From Mobula hypostoma (Eukaryota): a stretch of DNA of 64,000 bases. How positions within the stretch are numbered: the stretch's first letter is position 1; each line of letters begins with the position of its first letter. The notes under the pieces were generated by a model. It was given only the letters and a program-made list of their open reading frames with translations. It made no database searches and was not told the origin of the DNA. Shown one piece after another: positions 1-64,000 of the stretch. The position numbers and the translations under genes were made by a program. The stretch spans positions 22,942,001-23,006,000 of the forward strand of contig NC_086097.1 of NCBI RefSeq assembly GCF_963921235.1, given 5' to 3'.

Positions 1-120
1 GTCTTGGTTTGTCTCGTGTTTCTGTGATATCATTCTGGAGGAACATTGTATCATTTCTTAATTCATGCATTACTAAATGACAGTAAAAGAGGACTGCGTG
101 TCCTCATAATCTAATCTAAT
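1..120 (+). mobile_element. 3' end of a LINE-type repeat with (CTAAT)n tail
   Basis: Ends in TAATCTAATCTAAT, a short tandem tail typical of non-LTR element 3' ends; cut by the window start. Confidence 0.5.
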
Positions 121-280
121 TTCAGTGAACGGGTGAGTGAAGTTGAGTGAAGTTATCCCATTTGGTTCAAGAGCCTGATGGTTGAGGGGTAATAACTGTT
201 CCTGAAAGTATGTTTATGTAACCATATATCTCCCCCTCCCCCTCCAACTTTCAAATCCCTTACTCACTCTTCCTTCAGTT

Positions 281-312
281 AGTCCTGACGAAGGGTCTCG
301 GCCTGAAACGTC
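281..312 (+). ncRNA. Minimal hammerhead ribozyme, truncated at the GUC cleavage triplet
   Basis: AGTC-CTGACGA-AGGGTCTCGGCCT-GAAAC-GTC, then a jump to upstream PLE sequence. Confidence 0.75.
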
Positions 313-403
313 TCCATCCCTCCCCCTCCTGTCTTCTCCTATCATTTTGGATCTCCCCCTCCCCCTCCAACTTTCAAATCCCTTACTCACTCTTCCTTCA
401 GTT

Positions 404-439
404 AGTCCTGACAAAGGGTCTCGGCCTGAAACGTCGACT
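404..439 (+). ncRNA. Minimal hammerhead ribozyme with G8A core mutation
   Basis: AGTC-CTGACAA-AGGGTCTCGGCCT-GAAAC-GTC-GACT. Confidence 0.7.
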
Positions 440-1827
440 GCACCTCTTCCTAGAGATGCTGCCTGGCCTGCTGCGTTCACCAGCAACTTTTATGTGTGTT
501 GCTTGAATTTCCAGCATCTGCAGAATTCCTGTTGTTTGCTACCCTGAGATTCATTTTCTTGCAGGCATTCACAGTAGAACAAAGAAATACAATAGAATCA
601 ATGAAAAACTGCATACGTGCACATACTGACAAGCAACCGATGTCCAGAAAAGACGAACTGTGCAAATACAAAAATATAATAAAAAAAGAAAGAAAATAGA
701 TGTACAATTCAATAAATGCACAGTGCAGAGTACCCTGACTGGTAACAGCAATGCCTGGTATTGAAACACCAAAGCACAAGAATGGAAAAGCCTAAAAAAT
801 GTCGGGATACAGCTCAGTCCATCACAGAAAAAATCCTCCCCAGCATTGAACACATCTCCAGCGCCACTACGTTGAGGTATTGTTACAGACATCATCAGAG
901 CACTTTCCCTTAATCATTCATGCAATATACAGTTAGACATTTAAACTCTTGTGGTTTTGTTAGGTAAAGGTATTGAGGGTTGCAGAACCGAGGTGGGTAG
1001 ATGGGATGTTGCACAGATTAGTCCACCTTTGGAGTCTTCTAAATAAATATCCAGGAAGACACTCCAGTAATGTATTAAATGGATTTCCAGTTTAGTTAAA
1101 TATTAAAGTTCAATTCTGGGTTCCTGACAACATATCTCCCTCAGTCAGCAATTTCTGAAAAACAATATTTGAACATGTCTACTATAGTAATTGTGAGATC
1201 TTAAGAGCATAGAACATAGAACACTACAGCGCAATACGGGCCCGCAATGTCTTCTACTGTACCTTCTCCAAAGACTCTGCACCCTCTCCTGTAACGGGGT
1301 GGCCAGAATTGCACTCTGCTACTCCAAATGCAGCTGAAGTCAAGTTTTATGTAACTGCAGCCTGAGGTAACTGGAATTAAAATGTTGTTCAATTGTGGTC
1401 TTACTGCACGGTAGAAGAGGGGTAATGGGCTGAACAGTCTGCTCATGTTCACAGATCCAAAGTATTATTCATTCTGTGCTGGGAAGAGCTGGAGTGGTGA
1501 ACAGCAGATGCATAGGGGCAGGGTGCACTGGTGGGGAAGGGGAAGAAAAGCTATTTCTTTCTTTCCTGCAACCTGACAGCTTGCAACTGAAAATATAGGA
1601 GCCGAAATGGTGGGAAATGAGTATGTTATGCATTGAAGTCATTTTTATTCTTAAACCCATGAACATGTCAGTATAACGGTCTTTTGCAGTACCAGGCTGA
1701 GATCTGTTCAACCTATCTGAGCAATGAGGAAGGATTGAAAGAGCAAGGGCTTTTCTCTTTGGAGAGGAGGATGAGAGGTGACATGATAGAAGTGGATAAG
1801 GCGGGTCTGGGGAAGACGGAGTCTGCG

Positions 1828-2067
1828 TGTTCTGTTTTGTAACTTCAAAACTTTAAACTAATTCAAAGGAAGACACGGGAGTCTGGGGATGTAGGTCCAG
1901 CTTTGAGTTTACTTTAAGCAAGGCGCACATGTATCACGTGGTAGGGTGGTGACGTATGCAATTCACGTATTTATACATATAACCTGTGAAGAAATGAACA
2001 GGAATGCTTAGTCAACCAATATATGCACAAAATTACTCAACATTACATCAATATTAAATACGCAACA
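1828..2067. mobile_element. Possible short solo LTR
   Basis: TGTTCT...CAACA termini; right end closely similar to 5980-6020; no TSD seen. Confidence 0.4.
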
Positions 2068-2144
2068 GTAGTGTCTGATAATGCACGAGTCTGGTAGAGG
2101 CGAAGGAAGTGGCCTGTCTTCGGGTTAGAAGACAAGGTATGTAC

Positions 2145-2281
2145 TAGTCCTGACGAAGGGTCTCGGCCTGAAACGTCGACTGCGCCTCTTCCTATAGATG
2201 CTGCCTGGCCTGCTGCGTTCACCAGCAACTTTGATGTGTGTTGCTTGAATTTCCAGCATCTGCAGAATTCCTGTTGTTTGC
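2145..2281 (+). mobile_element. Short PLE 3'-end insertion starting at the hammerhead
   Basis: Near-identical to 403-539 and to the reverse complement of 31318-31452. Confidence 0.85.
2146..2181 (+). ncRNA. Intact minimal type I hammerhead ribozyme
   Basis: Stem I AGTC/GACT, core CTGACGA, stem II, GAAAC-GTC with ACGT palindrome. Confidence 0.8.
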
Positions 2282-2498
2282 GTTTAAATGTACAGGGGTA
2301 GCTGGGAGGGAGGACCAGGGCTATTGTCACTATTGCTGCTTTGTTTCTTGGTTTGTTCAGTTTTGTTTTGTTCTGTGTTGTTTTGCCAAGCATTGTGGTC
2401 ATGCTATCTTGGTTGCTGCAATGTGTGCTGACATTTGCGGGCTGCCCCCAGCACATGCTTAGGTCGTGTTGGTTGCTAAATAAAATGATGCATTTCAC

Positions 2499-2643
2499 AA
2501 CAACACACACAAAATGCTGGAGGAACTCAGCAGGTCAGGCAGCATGTATGGAAATGAATATTGACGTTTCGGGCCAAGACTCTTCATCAGGACTCTCCTG
2601 TGTGTTGCTTTGAATTTCCAGCATCTGCAGAATTTCTAGTGTT
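2499..2643. mobile_element. Inverted pair of PLE 3' ends with minus-strand hammerhead (2561-2594)
   Basis: Minus arm then plus arm; flanked by AATGA(TG/CA)CATTTCAC at 2484-2498 and 2644-2658. Confidence 0.7.
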
Positions 2644-2894
2644 AATGACACATTTCACTGTGTGTTTTGATGTACATGTGATAAATAAATCTAAATCAAC
2701 ATATCCAGACCTGCCTCTCGGTTTTTTTGCACTACCTTACTTTGCCTTTTCTATTTTCTATTTATGATTTATAATTTAAATTTTTAATATTTACTATTGA
2801 TTTGTACTCCAGGGAACGCGAAGCGCAGAATCAAATATCGTTGTGATGATTGTACGTTCTACTATCAATTGTTTGGCGGCAATAAAGTATAAAG

Positions 2895-3200
2895 ATTGAA
2901 TGGACAGCCACAGACTTTTTCCCAGGGTGATATGGTTAATCTTTAAGCGATTGGAAGTATAGGGGGATAGCGAAGTATAGGGGGATGTCAGAGGTAAGTA
3001 TTTTTACACAGTGAGTGGTGAGTGTGTGGAGCACCCTGCCTGGGCAGTGGTAGAGGCAAGTGCACTAGGGGCATTCAAGGCATATGGATGATAGAAAACT
3101 GGAGGGCTATGTAAGTGAAAAGGTTAGATTGATCTAACAGTAGATTAAAAGGTCAGCAAAACATCAATAGGCTGAAGGGCCAGTACCATTTTACATTCTA
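2895..3200 (+). mobile_element. CR1-clade LINE 3' fragment
   Basis: Decayed LFPR...GDVRG.FFTQ.V coding end plus GGCTGAAGGGCC-type 3' tail shared with other copies. Confidence 0.7.
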
Positions 3201-4127
3201 TTTGATGTCTTTTGAGATTGCATTGTCACTTTATAATATACTGTGCAACACAGTTTAAGCTGTCACATTCTCAACTGAAGCAAATTCGTATTTAAAACCA
3301 GTAGGTTGTAAACTCCTGCAGACAAATGCTGAAATATTTTAGGTCTAAAATACAAGAAGGACGGCTACTTGTTTCCTCTCAATTTTACGCAAAAAAGATG
3401 TGTTTGATATCCTGAGCACTGAAAGCATAATTCATGCATAAAAAATGCGTTATTAGCATACAGCAAAAGAAATAACATTTAGTAATTTGACAGAGACAGA
3501 GGAAGGAAAAACAGGGAAGTCTATTCAAAAGCAGTGAGGGAGATCCATCAGAGGGATGAAGCTGGCCGATCAACTGGTGCACCCAGCATGTTCCACACAA
3601 CCAGAGTTCAAAGGTCAAAATAAATTTATTACCAAAGTACATATATGTCATCATATACAATCTTGAGATTAATTTTCTTGAGGGCATACTCAATAAATCC
3701 ATGAAAGAATAATAACCATAATGAAAGACTGCATCAACTTTGTTTCAACTAGTGTGCAAAAGACAAAAAACTATCCAAATACAAAAATAAATAAATAAGC
3801 AATAAATATTAGGAACATGAGGTGAAGATCTTTGAACGTGAGTCTATTGGTTGTGGGATGAGGCAAGTGAAGTTGAGTGAAGTTATCTCATTTAGTTCAA
3901 GGGCCTAACGGTTATAGAGTCATAGAAAACTACAGCGTAGAAACAAGCCCTTTGGCATATCTAGTCCATTCCTAGTCCCATCAACTTGCATCCGGACCAT
4001 AGCCCTCCGCACCCCTACTATCCACGTACCTATGTAAACTTCTCTTAAACCTTGAAATTGAAATCATATCCACGACTTGCGCTACCAGCTTGTTTCACAC
4101 TCCCACCACCCTCTGAGTGAAGAGGTT

Positions 4128-5362
4128 CAGAATCAGAATCAGGTTTATTGTCATCAGCATGTGTCATGGAATTTGTTAACTTAGCAACAGCAGTACAATG
4201 CAATGTATAATATATAAGAAGAAGAGAAAAAACAATTACAGTATACGTATATTGAATAGATTAAAAATCATGCAGAAAAACAGAAATAATTGTATATTAA
4301 AAAAGTGAGGTTATGTTCATGGGTTCAAAGTCTATTTAGGAATCGGATGGCAGAGGGGAAGAATCTGTTCCTGAATGGCTGTGTGTGTGCCTTCAAGCTT
4401 CTGTACCTCCTATCTGATGGCAACAATGAGAAAAGGGCATGCCCTGGGTGCTAGAGGTCCTTAGTAATGGACGCTGCCTTTCTGAGACACCGCTCCCTAA
4501 AGATATCCTGGGTTCTTTGTAGGCTAGTGCCCAAGATGGAGCTGACTAGATTTACAACCTTCTGTAGCTTCTTTTAGTCCTGTGCAGTAACCCCTCCATA
4601 CCAGACAGTGATGCAGCCTGTCAGAATGCTGTCCACGGTACAAATATAGAAGTTTTTGAGTGTACTTGTTGACATGCCAAATCTCTTCAAACCCCTAATA
4701 AAGTATAGCTGCTGTCTTGCCTTCTTTATAACTACATCGATATGTTGGGACCAGGTTAGATCCTCAGAGATCTTGACACCCAGGAACTTGAAGCTGCTCA
4801 CTCTCTCCACTTCTGATCCCTCTATGAGGATTGGTATGTGTTCCTTCATCTTACCCTTCCTGAAGTCCACAATCAGTTCTTTTGTCTTACTGATGTTGAG
4901 TGCCAGGCTGTTGCTGCGACACCATTCCACTAGTTGGCATACCTTATCACCACCTGAGATTCTACCAACGATGGTTGTATCGTCAGCAAATTTATAGATG
5001 GTATTTGAGCTATGCCTAGCCACACAGTCATGGTTATGGAGAGAGTAGAGCAGTGGGCTGAGCACACACTCCTGAGATGCACCAGTGTTAATCATCAGTG
5101 AGGAGGAGATATTATCACCAATCCGCATAGATTGTGGTCTTCCAGTTAGGAAGTCGAGGATCCAATTACAGAGGGAAGTACAGAGGCCCAGGTCCTGTAA
5201 CTTCTCAATCAGGATTGTGGGAATGATAGTATTAAATGCTCAACTAAAGTTGATGAACAGCATCCTGACATAGGTGTTTGTGTTGTCCAGGTGGTCTAAT
5301 GCCATGTGAAGAGTCATTGAGATTGTATCTGCCATTGACCAATTGTGGCGATAGGCAAACTG
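4128..5362 (-). mobile_element. Rex1/Babar-type LINE, 5'-truncated (RT C-terminal half and 3' UTR)
   Basis: ORF 4574-5128 has [35 protein letters not shown] and FKFLGV motifs; (ATTCTG)n tail at ~4128-4141; inserted into a CR1 remnant (3915-4127). Confidence 0.9.
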
Positions 5363-5756
5363 CAAATTGCAAGTTTCCCCTCATGTCTCAGTTATGTTTT
5401 GTTTTGACATATGTAATTCATGTATTTTTTTATTGTGCAATCGTGAACAATAGCCAGATCAGAAATGCTGATCAAGTCAACCAGTTCTCAAAGAGAAATC
5501 TGCTAGGCCAATAAGATGGTTCACTGCTGCTCAGCGATCGAACATAAAAAAAATCATGTGTACAATTAAAAAATATTAAAGAATAATAGAAGTACTCGAG
5601 CCATGATAATCATGATGAGGTCTGCTGGAGAGAGACATTTATACACATGCTGTCCTCCATAATTCAATGAGATTGAAGGATAAGGTCACAGGGTGACAAA
5701 ACATGGCAGGAGTACTTGGAACTAAAAACTAATCCCTACTGGGAGAAAACAGCACC

Positions 5757-6020
5757 TGTTCTTTCCGCAATGTTCTTCAACAGTTTAAGGACTAAGTCCA
5801 GCCGGAGCATAACTCACAAGTGCTCTTGAAAGTCAGGTATTAACCCTACCTGACATTTAACCCTATTCTTACATGTAAGCTGTAATTAGTTATTTAAATG
5901 AGCAACAATACTTAATCAACATATATATATATATATATATACACACACATACACACACACACACACACATATATATATACAAGATTACTCAAATATTACT
6001 CAAGTATTAAATACACAACA
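5757..6020. mobile_element. Possible solo LTR related to 1828-2067
   Basis: TGTTCT...ATTAAATACACAACA termini; contains a TA/CA microsatellite. Confidence 0.35.
5921..5980. repeat. (TA)n(CA)n compound microsatellite
   Basis: Read directly. Confidence 0.95.
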
Positions 6021-6033
6021 GTTCCCCTTAAAC

Positions 6034-6348
6034 CGTTGGGCACGTCCTGACGAAGGGTCTCAGCCTGAAACGTCGACTGTACCTCTTCCTATAGATGCTG
6101 CCTGGCCTGCTGCGTTCACCAGCAACTTTGATGTATGTTGGTTAAGGCGTTCGTCTAGTTATCTCAACGTCGCTAGTTCGAGCCTCAGCTGTGGCAGCGT
6201 GTTTGTGCCCTTGAGCAAGGCACTTAATCACACATTGCTCTAGTCTGTGCGAGGAGTGGCGCCTCACACAGACTTCCAATCTGCGCCTTGTAAGGCATGA
6301 AAATGCTCAACGCAGGCCTCTCATGGTCTGAGTTGACGTTCCTCTCCC
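6034..6348 (+). mobile_element. tRNA-derived CORE-like SINE with a PLE/hammerhead fragment (6044-6139) inserted in its A box
   Basis: GTTCGAGCC B box, GTGCCCTTGAGCAAGGCACTTAA CORE-like motif, TSD TCCCCTTAAAC (6023-6033, 6349-6359). Confidence 0.8.
6044..6077 (+). ncRNA. Minimal hammerhead ribozyme, core intact
   Basis: GTC-CTGACGA-AGGGTCTCAGCCT-GAAAC-GTC-GAC. Confidence 0.75.
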
Positions 6349-6349
6349 T

Positions 6350-6650
6350 CCCCTTAAACATTTCATCTTTCACACTTAATCTATGACCTCTAGTTGTAGT
6401 CTCACTCAACCACAGTGGAAAAAACACAGCAGTGACCAAACCTGCACACAATACTCCAAATTAGCCCTTCCCAATGTCTTATACAACTTCAACATAACAT
6501 CCCAACTTCCTGTACTCACTACATTGATCTAAGAAGGCCAATGTGCCAAAAGCTTTCTCTATAACCCTATCTACCTATGGCAGCACCTTCAATGAATTAT
6601 GGACCAGTATTCCCAGATCTCTTTGATCTACTGCCCTCTTCAGTGTCCTT
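6350..6650 (-). mobile_element. CR1 LINE ORF2 fragment
   Basis: Minus strand reads like RVDRVI.KAFG.LAF...LYKTL.R..LEYCVQ and TRGH.L.VK.EMFKG. Confidence 0.75.
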
Positions 6651-6839
6651 TGGCTGAGGGGTAATAGCTGATTTCTGAACCAGGTAATATGAGTCTTGAG
6701 GCTCCTGCAGCGTCCTCCTGATGACAGCAGAGAAAAGAGAGCATGACCTGGGCGGTGGACATCCCTGTTGATGGATGCTGCTTTCCTGCGACAACTCTTT
6801 GTGCAGATGTAGATGTGGATGAGCTGTCAACTCTTGGCA

Positions 6840-7430
6840 TGAAGAGTCAATTTTATTCACCGTATATATTTACATGTATCAGGAATGTGCTGAGGTGTGC
6901 TGGTGCGACTGAAACATAAAACAATTACATTCAAGAATTATATGAACTAAAGTTAGAAGTTAAAATACAGATATGGAATAAAATGTGCATAAATAAATAA
7001 ATGGCAGCATGTATTTATGATGTAAACGGCACTATAAAAAATGCTTTAAAGTGTTTCCCGTGCAGTGATGGGGTTAATAGATAGAGGAGGTGGGAGCTAA
7101 CTAGAATGGTTGATCAGATTAACTGCCTTGGGGAAGAAGCTTTTAAGATGGTGAGAAGCTTTTTAAGTAGTCCTATAGCACTTTCTGAAAGGAAACTTTT
7201 GGAAAAGACAGTTTGCTGAGTGGGTAATGTCTGCGTGATTTCTTGTGTCCTGGACACATAGAAGTCCTACAGTGATGGTAGACTGCAGCCAGTGACTTTA
7301 CTGCAGACCTGACAATCTGCTGTCGTTATGTGCAGTATATTGTGAGAGGATTCTGCACCAAATCAGACCGTAATGACTGATGTGAGGATGCTGTATATGA
7401 TGGCAGTGTAGAAGTGCACACCCACATTAG
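6840..7430 (-). mobile_element. LINE 3' fragment (Rex1/L2-like); same family at 63520-63810
   Basis: Decayed FYTAII.SILT....VW motif; clear similarity to 63520-63810. Confidence 0.6.
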
Positions 7431-8054
7431 GGTGGGTGGAGAAATAAAATTGACCGCTTTTGGAAGGGAACTATAATGAAAGGGGAGGAGATCATGTTCA
7501 AATTAAACATATTTCTAGCTGTGTGCATACTCACTCTCAAGTTGAACTGTTTTGGGGGAGGAGTTTTCCCGTGCTGGCCATATTTGCTCATGGCTTCATT
7601 AGTCATACAGGATAGAAATTGCTCTGATCGTTTTTAAAGGCAATGGGCCATCATTGCGTCTTTTCCTAACACTGATGGGCAAATTTTCTGCAAGGTGAGT
7701 ACTTCAGTTGTTTGGGCTGTTTACGTAATGGCATGTTGCAATCAATACAATATTGTCAAATTCAATTCAATATTCCATTTGTGAGTCCTTTTATTCCCTG
7801 CCATCTGACAGCATGCAATTAAAAGTATAGGAGGAGACGAAAGAAGTGTAGATTGAATGTGTTATGCATTGAAGTTCCTTTTATTCTTAACCCATGACAA
7901 TGTCAATGTCAAACCCATCAGCATTTATTCCAAAAAGATTGGCTTTCTGAACCATGCTTTACAAGGACATACCATACCACAGTTCAAGATTCAAGATATA
8001 CGCCAATGGATCCCACAGAATCACAACCTTCTGGCTAAAGAAATTCCTTCTCCT

Positions 8055-8535
8055 ATCTGTATCACGGGTAAAGCCTTTGCCACCATTGAGCACGTCTGCA
8101 TGGAGTGCTGTCACAGGAAAGCAGAATCCGTCATCAAGGACCCCTACCATCCAGACCATGCTGCCATGAGGAAGAAAGTACAGGGGCCTCCACAACCAGG
8201 TTCAGGAACAGTTGTTATACCTCAACCATCAGGCTCTTGAACCAGAGGGGATAACTTCACTCAGCCCATCACTGAACTGTTCCCATAAACTATGGACTTA
8301 CTTTCAAAGACTCGTCATCTCATGTTCTCACTACACATTGCTTATTTATTTATTATTATTCTTTCTTTCTGTACAAACACAATTTGTTGTTTATTCCACA
8401 CAAGTTGAACCCCCAAGTTGGTGCGGTCTTTCATTTATTCTATTATGGTTTTGTTGAGTATGCCCACAAGAAAATGAATCTCAATGTTGTATATGGTGAC
8501 ATATATGTACTTTGTTAATAAATTTATTTTGAACT
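8055..8535 (+). mobile_element. Rex1/Babar-type LINE 3' end
   Basis: CCHRKAESVIKDPYHPDH motif followed by a 3' UTR ending AATAAATTTATTTTGAACT. Confidence 0.75.
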
Positions 8536-8622
8536 TCCATATATTATCCATTTTATTCCTGGGATCATACTTGTGAACCTCCTCTGGACCATCTCCAATG
8601 TCTGCACGTCCTTTCTTACATA

Positions 8623-8946
8623 AATAAATAAATTAAAGGCATCCGTTAGTCTTGCGAGACCACGGATCTGCACCTGGAAAGTCTTCACTCTCCAGGGCGC
8701 AGGCCTGGGCAAGGTTGTATGGAAGACCAGCAGTTGCCCATGCTGCAAGGCTCCCCTCTCCATGACACCAATGTTGTCCAAGGGAAGGGCATTAGGACCC
8801 ATACAGCTTGGCACCAGTGTCATCGCAGAGCAATGTGTGATTAAGTGCCTTGCTCAAGGACACAACACGCTGCCTTGGCTGGGGCTCGAACTCACGCCCT
8901 TCAGATCGCTAGTCAAACGCCTTAATTCACTTGACCACTTGGCTCC
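8623..8946 (-). mobile_element. tRNA-derived CORE-like SINE, full length
   Basis: A and B boxes (TGGTCAAGTG, GAGTTCGAGCC), CORE-like motif, (TTTA)n tail, perfect 14-bp TSD TCCTTTCTTACATA (8609-8622, 8947-8960). Confidence 0.9.
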
Positions 8947-9176
8947 TCCTTTCTTACATATGGAGACCAAAACTGCTCACAATGCTCCAGTCTGAATAAA
9001 GCCTCAGCGTTACATCCATCCTTACGTTAATATTCTGGTCCTCTCAAAATAAATGCTAACATGCAATGCAAAATGAATGCCTTTCTTACCACCAACTCAA
9101 CCTGCAAGTTAACCTTTAAGGAATTCTAAGAAACTTTGCACCTCAGATTTTTGAATTTTCCCTCCGTTTAGAAAAT

Positions 9177-10190
9177 TAAGACCATAAGACACAGGAGCAG
9201 AATTAGGCCATTCAGTCCAATGAGTCTGTTCCACCATTCCATCATGGCTGATCCCACTCAACCCCATGCACCTGCCTTCTCACCATATCCTTTGATGCCC
9301 TGACTGATCAGAAAACTATCAATTTCCGCCCTAAGTATACCCACGGACTTGGCTTCCACTGCAGTCTGTGGCAGAGCATTCCACAGATTCACTACTCTCT
9401 GGTTAAAAAAATGCCTCCTTACCTCTGTTCTGAAAGGTCACACCTCAATTTTGAGGCTCTGCCCTCTAGTTCTGGATGCCCACACCATAGGAAACATCTC
9501 CTCCACATTCACCTTACAGTTTTTCGTCCTTTCAACATTAGATAGGTTTCAATGAGATCCCTCCACATTCTTCTAAATTCCGGTGAATACAGGTCCAAAG
9601 CTGCCAAACACTCCTCAGATGTTAACCTGTTCATTCCTGGAATCATCCTTGCAAACCTCTTCTGGACTCTCCAATGACAACACATCCTTTCTGAGATATG
9701 GGGTTCAAAACTGTTGACAATACTCCAAGTGCAGCCTGACTAGTGTCTTACAAAGCCTCAGCATTATCTCCTTTTATATTCTATTCCCCTTGAAATAAAT
9801 GCCAAACTGCATTTGCCGCCTTTGCCACATACTGGGCCTGTAAATTAAACTTCTGGGAGTCTTGCACCAGGACTCCTAAGTCCCTCTGCACCTCTGATGT
9901 TTGAACTTTCTCCCCATTTAGATAATAGTCTGCACTATTGTTCCTTTAACCAAAATACATTATCATACATTTTCCAACACTGTATTTCAGCTGCCACATT
10001 TTTGCCCATTCTTCCAATTTGTCTAAGTCCTGCTGCAATCACATTGCTTCCTCAGCACTATCTACCCCTCCACCTATTTATGTATCATTCGCAAACTTTG
10101 CCACAAAGCCATCAATTCCATTATCCGTACCATTGACAAATAAATGTGAAAAGTAGCGGACCCAATATTGACCCTTGAGGAATGCCACTG
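9177..10190 (-). mobile_element. CR1 LINE, ~1 kb 3' fragment
   Basis: Minus strand has SGIPQGSILGPLLF, KF.NDT-like and LEYCQQF remnants and a TCTTATGGTCTT tail. Confidence 0.85.
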
Positions 10191-10602
10191 GTCTATGCCT
10201 TTATTTTCTCCTCGTAGTATCAAATTGAATAAAACCCATTCTTATCACTTAGCAGTGAGGATAACTAATTATTTTACAATTAATTGCATAAAGACCATAT
10301 GTTGTAGTTTGGTCCAAGACCTCAAGGCAATAAGATGCACTTAAACAATTTCTTCTTTGGCATTATTCTGACAGTTGTTCAAGTTCTACGTTATGTGTGA
10401 ACTTGTGAGTCATTTTCCTAACACGTCTAGTTGTAGGTAATTTAGAAAAACCGCAAAAATTCAGTATCCTTAAAGATTTTATGCAGTTCATTTGTAGGCC
10501 TCCTAAGATCTAAGATGCCAAGTTTGAAAATCTATTGACTGGGTTGAGAGCAACTTTGATATATTTTATCACTGAATCCCAAAGATTTCAAGTATATATA
10601 TA

Positions 10603-11150
10603 CACTTAGTGGTGACTTTATTAGATACCTCTTGTACCTAAAGTGGCAACTGAGAGTATGCTCATGGTCTTCTGCTGCTGTAGTCCATCAAGGTTTGAAA
10701 TATGTTCAGAGATACACTTCTGCACACCACTGTTGTAATGCATGGTTATTTGAGTTACTGTCATCTTCCTTCAGCTTGAAGCAGTCTGACCATTCTCCTC
10801 TGACCTCTCTAATTAACAAGGCACCTTCACTCACAGAACTGCCACTCAATGTTTTTTTTTTGGTTCTTTTTGCATCATTTTCTATAAAATCTAGAGACTG
10901 GTGTGCATGAAAATCCCAGGAGATCAGCAGTTTCAGAGATACTCAAACCACCCTGTCTGGCACCAACATGGTGAAAGTCACTTAGATGACATTTCTTCTA
11001 TATTCTGATGTTTGGTCTGAACAACAACTGAACCTCTCGACCATGTTTGCAAGCTTTTATGCATTGAGTTGCTGCCACATGATGGACTGTTTGGATATCT
11101 GTATTAATGAGCAGATGTACAGGTCTACCTAATAAGATGGCCACTGAGCG
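10603..11150. mobile_element. Tc1-family non-autonomous DNA transposon
   Basis: TIRs CACTTAGTGGTGACTTTATTAG / CTAATAAGATGGCCACTGAGCG flanked by TA. Confidence 0.85.
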
Positions 11151-12124
11151 TATATTTTAATTAGAATCTGGTGAGTTAGCTTGTATAATATGACTCCCAG
11201 AATTCTTACCTCTTGTTTCCTTTGTCTCTTGACATGGTCTGCAGTTAGTTGCTTTAATTCATCCATTAGATTATGTCAGACATGAAACCTCTGAAGTCTG
11301 AAGTTTTTAATCCACTTAACCATTCACTTTCATGGATTGGTCCATATCCATAGTACTGATTCACTTTGAATGTGATATATTCTCGTTGTTCCTTATGAAC
11401 TTTCAGAGGTCAGATTACACAGAAGTAGATAGGGTTGCTAAGAAGGCGTATCGTGTGTTGACCTTCATTGGTTGGGGGTTGAGTTCAAGAGCCATATATG
11501 ATTGCAGCGCTATAAAATTCTGGATGAAGATTAGCTTTGTTTGTCACATGTGCAAAAAAACACAACAAACCATACAGGGAAGTGCATCATTTACTTCAAG
11601 TCAAATTGACAAGGATTGGGCTGGGTAGCCCACATGTGTTGCCGTTCTTCTGGTGCCAAAATAGAATGCTCACAGCTTACTAACCCTCGCTATTCTATGG
11701 ATTGTGGAAGGAAACCCACATGGTCATAGGGAGAACAAGCTTTTCACTGCATCTCTGCGCATGTGACAATAATAACTCAATTCCAACACCAATACATTAT
11801 TACCAATCTCATATTCGATATTCAATCAGTTCTTCTTTCCTGAATGAACCATCGCTATTAAGTAACACATGCATGGCTTACACTTTAGGAGAAAGAGAGG
11901 TGTATAAGGTGATTTCTAGCTTTGTCCAAGGGTGGAAATGGCTGGTAATAGGCCATAATTTGAAGGTGATTGGAGGAAATTAAATGGGGGATGTTAGAGG
12001 TTGCTTTTTTCTAACACACAGAGTGGCAGGTGCCTGGAAGGCAGATATATTAGGGACATTCAAGAAGCTCTTAAATCAGCACATGAATGAAAGGAAAAAT
12101 GGGGTCTACGCAGAAGAGTGAAGT

Positions 12125-12563
12125 GTTGGCTCATGAACTCCTGTTATGCCAAGAGGGTAGAAGAGCAACACCTTATAGTCCGTCTGTGTAACCTTATGGC
12201 ATAAATGTCAATTTCTCCTTCTGGTAAAAAAAAATCCCATCCCTTTTCCGCTTTTCCTCTGTTCCCCACTCTGATCTTTTACTTCTTCCCACCTGCCTTA
12301 TTCTTCCCCCTAGGTCCCGTCCTCCTCCCCCTTCTCTATGGTCCTCTCTCCTCTCCTATCAGATTCTTTCTTTTCCAGCCCTTGACCTTTTCCACCCACC
12401 TGGCTTCACTTTTCACCTTCCAGCTCACCTCCTTCCCCTCCCCCCAATTGTTTTATTCTGGATTTTTTTCCCCCGTCCTTCTCAGCCTGCAGAAAGTTGT
12501 CAGCCCAAAACACCATTTCCATAGTTGCTGCCTGATCTGCTGAGTTCCTCCAGCATTTTGTGT
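12125..12563 (+). mobile_element. Older PLE 3' fragment nested in a CR1 remnant
   Basis: EEQHLIVRL motif, pyrimidine-rich UTR, decayed hammerhead and CCTGATCTGCTGAGTTCCTCCAGCA tail. Confidence 0.75.
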
Positions 12564-13237
12564 TAGATTGATCTTGGATTAGGTTAGAAGGTCAACACAA
12601 CACTGGGCTGAAGAGCCTACACTGTGCTGTACTTCTTCTCTATGTTCTTTGTTCTTGATGCAATACAGTCATTAACTAAACCTCCATTGTTTAGGCTCAT
12701 TATCACTTAGGATAGATATGGTATCAGACTATTTCTAACCATTCCACTGTCTTACCTTCCCCGCCGACTAGACCATTACATTTAGAAACACATTATTATA
12801 ATTGGACTACTGGTGTTTCGATGTAAGCTATTTCCCAGTGCAATTAGTGTGCCTGGCATCAGTTTTGCAACATACCTTCACTGTTTCCCTGACTGTTCAC
12901 AATGTCCATAACACTTCCATCGTCTCTAATCATCGCAATTGGTTTTATGTCATAAACTGAGTAGTTTAGTCACCTAATGACGTCTGATTTTTGCAAAGTC
13001 ATCTTTGCAGCATTTTTCAGAGGTTTTCCTTCAGAGTCCTCAACACAAGGTCTGAGCCCTGTTAAGTTCTTGATATATAATATTCTATTTGGATGAACTG
13101 GATCAAACTGAAATGCAGGCAAAACCCTATATGTATCTTAACACAGAAAATGTATTGGTGCCTTTATGCTTTGTCTCTTATACCTTATGTTATATTGTTA
13201 CATATCTTGTTAAAAATCTGACCCTGGCTATTACCTA

Positions 13238-13723
13238 TGAGGGGTGATTGATAAGTTTGTGGCGTAAAGTAGACAAAGTCAACTTTAGAAAACCTAGCAC
13301 ATTTATTTTTCAACATAGTCCCCGCCTACATTTACACACTTAGTCCAGCGGTCGTGGAGCATACGGATCCCTTCTTTGTAGAAGTCGACGTCTTGGACCT
13401 CCAGAAAGTGGTCCACAGCAGGGGTGATACAGCTCTCATTACATGCACATGCAGTTCAACTCTTTGAGTGATTATGCAGAAAGTTTGAAGTTAATAACTC
13501 ATCTCCTTCTACCTTAGGCCATGAACTTATTAATCACCCCTGCTGTGGACCACTTTCTGGAGGTCCAAGACGCCGACTTCTACAAAGAAGGGATCCGTAT
13601 GCTCCACAACTGCTGGACTAAGTGTGTAAATGTAGGAGGGGACTATGTTGAAAAATAAATGTGCTATGTTTTCTAAAATTGACTCCATCTACCTTAGGCC
13701 ACGAACTTATCAATCACCCCTCG
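13238..13723. mobile_element. Mariner-derived palindromic MITE built from two inverted transposon 3' ends
   Basis: TA-flanked TIRs (C/T)GAGGGGTGATTGATAAGTT, ~190-bp inverted arms, extra internal TIR copy at ~13508-13540. Confidence 0.92.
13542..13658 (+). pseudogene. Mariner transposase C-terminal remnant
   Basis: Translates AVDHFLEVQDADFYKEGIRMLHNCWTKCVNVGGDYVEK*, matching the mariner FYxxGIxxLxxRWxKCxxxxGxYxE end. Confidence 0.88.
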
Positions 13724-14199
13724 TATGTTACCTGAAGACGACCTGATCCAGGCTGTCATGTGTAAACCCGTAGGAGATTGACTGGTGTTATAAAAACATC
13801 CATCTTAATTAAAAAAAAAAGTAGGGAATTTATAAACATATACTGTTACTAATTTAAAATGATGAAATTAATTTATATGCAGTTGGATCAGGTTTCTTTG
13901 AGTATGCGCCTCACTGACTGAGAAATACACAGTTGGATCTTGGCTGAAGCGTCCACAAATGTTTGAAACCATTTGTCACAATACCTTGAAGTCTTTAACT
14001 CATGTTATAAATAAATTGGTGCCCCAGGAGCATTTACTGGTGAGATACAAAAAGCTATCAAAACATGCATCCATTGATCTCTGCTGTCACCCAGCACACA
14101 GATATACGCTCTGACTGAATTCCCTGCCATCATCCCTCCCCACTCCCTAACTCACAGACACACTCGTATCATGCACTGGTCGCGTCTCATCTTTTATTC

Positions 14200-14320
14200 G
14201 TCCAGTCCTGACGAAGGGTCTTGGCCCAAAACGTCGGCTGTTTATTCATTTCTATGGATGCTGCTTCCTGACCTGCTGAGCTCCCCCAGCATTTTGTGTG
14301 TGTTGCTTTTAATCCTCCTG
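14200..14320 (+). mobile_element. PLE 3' end with hammerhead (G12A: AAAAC)
   Basis: CAGTC-CTGACGA-AGGGTCTTGGCCC-AAAAC-GTC-GGCTG plus PLE tail. Confidence 0.8.
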
Positions 14321-14971
14321 CTGCTTCATATACGTATATGACTCCTTGTTTTATTATAATATTGTCAGGAATATTAGACTGTCTTCCATAAACACGCACC
14401 TCACACTTTATACCATCCTGCAATTTTCAGGCCCTGTCACTTGAGGACTTCTGTTAACATTATTCTGTGACTACATGTGCTGCATCATAACTATACGTGC
14501 TGTGTGTGACTGTATGTACTGTGTTTGTACCCAAGCCCCAGAGGAACGATGTTTCTTTTAGCTGTATACGTGTGTCTGGTTTAATTACAATGAACTTGAA
14601 CTGGAATGCGAACTTGAACATACAAGTGCCCTGGCCTTCATGTTTTTCTGCATAGTATTGACGGGGTTGATAAGGGTTTTGTAGCGTGTGGATTTAGTTG
14701 ATGGTTTCTGGTGAGACCATGTGAAAGGATGCAATGCTAAAGAACCACTCAGGATAATTCATGATTAGAAACACAACTTGACTGGCTTCCATACAGATGC
14801 AGCCCGGTTTTGTTTCTTATTGTGTCTTCATGAAGCAAGTGACAGCAGTTTCACCACCGTTTTAAAGTGGTTCAAAGGTAGAGAGGGTCCAAGGAAGGAG
14901 GAAACCAGAGAGCGAATGGTGGTCTTTGAAGATAACCATGAGTTGTGTAATGGAGTGCAGTGAATCTCCAA

Positions 14972-15272
14972 TGGTGGCACAGTACTTTACAGTACCAGCT
15001 TCAAGATCGGGGCTCAGTTAATGTAGCTGTCTGTAAAATGTTTGTAGGATCTCCCTGTGACCATATCAGTTTCCTCCAGGTGCTCTGGTTTCCTCCCACA
15101 CTCCAAAGATGTGCAGGTTCAGTCGGTTAATGAGTTGTGGGCTGCTATATTGGTGTCAGAAGCTTGGTGACACTTCTGGGCTGCCCAGAACAATTCTCGC
15201 TGATTTGATTTGACGCCTACGACAATTTTCACTGTTTGCTTTGATGTACATGTGACAAGTAAAGTTAATCTC
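14972..15272 (+). mobile_element. V-SINE (tRNA head plus V domain)
   Basis: TTTCCTCCAGGTGCTCTGGTTTCCTCCCACACTCCAAAGA V-domain motif. Confidence 0.8.
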
Positions 15273-16107
15273 TTATCTCTTTAAAAGATTATTACCCATG
15301 TTTTTATACAGTTGATAAGCCTTTAATCAGGTAGTAAGGGTTGTCTAATGTCTTCTCTTATTGGAAATGTTTCAATTATTGCCAACCAATCTTATTCCTT
15401 AAACTAAGTTTATCCTCACAAGATATCAAGATACTGTAGAGACTTTAGATGAGGATATATTACTGCTGAAGAATCAGGGCTTTGCATTTAGAGCCTGGTT
15501 CTGTGCAGGTGTGGCTTTTGCTAGTCAAGTCCGAAGTAACATGGACCAATTGATGTCAAAAGAAATGTAGCATACTGATCCTCACCGTATCTGACTTATA
15601 AATGATTGGCCGACATCTTTGAGGAGAATATTTTTATACCTAGGATGTAGCCTCATGATTTGGAAAGATCCTGCAAGTAAGGATGGTGGAAGAAAATTAA
15701 TTATCACACTGTTTGAACTATAGGTAAGGGGAAATTTTCAGTAGAACTTGAAGACAAGAAAATTATAAAAGCTATTTTTCATCCCACTACACGTGATTTT
15801 TCTAAGGAAGATTATATGCCTCTGGTAACATCAGCCTTATCTTATATGGTACCTCGAAAAGTACAATTCATATCTGTAGACTACTGATTTGGTTTGCATA
15901 TTCCATTGACCTCTGTAGGTGAGGTCACAGTGGGGACATTACCCAACTGGACATTTCCTAGACAATTCACTCTCCAAGGCAGTGACCTTCTTGCATGGCA
16001 GAGAGATTTTGTTCTGTCTAGTTTAGAGGTTATTAATTGAATTTAATTTCTGCAGCTGCCGATGCTGGAGTTGAACTCAGGTTTTGTGTGACTACTCCTG
16101 TAATTGC

Positions 16108-16342
16108 ATGGCGTGGTAGCATAGAAGTTAAAGTAACGCTATTACAGCGCCTGTGATTCGGGTTGAATTCCAAACATTTCTATAAGGAGTTTGTACGTTC
16201 TCCCAATTACCATGTGGGTTTCCTCCCACATTCCAAAGATGTATGGATTAGTAGGTTAATTGATCAAATGGGCCATTGTGGGCAAATTGCGCTGGTAGGG
16301 CCTGATACGGCACTGTATTTCTAAACATAAATAAGTAAATAA
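16108..16342 (+). mobile_element. V-SINE
   Basis: tRNA-like head, GGGTTTCCTCCCACATTCCAAAGA, (TAAA)n tail. Confidence 0.75.
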
Positions 16343-16598
16343 ACAAATTGGCCACTGCACCATCACTGTCCTCTGCTCTTTCCTCTTAAGCACACATAAA
16401 GGGATCTGTGATTTAGGGGCTGTTAAAATTAATTTTTTAGGTGTGAGCACAATTTGTTCTTTATGATAGTATTCTGGATGTGCCTGGTACATGTGAAATC
16501 AGATGAGTTGTACCTTCAGATGAATTGCCAGTATGAGGCTGCTGAGAGGACATGAGTGGGATGTGCAGATGTTTTGCATATTTGCATTCCTATTTATA

Positions 16599-17303
16599 TA
16601 CTCAGTGGCTACTTTATTAGATCCACCTATGCACCTGCTTGTTAGAGGAGAATGGCCAGACTAGTTAAAGCTGACAGGAAGGCAACAGTAACTCAAATAA
16701 TGACGTGTTCCCACAGTTGTGTCCAGAAGATTGTAATGTAGACAGGGAGCAGGAAGTATCGGAAGAAGATAAGATCATAAGACATAGGAGCAGAATTAGG
16801 GCATTCAGCCCATTGAGTTTGCTCTGCTATTCCATCATGGCTGACTCCAGATCCCATTCAACCCCATACACCTGCCCTCTCACTGTATCCCTTGATGCCC
16901 TGACCAATCAGGAATCTATCAACACAGACACGAGGAATTCTGCAGATGCTGGAAATTCAAGCAACACACATCAAAGTTGCTGGTGAACGCAGCAGGAGTC
17001 TATCAACTTTCACTTTAAATGTACCTTCAGATTTTGGCCTCAGCCTCAGTCTGTGACATTCCACAGATTCGTCACTCTTTGGTTAAAAAAATTCCTCCTT
17101 ACTTCTGTTCTAAAAGGTCGCCCCTCAGATTTGAGGCTGTGCCCTCTAGGTCTGGATACTCCCACCAGAAGAAATATGAGTTGAATCCTAGGGTTGTATA
17201 CAGCATACAGACTTTGATATAAATGAACCTTTGAACCTTTAAAAGAGGTCACATAAATGGTCAATGCATGAAGTGAACAACCTAATAAAGTGGTCCCTGA
17301 GTG
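16599..17303 (+). mobile_element. Tc1-family deletion derivative with nested CR1 (16770-17170) and PLE tail (16924-16992)
   Basis: Same TIRs as 10603-11150, TA flanks, RMARLVKADRKATVTQI transposase remnant; PLE TSD CAGGA(A/G)TCTATCAAC. Confidence 0.85.
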
Positions 17304-17898
17304 TATCTGATAATTTTGTTGGAAGAAGTGATGATGTTATCACTTGCAGAAATGGAGCTTTGAGTAGGTACAAAATTTAGATTTCTAACCTTGTTAATGG
17401 ATCAGGCTTGAATCAGGTGTGAAACAGATGCACACCAAACTCTGTATAAAGAAGAAGAATTAATACATCCTGTTCCAATAAAACAAAAAGCAGAAACTAG
17501 ATTTAATGATTCTATTATGTTCCTGGGCTCTGCAGTGTCTTGAGCTAAATTAACTCCTCCAAACTGAGGTGGTGCTTGTCACCAGCAGAGGCAAATTTGC
17601 ATTGCATTTAATAAATTTGAAATTGCCACTGGTGACACTCTCTTAGTTTATGTTACAGAGAAAATACAACTCATCGTGTTTGTTAAGTAGCTACTATGTT
17701 GATGACTAAACTTTTGGAAAATTAATTTATACTATGGAGAAATTACAAGTCATAAAATACAGAGAATTAGAAGCACTTCAGCAAAAAGTTCCAAAATTGT
17801 ATTTTATTTTCAGAAATGTGTCTCAGCCACTGGACTAGTTTTCAGTTTTAAATCTTCAAAGTTCAAAGTACGTTAATAATCAAAGTATGTAATACTTT

Positions 17899-18034
17899 GT
17901 CCTGATGAAGGGTCTAGGCCCAAAACGTCGACTGTTTACTCTTTTTCATAGATGCTGCCTGGCCTGCTGAGTTCCATCAGCATTTTGTGTGTGTTGCTTT
18001 GGATGTCCAGCATCTGCAGATTTTCTCATGTTTG
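17899..18034 (+). mobile_element. PLE 3' end starting at hammerhead (G12A)
   Basis: GTC-CTGATGA-AGGGTCTAGGCCC-AAAAC-GTC-GACTG plus tail. Confidence 0.8.
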
Positions 18035-18615
18035 TATATGTCTGAGACTTATTTTCTTGCAGGCATTTGCAGTAAAACAAAGAAATACAACAGAATCACT
18101 TAAAAAAAACTACACAAAAAGACCAACAAAATATCAATGTGCAAAAGAAGGCAAACTGTGCAAATGCAAAAAAAGAACAAATAATGATAAAAATAAATTA
18201 GTTTTTTTAGTACTTAAACAAAAATGTCTTTGCTCACTATGTGCTAATTTTGCTTTAAACCTTAAAAGTTAAAACAGAAGGTATATCGGACACAAATAGA
18301 TCATTCATAAACACCAGGAATTCTGTAACTCTCTATACTGAATTGTTTCCCACATCAGAAAAAGTGCAGTCAAATTTTAAATCCCCAAAAATCAGTAGAG
18401 CAATATTATCTGGACATTTATCTGTAACAACGTCAGTTGATGGATAGAAGTTTACATTGGGTTAAAATAAGTCCGTCCTGGGCTGATGGTGGCTCAGTTA
18501 ATGTTCCCTTTAAAAGACAGCACACAAAGTAGGGCAGTATTTCATCTCTTGAAAGACAATACAGTATGCCTAATAGTATAACGGTTATACTATACTACAC
18601 TGTACTATTAGCCAT

Positions 18616-19450
18616 CTATGGAAAAGAGTAAACAGTTGATGTTTTGGGCTGAGACCCTTCATCAGGACTGAAGACTTTTTTCCTCCAGTCCTGATGAAAG
18701 GTCTCTGCCCGAAATGACGACAGAGTCTTTTGCATAGATTTTAGTCATTGTCATAGTCATATTTTATTGATCCCAAGGGAAATTGGTTTTCATTACAGTT
18801 GCACCATAAATAATTAAATAGTAATTTAAAAAAACCATAGATAATTAAATAGTAATATGTAAATTATGCCAGTAAATTATGAAATAAGTCCAGGACCAGC
18901 CTATTGGCTCAGGGTATCTGACCCTCCAACGGAGGAGTTGTAAAGTTTGATGGCCACAGGCAGGAATGACTTCCTATGACGCTCTGTGTTGCATCTTGGT
19001 GGAATGAGTCTCTGGCTGAATGTACTCCTGTGCCCAACCAGTCCATTATGTAGTGGATGGGAGACATTGTCCAAGATGGCATGCAACTTGGACAGCATCC
19101 TCTTTTCAGACACCACCATCAGAGAGTCCAGTTCCATCCCCACAACATCACTGACCTTACGAATGAGTTTGTTAATTCTGTTGGTGTCTGCCACCCTCAG
19201 CCTGCTGCCCCAGCACACAACAACAAACATGATCACACTGGCCACCACAGACTCGTAGAACATCCTCAGTATTGTCCGGCAGATGTTAAAGGACCTCAGT
19301 CTCCTCAGGAAATAGAGACGGCTCTGACCCTTCTTGTAGACAGCCTCAGTGTTCTTTGACCAGTCCATTTTGATAGTTCTTCCAGAATTTTGTACGTGTT
19401 GCTTGGATTTGCAGCATCGACAGCTTTTCTCTTGTTTGTGATTGGAACAG
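18616..19450. mobile_element. Inverted PLE-end pair with two back-to-back hammerheads, interrupted by a LINE
   Basis: Minus HHR ~18633-18670 and plus HHR ~18686-18722; TSD TATTAGCCAT (18606-18615, 19451-19460). Confidence 0.7.
18742..19367 (-). mobile_element. Rex1/Babar-type LINE 3' fragment
   Basis: ORF 18901-19368: KKGQSRLYFLRRLRSF, FYESVVAS, SHPLH, RKSFLPVAIKLYN; (GACTAT)-like tail. Confidence 0.9.
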
Positions 19451-19842
19451 TATTAGCCATGCTGTCTTCCACGAAATGAAATGCAGAACTACTTTATGTG
19501 CTGTCATTCAAAGGAAATTCTGAAAAATGGCACTTCTGACAGAGTGGCAGTTCTTTGGTACTGCACTGGGGCATCCGCCTTGATTGTAAGAATGGAATAG
19601 AATTTGAAAGCACTGCTTAAAGAATGTTAGCCACTGAAATTTTAGTAAAATGAATGGTTCCCCCTCATATATTTGATCTTTCCCATTAATGTCAAGTTGA
19701 TAATTTTTAATATATTCAAAATTCTTTAAGGAATAAGATATGGATATAAGAATAGGCAATGTAACTTCCTGAAGTGTGCTGTGTTCAACAGTTCATAGTT
19801 GATTGGCTTCTGCAACTTCGTCCTTTATTCTCCAAAGCCTTG

Positions 19843-20005
19843 AATATTCTCGTTGCCTGTGCATCCAAAATCCTCTGGGGTCAGGAAGTCTAAATTCTCA
19901 CAAACCTCTGTAGAAAGATTTCTGAGTCTTAAATATTCTCATTGACTGAGCATCCAAAATCATCTAAGGTCAAGAAGTCCAAAGTCCCAAAGCTCTGCAG
20001 AGAGG
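19843..20005. repeat. Diverged ~89-bp direct tandem duplication
   Basis: AATATTCTC.TTG.CTG.GCATCCAAAATC.TCT..GGTCA.GAAGTC occurs twice. Confidence 0.8.
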
Positions 20006-20886
20006 TTTTTTTCCTTGCTTGTTCCTGATTCCTGGTTCTAGGCTCTTAATCGAAGAGAACTAGCATGCATGAAAAAATATATATTATTCATTCAGGACTT
20101 TATCACATCCACAGGGTAATCAAAAGTGTTGTAGCCACCAGTTGGTCGCCCTAAACAGGATGAGTAAATGGACTGCAATGTTGCATTAATTACTGGGTTT
20201 TAGTGCTAACTGTAGGTATTATGTGGATGAATATTTTGAAATATAATGCGGGCGAAGATAAAAGAGACATGCTAGAAATTGATGTAGTTTCAACTCTGCT
20301 GGAGAGTAACACATAGCCAAAGGGGGTAGGAAAGATGGTCAAACCTCAAACGCTGATAAAAATGTTAATAGAGAGATGATTTAGAATAGCAGCCCATTTG
20401 ATTCTCTGCCATGATAACTGTTGCCTTCAATATATTTATCTTTCCAGTTTTTATTTGCATGTTATTTTATAAATGAAATGTTTGCAGACCTGATCCACCA
20501 TTTAAATTTATTTTTGCTGCGTGTTTTTTTTTAACCTACTTAGGATATTCTGGAGCTCACTGAAAAAGAAACTCAGCAAAAATTTCTTACCTGAGTAAGT
20601 TAGGGAAAAGGATCACAAATGAGCTTTCTGTTAAATCAGGACTTGTTCAACCATTAAATCAAGCAAGGTTTTGAGCAAGAAGGTCAAGCTTAATACAGAG
20701 GTAAATGTCAGATCTGAGTATGTTGCGTTTTGCATTCTATTTTAGTTCATAGTTCATGTTTCATTGTCATTCAACCAGACATGAATATCCATGAATACAG
20801 CCAAATGAAACTATGTTGTGGGGCCAAGGTACAAAACACAGTACCAACAGTCATACGCAGCATAAAGCACATGTAGCACATATAAG

Positions 20887-21474
20887 CGTAATGCGTCGTA
20901 AGGTTTCATTGCCAATATAATGGCCTCTCTGTAATGTTTCATTGCTAATGTAATGGTTTCTCTGTAGCAGCAATGTTTGGGTTATGACTGGAGATAACAG
21001 GGGCTTTAGAATGTGTGCCATCCAATGAGAGGCAGACTGTTCTTTCTTGTGGGTCTGAGAGAGGAGATTTTGCGGTCTTTTGTTCGGCAGAAGGTGGAGA
21101 GAGAAGATGCCAGAATGGGGAAGTTGTAGACTGCAGGACGGAGTGGACTTGGAATGGGGTCGGGAGTCAACGCCTGGGGGGAACATCAATGGACGATGAA
21201 CAGACGGAAAAACCGTGTGCTCCAACATTGCAAAATAGACTGTTTCATGAGAATGGACCTTTTTTTTGTTTCTTTACTAACCCTGTAGTCAAATTAAGAA
21301 TTATAAAGCTCAATCGTTTAATTGCATATTGTGTACTGTTTGTTATTTCATGGTACTGATTTGTAACAGGGGAACACATCACACAGCATCCACCCAAGCA
21401 AGATTTCTCAAGTTTGGCCGGGCTGAAGGCTGCCTTTCCCTCGAGAAAGCCGCTAGTCGAACCTGAGGGTTACA
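20887..21474. mobile_element. Solo LTR (Gypsy-like) with 4-bp TSD
   Basis: CGTAA...TTACA termini (first base deviates from TG), TSD TAAG (20883-20886, 21475-21478); splits a host repeat. Confidence 0.75.
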
Positions 21475-22329
21475 TAAGATATCAGTAAAATACAATCACA
21501 CAACCAAAATATAGTCCAAGACCCTGAGTCCTTCAGTGTTGCAGAAATCAGTAGTCAAACACCATATAGCTTGTCTTTTGCTGAGTGAACCCTGGGTGGC
21601 AGCACTGTCTCCATCTTGGATGCTGCCCCATACTGCCTCCTGTAGAGTGCACCAACTCCAACAGCTCTCTCCTGAAAGGCTGCAAACTGGGGACACTGTG
21701 CCTTGAAGTTTAGTCCTCGTGACAACTGAAAATTACCCTCAAGGTAGTATATGGTAGTATACGTTGATTAATAAATTTACTTTGCACTTTGGAAAGCACT
21801 CGAATATTCGCCTCTGTTGTTCTGGCTCAGTTCATTTTATTGATTATTCTGCAGTTGACCTCTCTTCCCTTGGACTCGTGGAACGGAGTACAGCATTTAA
21901 CGGGGTTTTCTTTCTTTTGATTCGTATCTTGCATCCACAGTTGAAAAGTGAGCACATGTGAATGGTGATTTTAAAATGTGGTCATGTTTGGTTTGAAAAT
22001 CCCATGTTCTTAAAGCCTGTTGACACTTTTGCTTAAACCTACTCACTGGTCAAGGGCAGCAGGTTTTGAAGGAAGATAATAAAAGCGGAATAAATACTAC
22101 AAAAGCAATATATGGCCATTGTAAATGCTTTCAGTAAATGTTGGAAATGCCTTTGTAGTGAGATAATCAGCATTTTATGAGGACCTTACATTTGAGCATA
22201 TGCCTGAGGGCCTAGATCTATGAAAAGGTCATCAACCTGAAAGCTTAATCTCGATTCTCTCTCCATAGACGCTATCTAACCTGCTGAGTATCTCCTAGAT
22301 TTTCTTGCTTTTGATGTTGCAGTGTTCAC

Positions 22330-22685
22330 TGAACTTGGCAGTTAGCTTGAAGATGTTTCCTCATTAGTCGAGGTGACATCCTCAGTGTCCAGTTGTTGGT
22401 GTTTCTCTCTGGGAGTGCTAACGTTTACAGAGGTCCCCATTCTCTTACCTCAATCCTGAATGCCCCCTTCTGTTGACCTTCGAATTCTCTTGTCTCGCAT
22501 TTCTTTGGCTCTTAGGGTTTGTAAATGGCATCTATTTTGATATGTTTGTTTACGCAGTTGTCAGAAGAGCACCACTCTTCTAAATATTCTGGTGCTTGCT
22601 TTGTGTTCGCCTCGTATCTCGCAGTATCCCAGCTAAAGTGGTGTCCTTCTTGGTCTTCATTTACCCAGATTAGCGAAAGTGACTT
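22330..22685 (-). mobile_element. Second PLE family: GIY-YIG C-terminus plus pLTR with decayed hammerhead
   Basis: Minus strand reads SLIWVNEDQEGHHFSWDT...NTKQAPEYLEEWCSSDNCVNKHIKIDAIYKPL, then CTGAGGA-TGTCACC...GAAAC-ATC at 22348-22388. Confidence 0.8.
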
Positions 22686-22959
22686 TTTTTTTTAGATTTC
22701 CATAATCTATAGCATCTTGCTTTTAGTATGCATTTTGCATTGGTCTCGAGTGAGCGAGACAGAGCATCAAGACGATGATGTAAAATTGGAGGTGGTAAAA
22801 TAGGCTGCCTATTAAATACATTGCCTCAGTTTAGTCCCATTAACTCTAATGCAAGCATCTGATTTTCTGCCATCCATTTTGCACATCTAGCTCCCCTCAG
22901 CTCCACCCCTCAACAATATTCTATCCTCCTCCACAGTGCAAACATTGCCAAATAGAGGT

Positions 22960-23390
22960 CAGTTCAAAAAAGCAGCACATCAAGAAGCCTCATTGTCCAG
23001 ACCATGCTCTCTTCTCACTACTCCCATCGGAGCTATGGGAGCCTTAGGTCCCACACCACCAGGAACAGTTATTACCCTTCAACCGTCAGGCTTGTGAACA
23101 AACATGAATAACTTCACTCACCTCTGAACACTGAACTGACTCCACAATCTATAGATTCACTTTCAAGGACTCTCCAACTCATGTTCTCAGTATTATTTAT
23201 TTATTTTTTTAAATTATTTGCACGACCCGTCTTCTTTTGCACTTCGGTTCTTTGTCAATCTTTGTTTATGTATAGTTTATTATAAATTCTATTTTATTTC
23301 TTTGTTTTCCTCTAAATGCTTGCAAGAAAATGAAAGGTAGTAAATGGTGACATATACATACTTTGTTAATAAATTTACTTTGGACTTTGG
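22960..23390 (+). mobile_element. Rex1/Babar-type LINE 3' end
   Basis: Same family as 8055-8535. Confidence 0.7.
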
Positions 23391-23839
23391 TTATAGCATG
23401 CCCTTGCTCAGGCCCAGACTGTTGAGATATGTGTCCTCTCCCTGTGACAGATACATGCTCTCAGTTCCCAGCGGATGCAAAGCATAACATAAACGGGACC
23501 GTAAATGAGCAATTTGATGCATGCTGTGCTCATAATTAGGCACTGTTCCAAGAGCATGGGTTAATCTCAAATACATCAGATTGATTTTTCTTGATGAGGA
23601 GACATAAGAGATATAATTTCTAGACTGACAGAAGTAGCATCATCAGAGTTAGAAAAAAATGGTCCCGCAGATTAAAAAAAAGGCTTCTTCCACCTGATAA
23701 TGTACAAATTTAAACATGTGGAGAAAATGTATGAAGTAATTCGAGAATTTTCAAGGGATTAAATAAATTGCCATATTTTCTACTTTTTTTTCATGTCAGA
23801 TTCCAATGCCAATAACCGTCCCTGTTCCCAGTGATCTTC

Positions 23840-24420
23840 TTACTGTCTCCATAGCGACAAGGCGACAGCTGAAAAATGGCAACTAAATGCAGGTGCCCCT
23901 CATTTAATATCAACACTGCTGCTGACAGAACAGATAATGGGCAATAACACACTATTATGTTCTTGGAAAATGAAATGCCTTAGCAGCCAGCTGTCACGCA
24001 TCAGGAATTTATTTGTTGCTGAGGAAGAGAGGGGACATTTTTTTTCTCTCTCTCATTTCTCGCTGTGCTGTTGGTGACCGAATAGACCTTGGTGGAAGAG
24101 ACCGCTGGCACGCGCAATGTAACAAATTTGGTTGGTGAACCATGGCAGAGTAGATTGGCCTAGCATGGACTCATGTTGCGCCTTTGATAATTAATGACAA
24201 ATTGGGAAGAAATTACTTCGGCATGTAAAGTACCTTGGGTAATGTGTTCAGAAAACCAGTGGGAGAGACAGAGGTGGGGTACGTCACCCTTATTCATAGG
24301 CCTCTGCTTAATGCACTCAAAATACAGTAGAAATTTCTGCACAGCGTTCTGGAAAGAACACCTTAATACCCTTCATAAGCAAGAGCCCGTTTAATTAGAA
24401 TGCATCTTGAAATAGCTATT
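23840..24420. promoter_or_regulatory. Candidate conserved non-coding element (enhancer)
   Basis: Core of a ~1.9 kb stretch with no recognisable TE; TGACAG/CTGTCA and TAATTA motifs; conservation untested. Confidence 0.35.
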
Positions 24421-25342
24421 TGATGATATATAATTTTGTATCATTTTGAATAAATGTCAAACATCAATATATTTTTTTTAATAAATTAAAATTCTAGGTC
24501 TGGGTTATTTATACCTTTAAATCTATCTGAATAAAATTACGGTAAAATGGGTTTGAATTTGCCTGCCTTTGCTTTTGTTTTCCAATTAAAGTATAGTCAG
24601 TGTGTTACTGGATAGAATAAAACCATGATCATAGCTGCACACTGCCTCATCGTACTGCTTTCAGTATTTAGAAAAAAATAATAAATTTGTGTGTCTGTGA
24701 TGATGAAGTAAATATTTACAGAGGCTATTTTTACTATAAATAACATTCATTTAAAAGTTGCAAAAAATTTGGTTTATTAATGCACTTGTTTCATGAACAA
24801 TTAATCTATTCTTTGTGATGACAGAATATCTTAACTGTATAATCTGCATATAATTTTTTGTTTCTTCATACTTTAAGTTCCTGATTACAGAAGATAGCCT
24901 CAGTTGCTTTGATTATTTTTCCACGTTATGATCTTTCTCATTTAACGCAACACTAAATGAATAATTTTCGCCACATTGCAGTGTGCTGTTTTGCAAAGAT
25001 ATTGGGACAAATCTTGCTAGAACGAGGGTAACCTACATCGTGTCCTGTCTATTGGACTCATTCCTGCACCCTTCGATCATGCTGTCACTTGTTGGAGGTG
25101 TGACCTGAAAATAGTATAGCAAGGGTAATGGAGTATCTAGAATATAATTGAATATTGGAGCCAATGGTGTTGAAATGTTCTTTGAGAAACAAAGATGGAG
25201 AAGGAAGATAAGGTGAATTAGACCCACAGGTAGAGAAGAAGAAGAGATTGGAATTAAATGCTGAAAAAGACAAATGAAGCATGACAACGAACATTACAGA
25301 CTTAAATGAAAAACAAAATCTTCAACCATAATTTACAGTTTT

Positions 25343-25611
25343 TGGGTGGCACTGTAGCGTCATGGTTAGCACAACGCTTTACAATACAGGCAACCCAGGT
25401 TCAATTCCTGCTACTGCCTGTAAGGAGGTTGTACGTTCTCCATTGACTGCATGGGTTACCTCTGTGTGCTTTGGTTTCCTCCCACAGTCCAAAAACATAC
25501 CAGTTGGTAGGTTAGTTGGTCATTGTAAATTGCCCCATGATTGGGCTCATTCAGGGTTGCTGGGCGGTGTGGTTCAAAGGGCTGGAATGGTGTAAACGAT
25601 GCTGTATCCCA
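25343..25611 (+). mobile_element. V-SINE
   Basis: GGTGGCACTGTAGC...GGTTCAATTCC head and V domain. Confidence 0.85.
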
Positions 25612-25736
25612 ATAGATAGATAGATAGGTAGATAGATAAATGGATGGATGGATGGATGGATGGATAGATAAATGGATGGATGGATGGATGGATGGATAGA
25701 TAAATGGATGGATGGATGGATGGATGGATGAATGAA
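25612..25736. repeat. (AGAT)/(GGAT) microsatellite with ~32-bp higher-order unit
   Basis: AGATAAAT(GGAT)6-7 repeated three times at the SINE tail. Confidence 0.95.
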
Positions 25737-26279
25737 CTCCACAGATTGCTCTTCCTACTACTGACCTACAGGCGTGATATCAATGAAATTGAAAGAGCAG
25801 AGAGAGAAAATTGACAAGGATGTTACAGGACTTGTGTTATCTGGAAAGGTTGAATAAGTTAGGATTGTGCTGAAATCCTGGTCTAGGGCGATGTTTAATC
25901 AACACGGTTTGTGAATTGGACTCTGCAGTTCACATTATGATGCTTTTCTGGTTTTTGGTCGCTCCTTGGTTTGTTGCTATCTTGGCCATTTTTGATTGGG
26001 GAGGCCTACAGATGCAAACCACACAGCACTGGATTGAACAGAACTGAGCTGAACTGAATATGCCTAGACTCTTGTGTTCCATATTCTGTGTTTTTCACTC
26101 ACTATTACACCATTTGCACAATTTGAGGGTTTTTTTTTGCACATTGGTGGGTGGTTGATGGTTTTCTTTAAACAGGTTCCATGGTTTTCTTTGTTTCATG
26201 GCTGTCTGTAGGAAGTCAGATCTCAGAGTTGTATACTGCATGCATACTTTGATAATAAATGTACTTTGAATCTTTATTC

Positions 26280-26665
26280 TCCAGAATGCAGAAGATTGAC
26301 AGGTGATTTGATAGAGGTACACAAAGTTATAAAGGGCATGGATAGGCTAAATGCAAGCAGGCTTTTTCCACTGAGACCAAAACTAGAGGTTAAGGCTCAA
26401 GGGTGAAAGGTGAAATATTTAAGAGGAATCTGAGGGGATCTTCTACACTGCTAGGATAGTGCGAGTGTGGAATGAGCTGCCAATGGAAGTCGTAGGTGCG
26501 AGGTTGATTGCAACATTTAAGAGAAGTTTAGATAAATACATGAACGGGAGGGGTATGGCGAGCTACAGTCCATGTCCAGGTCTAGGTCAATGGGCAAGGC
26601 AGAATAACAGTTCAGCATGGACTAGATGAACTGAAGGGCCTTTTTCTATGCCATTTCTGTGCTGT
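26280..26665 (+). mobile_element. CR1 LINE 3' fragment
   Basis: RRLTGDLIEVHKVIKGMDR...RVWNELP motif and 3' tail. Confidence 0.8.
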
Positions 26666-27146
26666 TGGTTATAGATATCGATAATAATTATATTGACATT
26701 TCCATTATTCAGAAACATTAATAAAATCATAAAATTCTCAGCATACAGTGGATGGGGATGGATGGACAAGGTGAAATTATAGACAGCACATGAAATAACA
26801 GGTTATAAATAACCACCTTCTGCAAATTTTAAAAAGGAAGCAGATCTGGTGGAAATGACAGGAAAAATGAAATTGGAAGTGATGTCACCACAAAAAGAGC
26901 AATATTAAATGAACTAATCAAACTCACAGAGAACATAATACCTTGAGATGATGGACTGAATATGTATATATTAACATAAGCCAGCAAAGAGATAGCAAAG
27001 GTACCATTACACTTGTTTAATTATTTGATAGAAATAGGCTAATAGCTAGAGGATAGCCAACAGCTGAATATTGATGACAGGAAAAGTAATGGAATCTAAT
27101 TTGAAGAGACCAAAAATATAACAAAGTTAGCATAGTTTTCAAGTTT

Positions 27147-27640
27147 TAGACCATAAGACAGGAGCAGCAGTAGGGGATTTGGCCCATCGAGTCTAATCCA
27201 CTATTCCACCATGGCTGAGTTATTATCCTTCTCTCTACCCCATTCCCAAATCCTTTTACCGTAATCTTTGACACATTTACTAATGAAGAAACAGTCAACA
27301 TCTGCTTTAAATTCCTTCACTTCCACAGCTGCCCTTGGCATTGAAGTCCACAGATTCATCACTCTTTGGCTAAAGCAATTTCTCCTCATCTCTGCTGTAA
27401 AGGGATGCCCTTCTATTCTCGGTCAGTACCCTCTGATCCTAAACTCCTCCACTGTTGGAAACATCCTCTTCACATCCACTCTGCCTAGGCCTTTCAATAT
27501 TCAATAGGTTTTGATGAGATTCCCCCCCCCCCCACCACCCCATTCTTCCAAACTCCATCGAGTACAGGCCCAGAGCCATCAAATGCTCATCAGATGTTAG
27601 CCTTTTCATTCCTGGAATCATTCTTGTGGATCTTCTCCAG
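27147..27640 (-). mobile_element. CR1 LINE 3' fragment
   Basis: TRMIPGMK, MRRNCFSQRVMNLW, TCTTATGGTCT tail. Confidence 0.85.
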
Positions 27641-27869
27641 ATGCAATTTATCCAGGGTCTTGCAAAGACATCTGGTAAACTACCTCTCAATAGCAACACA
27701 CACAGTAGATTAATGGATTAAAAAGATAGATCCTCAATGGATTAAGGAAAAGGGTAAACATTGGTAAATTGGTTTATCATTTATTTGGTGATTAAGCTAG
27801 GGTTAAATCGGGGGGTTGCTGGACGGTTCGGCTCGAAGGACCAACTCTATGTATTATCTCAAAAAATAA

Positions 27870-28590
27870 ATCATTGTTACAGGTGCTGAGATACAGTGAA
27901 AAGCCTGTCTTGCATACTGGTCATACAGATTGATTCCTTACACTGTGCATTTGGGTTGTACAATGTAAACCACTAACTGAGTGCAGACCAAGGATAACAG
28001 ATATATAGAAATGCAGTGCAGGTAGACAACAGAATGCAAAGTCATAATGAGGTAGATTGTGAGGTCTGAGTCCATCTTACTGCATTGAATAGTTTTATAA
28101 CAGCAGGATAGAAGTTGTTCTTGAGCCTGGTGGTGCATGCTTTCAGGCTTCTGTACCTTCTGCTAGATGAGAGTGGGGAGATGAGAATATCTGGGGCCGG
28201 TGAGGCTTTTAATCATGTCACCTACTTTACTGAGGCAATGAGGTGTAGACAGAGTATGCGGAGCGAAGGCTGGTTTCCGTGATGTGCTAATCTGTGTTCA
28301 CAACTCTGTAGGTTCTTGTGCTCCCAGGCAGAGCAGTTGCCATACCAAGCCCTGATGCATCGAGATAGGATGCTTTCTGTGGTGCATCAGTAAAAATTGG
28401 TAAAGATCGACAGGGACAACGCCATATTTCTTAAGCCTACTAATAATTTTAGCCTCCTGAGGAAGTAGAGGCACTGGTAAACTTTGTTACCCGTGTGTCT
28501 ATGTGGTTGGACCACTACAGGCTATAGACCTCAGCATCACTGATGTAGATCAGCACCACTGATGTAGATGTGGACAGGAACACGTACAGC
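27870..28590 (-). mobile_element. Rex1/L2-like LINE 3' fragment
   Basis: LYFLRRL...FYXCTTESILS.CIRAWYGN motif; same family at 40500-41590, 57850-58190 and 60215-60790. Confidence 0.75.
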
Positions 28591-29177
28591 GCAAATGTGC
28601 TGCAGACGCTCTCTGCAAGGAGCTTGTACGTTCTCCCTGTGACCGCATGGTTTTCCTCCGGGTGTTTTGGTTTCCTTCCACGGTCCATAGACATACTGGT
28701 TGATCGGTTAATTAGTCATTGTACATTGTATTGTGATTAGGCCAGGGTTAAATTGGAAGATTGCTGGGCAGCGTGGCTCAAAGGGCCAATAGGGCTATTC
28801 CACATTGTATCTCAATCAATTGATAAATAAATAAATGGGGAGCTAGTTTGTTGCAAGGAAGTTGGGAACGTTTCTGCTGGAATGAAGATTGGAGTCCAAC
28901 AAGGACCTGTTCTGAGGAAACCTCAAGTAAAATTGAATTTCCCTGGAGCTGGAGGGGAAAATCACAGATCTGGGACAAACAAGTTTGTAAAAAGTTACTT
29001 ACACCCAGAAAAAAAAGCAATCAATAGAGACCCGCACAGGTCAAACCTTGGTGACCCTGTTTTTGGAAAGATGAGGTTAAACTCGAGAGAGTGCTGAAAA
29101 GATTTATGCAGATGATTCCAGGACTAGAGCGCCTGTGTTATAGGGAGAAATTAGACAGACTAGGTCATGCCATCAGG

Positions 29178-29857
29178 AAGGTGACACTTCACCTGTGAGT
29201 CTGTTGGGGTCATACTGCGTCCAGTGCTCTTGATATGGCCTCCTGTATATTGATGAGACCTGACGTAGATTGAGACACCATTTCGCCAAGCACCCTACAC
29301 TCCGTCCGTCAGAAGAAGTGGGGTCTCCCAGTGACCACCCATTTTAATTCAACTTCCCATTCCCATTCTGATTTGTCACTCCGTGGCCTCCTCTACTGTT
29401 GTGATGAGGCCACACTCAGGTTGGAGGAGAAACACCCTATATTCTGTCTCGGTAGCCTCCAACATCGATTTCTCAAACTTCCAGTAATGGCCCCCCCCCC
29501 GCCCACCATTCCCCATCCGCTTTTTCCTGTCTCACCTTATCTCCTTGCCTGCCCATCACCTCCCCCGGTGCTCCTCCCCCTTTTCTTTCTTCCATGGCCT
29601 TCTGTTCCCTTCTATCAGACTCCCCTTCTCCAGCCCTGTTTCTCTTTCACCAATCAACCTCCCAGCTCTTTACTTCATCCCTCCCCTCCCACCTATCACC
29701 TTGTGTTTCTCTCTCCCCTCCCTCACCTTTTAAATCTACTCCTCATCTTTTTTTCCTCCAGTCCTGCCGAAGGGTCTCGGCCCGAAACGTTGACTGTACT
29801 TTTTTTTCCATAGCTGCTGCCTGGCCTGCTGAGATCCTCCAGTATTTTGTGTGTGTT
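29178..29857 (+). mobile_element. PLE 3' fragment: GIY-YIG endonuclease remnant, 3' UTR and hammerhead (29759-29795)
   Basis: HFTCESVGVI..GLLYI.ET, HFNSTSHSHSD...RLEEKHPIF.LGSLQ; CAGTC-CTGCCGA...GAAAC-GTT-GACTG. Confidence 0.88.
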
Positions 29858-30968
29858 CCCGTCAGCATAAACTGCTATGTAAAGAGAAGCTATGCTCTTC
29901 AAAGTCCTTTCTTGCTTGGGTTGTCTGCAATCTCTCTTTGCCTGGACATTACGTTAACCTTGCCTGGCCACAATTACACACTGGAGAATGAGGGACAACC
30001 TTATAGCCAAGTTTAAAATTGAGAGGAGAAAATAAATTTTACTCAGACTTTGACTTTGACTTCTGATAAATCAGCAATTCCTGTGGTCAAGAAGCCATTC
30101 CTTCATAAATGAAATCAAAGCAAAGAGAACCCTTCCTTCATGAGTAGAGAGCCTCAATGATCTTCCTGATATTTAAATTTCAAAGTTCAAAGTACACTTA
30201 TTATCAAAGTCGGTATATATTACCACATACTACCTTGTGATTCACTTACTTGCAGGAATTTACAGGATAAATAAAATAATTAATAGAATTTATAACAAAA
30301 CTGTCCTTGAAAGTGAACGTGTGGATTGTAGAATCAGTGGTGACTGAAGTTATCCACTGCAGTTATGAGCCTGACGATTGTAGCATAATAAATTTTCTTG
30401 ATCCTGGTGGTGTGGGAGCTAAGGCTTTTGTACTTCCTGCCTGATGGTAGTAGCGAAAAGAGGGCCTAGTTTGCTTGGTGGGTGTCTTAGATGTTGAATG
30501 CTGCTTTCTTGTGGCAGGGATCCATGTAAATGTGTTCAATATTATGATTGACAACAAATTGGAAAGTTTGACATTGATTGGCTAAGTGGAATCACCCATT
30601 GGCTTAGAAGTTGTGTGTCTTTCTCATCTTGGGTCTTCAACCTGTGACAGAAGCTCAGGCTCGGCAGTCTGGGTGGAGGCCATCTGATATCCTTATGATG
30701 TCATGTCTTAGGAATAGGGTCTTCATGGACAGCCATATCTACTGCGAGGTTTACCCTCCTAACCCAAAGTCTGCAGTAGTGGAGTATTGACAGCAGGGCC
30801 GCGACTAAGGCACCCAGTTGAAAAGTTTCTTGGCAGCTTTGTATTGGAAAGAACACATCCCGATAGATGCAGCATTCTGTGTTGAGCTTTTGAAATCTAA
30901 ACTTGAGGCTCTGGTGTCTCTATAAAAAGCAAAAGTATAGTGTGATGTATTTTCACCTCTGTGTAAAG

Positions 30969-31048
30969 CAGGGGTTGCCAACCTTTTCTGTGCCATAGAC
31001 CAATACCATTAAGCAAGTGGTCCGAGCAGCCCAGGTTGGGAACCCCTG
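30969..31048. mobile_element. hAT (Charlie-like) MITE
   Basis: TIR CAGGGGTTGCCAACC / GGTTGGGAACCCCTG; other copies at 35755-35800, 39955-40193, 51856-51931 and 63421-63490. Confidence 0.75.
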
Positions 31049-31317
31049 ATTTAGACTTCTCCATCTCGGGCCCCCTGAGGATTTTTGTGTTCGGGTTTAT
31101 GTCAGTACAGGCGGATGCATCATTGTGTAAACGTGCGACATGATTAGGTGGTGTCTGATGCCCGAAAAATTGAGGCGCATGAGAATGGATTGCAATGGAA
31201 AGAGCCTGGCTCAGTTTCATGAATACTGTGATTTTCCCTTCATGAGATCTATTCCCAGTAAAATTAATTTTGGTTATTTAGTTCCTTTTAAATAAAAAGC
31301 ATCAAACATTCCAATAT

Positions 31318-32734
31318 AAACAACAGGAATTCTGCAGATGCTGGAAATTCAAGCAACACACATCAAAGTTGCTGGTGAACGCAGCAGGCCAAGCAGCATC
31401 TATAGGAAGAGGCGCAGTCGACGTTTCAGGCCGAGACCCTTCGTCAGGACTAACTGAAGGAAGAGTGAGTAAGGGATTTGAAAGTTGGATGGGGAGGGGG
31501 AGATCCAAAATGATAGGAGAAGACAGGAGGGGGAGGGATAGAGCCAAGAGCTGGACAGGTGATAGGCAAAAGGGGATACGAGAGGATCATGGGACAGGAG
31601 GTCCGGGAAGAAAGACAAGGGGGGGGGGACCCAGAGGATGGGCAAGAGGTATATTCAGAGGGACAGAGGGAGAAAAAGGAGAGTGAGAGAAAGAATGTGT
31701 GCATAAAAATAAGTAACAGATGGGGTACGAGGGGGAGGTGGGGCCTAGTGGAAGTTAGAGAAGTCGATGTTCATGCCATCAGGTTGGAGGCTACCCAGAC
31801 GGAATATAAGGTGTTATTCCTCCAACCTGAGTGTGGCTTCATCTTTACAGTAGAGGAGGCCGTGGACAGACATGTCAGAATGGGAATGGGATGTGGAATC
31901 CCTGAGATCCTGCTTTCTCCGGCGGACAGGGCGTAGATGTTCAGCAAAGCGGTCTCCCAGTCTGCGTCGGGTCTCACCAATATATAAAAGGCCACATCGG
32001 GACGCAGTATATCACCCCAGTCGACTCACAGGTGAAGTGTTGCCTCACCTGGAAGGACTGTTTGGGGCCCTGAATGGTGGTAAGGGAGGAAGTGTAAGGG
32101 CATGTGTAGCACTTGTTCCGCTTACACGGATAAGTGCCAGGATGGAGATCAGTGGGGAGGGATGGGGGGGACGAATGGACAAGGGAGTTGTGTAGGGAGC
32201 GATCCCTGCGGAATGCAGGGGGGGGGAGGGTAAGATGTGCTTAGTGGTGGGATCCCGTTGGAGGTCGCGGAAGTTACGGAGAATAATATATTGGACCCGG
32301 AGGCTGTTGGGGTGGTAGGTGAGGACCAGGGGAACCCTATTCCTAGTGGGGAGGCGGGAGGATGGAGTGAGAGCAGATGTACGTGAAATGGGGGAGATGC
32401 ATTTAAGAGCAGAGTTGATAGTGGAGGAAGGGAAGCCCCTTTCTTTAAAAAAGGAAGACATCTCCCTCGTCCTAGAATGAAAAGCCTCATCCTGAGAGCA
32501 GATGCGGCGGAGACGGAGGAATTGCGAGAAGGGGATGGCATTTTTGCAAGAGACAGGGTGAGAAGAGGAATAGTCCAGATAGCTGTGAGAGTCAGTAGGC
32601 TTATAGTAGACATCAGTGGATAAGCTGTCTCCAGAGACAGAGACAGAAAGATCTAGAAAGGGGAGGGAGGTGTCGGAAATGGACCAGGTAAACTTGAGGG
32701 CAGGGTGAAAGTTGGAGGCAAAGTTAATAAAGTC
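31318..32734 (-). mobile_element. Penelope-like element (Neptune-type), 5'-truncated: RT C-terminus, GIY-YIG, 3' UTR, hammerhead
   Basis: DFINFASNFHPALKFT..LPFLDL..VYYKPTD..SSHP..CKNAIPFSQFLRLRRICS; GVIYC..GLLYIGETRRRLGDRFAEH; perfect 13-bp TSD AACATTCCAATAT (31305-31317, 32735-32747); frameshifted. Confidence 0.93.
31416..31451 (-). ncRNA. Intact minimal type I hammerhead ribozyme in the PLE 3' UTR
   Basis: Minus strand AGTC-CTGACGA-AGGGTCTCGGCCT-GAAAC-GTC-GACT. Confidence 0.8.
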
Positions 32735-33021
32735 AACATTCCAATATCTTCAATATTGTTGGTTATCAAGTCTAATTTTATAATTTGCAGATGACATTAA
32801 GTTGGGACAAGCTGGACAATGGGATGTTTGATACAAAGGGAACTACAACAGTTTTCAAGAAGATATTAATATAATTGATAATGCAGTGATACATTTGCAA
32901 AGTAAGAATCAGAATGGGGTAAGGGAATCAAGAGCTCTTGGAGAGTAAGTACACAGAGTCACTCAGTAATGGTGTAGAATGGTGTAGGGATGAATTTGAA
33001 AAGGAGGAAAGTTATGCTGAA

Positions 33022-33245
33022 GACAACATTTCTGTTGTTGCTGGAAATCCAGAGCAATACATTAAATGCTGGAGGAACTCAGCAGGTCTGGCAGCACCTA
33101 TAGAGGGGAATAAATAGTTGACATTTCGGGCTGAGACCTTTCATCAGGGCTGGTGAAAGGTCTTGGCCTGAAGCGTTAACAGTTTATTCCCCTCCATGGA
33201 TGCTCCCTGACCTGCTGAGTTCCTCCAGCATTTTTATGTGTTGTA
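33022..33245. mobile_element. Palindromic PLE-end pair joined at the hammerhead cores
   Basis: ...CTTTCATCAG GG CTGGTGAAAG... centre at ~33148, ~90-bp inverted arms; probable TSD AA(G/C)TT(A/G)TGCTGAA. Confidence 0.8.
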
Positions 33246-34049
33246 AACTTGTGCTGAAATTCTTTTGGTCATTGTTTTGACTGTTTTGGGTATAGCTGTG
33301 GGATAGTTCTATTGAGAATCACTGTCCGTCCTTGCAATGAAATGAGTTCTCAAAAAATCTGAACTGGTGACTAATGATAGCCCACCCATGTATTTAAGCT
33401 TTTCAGGTTCATTATTTGTATTAAGTCACACATCTTGCAGCCTATTTAATCTTAATAAATGACTTATATTGATTGATTTTGTGCTGAGATTCCCCTTGTA
33501 AATATTAATGATTGCTAGTTGCAGGGACATGGGGTAGAATGTTGAGATCAAGTCACTTGGACAACTGTAATATTGATCTTCCTTTAATCTACTATAAAAT
33601 GGAGAAGTGTGTAACATGCTGGAACACAGCCAACCATCACATTGTGTTTCTAATCTTTGAACATTCTGGCAAGAGCGTCTCAGTGGGGCACACAGAACCG
33701 ACCTTCTATTTTCCAAAGAAAATTGTAGCTTGTTTGTACTTGCTTTTAGTTCCAGGTGTATAAGTCTTGGTAATAAAATACAGATATATCTCATCGTGAG
33801 GTGACATAATGCTCCTGAATAGAATTATTTGTCATAGCTGCAGGACCCTGAGGAGTTCTAATTGGTGCAAAATCTTTCTTGCATGGTAAGCTGTTCTGCT
33901 TCAAGTGCATGATGTCATTGAATGGGCCAGCCCGTTCAAATGAAAACTTTTTTTTTCATTCTCTGGATGTTAGTGTTCCTAGTAAGGATCTGGGCTTACT
34001 GAGATTCTTGAAAATCCACATTAGCTACAGGTCACTCATAATTTTTGGC

Positions 34050-34390
34050 AACAAAAAATCTACTGGAGGAACTCAGCAGGTTGATCATCATCCGTAGGAG
34101 GAAAGGAATTGTCAATCCTGATGAAGGACCTTGGCCCGAAACATCGACTGTTCATTCCTCTCCATAGGTACTTCCTGACCAGCTGTGTTGCTCCAGCATC
34201 TTGTGTGTGTTGCTCTGGATTTCCAGCCACTGCAGAATCTGTTATGTTAAGGAACTGCCAATGTTTTGAATCGAAACCATGTATCAGGATCTGAAGTACT
34301 GACAATTTCTTCCCCAGCACAGATGCTGCTCGACTGCTGAATTCCTCCCGCAGATTATTTGCTGCTCTTGATTCCTGCTTCTCCTGTCTC
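34050..34390. mobile_element. Nested PLE 3' ends (younger copy 34116-34245 inside an older inverted pair)
   Basis: TCCTGATGAAGGACCTTGGCCCGAAACATCGACTG plus tails in both orientations. Confidence 0.7.
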
Positions 34391-34416
34391 TTTTGTCTCT
34401 GGCTCAGAATTCGAGG

Positions 34417-34590
34417 CAGAATTCGAGGCCAGTGGTCCTGGATTCAAATCTGGCCGGATCCTTGCACGCTTTCTGGCGGTGCTGGGTTAAGCGTCGAGTA
34501 AGCAACTCGGCCTCGTAAAAAACAGGCAAATACTCAAGAAATGGCAAGGTTGCCCCCCGATGCGCCACAACGCGCGGAAAGGAACTAATT
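34417..34590 (+). mobile_element. Probable 5'-truncated tRNA-derived SINE
   Basis: GGATTCAAATC B-box-like motif, CpG-rich body, AGCAACTCGGCCTCGTAAAA motif. Confidence 0.5.
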
Positions 34591-36448
34591 AGCTCATTGT
34601 GACTTGTTTTTTTGAAAGTAAACATATGGGCCTGGATCTTGCCATTGGTTTCAAATTAAACTGATGGGAATTACCCATTTAAATGGAAGCTTTGAATAAG
34701 ACTTCATCGCAAGTGTGCAAAAGAAAATGTTGTTTTATCATTATTTACTTCAGTTTAAACTGTTTTAAAATTTTTTATTACTGTCAGAGACAGACAGTGA
34801 CTTTGAAGGTATGCGTAGCGTAGGTTTGACAGTTGGCAAAGCTGGGAGTTATATTTCCCTTTTTTATTGCTATTTTGTGCGATTTTGTTCGGGCCAGACT
34901 GGCACTGCAGTCAATGAGTGGCACAGCACCAAACTGAACTGAACTGAACTAAACTGAACATCCCTAGACTGTTTCAATGTCTCTGTGGCTTAATGTTTTA
35001 TATTCTGTTTTTCGCTCATTCTTTGCCCTTTGCGTGATTTTTTTCTTTTTTTTTTGCCCATTGGGTATTTGATGTTTTCTTGGAACGGGTTCCAAGGTGT
35101 TTCTTTGTTTCACGGCTGTCTGTGGGTGGACAAATCCCAGGGTTGTAGACTTTAATAATAAATGTACTTCGAATCTTTGAATCTATTGACAGGTGTTCAG
35201 TAGTGTAATAGAGGTGGCATTTTCTGATTGTGTTGTTGGTGACTCAGTCACTGCCCAGGCGACACCACCGGAAATTGGGATGCTCCAGATCTCTGACGTG
35301 AGTGCTTTGTATCCAGAATGGGTAGGTGTGAGAGTGGGACAACTGCAGGCATTGATAGGAGATAACAGACACAAAGTGCTGATGAAGAGTCTTGGCCCAT
35401 AACATTATCTGTTTATTACCCTCTATAGATTATGCCTGACCTTCTGAGTTTCTCCAGCACTTTGCATGTGTTTCTCTGGTTTCCAGCATCTGCAGAATCT
35501 CTTGTTGTTATTGACAGTTGACAGAAGCCTTGACCCATAATGTTCAGTCCATAGCTAGTTGATTAAACTCCCCATCTTTCATCATCATCAATATAAAGAC
35601 TTTTAGAGTCGTAGAGTATGAAGCACAGAATCAAATCATTTGGCCCATCTAGTCGATGTTGACTTGATCTTCTGCCTAGTCCCATCCATATGCACCCCGA
35701 CTATATCCCTCCAAACTCCTTTTATCCATCTACTGATCGAAGGTTCTCATAAAGCAGGGGTTCCCAACCTCCATGGCATAAGAAAAGTTGGGAACCCCTG
35801 ATTTAAATGCTATGTTTGATTCTGCATCCACCACGTCCGCTGACAGGTCATTCCACACTTACATCAACCAGCCTCTGAGTTGTAGTCTCACCCACCCTAA
35901 GCGGAACAAGCCTGTTTGCACTGCAGGTGTAAGTCAGTGGGACTTGGCAAAACATAAGTACGGCATGGACTAGATGGGCTGAAGGGCCTGTTTCCATGCT
36001 GTGGTGCTCTATGACTCTGACCTCTGAATCCCCTTGTGCGGGGCTTGCGTGCTGTCTGTGTGGTCCTGTAGATCTCTCCCCAAGTGTTCAGGCTTCCATC
36101 CACATCCCAAAGATCTACTGGTAGGTGAGAGGGCAGCTAAGGATTGCCCATGGTTTAAGTGAGTTGAAGAATCTATGGGAAATTCTTGGAAAGGATAAAA
36201 TGGTTTGAGTGTCAGCCCTGACTTATTGGGTCAAAGGACCATTTCTGTGTTGCACGACTTTAAGCCTACGCCAGTTTTTGAATTAAATTGGTAACTTTTG
36301 CTTCGTTTAACTGGGTAAATGAATTCCCAGAGTTTTCACATGTCAAGTGAAATGCCCATTACATATACGGTATAATTGATGTATTATTGGAGATATAAAT
36401 ACAAATTAGAAATTATTCAATACATGTGTAGGTGAAGAATAAAACGTA

Positions 36449-37025
36449 GGCTTCCATTGGTTGGGTTCGACCATGGATATTGCATCCTAGCTGTCTATGT
36501 GATACGCAAGCTGCTATGCGAATCAGAATAGTACAATCCCAAGAGCAAGCTGTTGCCCATGCAGCAGGCTGCCTCTCTCCATGTAGTCAATGAATCCAAA
36601 GAAACAGCAGAGACTGATACAGTTTGGCACCAGTGGTGTCGCAGGAGTTAACAGTCAATGTTGGACTGACTGAGGGTCTCCAGCTTCGGATCTTCCGAGT
36701 TTACTCCTGAAGCCTTTCCCATGAATGGGTATAGGCACAAGGCAGCGGAGTTTTGAGATCAGGGTGTTCTTCTCCAGGGTGAGATGTCAATTATGGCTGA
36801 CGAGCCCTATCTGCTCAAAGTGACTGGTTTTAAGGCACCAGATACCCACCTTTGCCCCTTCTCCGTTCAGTAGAAACAGTTCTACTGGGCTTAGTAGCTA
36901 AGCCACACTTGAAGGCCAGGAGCCGGTCTTGGTTGTCAAAGGCTATTTGAGACACAACCATTGGGAGCATTTAATAGGTAGTGGCAGCTTATCCTCACTA
37001 CCTCCCTCAGCTATGACAACTTTAA
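36449..37025 (-). mobile_element. Unclassified non-autonomous retroelement sharing sequence with the SINE at 8623-8946
   Basis: GTTGCCCATGC.GCA.GG and TTGGCACCAGTG..GTCGCAG shared with 8730-8830. Confidence 0.5.
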
Positions 37026-37119
37026 GGAAATGAAGAAGAATAAAATATGACTGTGAGATAAGATTAAATATTTTGAAGATAGTTAGCGAGGTAAATTATA
37101 GGTAGAGGCTACAGCTACC

Positions 37120-37982
37120 ATGCTGTCACTAAATTTGGAGTATGCGAGCAGTTTTGAGTCCTATGTCGAAGAAAAGATGTGGTGTCATTCGAGAGGGTTC
37201 AGAGGAGGTTCAGAAGAATGATCCTGGGAATGAAAGGTTGAAGTATCAGGCTGTAGTTTTGAACTCACTGGAATTTAGAAGAATGATGCAGGATCTGATT
37301 GAAACCCATTGAATATTGAAAGGGCTAGACAGAGTGGGCGTGCAGAGGGTTTTCTAATAGAAACATAGAAATACAGAAAACCTACAGCACAATACAGGCT
37401 TTTTGGCCCACGATGCTGTGCTGAACATATACTTACCTTAGAAATTACCTGGGATTACCCAAAGCCCTCTATTTTTCTAAGCTCCATGTACCCATCCAGG
37501 AGTCTCTTAAAAGACCCTATCGTATCTGCCTCCACCACCGTCCATTCCACACATTCACTACTCTCTGCGTAAAAAAATCCTACCCCTGACGTCTCCTCTG
37601 TACCTGCTTCCAAGCACCTTAAAACTGTGCCCTCCTGTGCTAGCCATTTCAGCCCTGGGAAAAAGCCTCTGACTATCCACATGATCAATAGTAGAGCTTT
37701 GGACCAGAGGACACAGCCTCAGAATAGAATGATATCCCTTTAGAACAGAGATGAGGAGAAATTTCTTTATCCATTGAATGGTGACCCTGTGAAGTTCATT
37801 GCCACAGGCAGTTGCGGTGGCCAAGTCATTGGGTATATTTAAAGCAGATGTTGATAGGGTATTCATTAGTAAGGACATCAGAGGTTACAGGTGGGATAAT
37901 AAATCAACCATGATCAATTGGCAGAACAGATTTGTTGGGTCGAGTGGCCTAAATCTGCTCGTATGTCTTATGGTCTTATGAA
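37120..37982. mobile_element. CR1 (plus) with a younger CR1 (minus, 37358-37688) inserted
   Basis: Both show LFPRA/MRRNFF motifs and their own 3' tails. Confidence 0.85.
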
Positions 37983-39257
37983 TTTAAAATGACATGTAAC
38001 ACAGAATGTTCATTGTACACGTCGCAGATTATTCTCAATAATGTGCACTCTATATTTAAGAGAAAGTTGAAGAAAGCTTGAGGGATAGGGGCTAAGAGAC
38101 TTCGGTAATAGTGTGAGATGAAGCAAAGAGGAAGGAGGTTCCTCTGGTACATTGTTATTGGGACAGACCATTTGGGGCGAATAGCTTATTTCTCTTCTGT
38201 CAGTCCTTAGTGCACCTTTTAAATGGAGAACACAGTCATCCATTGTTTCATTTGAGAAGTCATTCTGCAGTGAATGTACCTGTAATGGGTTTGGATCTCA
38301 CCAGTGCAACTTTAAGCTCCAGCTCCCTTGAGAAGCTTTATAGCAATATTATGGGTGCTCTAGTTGGTTGGATTCATGTGTTTTGTGAGAGATTAAAACC
38401 ACATTAAAGATAAGTGCATAATTCCTTGACCAAATCTTTTTTCTCTTTCCCTGGACTGAAGTCAATTTATTTTCTTCCGGGGTATATTAAATTAAATCTG
38501 CTGGGGATGTCCATTAGACTTACAACTGTGCAGAGATGAGTGATGTGGCATGCTGCAGATCTAATGGTAGGTTTTCCCAGTTCACTTCTGACTCCAGTTT
38601 CAGTGGGCTGGAATTGCATGCCAGTAGCAAGCAGTCCACCCCTCTCTCTGTCCTATATGGTGAAGATGGCCATCACACAGAACATTTTCTTTGAAACCAT
38701 ACTGATACGGAAGACATTGCAAGGTGGTGACGGGGCTTTGTGCATGTAAATTATAGAAGGTAGAACCGTACAGCGCCAGGTAGATCCTTTGACCCACAAT
38801 GTTGTGCTGACCTTTTAACTTACTCCAAGATCAATCTACCCATACCCTCCATTTAGTCCTCCATTTTTCGTTCATCTACGTGCCTTTCTAAGAGTTTGTT
38901 AAAAGTCCCTAATGAATCTGCCTCTCCCACCACCCCTGGCATTCCCCCCACCCTCTATTCTCTGTGAAAAAAAACCTACCTCTGACATCCCCCTCACAAC
39001 TATATTTCCCTCCAATCACCTTAAAAATATGACCCCTTATATTAGCCATTTCCTGCATAAAGTCTCTGGCTGTACACTCTGTCCATGCCTCTTATCATGT
39101 CAAGTTGTAATGGGGAATGCAGAGCGAGGGATACCGATTGAATTTCTGAAAAGCTCAGAATCAGGCTTAATATCATTGGCATACATCATGAAATTTTTTG
39201 TTATGTGGTCAGCACAGTGCAATATATTAGCATACAAATGATAAATTACAATAAGTA

Positions 39258-39680
39258 AGGTGGATTGCAGTTAATTGGGTCAATAGTTAATTGGGGCAGC
39301 TGCTTATTTGGGACAATTCTTAAAGAACAAAAGCAAATCATGAAAAGAGCTGGCTTTCCCTTTGTTTATTTGGGACACTGTGCTGCCTAATTGGGGCAGG
39401 AACAGGTTCTAAATAGTGTCAGTCGCAGATATTTTTGTGGCCATTAGATACTACACCATGCTTAAAGCGATTAGTTTATGAACAGTGTAAGTTGCGTGTG
39501 TGTTTGTGTTCAAAAAGCTATGATTTTTCCACTGGTAGTTGGCTAGAAATAAGCATAAGACAATTCCAAACTGTTTTGCTCATTGCGATTTCAAGCATTC
39601 AGACTTGGAGATCCCAGACGTGGCCTGGAGTGAAAATGAAACAATTTTGCTTGTTTACAATCAAACTCCAGTTCTTACTT
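39258..39680. mobile_element. Tigger/pogo-like DNA transposon end; related copy at 49570-49830
   Basis: TA-preceded GGATTGCAGTTAATTGGG...TTATTTGGGACA motif shared between both copies. Confidence 0.6.
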
Positions 39681-39689
39681 AGAGCGAGA

Positions 39690-39950
39690 CCAAGGAAAAG
39701 AATTTTAACAAAGATGAAGGCCTCACTCAAAGTATGAACTGAAATTTAATTATAAACAAGGTGGGAGAGTGGAAACCTGATTGGATGACGACTAGCCAAT
39801 CAGGAGGGGTGGACGACGGAAGTATATATACCAGCGGACTAGACATGCCTAGGCATCATCCCTGATGAAGATGGCAGAGTTTGGCATTAAAACATCAATT
39901 AACATTGATACCTGTACCTGGCTGGATGCCTGAGAAGAGTTTATTTATTT
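39690..39950 (+). mobile_element. Third PLE-type pLTR with CCAAT, TATA and decayed hammerhead
   Basis: CCAAT 39796, TATATATA 39823, CTGATGA-AGATGGCAGAGTTTGGCATT-AAAAC-ATC at 39862-39896. Confidence 0.55.
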
Positions 39951-40036
39951 AGAGCAGCGGTTCTCAACCTAGGGTCTTAACCCATCACGGGGTACGTGAC
40001 AAAATAGAAAGAGAAAGTGAGCTACGTAAAGTTGGA

Positions 40037-40132
40037 GAAACACACATAAAAGTTGCTGGTGAACGCAGCAAGCCAGGCAGCATCTCTAGGAAGAGGTACA
40101 GTCGACGTTTCAGGCCGAGACCCTTCGTCAGG
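40037..40132 (-). mobile_element. PLE 3' end with hammerhead core, inside a hAT MITE
   Basis: Minus strand CCTGACGAAGGGTCTCGGCCTGAAACGTCGACTG. Confidence 0.85.
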
Positions 40133-40616
40133 GTCCCTAGACCCCTTGGGCAATGATGGGGGTCCAAGGCAAAAAAAGGGTTGGGAACCCCTGGTTTTGA
40201 GTGACTGGATGGGGTATTCATGAACTAGGCTTTTTTTTCCTGACTTCCCTCATATTCCTGACTCAGGAGATGAATTTCCCACTGCAGGATACCCAGACCC
40301 TGACCTGTTGTACTCAAGGTAGTTACGTGGCTGATCTAGTTAAGTTTCTGGTCAGTAATGAACCACTGGATGTTGATGGTTGGAGACTCTGTGATGGTAA
40401 TGGTGTTAGAAATCTTGGATGAGTGGTCAGACTCTCTCCTGTTGAAGATAGTCAGTGCTGCCACAAGACAGAGGTGTTATTTGCCACTCATCACCCACAT
40501 TGGTATTGGTTAATTTTGCCACTTGTGAAAAGCTTGCCTTGCATACTGTTTATACAGATCAAATCATTACACAGCGCATGGAGCTAGACTAAGGCAAATA
40601 ATAACATTGCAGAATA

Positions 40617-40833
40617 AAGTGTAAAAAGTGCAGTGCAGGTAAATAATGAAGTGCCAGGTCATAACAAGGTAGACTGTGAGGCCAAGAGCCCATCTTGTCA
40701 TATAAGAGGTCTGTTCAAGAGTCTGAAGTGTAAAAAGAACAGTGCAGGTAAATGATAAAGTGCAAGATCATAATGAGGTAGACTGTGGGGCCAAGCATCC
40801 ATCTTCTCCTACAAGAGGTCTGTCAAGTGTCTG
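40617..40833. repeat. ~108-bp tandem duplication within a LINE 3' UTR
   Basis: AAGTGTAAAAAG...CAGTGCAGGTAAAT...GGTAGACTGTG...AAGAGGTCTG occurs twice. Confidence 0.85.
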
Positions 40834-41834
40834 ATAACAGTAGATAGAAGCTCTCCTTGAGCTTGGCGGTACATGCTTTCAGGCTTTTGTATTTTCTGCC
40901 TGATGGAAAAGGATTGAAGAAGAGAAAATGTCTGGCTTGGGTGGGGTCTTTGATTATGCTGGCTACTTTACTGAGACAGTGAGAAGCATAGAATCCATAG
41001 AGGGGAGGCTGGGGTCCCTGTGACGTACTGAACGATGTACACGACTCTCTGCAGTTCTTTGTGGTCACATGCAGAGCAATTGCCATAGCAAGTTGTTATG
41101 TATCCAGGCAGAATGCTTTCTGAACTGAATTGAATTGACTTTATTACTTACATCCTTCAGATACATGAGGAGTAAAAAGCTTTACATTATGTCTGTCTAA
41201 ATGTGCAATGTACAATTATAGTAATTTATGATAAATATTATGCACAATAGGACAGTCAATATAACATACAAATATACTGTCTGCATGATTAATCAGTCTT
41301 ATGGCCTGATGGAAGAAGCTGTCCTGGAGCCTTTTGGTCCTGGCTTTAATGCTGCGTTACCATTTCCTGGATGGTAGGAGCTAGAACAGTTTGTGCTTGG
41401 GGTGACTCAAGTCTCCAATGATCCTTCTGGCCCTTTTCACACACCCGTCTTTGTAAATGTCTTTGGTGCATCAGTAAAAATTTAAATAAGTCAATGGGAT
41501 CATGCTGTATCTCTTTTGCTTCCTGGGGAAGTAGTGGTGTTTGTGGGCTTTCTTGGCCATGACATCAACATGGTTGGACCAGGCTAGGATATGATGCTAA
41601 TTGATGTTATTTTGGTCTTGCTGAATGCAGATCACTTGCTGAGGATTTGCAAGTGGAATTGAATCATAAGCAACTACACCCATTCAGGCATTAAGATGTG
41701 AAAAAGTTTATTGATGAAGCAGCTGTGTATGTTTGTGCCTGGTGTACTGCTCATTGAGATTCCTTCGCCATGACGTGTGGAAGGGATGACTTACTTCCAA
41801 CAAGAATTTACAGGAAGGAGTTACCTTCCAATTT

Positions 41835-42915
41835 AGCTAGATAAAATTATGAGGGTTATACTGTAGAAAGGAGAAATACAAACATGCTTTTTCAACTGAG
41901 TTTGGGTGAGATGAGAACTAGAGGTCATGGGTTAAGGGTGAAAGGTGAAATGTTTAAGGCCAACATGAGGGAGAACTTCTTCACTCAGAGGGTGGTGAGA
42001 GTGTGGAATGAGCTGTCAGCAAAAGTGGTAGATACAGGTTTGATTTCAACATTTATATTGAGGGCTGTGGAGGACTATGATCCAGGTGCAGGTTGATGGG
42101 ACAAAGCAGATTAATAGTTCAGCATGGATTAGATGGGCCAAAGGGCCTGATCCTGTGCTGTAGTGGTCTATGACTCTATGATCCACAAACACATTTCATT
42201 ATATGAGTTATGACTCCAATGACTGGAAGGTTTTCCCATTGATGCACACTGATTTCAGTCTTAGCAAAGCTCCTTGAGGGAACACAATCAAATTCTTTTA
42301 TAATGTTTTGAGCTGTCTCATTTCATCTCCGAAGTTGGATCAACATTGCCTTGCCTGGATTGGAGGAGTGCTTGAGACCATAAAACAGAGGAACAAAATT
42401 AGGCCATTCGGCCCATTGGCCCATCCAGGGCTGATTTATTTTCCTCCCTAACTCATTTTCCTGCTTTTCCTCCATAAATTTTGATGCCCTTTCCAATCAA
42501 GAACCTACTAACTTCCAGTGACATGGCCTCCACAGTCATTTGTGGCAATGAATTCCACAAATTCACCACACTCTATCTAAAGAAGTTCCTCCTCATCTTT
42601 GTTCTAAAGGGACATCATTGTATTATGAGGCTGTGCCTTTTGATGCTTGACTCTCCCACTACTGGGAACATCCCATCCTCTCCACGTCAAATCTATCTAG
42701 GCACTTCAATATTCAATAGGTTTCAATGAGTTCCCCTCCTATTCTTCTCAACTCCAGTGAGTACAGGCCCAGAGCCATCAAACGCTCGTCTTACATTAAC
42801 CAATTTCTTTCCTGGGATCATCTTCATAAAACACTGAACCTCTCCAATGCCAGCACATCCTAAGTATGGGGTCCAAATCTGCTCACGATATTCCAACTGC
42901 GATCTGATCAATGCT
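41835..42915. mobile_element. Two CR1 3' fragments (41835-42180 plus; 42375-42915 minus)
   Basis: TRGHGLRVKGEMFK..FFTQRVVRVWNEL; LEYREQIWTPY. Confidence 0.85.
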
Positions 42916-42966
42916 GTTGTCGGTGAAAGCCACGCTGACGTGGGGAAGCAGGTTATTAGTGAGTGA

Positions 42967-43464
42967 ATCACAAACACAAGAAAGTCTGCAGATGCTGGAA
43001 GTCCAGAGCAACACACACAAAATACTGGAGGAACTCAGCAGGTCAGGCAGCATCTCTGGAAAACAGCAAACAGTCGGGGTGTGCCGACCCTCAAACCCTG
43101 CCTCCCATATAAGCCCCCACCTTAAATTCCTCCGTATACCTGTCCAGTAGCCTCTTAAACTTCACTAGTGTATCTGCCTCCGCCACTGACTCAGGCAGTG
43201 CATTCCACGCACCAACCACTCTCTGAGTAAAAAACCTTCCTCTAATATCCCCCTTGAACTTCCCACCCCCTACCTTAAAGCCATGTCCTCTTGTATTGAG
43301 CAGTGGTGCCCTGGGGAAGAGGCGCTGGCTATCCACTCAATCTATTCCTCATATTATCTTGTACAGCTCTATCAGGGTCTCGGCCCAAAATGTTGACTAT
43401 TTACTCCTTTCCATTGATGTTGCCTGGTCTGCTGGATTCCTCCATCATTTTATGCGTGTTGCTG
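42967..43464. mobile_element. Inverted PLE-end pair interrupted by a CR1 fragment (43081-43375)
   Basis: TSD TTAGTGAGTGA (42956-42966, 43465-43475); CR1 ORF DSQRLFPRA..FFTQRVVGAWNALP. Confidence 0.75.
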
Positions 43465-44003
43465 TTAGTGAGTGAGTACTGTTTGACTGTTCATTTAACA
43501 CCACATTCCATCACTTTGCTAATTCAGAGAAGACTGAAGAGTGGCTATTAGTGAGATCGGAGAGCGGACAATACATACCTGGCCTATTTAACACCTTGTC
43601 AGGAGATGGTGGTGTTGTAACTGTACAGGAACAGTCTGATTTGAGGTGTAGGTAGTTCTAGACAGCAAATCTTCAATGGTGTGGCTCAGATGTGTTCGCT
43701 GGCTTGGCTGTCAGCTTTTACTTGTTAACAAACGCATGAAGCTGTCTGAAAATTAGATTCTGTGATGATGGAAGAAATCAAGATAAGTCATCCCACTCGA
43801 CAGTGCTGTCAATAGCTGTCAATAATTGTTCAATCGTTGCCTTGAAAATGGGTGTGAAAATTAATTCTTGAAATCAAATGTAAGGGATTCAAAGAATGAC
43901 TCGTATTGACCGTATTCATTTTATCTGCTACATGAAATCAATGGATGTGAATTGCAGAAGCTGGTTTGAATATCGTACATCACAGCTGCTGCGCTGTGAA
44001 ATA

Positions 44004-44760
44004 GAGACAAAAGACTGCAGATGCTGGAATGTGCAGCAAAGAAAATAAGCAGCTGGGGACACTCAGTGGGTCAAGTGGAGTCTCCGGAGGCACAGTCGTG
44101 CAGTTGTTAGCGCAGCGCTTTTACAGCACCAGCTACCTGAGCTCATTTCCTGCTGCTGTCTGGAAGGAGTTTGCACGCTCTTCCCATGACTGTGTGGGCC
44201 TCCGCCGGGTTCCTGGGCTTCCTCTCACGTTCCAGAGATGCGTGGGTCGGTAGGTTAATTGGTCACAAGGCAGCACGGGCTGTACTGTACCTCCAAATAA
44301 ATCAGATAATGGGATGCTCACGTTCAGGGTCAAGACCTTGCATCAGGGACTGAGCTGGCGGAGGGAAGTTTCTGCCCGGTCTAGCCGAGGCACCGGAATG
44401 TAATCGGCGAGGTTGTGGGAGGTTCGTGTGAACCTCTGCCTCACCTGACGTGGCTGTTTTAGGTCCCCGGATCGAGGTGAGGGTGGAGGTGTAGGGATGG
44501 ATGTTTACAGTGGACAAGGAAGGTGGTGGGGTAGGACGAGCAGTCCGGTGAGTCACAGAGAGCAGACCCAGTGAAGGGCAGAAAGTGGGCGAGAGAGGAA
44601 GGTGAATTAGTGATGGGATCCTGTGACTGATACGCTGGACATGGAGGCTGGTGGGTGACAGGTGAAGACAAAGGAATGTCTGTCTCTTTCCTATCTGGGG
44701 AAGAGGAAGAGAGTTAAAGAACACTACAGAACAGAAATCCATTGGTCATGGGGACAATGT
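44004..44760 (-). mobile_element. Old PLE fragment with nested V-SINE (44085-44303, plus)
   Basis: Decayed PLE thumb/linker sequence and tail; V domain in the SINE. Confidence 0.65.
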
Positions 44761-44894
44761 GCAGACTCCAACCTGAGTCACTGGAGAATTACTCTCTGCA
44801 CCATTGTGCCACCTAAACCTGATGTATACTACATGATATCTGGAATAGGTTGATAGTGTAAGAAGAAAGGTTGATCATGTTGGCCTTACATCCA

Positions 44895-46260
44895 GAGAGT
44901 AGTAGAGCAGTACAGCACAGAAGCAGGCTCTTCGGCCCATCTAGTTGCTGCTGAACAGTTATTCAGCCTAGTCCCATTGGCCCACACTTGGACCACAGCC
45001 CTCCATACCCCTCCTATCTACAGGCCTCTTAAATGTTGCAATAGAACCCATATCTACTACCTCTGCTGACAACTTGTTCCACTCTTGCACCACTGTCTGA
45101 GTGAAAAACTTCCCCATTGTTCCCCTTAAATATTTCACCTTTCACCCTTAACCTATGAACTCTAGTTCTAGTCTCACCCTGCCTCAGTAGAAAAGAGCCT
45201 GCTTGCATTTACCCTATCTATACCCCTCATAATTCAGTATACCTCTAGGGGATCTTTCCTCATTCTCCTGTGGTCCATAACCTATTCAAACTTTCCCTAT
45301 AACTCAGAGAGCAGGCATCTGGAAAATAGTGGAAATACAAGTGAATGGACTCCATGAATGTTTTCTGAAAATGGGGTCATTTTAGAAGTTCTCGAATGGA
45401 AAGCCTCATCTTCCAAATAGAAACAAGAATACCACCCTCCCCCCACCACCCACTACACATTGTATTTGTCTGTTATATTTGGTGCTCCTTTACATCTATG
45501 AAATTAAGCATAGAATGAGTGACTGTTTTACAGAGCTCCTGAACTCTGTCCACATTGGCCATCTTGTGTTTCTGGTTGAATATCTTCTTATTCTCACATT
45601 GACCTCCCTGTCCTCGGCCTTCTCCACTGCTGTTGTGTGACCAAACACAAACTAGAAGAACAAATCAGCCCTTATTCCAGTGATATAAATATCATACTCT
45701 ATTGGAGAGGCTTCAACTTAATGATACGCACAATAACTTTTCCAATTTCGGGTAACACCACTCCACCCAACCCCACATCCCCTGGTGTCCCTTTCCCACT
45801 CCCATTGGTCCACCTAGGTGCCATCTCCCTTGTGTTCACCTTTTCCATTCCCCAGAGAAATTACTTTTCCCCTTTCTGGTTCCATCTGGCCATTGACACA
45901 TGTATCCACCAAGCTTTCTTTTCTTTAGCCCTAGCAGTCATAGAGTCATAGAGCACTATGACTCAAAAATGGGCAATTTGGTCCACCTGGTCCATGCCAA
46001 ACTATTATTCTGCTTAGTCCCATCAACCTGCCCCTAGACCATAGCCCTTCATACCCCTCCCATCCATGGACTTATCCAAAACTTCTCTTAAATACTGAAA
46101 TTGAACCTGATCACCTCTTCCTTCAGAACCTCATTCCACACTCTCACCCTCAGATGAGGGTGGATGATGGGCAGGTAGAACAAGTGGAGAAATGACTATG
46201 AAAGAGGAACATGAGGGGGATCTCTGAGTGAAAGAGTCCCCCCATGTTCCCCTGTTGTAT
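44895..46260. mobile_element. Cluster of CR1 (minus) and old PLE fragments
   Basis: CR1 tails at 44900 and 45935; PLE KHKLEEQ and DEAF motifs at 45310-45900. Confidence 0.65.
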
Positions 46261-47569
46261 CCATTCCGCCACTTAGTACCATCTACCCATCATCTCTCCG
46301 TCCTCTGATTCCATTTATCACCTACCAGACTCTGCCCCTCCCCTCATTGATTTCCCTGAAATGTCTGCCATTCCTCTCCCTCCGCAGATGCTGCTTGACT
46401 CAGACTGTCTCCAGCAGTTTGTTTTTAATTTTGCTATGATAGATCATGCTTACTGCTATCAATAGGAGATAAATTTCTAGACAACAGAATATAGCACAAG
46501 TGCAGGCCATTCTAACCAACCAGTCCATACGAGTGTTTATATTCCGTGCAGGTCAGCCCTCATTCTTCTTCAACTAACTCTGTCTGCAGAGTCTTCTAAT
46601 CCTTTCCCTTCCCTCATGTGCCTATCTATCATCCCTGACTTCATACTGTCAGGCTTAGAAACCTTATCGAAGCAATACCATAAATACATTTATCAGTGCT
46701 CAATACATTAACAAAAGCATCTGCATTAATATTAAAAATCAACAAAATTAGAGACATCAAAAATAGTCGAGGCATCAAAAATCAATCAGAGTCCTTTTAA
46801 TTTTTTTTTGCATCTTAAAACAGATAAATAAAGTGAGATTATGATTGATGGGCGCACTAAAAGGTGTTTAAAAATGTTGGCATATAGCAAATGTTGGCTC
46901 TGCAGTGCAGAAAATGACCTGCATTCAGTCAGGAAGAAAACATCATTTTCGTGGTTCATCTGAACCTGAATTGAAATATTCTTTCAATTTTCCTCCTTTG
47001 GAAAGTAGAACAAAGGAGCAGTTGCTTGAAGAGAGGCTGTCCAGTGCTGATAAGGCACTTGGAGAGATTGGACTAGAATCATTAAGTACACCATCACTCA
47101 GGACTCAGGCGTCTGCAGGTCTGTTAGAACATATCACAGATGCTTTATTTATTTACTTATTGCTTGTTTGTTTTGAACATCACTCTGCTCATCACCAATG
47201 TGTCACTTGGTTCGGATGCCCTCGAGCAGTTCCCATTAAGGCTCTTGCTTTCATAATGTTTTCAAAATGAGAAAGGTAGAATCATTTTACCGCCATTACT
47301 TTCCTGACACTGCTGGTGGTTATATGATCCTTCTCTATATCTGTCTGCATTGTACTTGTCACCAGAAAAATTTCTGTTTAATGATTACCCCTAAGTGTCC
47401 TTGAGAGAGTGTTGGGGGGAATGGGGACACTGCAGAATTATTGGATCAAGAATTCCAGGGTTTTAATCCCTGTCAGTGAAGGATTGTAATCCCTGTGTGG
47501 TATCATTACTTGTTTGCCATACTTTGATGTATTTAGATTAGTTTACAATATTCTTTTAGGGTTATCCAA

Positions 47570-47893
47570 TAAAGAGATTAGCTTTATCTCTCACATGTAC
47601 ATCAAATCATCAAAATGTACAGAGTCATGCGTCATTTGCGTTAATGATCAACACAGTCTGATAATGTGCTGGCGGCAGTCCGCAAGTGTTGCCAGGCTTC
47701 TGGCGCCAACATAACATGCCCACACCTCACTAACCTGGACTAAACTGTACGTGGGAGGAAACCGGAGCACCCAGAGGAAACCTACCTGGTCAAGGAGAGA
47801 ACATACAAACTCCTTACAGACAGTGACGGGAATTGAACCCTAAACACTGGCTCTGTAAAGCACTAGTTAACGTGCTATGCCACCATGCTGCCC
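47570..47893 (-). mobile_element. V-SINE
   Basis: GTGGGAGGAAACCGGAGCACCCAGAGGAAACC is the reverse complement of the V domain. Confidence 0.85.
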
Positions 47894-48282
47894 TCAAAAA
47901 ACATGAAGAAATTTTTTTGAACTATTACATTGTAGGTCAAACTGATGTTTTAAAATAAAATTAAATGCTAAGATGCAGAAACTCATTCTCCAATGTATGG
48001 AGAAATTTTTTGCTATTAATAACAAATGGATTAAATTTTGATTCTAAGGTTTGATGGCACTGTTGTCTCATTTTCCTTCTGGAAAGCTCTGTAAGGCTAT
48101 TAAAATATTTCACACCATCTTAATAGCTTCTTGCTGGTATTTATGCACATTTTATTCCATATCTGTACTTTAACTTGAAACCTTATTTTTGATTTAATTC
48201 TTTTTTTCTTTATAATTGTTTAATGGTGTTGTTTTTTTCAGTACATGTCATGCCAGCACACCACAGCAAATTCCTAGCAGCC

Positions 48283-49558
48283 GACACAAAATGCTGGAAG
48301 AACTCAGCAGGTCAGGCGGCATCTATGGAGAGGGAAAAAACAGTCAACATTTCAAACTCAGATGCTTTATCAGGACTGAAAGGGAAAGGGGAAGATGCCA
48401 GAACAAGAAGGTGGAGGAGGGGAAGGAGTACATGCTAGAAGATGATAGGTGAAGCTAGGTGGGTGGGGAGGAGGAATGAAGGGAGAAGCTGGGATCTGAT
48501 AGGTGGAAAAGGCAAAGTGGTGGAGAACAGGGAGTTTGATAGGAGAGGAGAAAGGACGATGGGAGAAGGGGAAGGAGGAGGTCACCAAGGGAGGTGATAG
48601 GCAGGTAAGGTGAAGAGAAGAGGTAAAGGCCAGAGAAGGGAATGGAGTAAGAGAATTACTAGATGTTGGAAATTGATGTTCATGCCACCAGGTTGGTGTC
48701 TACCCAGACAGAATATGAGGTGTTGCTTCTCCAACCTGACAGTGGCCTCTTCATGGCCGTAGAGGAGGCCAAAGACCTACATGGTGGAATGGGAATGGGG
48801 ATTGGAATTAAAATGATTGGCCATTTAAAATCCTGTTTTGTGCAGATAGAGTGAAGGTGGTCTACATCAGGGCTCACCAATGCAAAGGAGGCCACATCGG
48901 GAGCACAGGATATCGTAGACAACCCCAACAGATTCGTGGGTGAAGTGATACGTCACCTGGAAGGAGTGATTGGTGCCCTGAATGGTGGTGACGAAGGAGA
49001 TTAATGGCAGGTGTAACATTTCTTCTGCTTGCAGGGATAAGTGCTGGGGAGAGATCAGTGGGGAGGGATGAATGGACAAGGGAATCAAGGAGAGGGAAAT
49101 TCCCGTGGAAAGTGGGGAATGGTGGGAGGTAAGCATGCATTTGGTGATAGGATCCCATCAAAGATGGTCAAGTTGCAGAGAATGATGTACTAGATATGGA
49201 AATTCATGGGGTGTTAGTTAAGGACAAGAGGGACTCTATCCCTGTGAAGGCAACAGGAAGATGGGGTGAGGGCAGATATCCAGGAAATGGAAAAGTTGCA
49301 GGTGAATATCATTTGTGGAGGAAAGGAAACCTCATTCTTTGAAGAAGGGGGCATTTCTGATGTTCTGGAAAGGAAAGCCTCATCCTGGAAACAGATGTGG
49401 CAGAGATGAAGGGGCTGAGAGAGAAGAATGGCAGTTTTACGGAATAGGTATAATTGAGATAGTTATAGGAGTCAGTAGATTTATCAAAGATATCACTGGA
49501 CAGTTTGTCCCCAGAGATGGAGACCGAGAGATTGTGAAAGGGGAGATAGCTGTCAGAA
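48283..49558 (-). mobile_element. Diverged PLE fragment (RT C-terminus, GIY-YIG, 3' end)
   Basis: Collinear with 31318-32734; HFTHESVGVVYDILCSRCGLLCIGE; decayed hammerhead at 48341-48378. Confidence 0.88.
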
Positions 49559-50861
49559 AATTCCTAATACAATAGATTCCAGTTAATTGGGCCATCTGTT
49601 AATCGGGGAAGCCACTTATTTGGGACAAAGCTTAAAGAACAGAATCTAATTGAGAAAATAGCCAGGATTCCCATTGTTTATTTGGGACACAATGCCACCT
49701 AATTGGGACAGGAGACTTTTGTTGAACAGTTTTTAACTAGTGTCAGTCGCATGTGGCCATTAGATAATACACTGTGTTGAGAGCAAAGAATTTTTAAATA
49801 GTGTCAGTTGCGTGTGTTTGTGTTTATTGAGGAGGCAGGAAACCATGTTGCATCTATTTTAAACTTAGATTAGGCCTCACTTTGATCATTGTGGGTAACT
49901 TGTTCGCCCTTTACCGTAAGGTTGTTGAAGACTTGAAAAGTTGTGGAAAAGGTTGACCAGGATGTTACCAAAATAAGAGGAGAAGCAGGACAAACTTGGG
50001 TTATTTTCTCTGGAACCTTGGAAGTGAGAGGAGACCTGAGAGAACTTTGCTTCAGCGGCATAGATACAGTTGAAAGTCAGAAACTTTTCTAGGGATAGAA
50101 ATATCAACTATGAGAAGACATTTAAGGAGAGAGGGAGAAAGTTTAAAGGAGATGAGAAGAATAAGTTTTATTTACACAGGGCGTCATTGATGCTTAGAAT
50201 AGTCTGCTGAAGGGAGTGGTGAGCCAGGCTAGTGAGCCGTCAGTGGTTTCTGGGATCAGAATTCTGTGCAGACAAAAGGTATAAGGGCCAGTGATTCCCT
50301 AGATATCTGAATGGGTGAGACTGGAGATTGAGACCTAGAGTTTGGGGTCCCATCATCAGCGAGTCTGGAGTTTGAGGTTTGGTGTTTGGGGTCCTCATCA
50401 GGGTCCTCATTCGATGTCTTTGGTGAGTCCCAGGGTTGATAGCGAAGGTCGAAGCCCAAAGGTCGAGTGGAAGTCTGCAAGTCTGCAGAAGCCTGGGTCT
50501 ACACGTCCTAGCCTGGTGTCTGCAAACTCGCAAGCCTGCTGGAAGACAAAAACAGCCCATCCAGTTGGAGGACTGTGTATGTGTGTGGGTGAGAGGGAGG
50601 ACGGGGTTCTGTGCTGATGTATTTTGTGTTCGACTGAGCATTATCTTGGTGCAGGAATGTGTAGTGACACTTGCAAATGAGACAGTTCACTGTATGTTTT
50701 GATGTTCATGTGATAACATTATGTGATGTTCATTCTTCATGTGATAAATAAATCAGAGTCAGAATCTGAATCCGGTGCAAGCAGATACTAGAGTAACGTT
50801 TAAGGGGCTGTTAGATAGACACATGACTATGTAGGGAAGAAGGATATAGATCATGGATATG

Positions 50862-50967
50862 GGCTGTCACGGTAGCGTAGTGGTTAGTGCGATGCTGTTA
50901 CAGCTCAGGGTGTCGGAGTTCAGAGTTCAATTCCAGAATCCGCTGTAGGAAAGTTTGTACATTTCTC

Positions 50968-51009
<42 letters not shown>

Positions 51010-51180
51010 TTTTCCTCCAGGTGGTTTTGTTTCCTCCTGCAGTCCAAAGACATACTAGTTAGTAAATGAATTGGTCCTTGTAAATGGTCCCGTGATGAGG
51101 CTTGGGTTAAATTGGTAGTTTGCTGGCCAGTGCAGCTCGGTGGGCTGGTTCCACGTTGTATTCTAAATGAAGGTAAATGT
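50862..51180 (+). mobile_element. V-SINE containing (TG)n microsatellite (50969-51008)
   Basis: GGTAGCGTAGTGGTTAG A box, GAGTTCAATTCC B box, V domain. Confidence 0.85.
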
Positions 51181-51855
51181 ATAAAATAAATGTGTAGGCC
51201 AGAGAGATCAGCATCATGTTCAGCATAGAAATTGGGGAACTAAGGGCCTGTCCCTGTGATGTGCTGTTCTATATTCTATATGGACCATATAACGGGGAGA
51301 TATCAAATAAAACTTAGAAAATAACTTCTCCCTCTTTTCATAAAGAGAATTCATGTTTGCTAAATGAATAGAATCATCAAAATAAAAGGCATTCTAGTTC
51401 TGAGCAATGAGATCGCATTACCTTCATTCGTCAATCTCAGAAGTAGACATGGCTTCCCTCTCCCCATCACCAACCACCTGAGACAAGTTGCAGACTTTTG
51501 TTTTCACAGTGCTATCATTGACAAGGTAGACTGCTGTGTTGGATGTTCATCCTGTGAAGACAACGTGAGTCAGAATAATGCATATTTGGAAGAGTGGCCA
51601 GGAGCTATAAAAGCCACCATCTAGATAAGTGCATGGTCAGGAGAAGCTTGTGGGGGGCTGGGTTATGGAACAAATGTGGGTTCGCTGGGCAACACACTTG
51701 GACCAAAGGGACAGTTTCCATGATGTATAACTCTGACGGCCAACTTTCACTGAGGATAAGCGGAATGTCAACTAATCTCATTTAGAAACACAGATTCTGA
51801 GTCCTGATGAAGAGTCTGAGGCCAAAGCGTTGATTCTTTAATCCTTTGCATAGAT

Positions 51856-51931
51856 TAGGGGTTCCCAGCCTTTTTTATGCCATGGGCACCTGTTATTAAC
51901 TGGTCAGTGGGCACCAAGTTGAGAACCCCTG
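51856..51931. mobile_element. hAT MITE inside a PLE 3' end (51800-51990)
   Basis: 8-bp TSD GCATAGAT/GCACAGAT. Confidence 0.8.
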
Positions 51932-51990
51932 GCACAGATGTCGCCTGACCTGCTGAGTTCCTCCAGCATGTTGTGTGTGCTTTTCTGGAT

Positions 51991-52276
51991 ATTTATTTAT
52001 TTATTCATTGAGGTACGGCACAGAATAGGCCCTTCTGGCCCTTCGAGCCACGTCACCCAGCAACCCCCGATTTAATCCTAGCCTCATCACAGGACAATTT
52101 AAAATGACCAGTTATCCAGCCAACCGGTACGCCTTTGGACTGTGGGAGGAAACCAGAGCATGAAACACATGTGGTCATGGGAGAGTATACAAACTCCATA
52201 CAGACAGCAGTGGGAATTGAACCCGGGTCACTGGTACTGTAAAGTATTGTGCTAACCACTATGCCACTGTATGGGC
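51991..52276 (-). mobile_element. V-SINE
   Basis: Reverse-complement V domain and tRNA head; (TAAA)n tail. Confidence 0.85.
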
Positions 52277-54689
52277 AGCACTTGCAGAAGTATCTTGTGT
52301 TCTGAGAGGAAATAGCGGGGTAGATGCATTGCAGCTGTTTCCATACACCTGAGAGTCTATAACTGGGAGGCATAAACCCAGAATAATTGGACAGTATTTA
52401 AGGCTGAGCTGAGGAGAAATCTCTTTAAAAAGAGGTTTGCAAGTCTAGGCAGATTGATTGATATGAGTACTCAGAGAGTCAACTAACTTGGGCTTCTACC
52501 GGAAACTGAAACTGTGACACAAAATAAACCATGTTTTAACTGAATTGAGGAGTTAGTTTAAGCCGTTTGCCTGGAGAGGAGATAAATAACGTTTGATTTT
52601 AGTAATTAACATTTTTGTTAAATTGCCAGCAACTGCTTAGCTCGTGTTCTCTCCAAAAGTAGACGAACTCTCCACGGAAAGACAAACACATCTGCCTTTA
52701 TGAGCTCAAATCGTGTGTTCTACAGCCGCTGAAGTTCTTTTACAATCCAGCTATGTTTATAATAAATTTGGCAGCTAATCTGTGCACAAAACGTTCCCAC
52801 ACACAGTAATGTGATAAGGACAAGACCATTTGTCCTTTGTTGAATAATAGATGTTGAAATATTGAATAGGACATTGAGGATAAGCATTTAATGGAATACT
52901 TCCAATTTTTGTCAGAATGAAATGACTGGCTGAAGACTTGTTCTGAACTTCCACCAACAAAGGCAACTATTGGGCACATGGCCATCAGTGATCTCTAATA
53001 ATATCTTGTGCCTCGTAAGAAAGTCTATGTCTTTGTATTTTACTGTTTATGAATGCTTAGGGTAGGTTAACAACTGTGGACGTATGGACAGGTTAGCACC
53101 TACCAAACAAAAGGTAGAGGAGAAAAAAATTAATTAAAGTAAACAACAGTAACTAGGCAAGCTATCTGCAAGATTGTGAATCGTCTTGATTGGATAGATA
53201 TGTAGAGAATTCTGCCTCGTGGGAGAACATATAAAAAAGGCGTCACCCATTTTGGATGGGCATGAGGTGACTTATTTGCTGTGAGAGGGCCGTCAGATAT
53301 CAGGGCTTCTTTCCTCAGATGAGGATGAATCCTTGGAGATTTTTAGATTCTTCATCAAAAAAGAGTCAGGCAAAAGAAGAAATTAGAAGAAGGTGGTTTG
53401 CTTTATTTGTGACATGTATGTACATTGAAACAGCCAGTGAAATAAGATCAGCAAGTGTTGCAACTTTCCCCGACATCAACATCTCCATAACTCAATAACC
53501 CTAACCCTGTACGCCTTTGGAATATAGGAGGAAATCAGAGCTCCTGGAGGAAATCCACAAGGTCATAGGTTTAACATAGAAACTCCTTACAGACAGTGGC
53601 AGGAATTGAACCCCGATCAGTAAATGCTGGCTCTGTAAAACAATTGCAGTAGCCACTATGAGGTCACAACCAAATCAACTGTTATATAAATGCTGTCAAA
53701 CCAGAATCTGCAGAAGCGGTAATGCACCATTAAGCTGGGTGCCAACCACCGTAAAACAAGAAGAAGAAAAAGAAAAATCTGCAGATGCTGGAAATCCAAG
53801 CAACACACAAAAATTTGTTGGGCTGAATGGCTTTCCACCTGTGATAATTCATATCATCATATGCATTTTGTGTGTTACTCATGAAATGACTGATTGACAT
53901 TGGCTTTCAATCCAACGGTCCCTCAAATCTCAATGTTAAAACTGTCTCCTTCCTTTTGGGGAGCTACTTGCTTTGGAGCACCAGTCTCAAGTTCAAGTTC
54001 AAGTTTAATTGTCATTCAACCACACATGAATACCAATGAACACAGCCAAATGAAACAGTCTTACTCCAGGGCCAAAATGCAAACAAAGTACAGTACCAAC
54101 TGCCACAAAGAGTATTGCAGCAGTCTACAGTTGAACACAATACTTCTTGTTTTCTGCTGAGTGAACACTGGGGGCTGGGGGGGTGCAGCACCATCTCCAG
54201 CTCAGACACCATGCCACACTGCCTCCAGTGGAGTGCACTGTCTCTGATGCCTCTCACCTGGTCAGCCATAAACAGGCAACACCGTGGCTTAAGGGCTAAT
54301 CCATGCTTCGACTGAGGTCACGCAGATCCCCTGCTATCCGCCAGTAAGTCAGTGAACTGGACTTGCAGCATTTCACATTAACTATGTCCAACTGGGTCTT
54401 GCAATCGTAGGAAAAGTGACTAAGACAATGACTTGCTATTAGACTACACACCGCTTTCACGCACCCACTCCTCTGACGCAGGCAGTAGCATGATCTGTAC
54501 CAAGTCCAGCTCCTTCAGTTTCTCCACCAATGAGCAACTCACTGATGGAGTAAACCTGCAGTACTTTAAGTTCTCTGTGTACTTTCCAGATATCTGTGCA
54601 CATCCAATCATGAGCCCATTGGAGACACTCCGCCACAGGTAGACGGGGTCGTAAAGAGAGCTTCTGGCCATGTCCTTCTGACTTTCGTA

Positions 54690-55312
54690 AATCAAAGCAT
54701 TGAGTATAGCTGTTACAATGTTATGGTAAAGTTACCTAAGGTGTTGGTGAGGTCTAATTTGGAGTATTGTGTGCAGTTCTGGTCACTGACCTACAGGAAA
54801 GATATCAATAAGACTGAAATAGTACACAGAAAACTTATAAAGAATTTTGCCAGGACTCGAAGACATGAGTTATAGGGAAAGGTTGAATAGGTTACGACTT
54901 TATTTGCTGGAGTATAAGATAATGAAGGGATATTTGATAGAGATATATGAAGTTAGATATAGATGGGATAAATGCAAGCAGGCTTTTTCCACTGAGGTTG
55001 GGTAAGACTAGAACAAGAGGTTATAGGTTAAGGGTGAAAAGTGAAATATTTAAGGGAAGCCGGGGGGGGAGGGGATCTTCTTCACTAAGAGGGCGGAGAG
55101 AATGGAACAAGTTGCCAGTGTTGGATGTGGATTCAATTTCAACATTTAAGAGAAGTTTGGATAAGTCCCTGGATAGAGTGGGTATGGAGGGCTGTGGTGT
55201 GGGTGCAGTTTGATGGGACTAGGCAGAATAACAGTTTGGCACAAATTAGACGGGCCAAAGTGCCTCTTTCTGTGCTGTAGTGTTCTATGATTTTCTGGCT
55301 CAATGACTCTAT
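54690..55312 (+). mobile_element. CR1 LINE 3' fragment
   Basis: LEYCVQFWS, RLFPLRLGKTRTRG, WNKLP motifs. Confidence 0.85.
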
Positions 55313-55776
55313 GACCACTGATGGCCATACCTTCTACTGCCTTAGCCCTGAGAACTGAAGAGCTTCCTCTTAACAACTAGTATTTTGTCCTTTACATTTT
55401 TCCAGTTAAAATCCATCATTTTTCCTCATATCTACTCCTGCTGTAGCGCATCAGTCTTTGTTTCATAACGTTCACGTGAAGCCTCGTGAGATAGTTAACT
55501 CTGCAAAAGGTGCTCATTGTTGCTGGGATCATCAGAAATACAAGTGACAAAATTCCTGAAATAGGTTCTGGACAGTTTGCAAATAAAATTACGCCTGCAT
55601 TTTCGCATTTGGTTGTAGAAAATTGCAAGGAGTGGAAAGTGAGTTAAAAAGACTGAGAACAGGCTGAGTGTGCAGCTAACAGTGATTTTGGCATCAGGAA
55701 GAATGCCGTCAGTGGTCCCGGAGTCATAGAGTTACAGGGCATCACAACACAGAGAAAGGAAGGCCCTCATTCATTA

Positions 55777-56380
55777 CAAACACGAGAAAGTCTGTAAATG
55801 CTCGAAATCCAAACTAACACACACAAAATGCTGGAGGCACTCAGCAGGTCAGGAAAGGATGAAACCGTCGACGTTTCAGGCCAGGACCCTTCTTTAGGAC
55901 TGAAAAGGAGGGGGGAAGATGCCAGAAGGAAAAGGTGGAAAGAGACTAGCTCCTGTGCCAAGATGAGGCCACCCTCAGGGTGGAGGAGCCACGTCTTATA
56001 TTATGTCTGGGTACCCTCCAAGCTGATGACATGAATATTAATTTCTCCTTCCAGTGTACAGATTCCAACCCCTCCACACTTCCTCTATTCCCCACACTTT
56101 TATTTCCCCCGGGTCCCTTCCTCCTTCCTTTTTCCTACTGTCACTCTTCTCTCCTGTCATATTCCTTCTTCGACAACCTTGACCTTTCCCACCCACCTGA
56201 CTTCACCCATCACCTTCCAGCCAGCATCTTTCCCCTCCCACAATTTCTGTTCCTGGCATCTTCCCTCTTCCTTCTCAGTCCTGATGAAGAGTTTCAGCCT
56301 GAAACGTTGACTGTTTATTTATTTCCATAGATGCTGCCTGACCTGCTGAGTTCCCCCAGCATTTTGTGTGTGCTGCTTTC
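55777..56380. mobile_element. Inverted tail-outward PLE pair in one TSD, two hammerheads (55865-55902 minus, 56276-56313 plus)
   Basis: Perfect 13-bp TSD CCCTCATTCATTA (55764-55776, 56381-56393). Confidence 0.88.
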
Positions 56381-57189
56381 CCCTCATTCATTAGTCTGCA
56401 GACTGCAGAGAAAAAAATTGGGCCAATATATAAGGTCAATAAAATTACATCTTCAATGAATTGGGTCAATAAAAGTATGTCTTCATTTTCACATTCGATG
56501 TTAGAATACTGGAAGCACTGGAAATTGTTTAACGGGCTGAGTACAGGCCAAGTGTGCAGCTGACAGGGATTGTGACTTCGTGAAGAATGTTCCCTATTGT
56601 TCAGTCTGCAGGCTGCAGAGACAAAGTTGGGTCAGTTTGTTTTTTGTTTGAAGTGGCCAGGCGATGGCGCAGACAAGCTGAAGGGTAATGGTTGTTGAAA
56701 GCTGCAGTAGGGAGGAGCGAGTTAGCAGAGCGTAACCTGAAAAAGGCTGCAGCTGCTACACGAAAGGACGTGCTCTGACTCTCTCCTCACTGGCCTGGCA
56801 GGAGCCTGTGCTCTGTCTGCACCTCCCAGCTTTCCCCTTCCTCACCTAATCAATAGCAGCAAAACAAACTTGTATCCACCGTCCCACGTTTCGTTTGAAG
56901 TTGGAAAGAAATATGTAATTTTTTCCGAAGGGAGGAGTTTGTACCCTTTGTTTTATTTTTCCACATTGAATAAAGATGTCTCAATTTGTTATCCTATCTG
57001 AGATATGGCACACTTGCTTATTTCTGGTGTGTGTGTGTGTGTGTGTGATCTCTGGGCAGAGTAAACTAAACAGACACATTCTATGCGATGAGGGAAGATA
57101 AAATGTGCTTCTTGTGCCTACGAATAAAAATACAGGAGGTGCAGTCAGGCTTTTTGATATTAAAGACGTGTGTTAAACATAATTAAGTA

Positions 57190-57630
57190 ATACCAACTCT
57201 GATGGATAGGTCATGTCATCCAAATGCCTAAATCACTTGTCCCCAAACAAATTCTTTACTCCTAGTTGAATGAAGGTCTGTGAGCCTCTGGTGGGCAAAG
57301 GAAACGCTTCAAAGATAACATCAAAATCTGGCAGAAAAAATTCAATATTACATATGACAACTGGGAAGACATTGCACTCAGTAGATTGCACTTGGAGGAA
57401 ATCTGTACAAGAGGGAGCTTCATTACGTGAGAGCGATCTCCACTGTGCTGCAGAGAACAAGTGACGGCTCCGAAAGGAGAGACTGAACAACCAAAAAGAC
57501 ACAACTACTAAACACAGCCACCAGCAGAGTATGTGATTCCAGGATCGGTCTCTACAGCCATCTGAAGACCCAACATTAGACAACCCCTTAGGAGATCACC
57601 ATACTCGACTCAAATGATCGCACTATTACT
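57190..57630 (+). mobile_element. RTE-clade (BovB-like) LINE 3' fragment
   Basis: QL.WIGHVIQMP...PKQILYS.LNEG....GGQRKRFKDNIK motif; (ACT)n-like tail. Confidence 0.8.
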
Positions 57631-59734
57631 ATTAAGCATTAGCACGGCAGCAATATTTATATAGTGCCTTTAACATCGAAATTCTTCTGAGTTTCCTTGT
57701 CTATCAAACTTTTACATTGAATAGTAGGAGCAGGTATTAAAATGGGTGATCAAAGGAGCACCTGAACGGAGGCAGGAGTGAAAGTAGTGGAGAGGGAGGA
57801 ACCAAGACAGAGATTGAAAGTGAGGGAGAGAGAGACAGCGAGAGAGAGAGCATGATCTGGATGGTAGGGGTCCTTGATGATGGACGCTGCTTTCCTGCAA
57901 CAATGCTCCTTGCGGATGTGCTCAGTGGTGGGGGCGGCTTTACCTGTGATGGACTGGGCCGTATCCATTCCTTTTTGTAGGATATTCCATTCAAGGGCAT
58001 TAGTGTTCCCATACCAGGCTGTAATGCAGCCAGTCAATATACTCTCCACCACATCTTCGCAAACTCCTAAGGAAGTAGAGGCCCTGACTGCTGTGCTAAC
58101 TTCGTAATTGCATATCCATCCTGCGCCCAGGACAGATCCTCTGAAATGATGACACCATGGAATTTGAAGTTGCTGAGTCTCTCCACCAACATTCATGACC
58201 AGATGTGGTTGGGCCGGTATGTTTCAATGTGATTCTTTATGAGGCTGCGTGATCTTGTCTATTGTGCACTGTTTGTAGCATTTAGAATGCTGGTTGTCCT
58301 ATATTACAGTTTCACCAAGCTGCCTCCTCATTGGTTTGTATCTGCTAATGGCACGTCCTCTGTACTCCTCATTGAGTTGGGGCTGATGCCTCAGCTTGAG
58401 TGCAATAGTGGATGTAGAAAGTATAGAACATTAGAACAATGTGATAAACTTTGGAAGGTCAGAGTTGAAGGCAGAATGCAGGGTCATTTGCCGGATTCTT
58501 AACAGTGTGGAGGAACGGAGGGGCCTTGGAGTCTATGTCCAGTGATCACTTGAATATGAATGACCAAAGTCAAAGTTTATTGTCAGTCATATACACAAGT
58601 ACATATATACACAGGTACAATGAAAAACTTACTTGGAGCAGCAGTTCAGGCACATACAATATGCATATCAAATCTCCAGTGACAACATCAATTAGGCTGT
58701 CACAGCAGCTTTGCTGGGGAAAGTCTAATTTAAGTAGAAGCATCTCTGATTGAACATGGTGGATTTCTCCTTCACGACGCTGTCAACATTACATTGTTTT
58801 GTTTTGCTGTGTGATGCAATGGATTGATTATGTAAAGCGACCGGCGCAGGTTTAACCACTGGGATATGAATATAGAAGCCAGTTGAGCACTGAAGTAATA
58901 TATAAGGGAATCTACTTCCTGAAAGCCCTTAGGGCTTTGCTGTTGGTGGTCTTTGTAAGTGAGGTGCTTTTGGAATTGAATCATAGCTGTCATTGACACC
59001 TGATGACAATGTCAACCAATTCCAAGTGGAATAAGGTCATGTGATTTAGGTTGATTCACGCCAAATTTTTACTTGGTTCATTTTTATTCATTAGTGGGAC
59101 ATGATCTATGTGACACAAACCATGTGACAGTTTAAAATAATTACCACAGGCCTACTTTAATTTAACTTCTACAATCTCTCAATCCCATCTTTGATGTGGC
59201 TAAGTAATGATAGATTCTGCTTGTCAAAACTGTCCTTGGAAATATTCGGCTCCAATGTATTGATTAAATGTAGAGGCCTCAGGCTGAAGTTTTTAATCAA
59301 CACATTATCCTATTATTGCCTGGTACATTCCTGACAAGCTGTGGTTATTGTTTAGTGCATCTAATTTCACAGTCTGTGTTGTGTGTGCATATCATCATTA
59401 CCATTGACTATATATCTTAAGCATTAACTGAAGCATGTGAATGTTCCGATTTTAAACTGAAATGGAACCCAAGTAAGCAAAGGCCAATTAGAGTGGTTGG
59501 ATTTGCTGTTAGATTGAAAGGAACGTATTAAAATCTACCACTCAGCCAGGTTGGTTTGTAGTTACCAGGAAACACCTGCAAGTTTATATCAGGTAATGTG
59601 CAGATCAAGTTGATCACACTTGATAATGGCATATCTTTTCGTATTTCCACTGATTTAAGTTGCAGTGGGAGATGCGGAAGAGTATCGGTATCCAATGTTT
59701 TCATTAAAACTAACAGCAAGATTGGATTGACAGT

Positions 59735-60200
59735 ATAGATCATAGAACAGTATATTTCAGAATAGTACAGGCCCTTCAGCCTATGATGTTGTGCTGACCC
59801 TTTAACATACTTTAGGATCAATCTAACCTTTCCCTGCCACATAGCCCTCTATTTTTCTTTCATCTATGTGCCTATCGAAGACTTCTTAATTATCCTATTA
59901 ACTTGTGCTGCAATTTTGTGGGACCTTTGGACATGGACCCAAAGATCCCTCTGTTCCTCAACATGGTTAAGAACCTTGCCATTAACCCTGAATTCTACCT
60001 TCAAATTCAACCTTCCAAAATTAAACCTTTCACACTTTTCTAGTTTGAACTCCATCTGCCTCTTCTCAGCCCAGGTCAGCATCCTGTGAATGTCCTGTTG
60101 TAGCCAATGACAATCTTCTATGCAATCTACAGCACTGCCAACCTTCATGTCATCTGCAAACTTGCTAACACTTCCCCCCCTTCACTTCTTCATCCGAGTT
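59735..60200 (-). mobile_element. CR1 LINE fragment
   Basis: SKFADDMKVG, LQQDI..M.TWAEK.QMEF..EKC, EEQRDL motifs. Confidence 0.88.
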
Positions 60201-61753
60201 ATTAATAAAATAAAAGCTTTTGTACCTTCTTCACAATGACGGGGTGGGGGGGGGGAGGGTGATGATAACCAGAGCGGGAGGGGGTCTTTGATTATGTTGG
60301 CTGCATTCCTGAGATAGTGGGATGTGTAGAGAGAGTCAATGACAGGCTTTCATGACGGACTGAGTTGTGTCCACAAAACTCTGCAGTTTTTTGCAGTCAT
60401 TGGTGGAGGAATTGACATACCAGGCTGTGACACACCCAGATAGGATGCTTTCTATCAGAATCAGGTTTAATATCACTGGCATAAGTTGTGAAATTATATA
60501 TATACATAAAATAGTTAAATTAGTAGTACAAAAAGAGAAATAAAGAAGTAGCGAGGTAGGGTTCATGGGTTCAATGCCCATTCGGAAATTGGATGTTGGA
60601 GGGGAAGAAGCTATTCCAGAATCGTTGACTGTGTGCCATCAGTAGAAATTTGCAAGTGCCTTTGGTGACATCCCAGATCTTCTCAAACTCCAGTGGTGCT
60701 TCTATAAGATATAGTGACGGAGATGCCAAATGTCCTTCGTGTTCTGAGGAAGTAGAGGTACTGGTGTACTTTCTTGGTCAGAGTACTTAAGTGTTTATGC
60801 TAGAGCGTTATCATTATACTTAGTATTGAACACTCTTAAAGTTATATACTTTTTTAATATCTGCCTAACTTGATCCTGTTAAAGCCTTTGTACAAGTCCT
60901 TCGCTGGTTATAGCAGGGTTCAGTTCCTATGAACTGTTCAAAACACGAACAATTCTTGAGTCAGAAATGTGGCTGTGAACTGAGTTTCCAGGCATCAGAA
61001 GATGCTTCTAGAATCACAATATCTAGCAAATCCATCCCGCCAGTCTCCCAAATGATTAACTATATGTATCAGTGTTCGTAGGGATCAGATAGATGATCTG
61101 CAGGGATTATTTTATAGAACATAAAACATAGAATAGTACAGCACAGTACAGGCCCTTTGGCCCACAATGTTGTGCCGACCCTTAAACCCTGCCTCCCATA
61201 TAACCCCCCCATCATAAATTCCTCTATATACCTGTCTACTAGTCTCTTAAATTTCACTAGTGCATCATCTATCTGATCCCTAACTATATTCTACAACACA
61301 GGGTTTCCTCTACCTGTCAACTTCATACTCAATAGAAATCTGCGATTCAGTTGATAGTTTCCAATGTAAGCTTCACTGTAGTCTTGCCTTGTATGATCCA
61401 CAATATCAATTTAATTGCATTTTGATGTAATCCATCCATTGTGAGTCTATCCCCAATATGATGTGGCAACCAGAATTGAACATGGTACTCAAAAGAAAGT
61501 CTAGGATGTAATAAAGATCTTCAGCTTGTGAAGATCCTGCATAGAACGTTTACTTTACATGGATATAATTATCACTGCAAAACAAACCGATAAATCAGAA
61601 TGCTACATATTTATTTACTTTTTAATTAAAGGTTCTGGACTTCTGTGGCATGGATTTGCCATTATTTGTGAACTGTATGTAAGATATCAAAGTGTGGTGA
61701 AAAAAAAGACTGTTAATGAAAGGGTTGCTTGAATATAATCTGATACATGCAGG

Positions 61754-62603
61754 TGTTACGTACCCCGTAACTGGGTTGCCAAACCAGCAGAAATGGATCA
61801 CTCAGTTGGAGTCTGGATTACTAGAACTAAGAAAGTTTTATTAAAGAAACAAGCAAAACAGTACTCTAATCAAAAGGATAATGAATGCAACAGTTCAGCA
61901 ATGATAAACATACATGTACACAGAATTAAGATAACAGGATCAATCAAGCTTTATCGTTGTCTAGGGGTAAATGACCAGTTTCAAAGTGACGCAAAGTTCA
62001 GTTCAATTTAGTTCAGTTCAGTTCGCAGTAATCGCTACCGTGGCAATGGACAGTGTGGGTGGAAGGAGAGAGAGAGCAAAACGAATGAATATTCAAGGCT
62101 TCCAGACAGACCTTCACAGTCAGCTTTCGGGTGAGTCCTTTGTGATGTCATCTGAGGTCACCGACCGTGACCCCTCCATTTCCAGATACGATCGTTTCCC
62201 TGCGGTGAACCTGGCACCCAGGCAAGGGTGGACACACACCAAGTTCCCGCCGATCGTGCCTTTCCACCCTGTGCGTTTATGGCCCGGTACTTCCCACTGA
62301 CTTGTGAGAGACGCACCGCTTCCAGGGTCTTGTTACCTCGGGTGTCGTGTGTGTCCTGCCTTAGCGAACCTGTCCCTTTTTATCCCCCTGCTGGGGTATC
62401 GCCTGTCCATCACTTCAAACAGTTCAGGGTTCAAAGGGGGAGCCGCTCTTGACAGCTCTCCTTCCTTCATTAACATCTCCAAATGCTGCTTCTTTGTTTT
62501 CCTTATCTCTCTCTCTCCTGAAGACAGGTGGCAGACCAACTGCTGATTCCACTGGTGCCAGCCCAGGCCAGCTACATCTTAATCTATGTGTATTCTTGTC
62601 ACA
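61754..62603 (-). mobile_element. Solo LTR (Gypsy-like), 850 bp
   Basis: TGT...ACA termini, perfect TSD CAGG (61750-61753, 62604-62607); minus-strand TATA-like GATAAAA (~62380) and AATAAA (~61840). Confidence 0.9.
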
Positions 62604-63916
62604 CAGGATTTTGTGTTTTATGGATCAATAACATGGTGTATCTATTGTACATTTAGAAGTCATAGTGTCATAGAGCACTACAGCACAGAAACATGCCCTT
62701 TGGCCCATCTAGTACACACTAGCCTAGTCTTCTGCAGAGTCCCATCTACCGACACCTAGACCATAGCCCTCTATACCTCCCGCATCCATGTACCTATCTT
62801 AAATGTACAAGTGAACTCACATCTGCCACTTCTGCAGGCAGCTCATGATGAAGTCATGTGAAATGCATTGCCAATTAGAATTCTGGCAAAGTTAGTTGGG
62901 AAAATAACACTTTCTAGCCATAGTCAATCAAGAAATAAATAATCGGTCTAAGAATGTCAGGAAGAAGTGCTAATATTCATTGGAATATATTGAATAAATC
63001 TTTCCTACCAGACTGCTTAAAGTTATCCATCTATGATCATCAGTGAAAGCTGATGTCCATAGCTTTTGGATGCACATCAAGGTTTGGTTTGATGCTTTCA
63101 AGCTCATGCATAATAGACAGGAGGAGGATTGATTTGATTTTGAAATTCCACGAGGCTGATCCAAACTCAATCACAGTCATGCATTTGCATTATTTCTAAT
63201 GTTCAACAGGCATGTCATACTGAATATCACATTTTTAATGAAGATCATGCCTTGATGGTCTTAACACTTCTAGGTGTCATATTAAGCAATAAAAATATGA
63301 AAAGCTGATTTCAAGTAGCTTTCCTGAAATTCTGGGCATTTCTTTAATAAGCTGAGGGAAAAGTAATCAAGCAGCGGCTTGTTGAACCCCTTAGGGAAAT
63401 GGAAATCTAATACATTAGAGCAGGGGGTCCCAACCTAGCATCCATGGACCCCTTGCTTAATGGTATTGGTCCATGGCATAAAAAAGACTGTATTAGAGTC
63501 ACTTCCATCATTATCAAGAATCAACTTTATTCTCCAAATACATTTACATGCATTAGGAATTTGCTGTGATATGCAACAGAAAGAGCATTCAACTATAATA
63601 AAAAATTAAGAATTACATAAAAATAAAAAATAGAGGTTAAAATATAGAAATGGAATAAAATGTGCACAAATACATAGTATAAATACCATCATGTATGTAC
63701 ATTTTTATCATCATTATAAAAAGTGGTTTAAAATGTTTACAGTGCAGTGCAGTGACTGAGATAATATATAGAATGGGTGGGCAGGAACTAACTAGAATGG
63801 TTGATCAGATTATAACAATAGTTATGTAAAGCATGCTTATCAATGAAAATTATTGAGGCAAAAAGAATAGCAAAAGTATACAGAAAGTAAAAAGGCTCGC
63901 TGAAATTTTGAAAGCC

Positions 63917-64000
63917 GTACAGACAGAGTCCATAGAGGGAAGATTGGCCCCTGTGATGTACAGACAGAGTGCATAGAGGGGAGATTGACCCCTGTGATGT
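63917..64000. repeat. 41-bp tandem repeat, continuing past the window end
   Basis: GTACAGACAGAGT(C/G)CATAGAGGG(A/G)AGATTG(G/A)CCCCTGTGAT twice plus the start of a third unit. Confidence 0.85.

Follow-up and report, generated by a model that had tools for sequence, protein, structure and literature searches.

A tandem insertion of a ray Penelope-like element with its junction at a predicted hammerhead cleavage site

Near the start of the stretch of Mobula hypostoma DNA that we analysed (64,000 nucleotides, called the window below), two partial copies of a Penelope-like element stand in direct tandem, and the upstream copy stops at the predicted cleavage site of its hammerhead ribozyme. Does this junction record a jump of the reverse transcriptase (RT) onto a self-cleaved RNA end, as the initial annotation proposed, or did a polymerase switch templates at this position by chance?

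Structure of the tandem insertion

Self-comparison of the window revealed an 85-nt direct repeat (228-312 and 351-435), with copies that lie 123 nt apart and are 99% identical. The upstream unit ends ...GAAACGTC at 312 and is directly adjoined by TCCATCCC, a sequence that sits 122-123 nt upstream of the hammerhead nucleotide C17 in an independent longer copy of the same family (31318-32720, minus strand), which we used as the reference. Since a C also precedes the restart sequence in this reference copy, the C at 312 is common to both sides; the 312/313 junction has 1 nt of homology, and the break lies after either U16.1 or C17. When element positions are numbered relative to C17 (C17 = 0), the tandem consists of -83..0 followed by -122..+103 (Table 1). 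These results uphold the initial annotation on two points: that the upstream copy stops at 312 and is joined, with about 1 nt of homology, to sequence from about 120 nt upstream, and that the breakpoint is the predicted ribozyme cleavage site, which is C17 with an ambiguity of 1 nt and a stem I register confirmed across related loci.

The insertion proper spans 229-538, with bases 228 and 539 each common to the element and to the host repeat in which it lies. The joined flanks rebuild an older host repeat from which only 228 and 539 are missing, as judged by four other copies of this repeat in the 64-kb window, and the empty site is restored without loss or duplication of target sequence. The tandem was made by one insertion event, with either one template switch or one later deletion; this single event, its end points and its 1-nt homologies can be read directly from the locus. 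Three other origins are ruled out: simple tandem duplication of genomic DNA, by the element sequence at 313-350 that has no upstream twin; two separate insertions, by the host repeat that resumes at 539 with no tail left over; and rolling-circle copying, by a junction that does not rebuild the ribozyme. When contigs of four public runs were compared with the reference copy, the 312/313 junction was absent among the best 15 of 1006 and the best 12 of 427 joint rows. Searches with the open frames that by chance span the junction yielded 4 and 3 proteins, none of which showed a tandem. We also note that members of this element family inserted separately at 200-620 and at 17860-18106 into the same type of host repeat, at sites that differ by a few bases.

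Table 1. Coordinates of the tandem insertion, its parts and the reference copy in the window (element positions relative to C17 = 0)
Feature	Position	Strand	Basis
Host repeat, left part (target)	200..228	+	Joined flanks match 4 other host-repeat copies; base 228 common to element
Upstream unit, -83 to 0, stops at predicted cleavage site	229..312	+	98.8% identity with the 31-kb reference copy (-84..0)
Upstream predicted minimal type I hammerhead: stem I 5' arm 280-284, core CTGACGA 285-291, stem II, GAAAC-GTC; stem I 3' arm missing	280..312	+	Motif scan and PMC4209133 descriptor
Go-back junction	312..313	+	C at 312 fits C17 and -123
Downstream unit, -122 to +103, 5'-truncated, long tail	313..538	+	96.9% identical to reference copy
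Downstream predicted hammerhead, complete stem I, G8A at 413 (CG to CA)	403..440	+	
Tail past cleavage site, stops at the family's commonest 3' end (putative reverse transcription start)	436..538	+	15/33 window fragments end +91..+102
Host repeat, right part; no target-site duplication or deletion	539..620	+	Flank comparison
Reference copy, same young family: broken RT C-terminus, Cys linker, GIY-YIG, 3' UTR, intact hammerhead (C17 at 31420), tail	31318..32720	-	

The element family and its hammerhead

From its sequence, we assign the family to the endonuclease-bearing Penelope-like elements, with an RT followed at the C-terminus by a GIY-YIG domain, of a ray. The reference copy's protein shares 93% identity with a gene model of Mobula hypostoma, and both RVT_1 and GIY-YIG occur in full-length relatives; the GIY-YIG remnant of the reference copy itself (E 0.008) falls below the Pfam cut-off, and the full-length relative P0040 passes it for GIY-YIG. 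The 3' UTR of the reference copy is pyrimidine-rich. The reference copy has the linker CKRNKCYTC, with cysteines that are invariant in the alignment of relatives; a Cys-rich CX2-5CxxC linker between RT and endonuclease defines the Neptune-type clade (PMC8557442). By this linker, a motif that Nematis shares, the family would be of Neptune type. It is abundant, with about 30 fragments in 64 kb and 290,486 aligning contigs in one public run. Within 31953-32166 of the reference copy, public run X1 gave strong support to a go-back joint (32165 to 31953), a duplication of 212 nt inside the ORF end that many copies carry. DNA pattern scans of viral, metagenome and prokaryote collections gave no matches, and none of 37 candidates in viral contigs was confirmed by a protein scan. 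Contigs from two bacterial genome bins within the prokaryote collection contain animal Penelope-like elements that have hammerheads (L081-L087), most likely as host contamination. Each of the six host gene models that we examined (P0001-P0006) has an apparent exon made of a short stretch of the hammerhead region, in antisense orientation in four Mobula models and in sense orientation in two proteins, and the antisense stretches stop at GTGAGT, which resembles a splice donor.

The motif has the features of a minimal type I hammerhead, namely a CUGANGA and GAAA core, stems I and II, a palindromic helix III and an NUH triplet. No Rfam hammerhead model matches it, and the assignment is based on a published descriptor (PMC4209133) and on covariation of stem I across families. 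Stem I (TAGTC/GACTG) begins on the base directly after C17, and its arms covary in the same register in related loci of other animals (GAGTC/GACTC, AAAC/GTTT, TTCAA/TTGAA, TACA/TGTA and GGCTT/AAGCC). Thus, C17 is correctly placed. Folded without protein, the active dimer reached -11.7 kcal/mol, compared to -31.7 kcal/mol for the best dimer fold; such a predicted disadvantage would agree with the behaviour of the Anolis motif, which is reported to need protein for cutting (PMC11167929). DNA folds place no stable stem edge at C17, which rules out a hairpin pause there. About 30 of the loci L024-L079 (for example L038:4178, L044:3449 and L072:3396) have a hammerhead-like core that ends in CGAAAC-CGTG or similar, without a GUC-type triplet in the usual place, and in this group a stem of 3-6 bp often forms one base past GAAAC; this core is possibly a variant or a non-cleaving motif.

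The only difference between the two units of the tandem is a G to A change at 413, the G8 position of the downstream core, within a CG dinucleotide. G is found at this site in five of the six young copies that cover it, and the A is private to this copy. G-to-A and C-to-T were the commonest changes in both genome-scale public runs, and G8A is most likely CpG decay. The initial annotation had rightly recorded that the downstream copy, with its G8A core, retained its tail (436..538), but the role that it gave to this change is not supported: the change is a CpG transition, tails are kept in all four other young copies with intact cores, which rules out G8A as the cause of tail retention, and the logic of the dimer is the opposite. 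In a dimer, the core of one copy would cut the bond of the other, as the legend to Fig. 1A of PMC4209133 suggests, such that the downstream core would cut the upstream bond. If so, a G8A change already present in the RNA would spare the upstream bond, opposite to what a jump onto a cut end needs.

Copy ends in the family and in pLTR tandems

If cleavage at C17 commonly defined copies, C17 might be expected as a recurrent 3' end. Of the 33 family fragments in the window, 14 have their end at +56..75 and 15 have it at +91..102, two zones that correspond to an optional tail of 30-40 nt; three end at +22/23 (one of them interrupted by another element), and one, the tandem itself, ends at C17. Similarly, among the best 24 of 4319 loose-end rows obtained by comparing public-run contigs with the reference copy, the +102 end was the largest in both genome-scale runs (371 and 322 contigs), and C17 was absent. 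None of the six go-back joints among the best 12 of 427 rows ended at C17; the two in the hammerhead region ended at +79 and about +69. Thus, the public runs rule out C17 as a main end, but a minor peak would be invisible in these best-supported rows, with counts curtailed in the two genome-scale runs.

We also examined copies in 87 related loci, which yielded 49 alignment rows, or 30 same-family copies after removal of 5 duplicates and 14 cross-family matches to the core only. None of these 30 copies ended at C17, and all extended at least 20 nt beyond the site. Thirteen of the 14 cross-family rows do stop no more than 2 nt from the site, because homology between families stops there (12 of the 13 came from queries of a motif variant without a defined cleavage triplet); these 13 and the fourteenth, L005, align between different families only over -25 to -71. 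These comparison copies represent mostly ordinary ends and inverted arms with few direct tandems, of which the 64-kb window itself holds one, and so test the class of go-back tandems indirectly.

At the 5' side, 3 of the 33 window fragments begin within 5 nt of the cleavage site, all of them old copies with uncertain edges. Eleven others have 5' ends at -28..-37, which is the 5' edge of stem I and not the cut site (fragments at 2144, 2594, 6042, 17896, 18672, 33156, 33140, 34111, 35375, 40132 and 51798); inverted arms start at -30 (L083) and -27 (L009), and one public-run joint restarts at -31. This spot follows a pyrimidine tract and CAG, resembling a splice acceptor, and in the Drosophila virilis Penelope an intron ends at the corresponding place (PMC4209133); in old copies the edge may be partly loss of alignment. 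Head-to-head or inverted pairs of ends occur at 2494-2643, 18613-18739, 33023-33266, 34051-34248, 35343-35507 and 55779-56378. In the pairs near 34110 and 35370 the start of one arm seems to lie near +1 and that of the other near -31; inverted homology is provided there by the arms of stem I. At 51798-51990 an old element end is interrupted at about +22 by an insert of about 77 nt with inverted ends, probably a small DNA transposon.

Since the junction had been proposed to show how pLTR tandems form, we asked what the upstream hammerheads of such tandems look like. Six related loci carry a minimal hammerhead that lies 5' of the RT and on its strand (L010, L012, L014, L023, L026 and L063); in all six, stem I is intact across the site, with 3-6 bp, and in L014 both repeats reach at least +60. 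Four further upstream matches are without stem I (L018, L024, L048 and L050); three of these look like chance, and L048 is a variant motif. Therefore, ordinary pLTR tandems are not joined at C17, which contradicts the proposal. Nor does the insertion studied here have the canonical pLTR form: the upstream unit breaks off at C17, and what comes next is 3' UTR sequence, with no ORF-bearing copy. Copying of multimeric RNA from internal starts would explain ordinary pLTRs without a jump, as work on other elements suggests (PMC11167929; PMC6765202).

Explanations for the junction and known systems

How readily would a random junction fall at C17? If breaks occur in the last 125-230 nt of the element, 0.75-1.4% of random junctions would be compatible with C17 (0.14% over the 1.3-kb reference), and 40% of random restarts have one base of left-side homology. 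One or more C17 matches would be expected with a probability of about 0.2-0.3 among 30 junctions, 53-75% among 100 and over 0.9 among 300, with the figure of ~100 comparable junctions being a guess, not a count, based on the one direct tandem of this window and on 173 windows scanned in this genome. A single C17 junction, picked after the fact from many windows, is weak evidence.

We favour, with a probability of about 0.6, an ordinary complex insertion of a Penelope-like element in which a polymerase template switch at 1 nt of homology matched C17 by chance. The endonuclease of the element would cut the host repeat without loss or duplication, and reverse transcription of uncut RNA would start about 103 nt beyond the hammerhead and reach -123. 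A polymerase would then switch templates once at the single common C and copy -83..0 again, and this second copy would join the host through the single common A. The switch might be made by an RT that lands inside a second uncut RNA or skips along a multimeric RNA; alternatively, top-strand synthesis might start at -84 on the cDNA and slip back to the cDNA end. In either case the landing at C17 would be a coincidence, and G8A would arise afterwards by CpG decay. First- and second-strand synthesis cannot be told apart because the two units share no private variant, and we infer the polymerase, the strand and the coincidence of the C17 landing.

We favour this reading because the insertion is clean and single, because 29 of the 33 window fragments end at the two usual zones and only one at C17, and because neither the 30 related copies nor the 6 go-back joints (best 12 of 427) end there. 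It is also favoured by findings on the Anolis element (PMC11167929): RNA with a dead ribozyme inserts normally, the main substrate is uncut RNA, initiation occurs internally, and RNA-seq reads neither begin nor end at the cut site. The distance of the active dimer from the best predicted fold is a further point in its favour. Against it stand the break exactly at one chemically special bond, a ~1% outcome for a single junction, and the DNA folds, which predict no structural reason for a pause at C17. Of the interpretation first given to this locus, one insertion event that involved a polymerase template switch over 1 nt of homology, and the break at the predicted scissile bond, are supported; the role of G8A is not supported, and the pLTR origin is contradicted.

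We considered that the RT might instead have copied RNA from +103 to -123 and jumped onto another RNA at its 3' end, left by hammerhead cutting at C17, with the last G of the cDNA pairing with C17; the cut 5' product would stay paired in the dimeric hammerhead and so be held close to the RT. We regard such a jump as possible but doubtful. It would fit the exact position, the single C:G pair and the single insertion event, and the three old window fragments that start no more than 5 nt from the site, with their uncertain edges, also point this way. Moreover, the Anolis element protein, which is predicted to be a dimer, switches on hammerhead cleavage in vitro (PMC11167929), and a retroelement RT can jump onto RNA ends: R2-based OTTR captures some RNAs with 3'-phosphate or cyclic-phosphate ends, although cyclic-phosphate ends are captured better after PNK treatment (PMC12140624). 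However, there is one case only, one base of homology is common by chance as calculated above, no second C17 end appeared in the window fragments, the related loci or the best rows of the public runs, and G8A, if already in the RNA, would disable the cut of the upstream bond by the downstream core.

A later deletion, in which a longer tandem (upstream pLTR, body and downstream pLTR) inserted and then lost the sequence between C17 and -123 by end-joining repair, seems improbable to us. Homology-mediated deletions do disable many rotifer Penelope copies (PMC3846280), and skip joints are common in the ray family in the public runs, but the homology here is 1 nt only, the copy, at 97% identity with the reference, is young and so has had little time, and the landing at C17 would still need chance. 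Least credible is joining at the RNA level, in which a 5' product of hammerhead cutting was linked by ligation to a fragment that starts at -122, through its 5'-OH, and the chimera copied in one pass; such an origin would likewise be a record of cutting in vivo. Cyclic-phosphate and 5'-OH ends suit host ligases, and ligation of cut Penelope RNA has been proposed (PMC4209133; PMC6765202), but the proposed ligation rejoins C17 to +1 and rebuilds the ribozyme, whereas here C17 joins -122, where no cut is predicted.

More broadly, minimal Penelope-like hammerheads may cut in the germ line and the dimer-paired 5' product may sometimes serve as acceptor for an RT jump, with this junction as one fossil, a C17 peak among non-canonical tandems, and a side path rather than the origin of pLTRs; we regard this proposal as possible but doubtful. 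The abundance of the family makes a breakpoint histogram on a public assembly a cheap answer. If present, a C17 peak would be evidence at the genomic level that cleavage takes place in the germ line and that a telomerase-like RT jumps end to end; the single junction does not show either.

In R2, the template jump of the RT proceeds through one base pair, and the ribozyme sets the template's 5' end, not the 3' end of the acceptor. The end-to-end template jumping of the Bombyx R2 RT is a parallel for a jump to an RNA 3' end (PMC12140624; PMC10274639), and the R2 ribozyme frees the element from its co-transcript (PMC6765202); template jumping by a Penelope-type RT was not found in the literature examined. 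Likewise, our search of largely open-access literature found no report of tandem junctions at a Penelope hammerhead site. The Poseidon element PAc of Anolis (Frangieh et al. 2024, PMC11167929) resembles the ray family in having two internal RT starts downstream of the hammerhead that define copy ends, with uncut RNA as the main template, but differs in that it belongs to another clade and that no RNA-seq reads end at its cut site; template jumps are not reported in the parts examined. The ray motif also resembles the minimal hammerheads described for Penelope-like elements of metazoans (Cervera and De la Pena 2014, PMC4209133) in its type I core, the unpaired base before stem II, the short stem I, a palindromic sequence at 15.2-16.2 and the need for a dimer; that work explains tandems by cutting, circularisation and more-than-unit copying, with no genomic cut-site junction reported in the parts examined. 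Complex tandem and inverted insertions of Penelope-like elements have already been described (PMC8557442; PMC3846280). Unlike pLTR tandems, the ray tandem has no ORF between its repeats and its upstream unit has no post-hammerhead sequence, but it is similar to the pLTR and complex insertions of endonuclease-bearing Penelope-like elements, which have an optional 30-40-bp tail, in its 5'-truncated units in direct tandem, in short-homology 5' joining without target-site duplication, and in the two 3' end zones about 33 nt apart with head-to-head pairs nearby (PMC8557442; PMC3846280).

Follow-up and report, generated by a model that had tools for sequence, protein, structure and literature searches.

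The hammerhead-like motifs scattered through the 64-kb window (the whole stretch of ray DNA analysed here) are very probably minimal hammerheads carried in the terminal repeats (pLTRs) of a hugely amplified, likely Neptune-type Penelope-like retroelement (PLE). Most of them would be carried along, dead, in copies truncated at the 5' end, and any importance they have is likely confined to the PLE ribonucleoprotein.

Hammerhead motifs of the window and their parent element

An ungapped scan using the 36-nt copy at 2146 as query identified 21 motif places in the window at a threshold of 12 mismatches or fewer. Shuffled windows (n = 20) gave none at this threshold and at most one at 13 mismatches, and a core-pattern search of the window returned 10 matches against 1.3 expected. 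The scan recovered 20 of the 21 positions listed in the preliminary description, mostly within a few bases (minus-strand positions in that list denote the low end of each copy). The remaining one, 44318(-), was rejected as a merely similar sequence that has diverged far and whose core is broken, and the 36-nt scan added a copy at 43363(+) that the list had missed. To speak of about 20 ribozymes was correct as to the motif and overstated as to intactness: all conserved core letters are retained in nine of the 21 copies, the core plus the palindrome in seven, and these together with the first three pairs of helices I and II in only three (2146+, 6043+ and 31451-). Since the members of the pairs 281/404, 18634/18687 and 33116/33146 belong in each case to a single insertion, as its two arms or as a tandem, the copies correspond to approximately 18 insertions. 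An Rfam search of the window gave no hammerhead match at E ≤ 1, as is to be expected, presumably because the motif lacks helix III. An Rfam match to mir-3747 was discarded; it is below the gathering score and sits on an inverted motif pair.

The proposal of a PLE-borne minimal type I hammerhead with a loopless ACGU palindrome was supported by the core grammar and by the pLTR location. The majority letters of both subfamilies contain C3 U4 G5 A6 N7 G8 A9, G12 A13 A14 A15.1, U16.1 and H17; helix I is open (type I) and comprises 4 bp and one flanking pair, and helix II has 4 bp with a tetraloop. Among 99 copies from a 910-kb sample, 97 have an extra A after A9 and 91 have G10.1, while position 11.1 is C in 36 and U in 57, the young subfamily being G10.1-U11.1. 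The core, the extra A, G10.1 and the palindrome are also kept in four runs of other organisms, in three of which 11.1 is C in most of the contig depth. The base-pair changes seen were one-sided (G-C/G-U) or at N7, with no two-sided compensatory change among the sampled families, which are very close. Between subfamilies, the motif majority letters are equal at 34 of 36 positions and identity is 0.79 in the motif versus 0.53 and 0.47 in the flanks, a conservation that is inflated because the copies were chosen by their likeness to the motif.

The host of the motif is a PLE, and the motif sits in its terminal repeat. Full units of about 3.5 kb were found outside the window in tandem (periods 3515 and 3513, three motifs), in which the next ATG lies 139 nt downstream of the motif cut site. 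EN+ PLEs are characterised by one ORF that combines RT with a C-terminal GIY-YIG domain bearing CCHH; the units found encode a single ORF with the following features: (i) a reverse transcriptase (RT) with YIDD and DKG motifs (Pfam RVT_1, E 2.7e-5, 24.4 bits, below the curated cut-off of 29.6), (ii) a C-terminal GIY-YIG domain (E 6.1e-8, above the cut-off) with two Cys inside it, and (iii) between RT and EN, a CX4CX2C linker, CKRNKCYTC, at residue 877 of the full-unit frame. A CX2-5CxxC linker in this location is described as a trait of the Neptune clade, common to Nematis (PMC8557442), and the vertebrate PLE clades are given as Neptune and Poseidon in a preprint (Li et al. bioRxiv 10.64898/2026.07.22.740005). 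Judged by the linker motif and host group rather than by a tree, the element likely belongs to Neptune. The traits of EN+ PLE insertions are all present, namely tandem pLTRs, an inverted 5' copy, a one-sided tail of 30–40 bp and a target-site duplication. A literature search returned nothing in print specific to this ray family, which Repbase or Dfam may hold.

Table 1. Motif copies and element fragments located in the window
Feature	Position	Strand	Remarks
5'-truncated young PLE	31318..32734	-	Carries the RT thumb and Cys linker, a frameshifted GIY-YIG remnant with a stop at 31745-31747, a 3' UTR/pLTR rich in pyrimidines, the hammerhead and the long 3' end; same region found in full units
13-bp target-site duplication, both copies	31305..31317 + 32735..32747	.	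Flank element 31318..32734
Intact minimal hammerhead	31416..31451	-	Predicted cut between 31420 and 31419
Intact minimal hammerhead	2146..2181	+	Front of 135-nt stump 2145-2279, which is 99% identical to the 31451 copy
Intact core, 3-bp helix I	6043..6078	+	Stump 6044-6143, short 3' end
123-nt tandem	228..537	+	Motif 281-312 ends at C17, without the 3' strand of helix I; motif 404-439 (second piece) has G8 to A
Two-armed insertion	2501..2646	.	Minus arm, damaged motif 2559-2594; plus arm, 3' tail only (2599-2646)
Head-to-head decayed motif pair	18634..18722	.	18634-18669 minus, 18687-18722 plus; origin of sub-threshold Rfam hairpin matches
Head-to-head decayed motif pair	33030..33241	.	33116-33151 minus, 33146-33181 plus
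Older-subfamily fragment	29184..29857	+	GIY-YIG remnant, UTR, motif 29760-29795 (A6 to C)
Decayed motif	14204..14239	+	G12 to A
Decayed motif	17898..17933	+	G12 to A
Motif with broken palindrome	34114..34149	+	Core intact
Decayed motif	35375..35410	+	
Young copy	40100..40135	-	Core and palindrome retained; helix I 5' strand cut off
Decayed motif	43363..43398	+	Absent from the preliminary list
Decayed motif	48342..48377	-	
Decayed motif	51800..51835	+	
Decayed motif	55866..55901	-	G5 to A
Near-intact older-subfamily motif	56277..56312	+	Core and palindrome retained; one mismatch in helix II

Abundance, decay and predicted folding

The genome contains 46,990 exact copies of the 33-nt motif, which bears out the very large genome-wide reservoir postulated earlier. 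Recognisable copies number approximately 380,000, or 1 per 9.2 kb, so that the density of 1 per 3 kb holds for the window, which is threefold denser, and not for the genome. About one copy in six is intact by grammar, amounting to roughly 65,000 genome-wide (extrapolated from 17 of 99 in 910 kb sampled). The RT fragment of the element at 31318..32734 gave 135,794 first-look candidate matches in the genome. Within old copies, non-CpG changes affected 70 of 567 core and 17 of 126 loop positions, and CpG changes 89 of 189 and 50 of 126, respectively. The catalytic positions of dispersed copies decay as fast as the loop positions, and there is no purifying selection on the core.

Nearest-neighbour energies, which ignore the tertiary core, favoured an inactive hairpin for the monomer (-11.7 kcal/mol versus -7.7 for the hammerhead fold), in which G5-G8 would pair with C15.2-C17; for the dimer, the minimum free energy (MFE) was -31.7 versus -12.9 kcal/mol for the hammerhead fold. 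A half-active cis dimer at 281/404 was considered and rejected, being at -15.2 kcal/mol 11.5 above the MFE of -26.7. The intact same-strand copies 2146+ and 6043+ lie 3.9 kb apart, about the spacing of the PLE's own tandem. The copies at 2146-2181 and 31416-31451 are on opposite strands, and one transcript spanning them is predicted to form a long duplex and not a dimer.

Insertion junctions and alternative readings

The 3' ends of copies cluster at about +67 and +102 nt past the predicted cut site. Every inverted two-armed insertion combined one short and one long 3' end (49 of 49, and 8 of 8 in random stretches). The arms of a pair matched at diagnostic letters in 43/45, 42/45, 36/38 and 32/34 cases, where about 25, 29, 23 and 23 were expected, and agreement at a CpG site showed no excess (30/43, expected 32). 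We infer that the two arms come from the same template. Self-priming has been favoured for head-to-head junctions (PMC3846280); the ray junctions would be better explained by two primings on a single template. At the other end, 5' junctions per 1000 copies amounted to 6.1 at -35, 5.2 at G5 and 3.1 at the cut site, with the -46 and G12 controls filtered more strictly. The 5' ends crowd the front edge of the ribozyme, in an excess that is broad and partly driven by microhomology. Among old copies, 14 of 50 begin sharply at the first base of helix I; this pile-up was set aside as at least partly an alignment artefact, because the upstream sequence of the old subfamilies differs from that of the young reference.

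That copy 281 stops exactly at C17 prompted a search for a cleavage footprint, as would be left if RT ran off or started from a ribozyme-cut end in a circular or unit-length intermediate. Raw 5' junctions do peak at G1.1 (364 versus 65, 152 and 94 at neighbours), and a hand count of the first 100 out of 1361 junctions assigned 25 to this position. A hand count of the 96 genome-wide 3' breaks in the 9 nt after GAAA placed 30 after C17, 18 after the first C and 4–9 elsewhere, with 8 small indels. However, the G5 control, which has the same first three letters, collected 355 junctions on fewer copies, so that the G1.1 peak falls below it per copy, and inspection by hand attributed about 39 of the first 100 junctions at G1.1 to microhomology joins with helix I. 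At the 3' side, approximately 20 of the 30 breaks after C17 proved by hand to be microhomology deletions, and all breaks of the 9-nt zone number about 300 after filter correction, less than 1% of intact copies. Both footprints were rejected; the cut-template reading is largely refuted by the G5 control, and it is extremely improbable that cleavage shapes the copied RNA. Scarcely more credible is that the short copies form an independent non-autonomous family (a SINE or non-LTR retrozyme) with its own RNA. In a random sample, the 5' end falls between -45 and +36 relative to the cut site in 23 of 45 young copies, so that many are only 70–150 nt long, and the window holds one 123-nt tandem; but the 5' ends of copies form a continuum up to full length, the short copies are 97–99% identical to the ends of long ones and share their two 3' ends, and the window has neither long tandem arrays nor a canonical helix III.

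The preliminary description also held that host transcripts crossing the region could pair copies in cis or trans and be cut, a claim that fared badly. The exact and grammar-intact copy numbers given above, the 2146+/6043+ pair and the weak in vitro cutting by S. mansoni min-HHR dimers (reported in PMC4209133) are in its favour. Against it, core letters are lost as fast as loop letters, the inactive hairpin is the predicted favoured fold, many copies lie in inverted pairs whose motif would be buried in duplex, the two copies suggested for assay are on opposite strands, and cut-site junctions show no excess. In addition, the Anolis motif is reported to be cut only with its protein, leaving no RNA-seq ends (PMC11167929), and 8 of 9 Xenopus dimers stayed uncut according to a preprint (bioRxiv 10.64898/2026.07.22.740005). 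A weak further point is that no Pfam family, and hence no Pfam-detectable host exon, turned up in the 150 frames searched out of 210 unmasked window frames of at least 45 aa, though the region may still belong to a long intron; the frame at 46875-47267 had no homologue among longer proteins. The copies are unlikely to cut host RNA, and that they do so at a meaningful level is very improbable. A better though still doubtful case can be made for a role of the 36 nt as a promoter or as a hairpin bound by protein, for which active lineages would retain them, with the hammerhead a non-cutting relic. A stable hairpin is predicted, an initiator-like TCAGT, which we take to resemble the Inr consensus, immediately precedes the motif, at the place of highest 5'-end density, and a common variant breaks the fourth helix I pair in contigs of related organisms. 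Internal promoters have been described within pLTRs (PMC2377424, PMC3846280). Nevertheless, a plain hairpin needs none of the invariant core, extra A after A9, G10.1 or palindrome that both subfamilies and the four other-organism runs keep, and in the Anolis element HHR mutants act like ribozyme mutants (PMC11167929).

Under the favoured reading, of PLE hammerheads carried mostly as dead cargo, the PLE protein would nick both target strands, the same uncut pLTR RNA would be copied twice, once per start site, and the two cDNAs would be joined by microhomology. Many cDNAs appear to end close to where the motif begins, which may reflect an RNA start at that place. Since the lone motif is predicted to fold inactive, cutting would need two same-sense copies held by the PLE protein, as reported for the Anolis element. 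Such cutting would follow reverse transcription or be separate from it, for instance by trimming read-through transcripts to unit length. An improbable extension, which we put forward as speculation, is that the junctions record the complete copying cycle: uncut RNA starting from the initiator before the hammerhead would be copied from two fixed sites by a two-subunit complex priming both strands, the hairpin-locked hammerhead would be freed when this complex pairs terminal repeats, and the roughly 47,000 exact copies would be latent ribozymes, also in host pre-mRNAs. If the PLE protein does activate dispersed copies, a retroelement would control latent RNA cut sites genome-wide.

Comparison with known systems

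The ray motif extends the known PLE minimal hammerheads to cartilaginous fish; the ray copies do not demonstrate a new function. As described in PMC4209133, the min-HHR of metazoan PLEs are likewise of type I, lack a helix III loop, are palindromic at 15.2-16.2, have an extra base between 9 and 10.1, G10.1 and a 4-5-bp helix I, and occur in PLE terminal repeats mostly as dispersed singles with some opposite-strand pairs. They differ in helix II, which is 4 bp in the ray motif versus 7–8 bp in the S. mansoni families, and in having G10.1-C11.1 where the young ray subfamily has G10.1-U11.1. Descriptor matches there number about 4,000 in coelacanth and 9,000 in Xenopus, so that the ray, with its exact copies alone, has at least five times the vertebrate counts reported; no shark or ray was found named in the available part of its text and supplement.

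Non-LTR retrozymes (PMC7229834) also carry type I hammerheads related to pLTRs, the vertebrate ones acting as dimers, and 126,247 canonical hammerhead motifs are reported in the 28-Gb axolotl genome (Li et al. bioRxiv 10.64898/2026.07.22.740005). In contrast to their tandem arrays, canonical helix III and circular RNAs, the ray copies are dispersed truncated PLE ends without helix III. Arrays of 170-400-nt units with a complete hammerhead each were not found among the ray copies; these are dispersed, and in the sole 123-nt tandem one motif is truncated and the other carries a mutated G8.

The insertion architecture does not differ in kind from that of EN+ PLEs in the accounts available (PMC8557442, PMC3846280), which describe partial tandems, an adjacent inverted 5'-truncated copy, a 30-40-bp tail at one end, a target-site duplication and 5' joins by microhomology. 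The tens of thousands of young ray insertions constitute a dataset from which PLE mechanism can be read at the junctions. A close counterpart is PAc, the Poseidon element of Anolis carolinensis (PMC11167929), in which the hammerhead also lies just upstream of two RT start sites 30–40 nt apart and the template is uncut RNA, with no in vivo cleavage ends reported. The ray element differs in its Neptune-type Cys linker and in the position of the ATG, which in PAc is inside helix II and not past the cut site. Both strands used both sites in the PAc in vitro reactions, unlike the strict genomic pairing of short and long ends in the ray. Together with the missing cleavage footprint, this pairing lends support from in vivo insertions to the model of two starts on an uncut template, which had until now been demonstrated in vitro for that one lizard element.

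Motif copies in the window and in the genome

The motif is a known kind of PLE minimal hammerhead, with copies that are real, abundant and mostly dead; cleavage itself is a prediction from sequence. An ungapped scan of the window, with the copy at 2146 as the query, matched 21 sites when up to 12 of the 36 nt were allowed to differ, compared with none in 20 shuffles at the same threshold. The scan recovered 20 of the 21 positions listed in a preliminary description of this DNA; the remaining one, 44318(-), is a far-diverged look-alike, and a copy at 43363(+) was missing from that list. As had been proposed, the motif reads as a minimal type I hammerhead with a loopless ACGU palindrome: helix I pairs AGUC with GACU; the CUGAnGA core is followed by a single additional A and then by helix II (4 bp, capped by a tetraloop), after which come GAA, the palindrome and C17. 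An Rfam search of the window returned no model matching the motif. By hammerhead grammar, the core is kept in 9 of the 21 copies, the core and palindrome in seven, and these together with pairs one to three of helices I and II in three (2146+, 6043+ and 31451-). The roughly 20 ribozymes claimed are hence present as motif copies, but only these three are intact.

The exact 33-nt pattern had 46,990 matches in 3.48 Gb and its reversed control had none. Sampling the genome at regular intervals (91 stretches of 10 kb, 910 kb in total) gave 99 copies at up to 11 mismatches, one per 9.2 kb, which extrapolates to ~380,000 genome-wide; 17 of the 99 were intact by grammar (~65,000 genome-wide). The sample was considered representative because it contained the exact pattern 12 times, against 12.3 expected. 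The large genomic reservoir that had been supposed is thus real, although the window from which it was deduced is about three times as dense as the genome average. The element makes up 4.8% of the 910-kb sample. Published counts, in the sections consulted, are ~4,000 minimal motifs in coelacanth and ~9,000 in Xenopus (PMC4209133), and 126,247 canonical motifs in axolotl (PMC7229834).

The carrier element and other features of the window

The PLE origin of the motif, also put forward earlier, is borne out by the RT and GIY-YIG remnants around 31416-31451 and by full tandem units elsewhere.

Repeat-derived features of the window
Feature	Position	Strand	Evidence
1.4-kb element holding motif 31416-31451 in its 3' non-coding part	31318-32734	-	RT-thumb and GIY-YIG remnant; 13-bp target duplication
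Non-LTR retrotransposon RT / C-terminal fragments	4574-5239, 18901-19452, 57750-58223	-	First two: Pfam RVT_1 and ALKBH8_N; third: no Pfam match

A first look for the RT fragment of this element gave 135,794 candidates genome-wide, and full tandem units were among 20 loci chosen for long frames. One of them, L089, carries three motifs spaced 3515 and 3513 nt apart; from the predicted cut site it is 139 nt to the ATG of the following unit. The Cys linker of the protein is one assigned to Neptune and Nematis in the consulted part of PMC8557442, which suggests placement there by linker motif. The closest named proteins were from Mobula hypostoma (88–91% over about half of the query), Hypanus (78%) and sharks (67–71%). 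At L090:780-3809, a GIY-YIG piece and the N-terminal portion of the following unit are fused into one chimeric frame of 1010 codons. More than 400 residues of this PLE protein also occur inside database isoforms named as host genes, P0023 (divergent protein kinase domain 1C, Hypanus) and P0040 (chitinase domain-containing protein 1, Mobula), representing either exonisation or annotation error.

Window 228-537 holds a 123-nt terminal-repeat tandem. Its first unit breaks off at the predicted cut site, and an enzyme half that is intact adjoins a putative cleavable substrate half, so arranged that the tandem resembles the seed of a non-LTR retrozyme. The non-LTR fragments are unrelated to the hammerheads. 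A 132-codon open frame at 46872-47270 (+) lies in sequence without a repeat match in the fetched loci and had neither a Pfam family nor a longer homologue in the Pfam and protein searches; it is possibly a host exon or chance. The minus-strand reading of ~28620-28760 may resemble the V-domain found in V-SINEs of sharks and rays.

Decay, folding and junctions at the predicted cut site

Within the motif, the core of inserted copies decays as fast as the loop. Non-CpG changes in 63 old copies affected 70/567 cells of the core, 119/819 of the stems and 17/126 of the loop, and CpG changes 89/189 of the core and 50/126 of the loop; G12 was changed in 20 of the 63. The corresponding values in 36 young copies were 7/324, 23/468 and 1/72 for non-CpG, and 14/108 (core) and 7/72 (loop) for CpG. 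Since core changes are on par with loop changes, dispersed copies decay without regard to catalytic role. Between subfamilies, the majority letters of the motif differ only at N7 and the CpG-eroded H17, with flanks far more divergent; in contigs of four runs from other organisms, majority changes fell at 11.1 (three runs), N7 (one) and 1.4 (one). This pattern is consistent with selection acting in active lineages, but resemblance to the motif was the criterion for picking both sets, and neither the subfamilies nor these contigs showed a compensatory change on both sides of a pair. A subfamily common among related organisms (L089:5323; runs X13, X14 and X17) has A for U at helix I position 1.4, leaving three clear pairs unless the partner changed too.

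In predictions that omit the tertiary core, the monomer favoured an extended hairpin pairing G5–G8 with C15.2–C17 (-11.7 kcal/mol) over the hammerhead fold (-7.7), and the inactive duplex of two copies was favoured at -31.7 against -12.9 kcal/mol. Of a pair of sampled copies carrying U at N7, one gave the same hairpin and the other a different fold, both lower in energy than the hammerhead fold. The two copies suggested earlier for in vitro testing, 2146-2181 and 31416-31451, lie on opposite strands, so that within one transcript they are predicted to anneal to each other (about -281 kcal/mol) as a duplex rather than a dimer; dimerisation is possible only for same-sense copies, here 2146 and 6043.

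Because copy 281 ends at C17, junctions were counted genome-wide, with three upstream mismatches required at the 5' side. Raw 5' junctions peaked apparently at G1.1 (C17 65, G1.1 364, +2 152, +3 94), and the controls gave 355 at G5, which has the same first three letters, 420 at -35 and, with stricter filters, 98 at G12 and 155 at -46. Per 1000 copies of each 23-mer, with copy numbers estimated from 18–32 sample matches, the rates were 0.6, 3.1, 1.2 and 0.8 around the cut and 5.2 (G5), 6.1 (-35), 1.2 (G12) and 2.3 (-46) at the controls. A 5' footprint at G1.1 is rejected, its rate being below that of G5. On the 3' side, the 9 nt that follow GAAA contained 96 breaks (~300 after filter correction, <1% of intact copies); hand sorting placed 30 of them after C17, and a footprint there is likewise rejected, as ~20 of the 30 were microhomology deletions. 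The predicted cut site is not special among junction positions. The cutting of host transcripts once envisaged is unsupported.

Insertion junctions and comparison with known systems

The 3' ends concentrate around +67 and +102, matching the known 30–40-bp tail. Inverted two-armed insertions (including L002, L079, L112 and L200-L227) combined a short arm (about +67, no further than +80) with a long one (about +102, beyond +80) in 49 of 49 pairs from fetched loci, the 20 long-frame loci excluded; most of the 49 came from loci selected because a junction lay in the motif, and an arm can be shortened by erosion. The same pairing was found in 8 of 8 pairs from random stretches. The two arms of a pair agree in their subfamily letters much more often than chance predicts, but do not agree at a CpG change, indicating one template and no later homogenisation. 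We infer that the pairing is a clear in vivo mark of one template primed twice: both target strands would be primed on the same uncut RNA, with one start site each. Flank duplications of ~10–14 bp were seen in many of the 40 pairs listed. A 2-nt micro-inversion (AG to CT), flanked by a 3-bp inverted repeat, recurs at the apex of the fold-back where the two arms meet, in L205, L223 and ~8 more of the first 100 G1.1 junctions listed.

Young 5' ends fell within -45 to -20 (26 nt) in 12 of 45 cases, against five in the next 255 nt. TCAGT, presumably initiator-like, lies within this cluster, the place where many cDNAs stop and where the RNA may have its start. Promoters in pLTRs are described in the consulted parts of PMC2377424 and PMC3846280.

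Nothing specific on this motif family was found in the literature searched, Repbase and Dfam lying outside that search; a 2026 preprint, as far as consulted, sampled one cartilaginous fish. For the Anolis element, the consulted part of PMC11167929 reports that uncut RNA served as the template, that the ribozyme needed the element's protein to cut, and that no ends were found by RNA-seq; the lack of a cut-site footprint here agrees with that uncut template. Retrozymes differ in being defined by tandem arrays. Judged from sequence, every feature at that level of the minimal hammerheads in the consulted part of PMC4209133, and of the EN+ PLE architecture, appears to be present.
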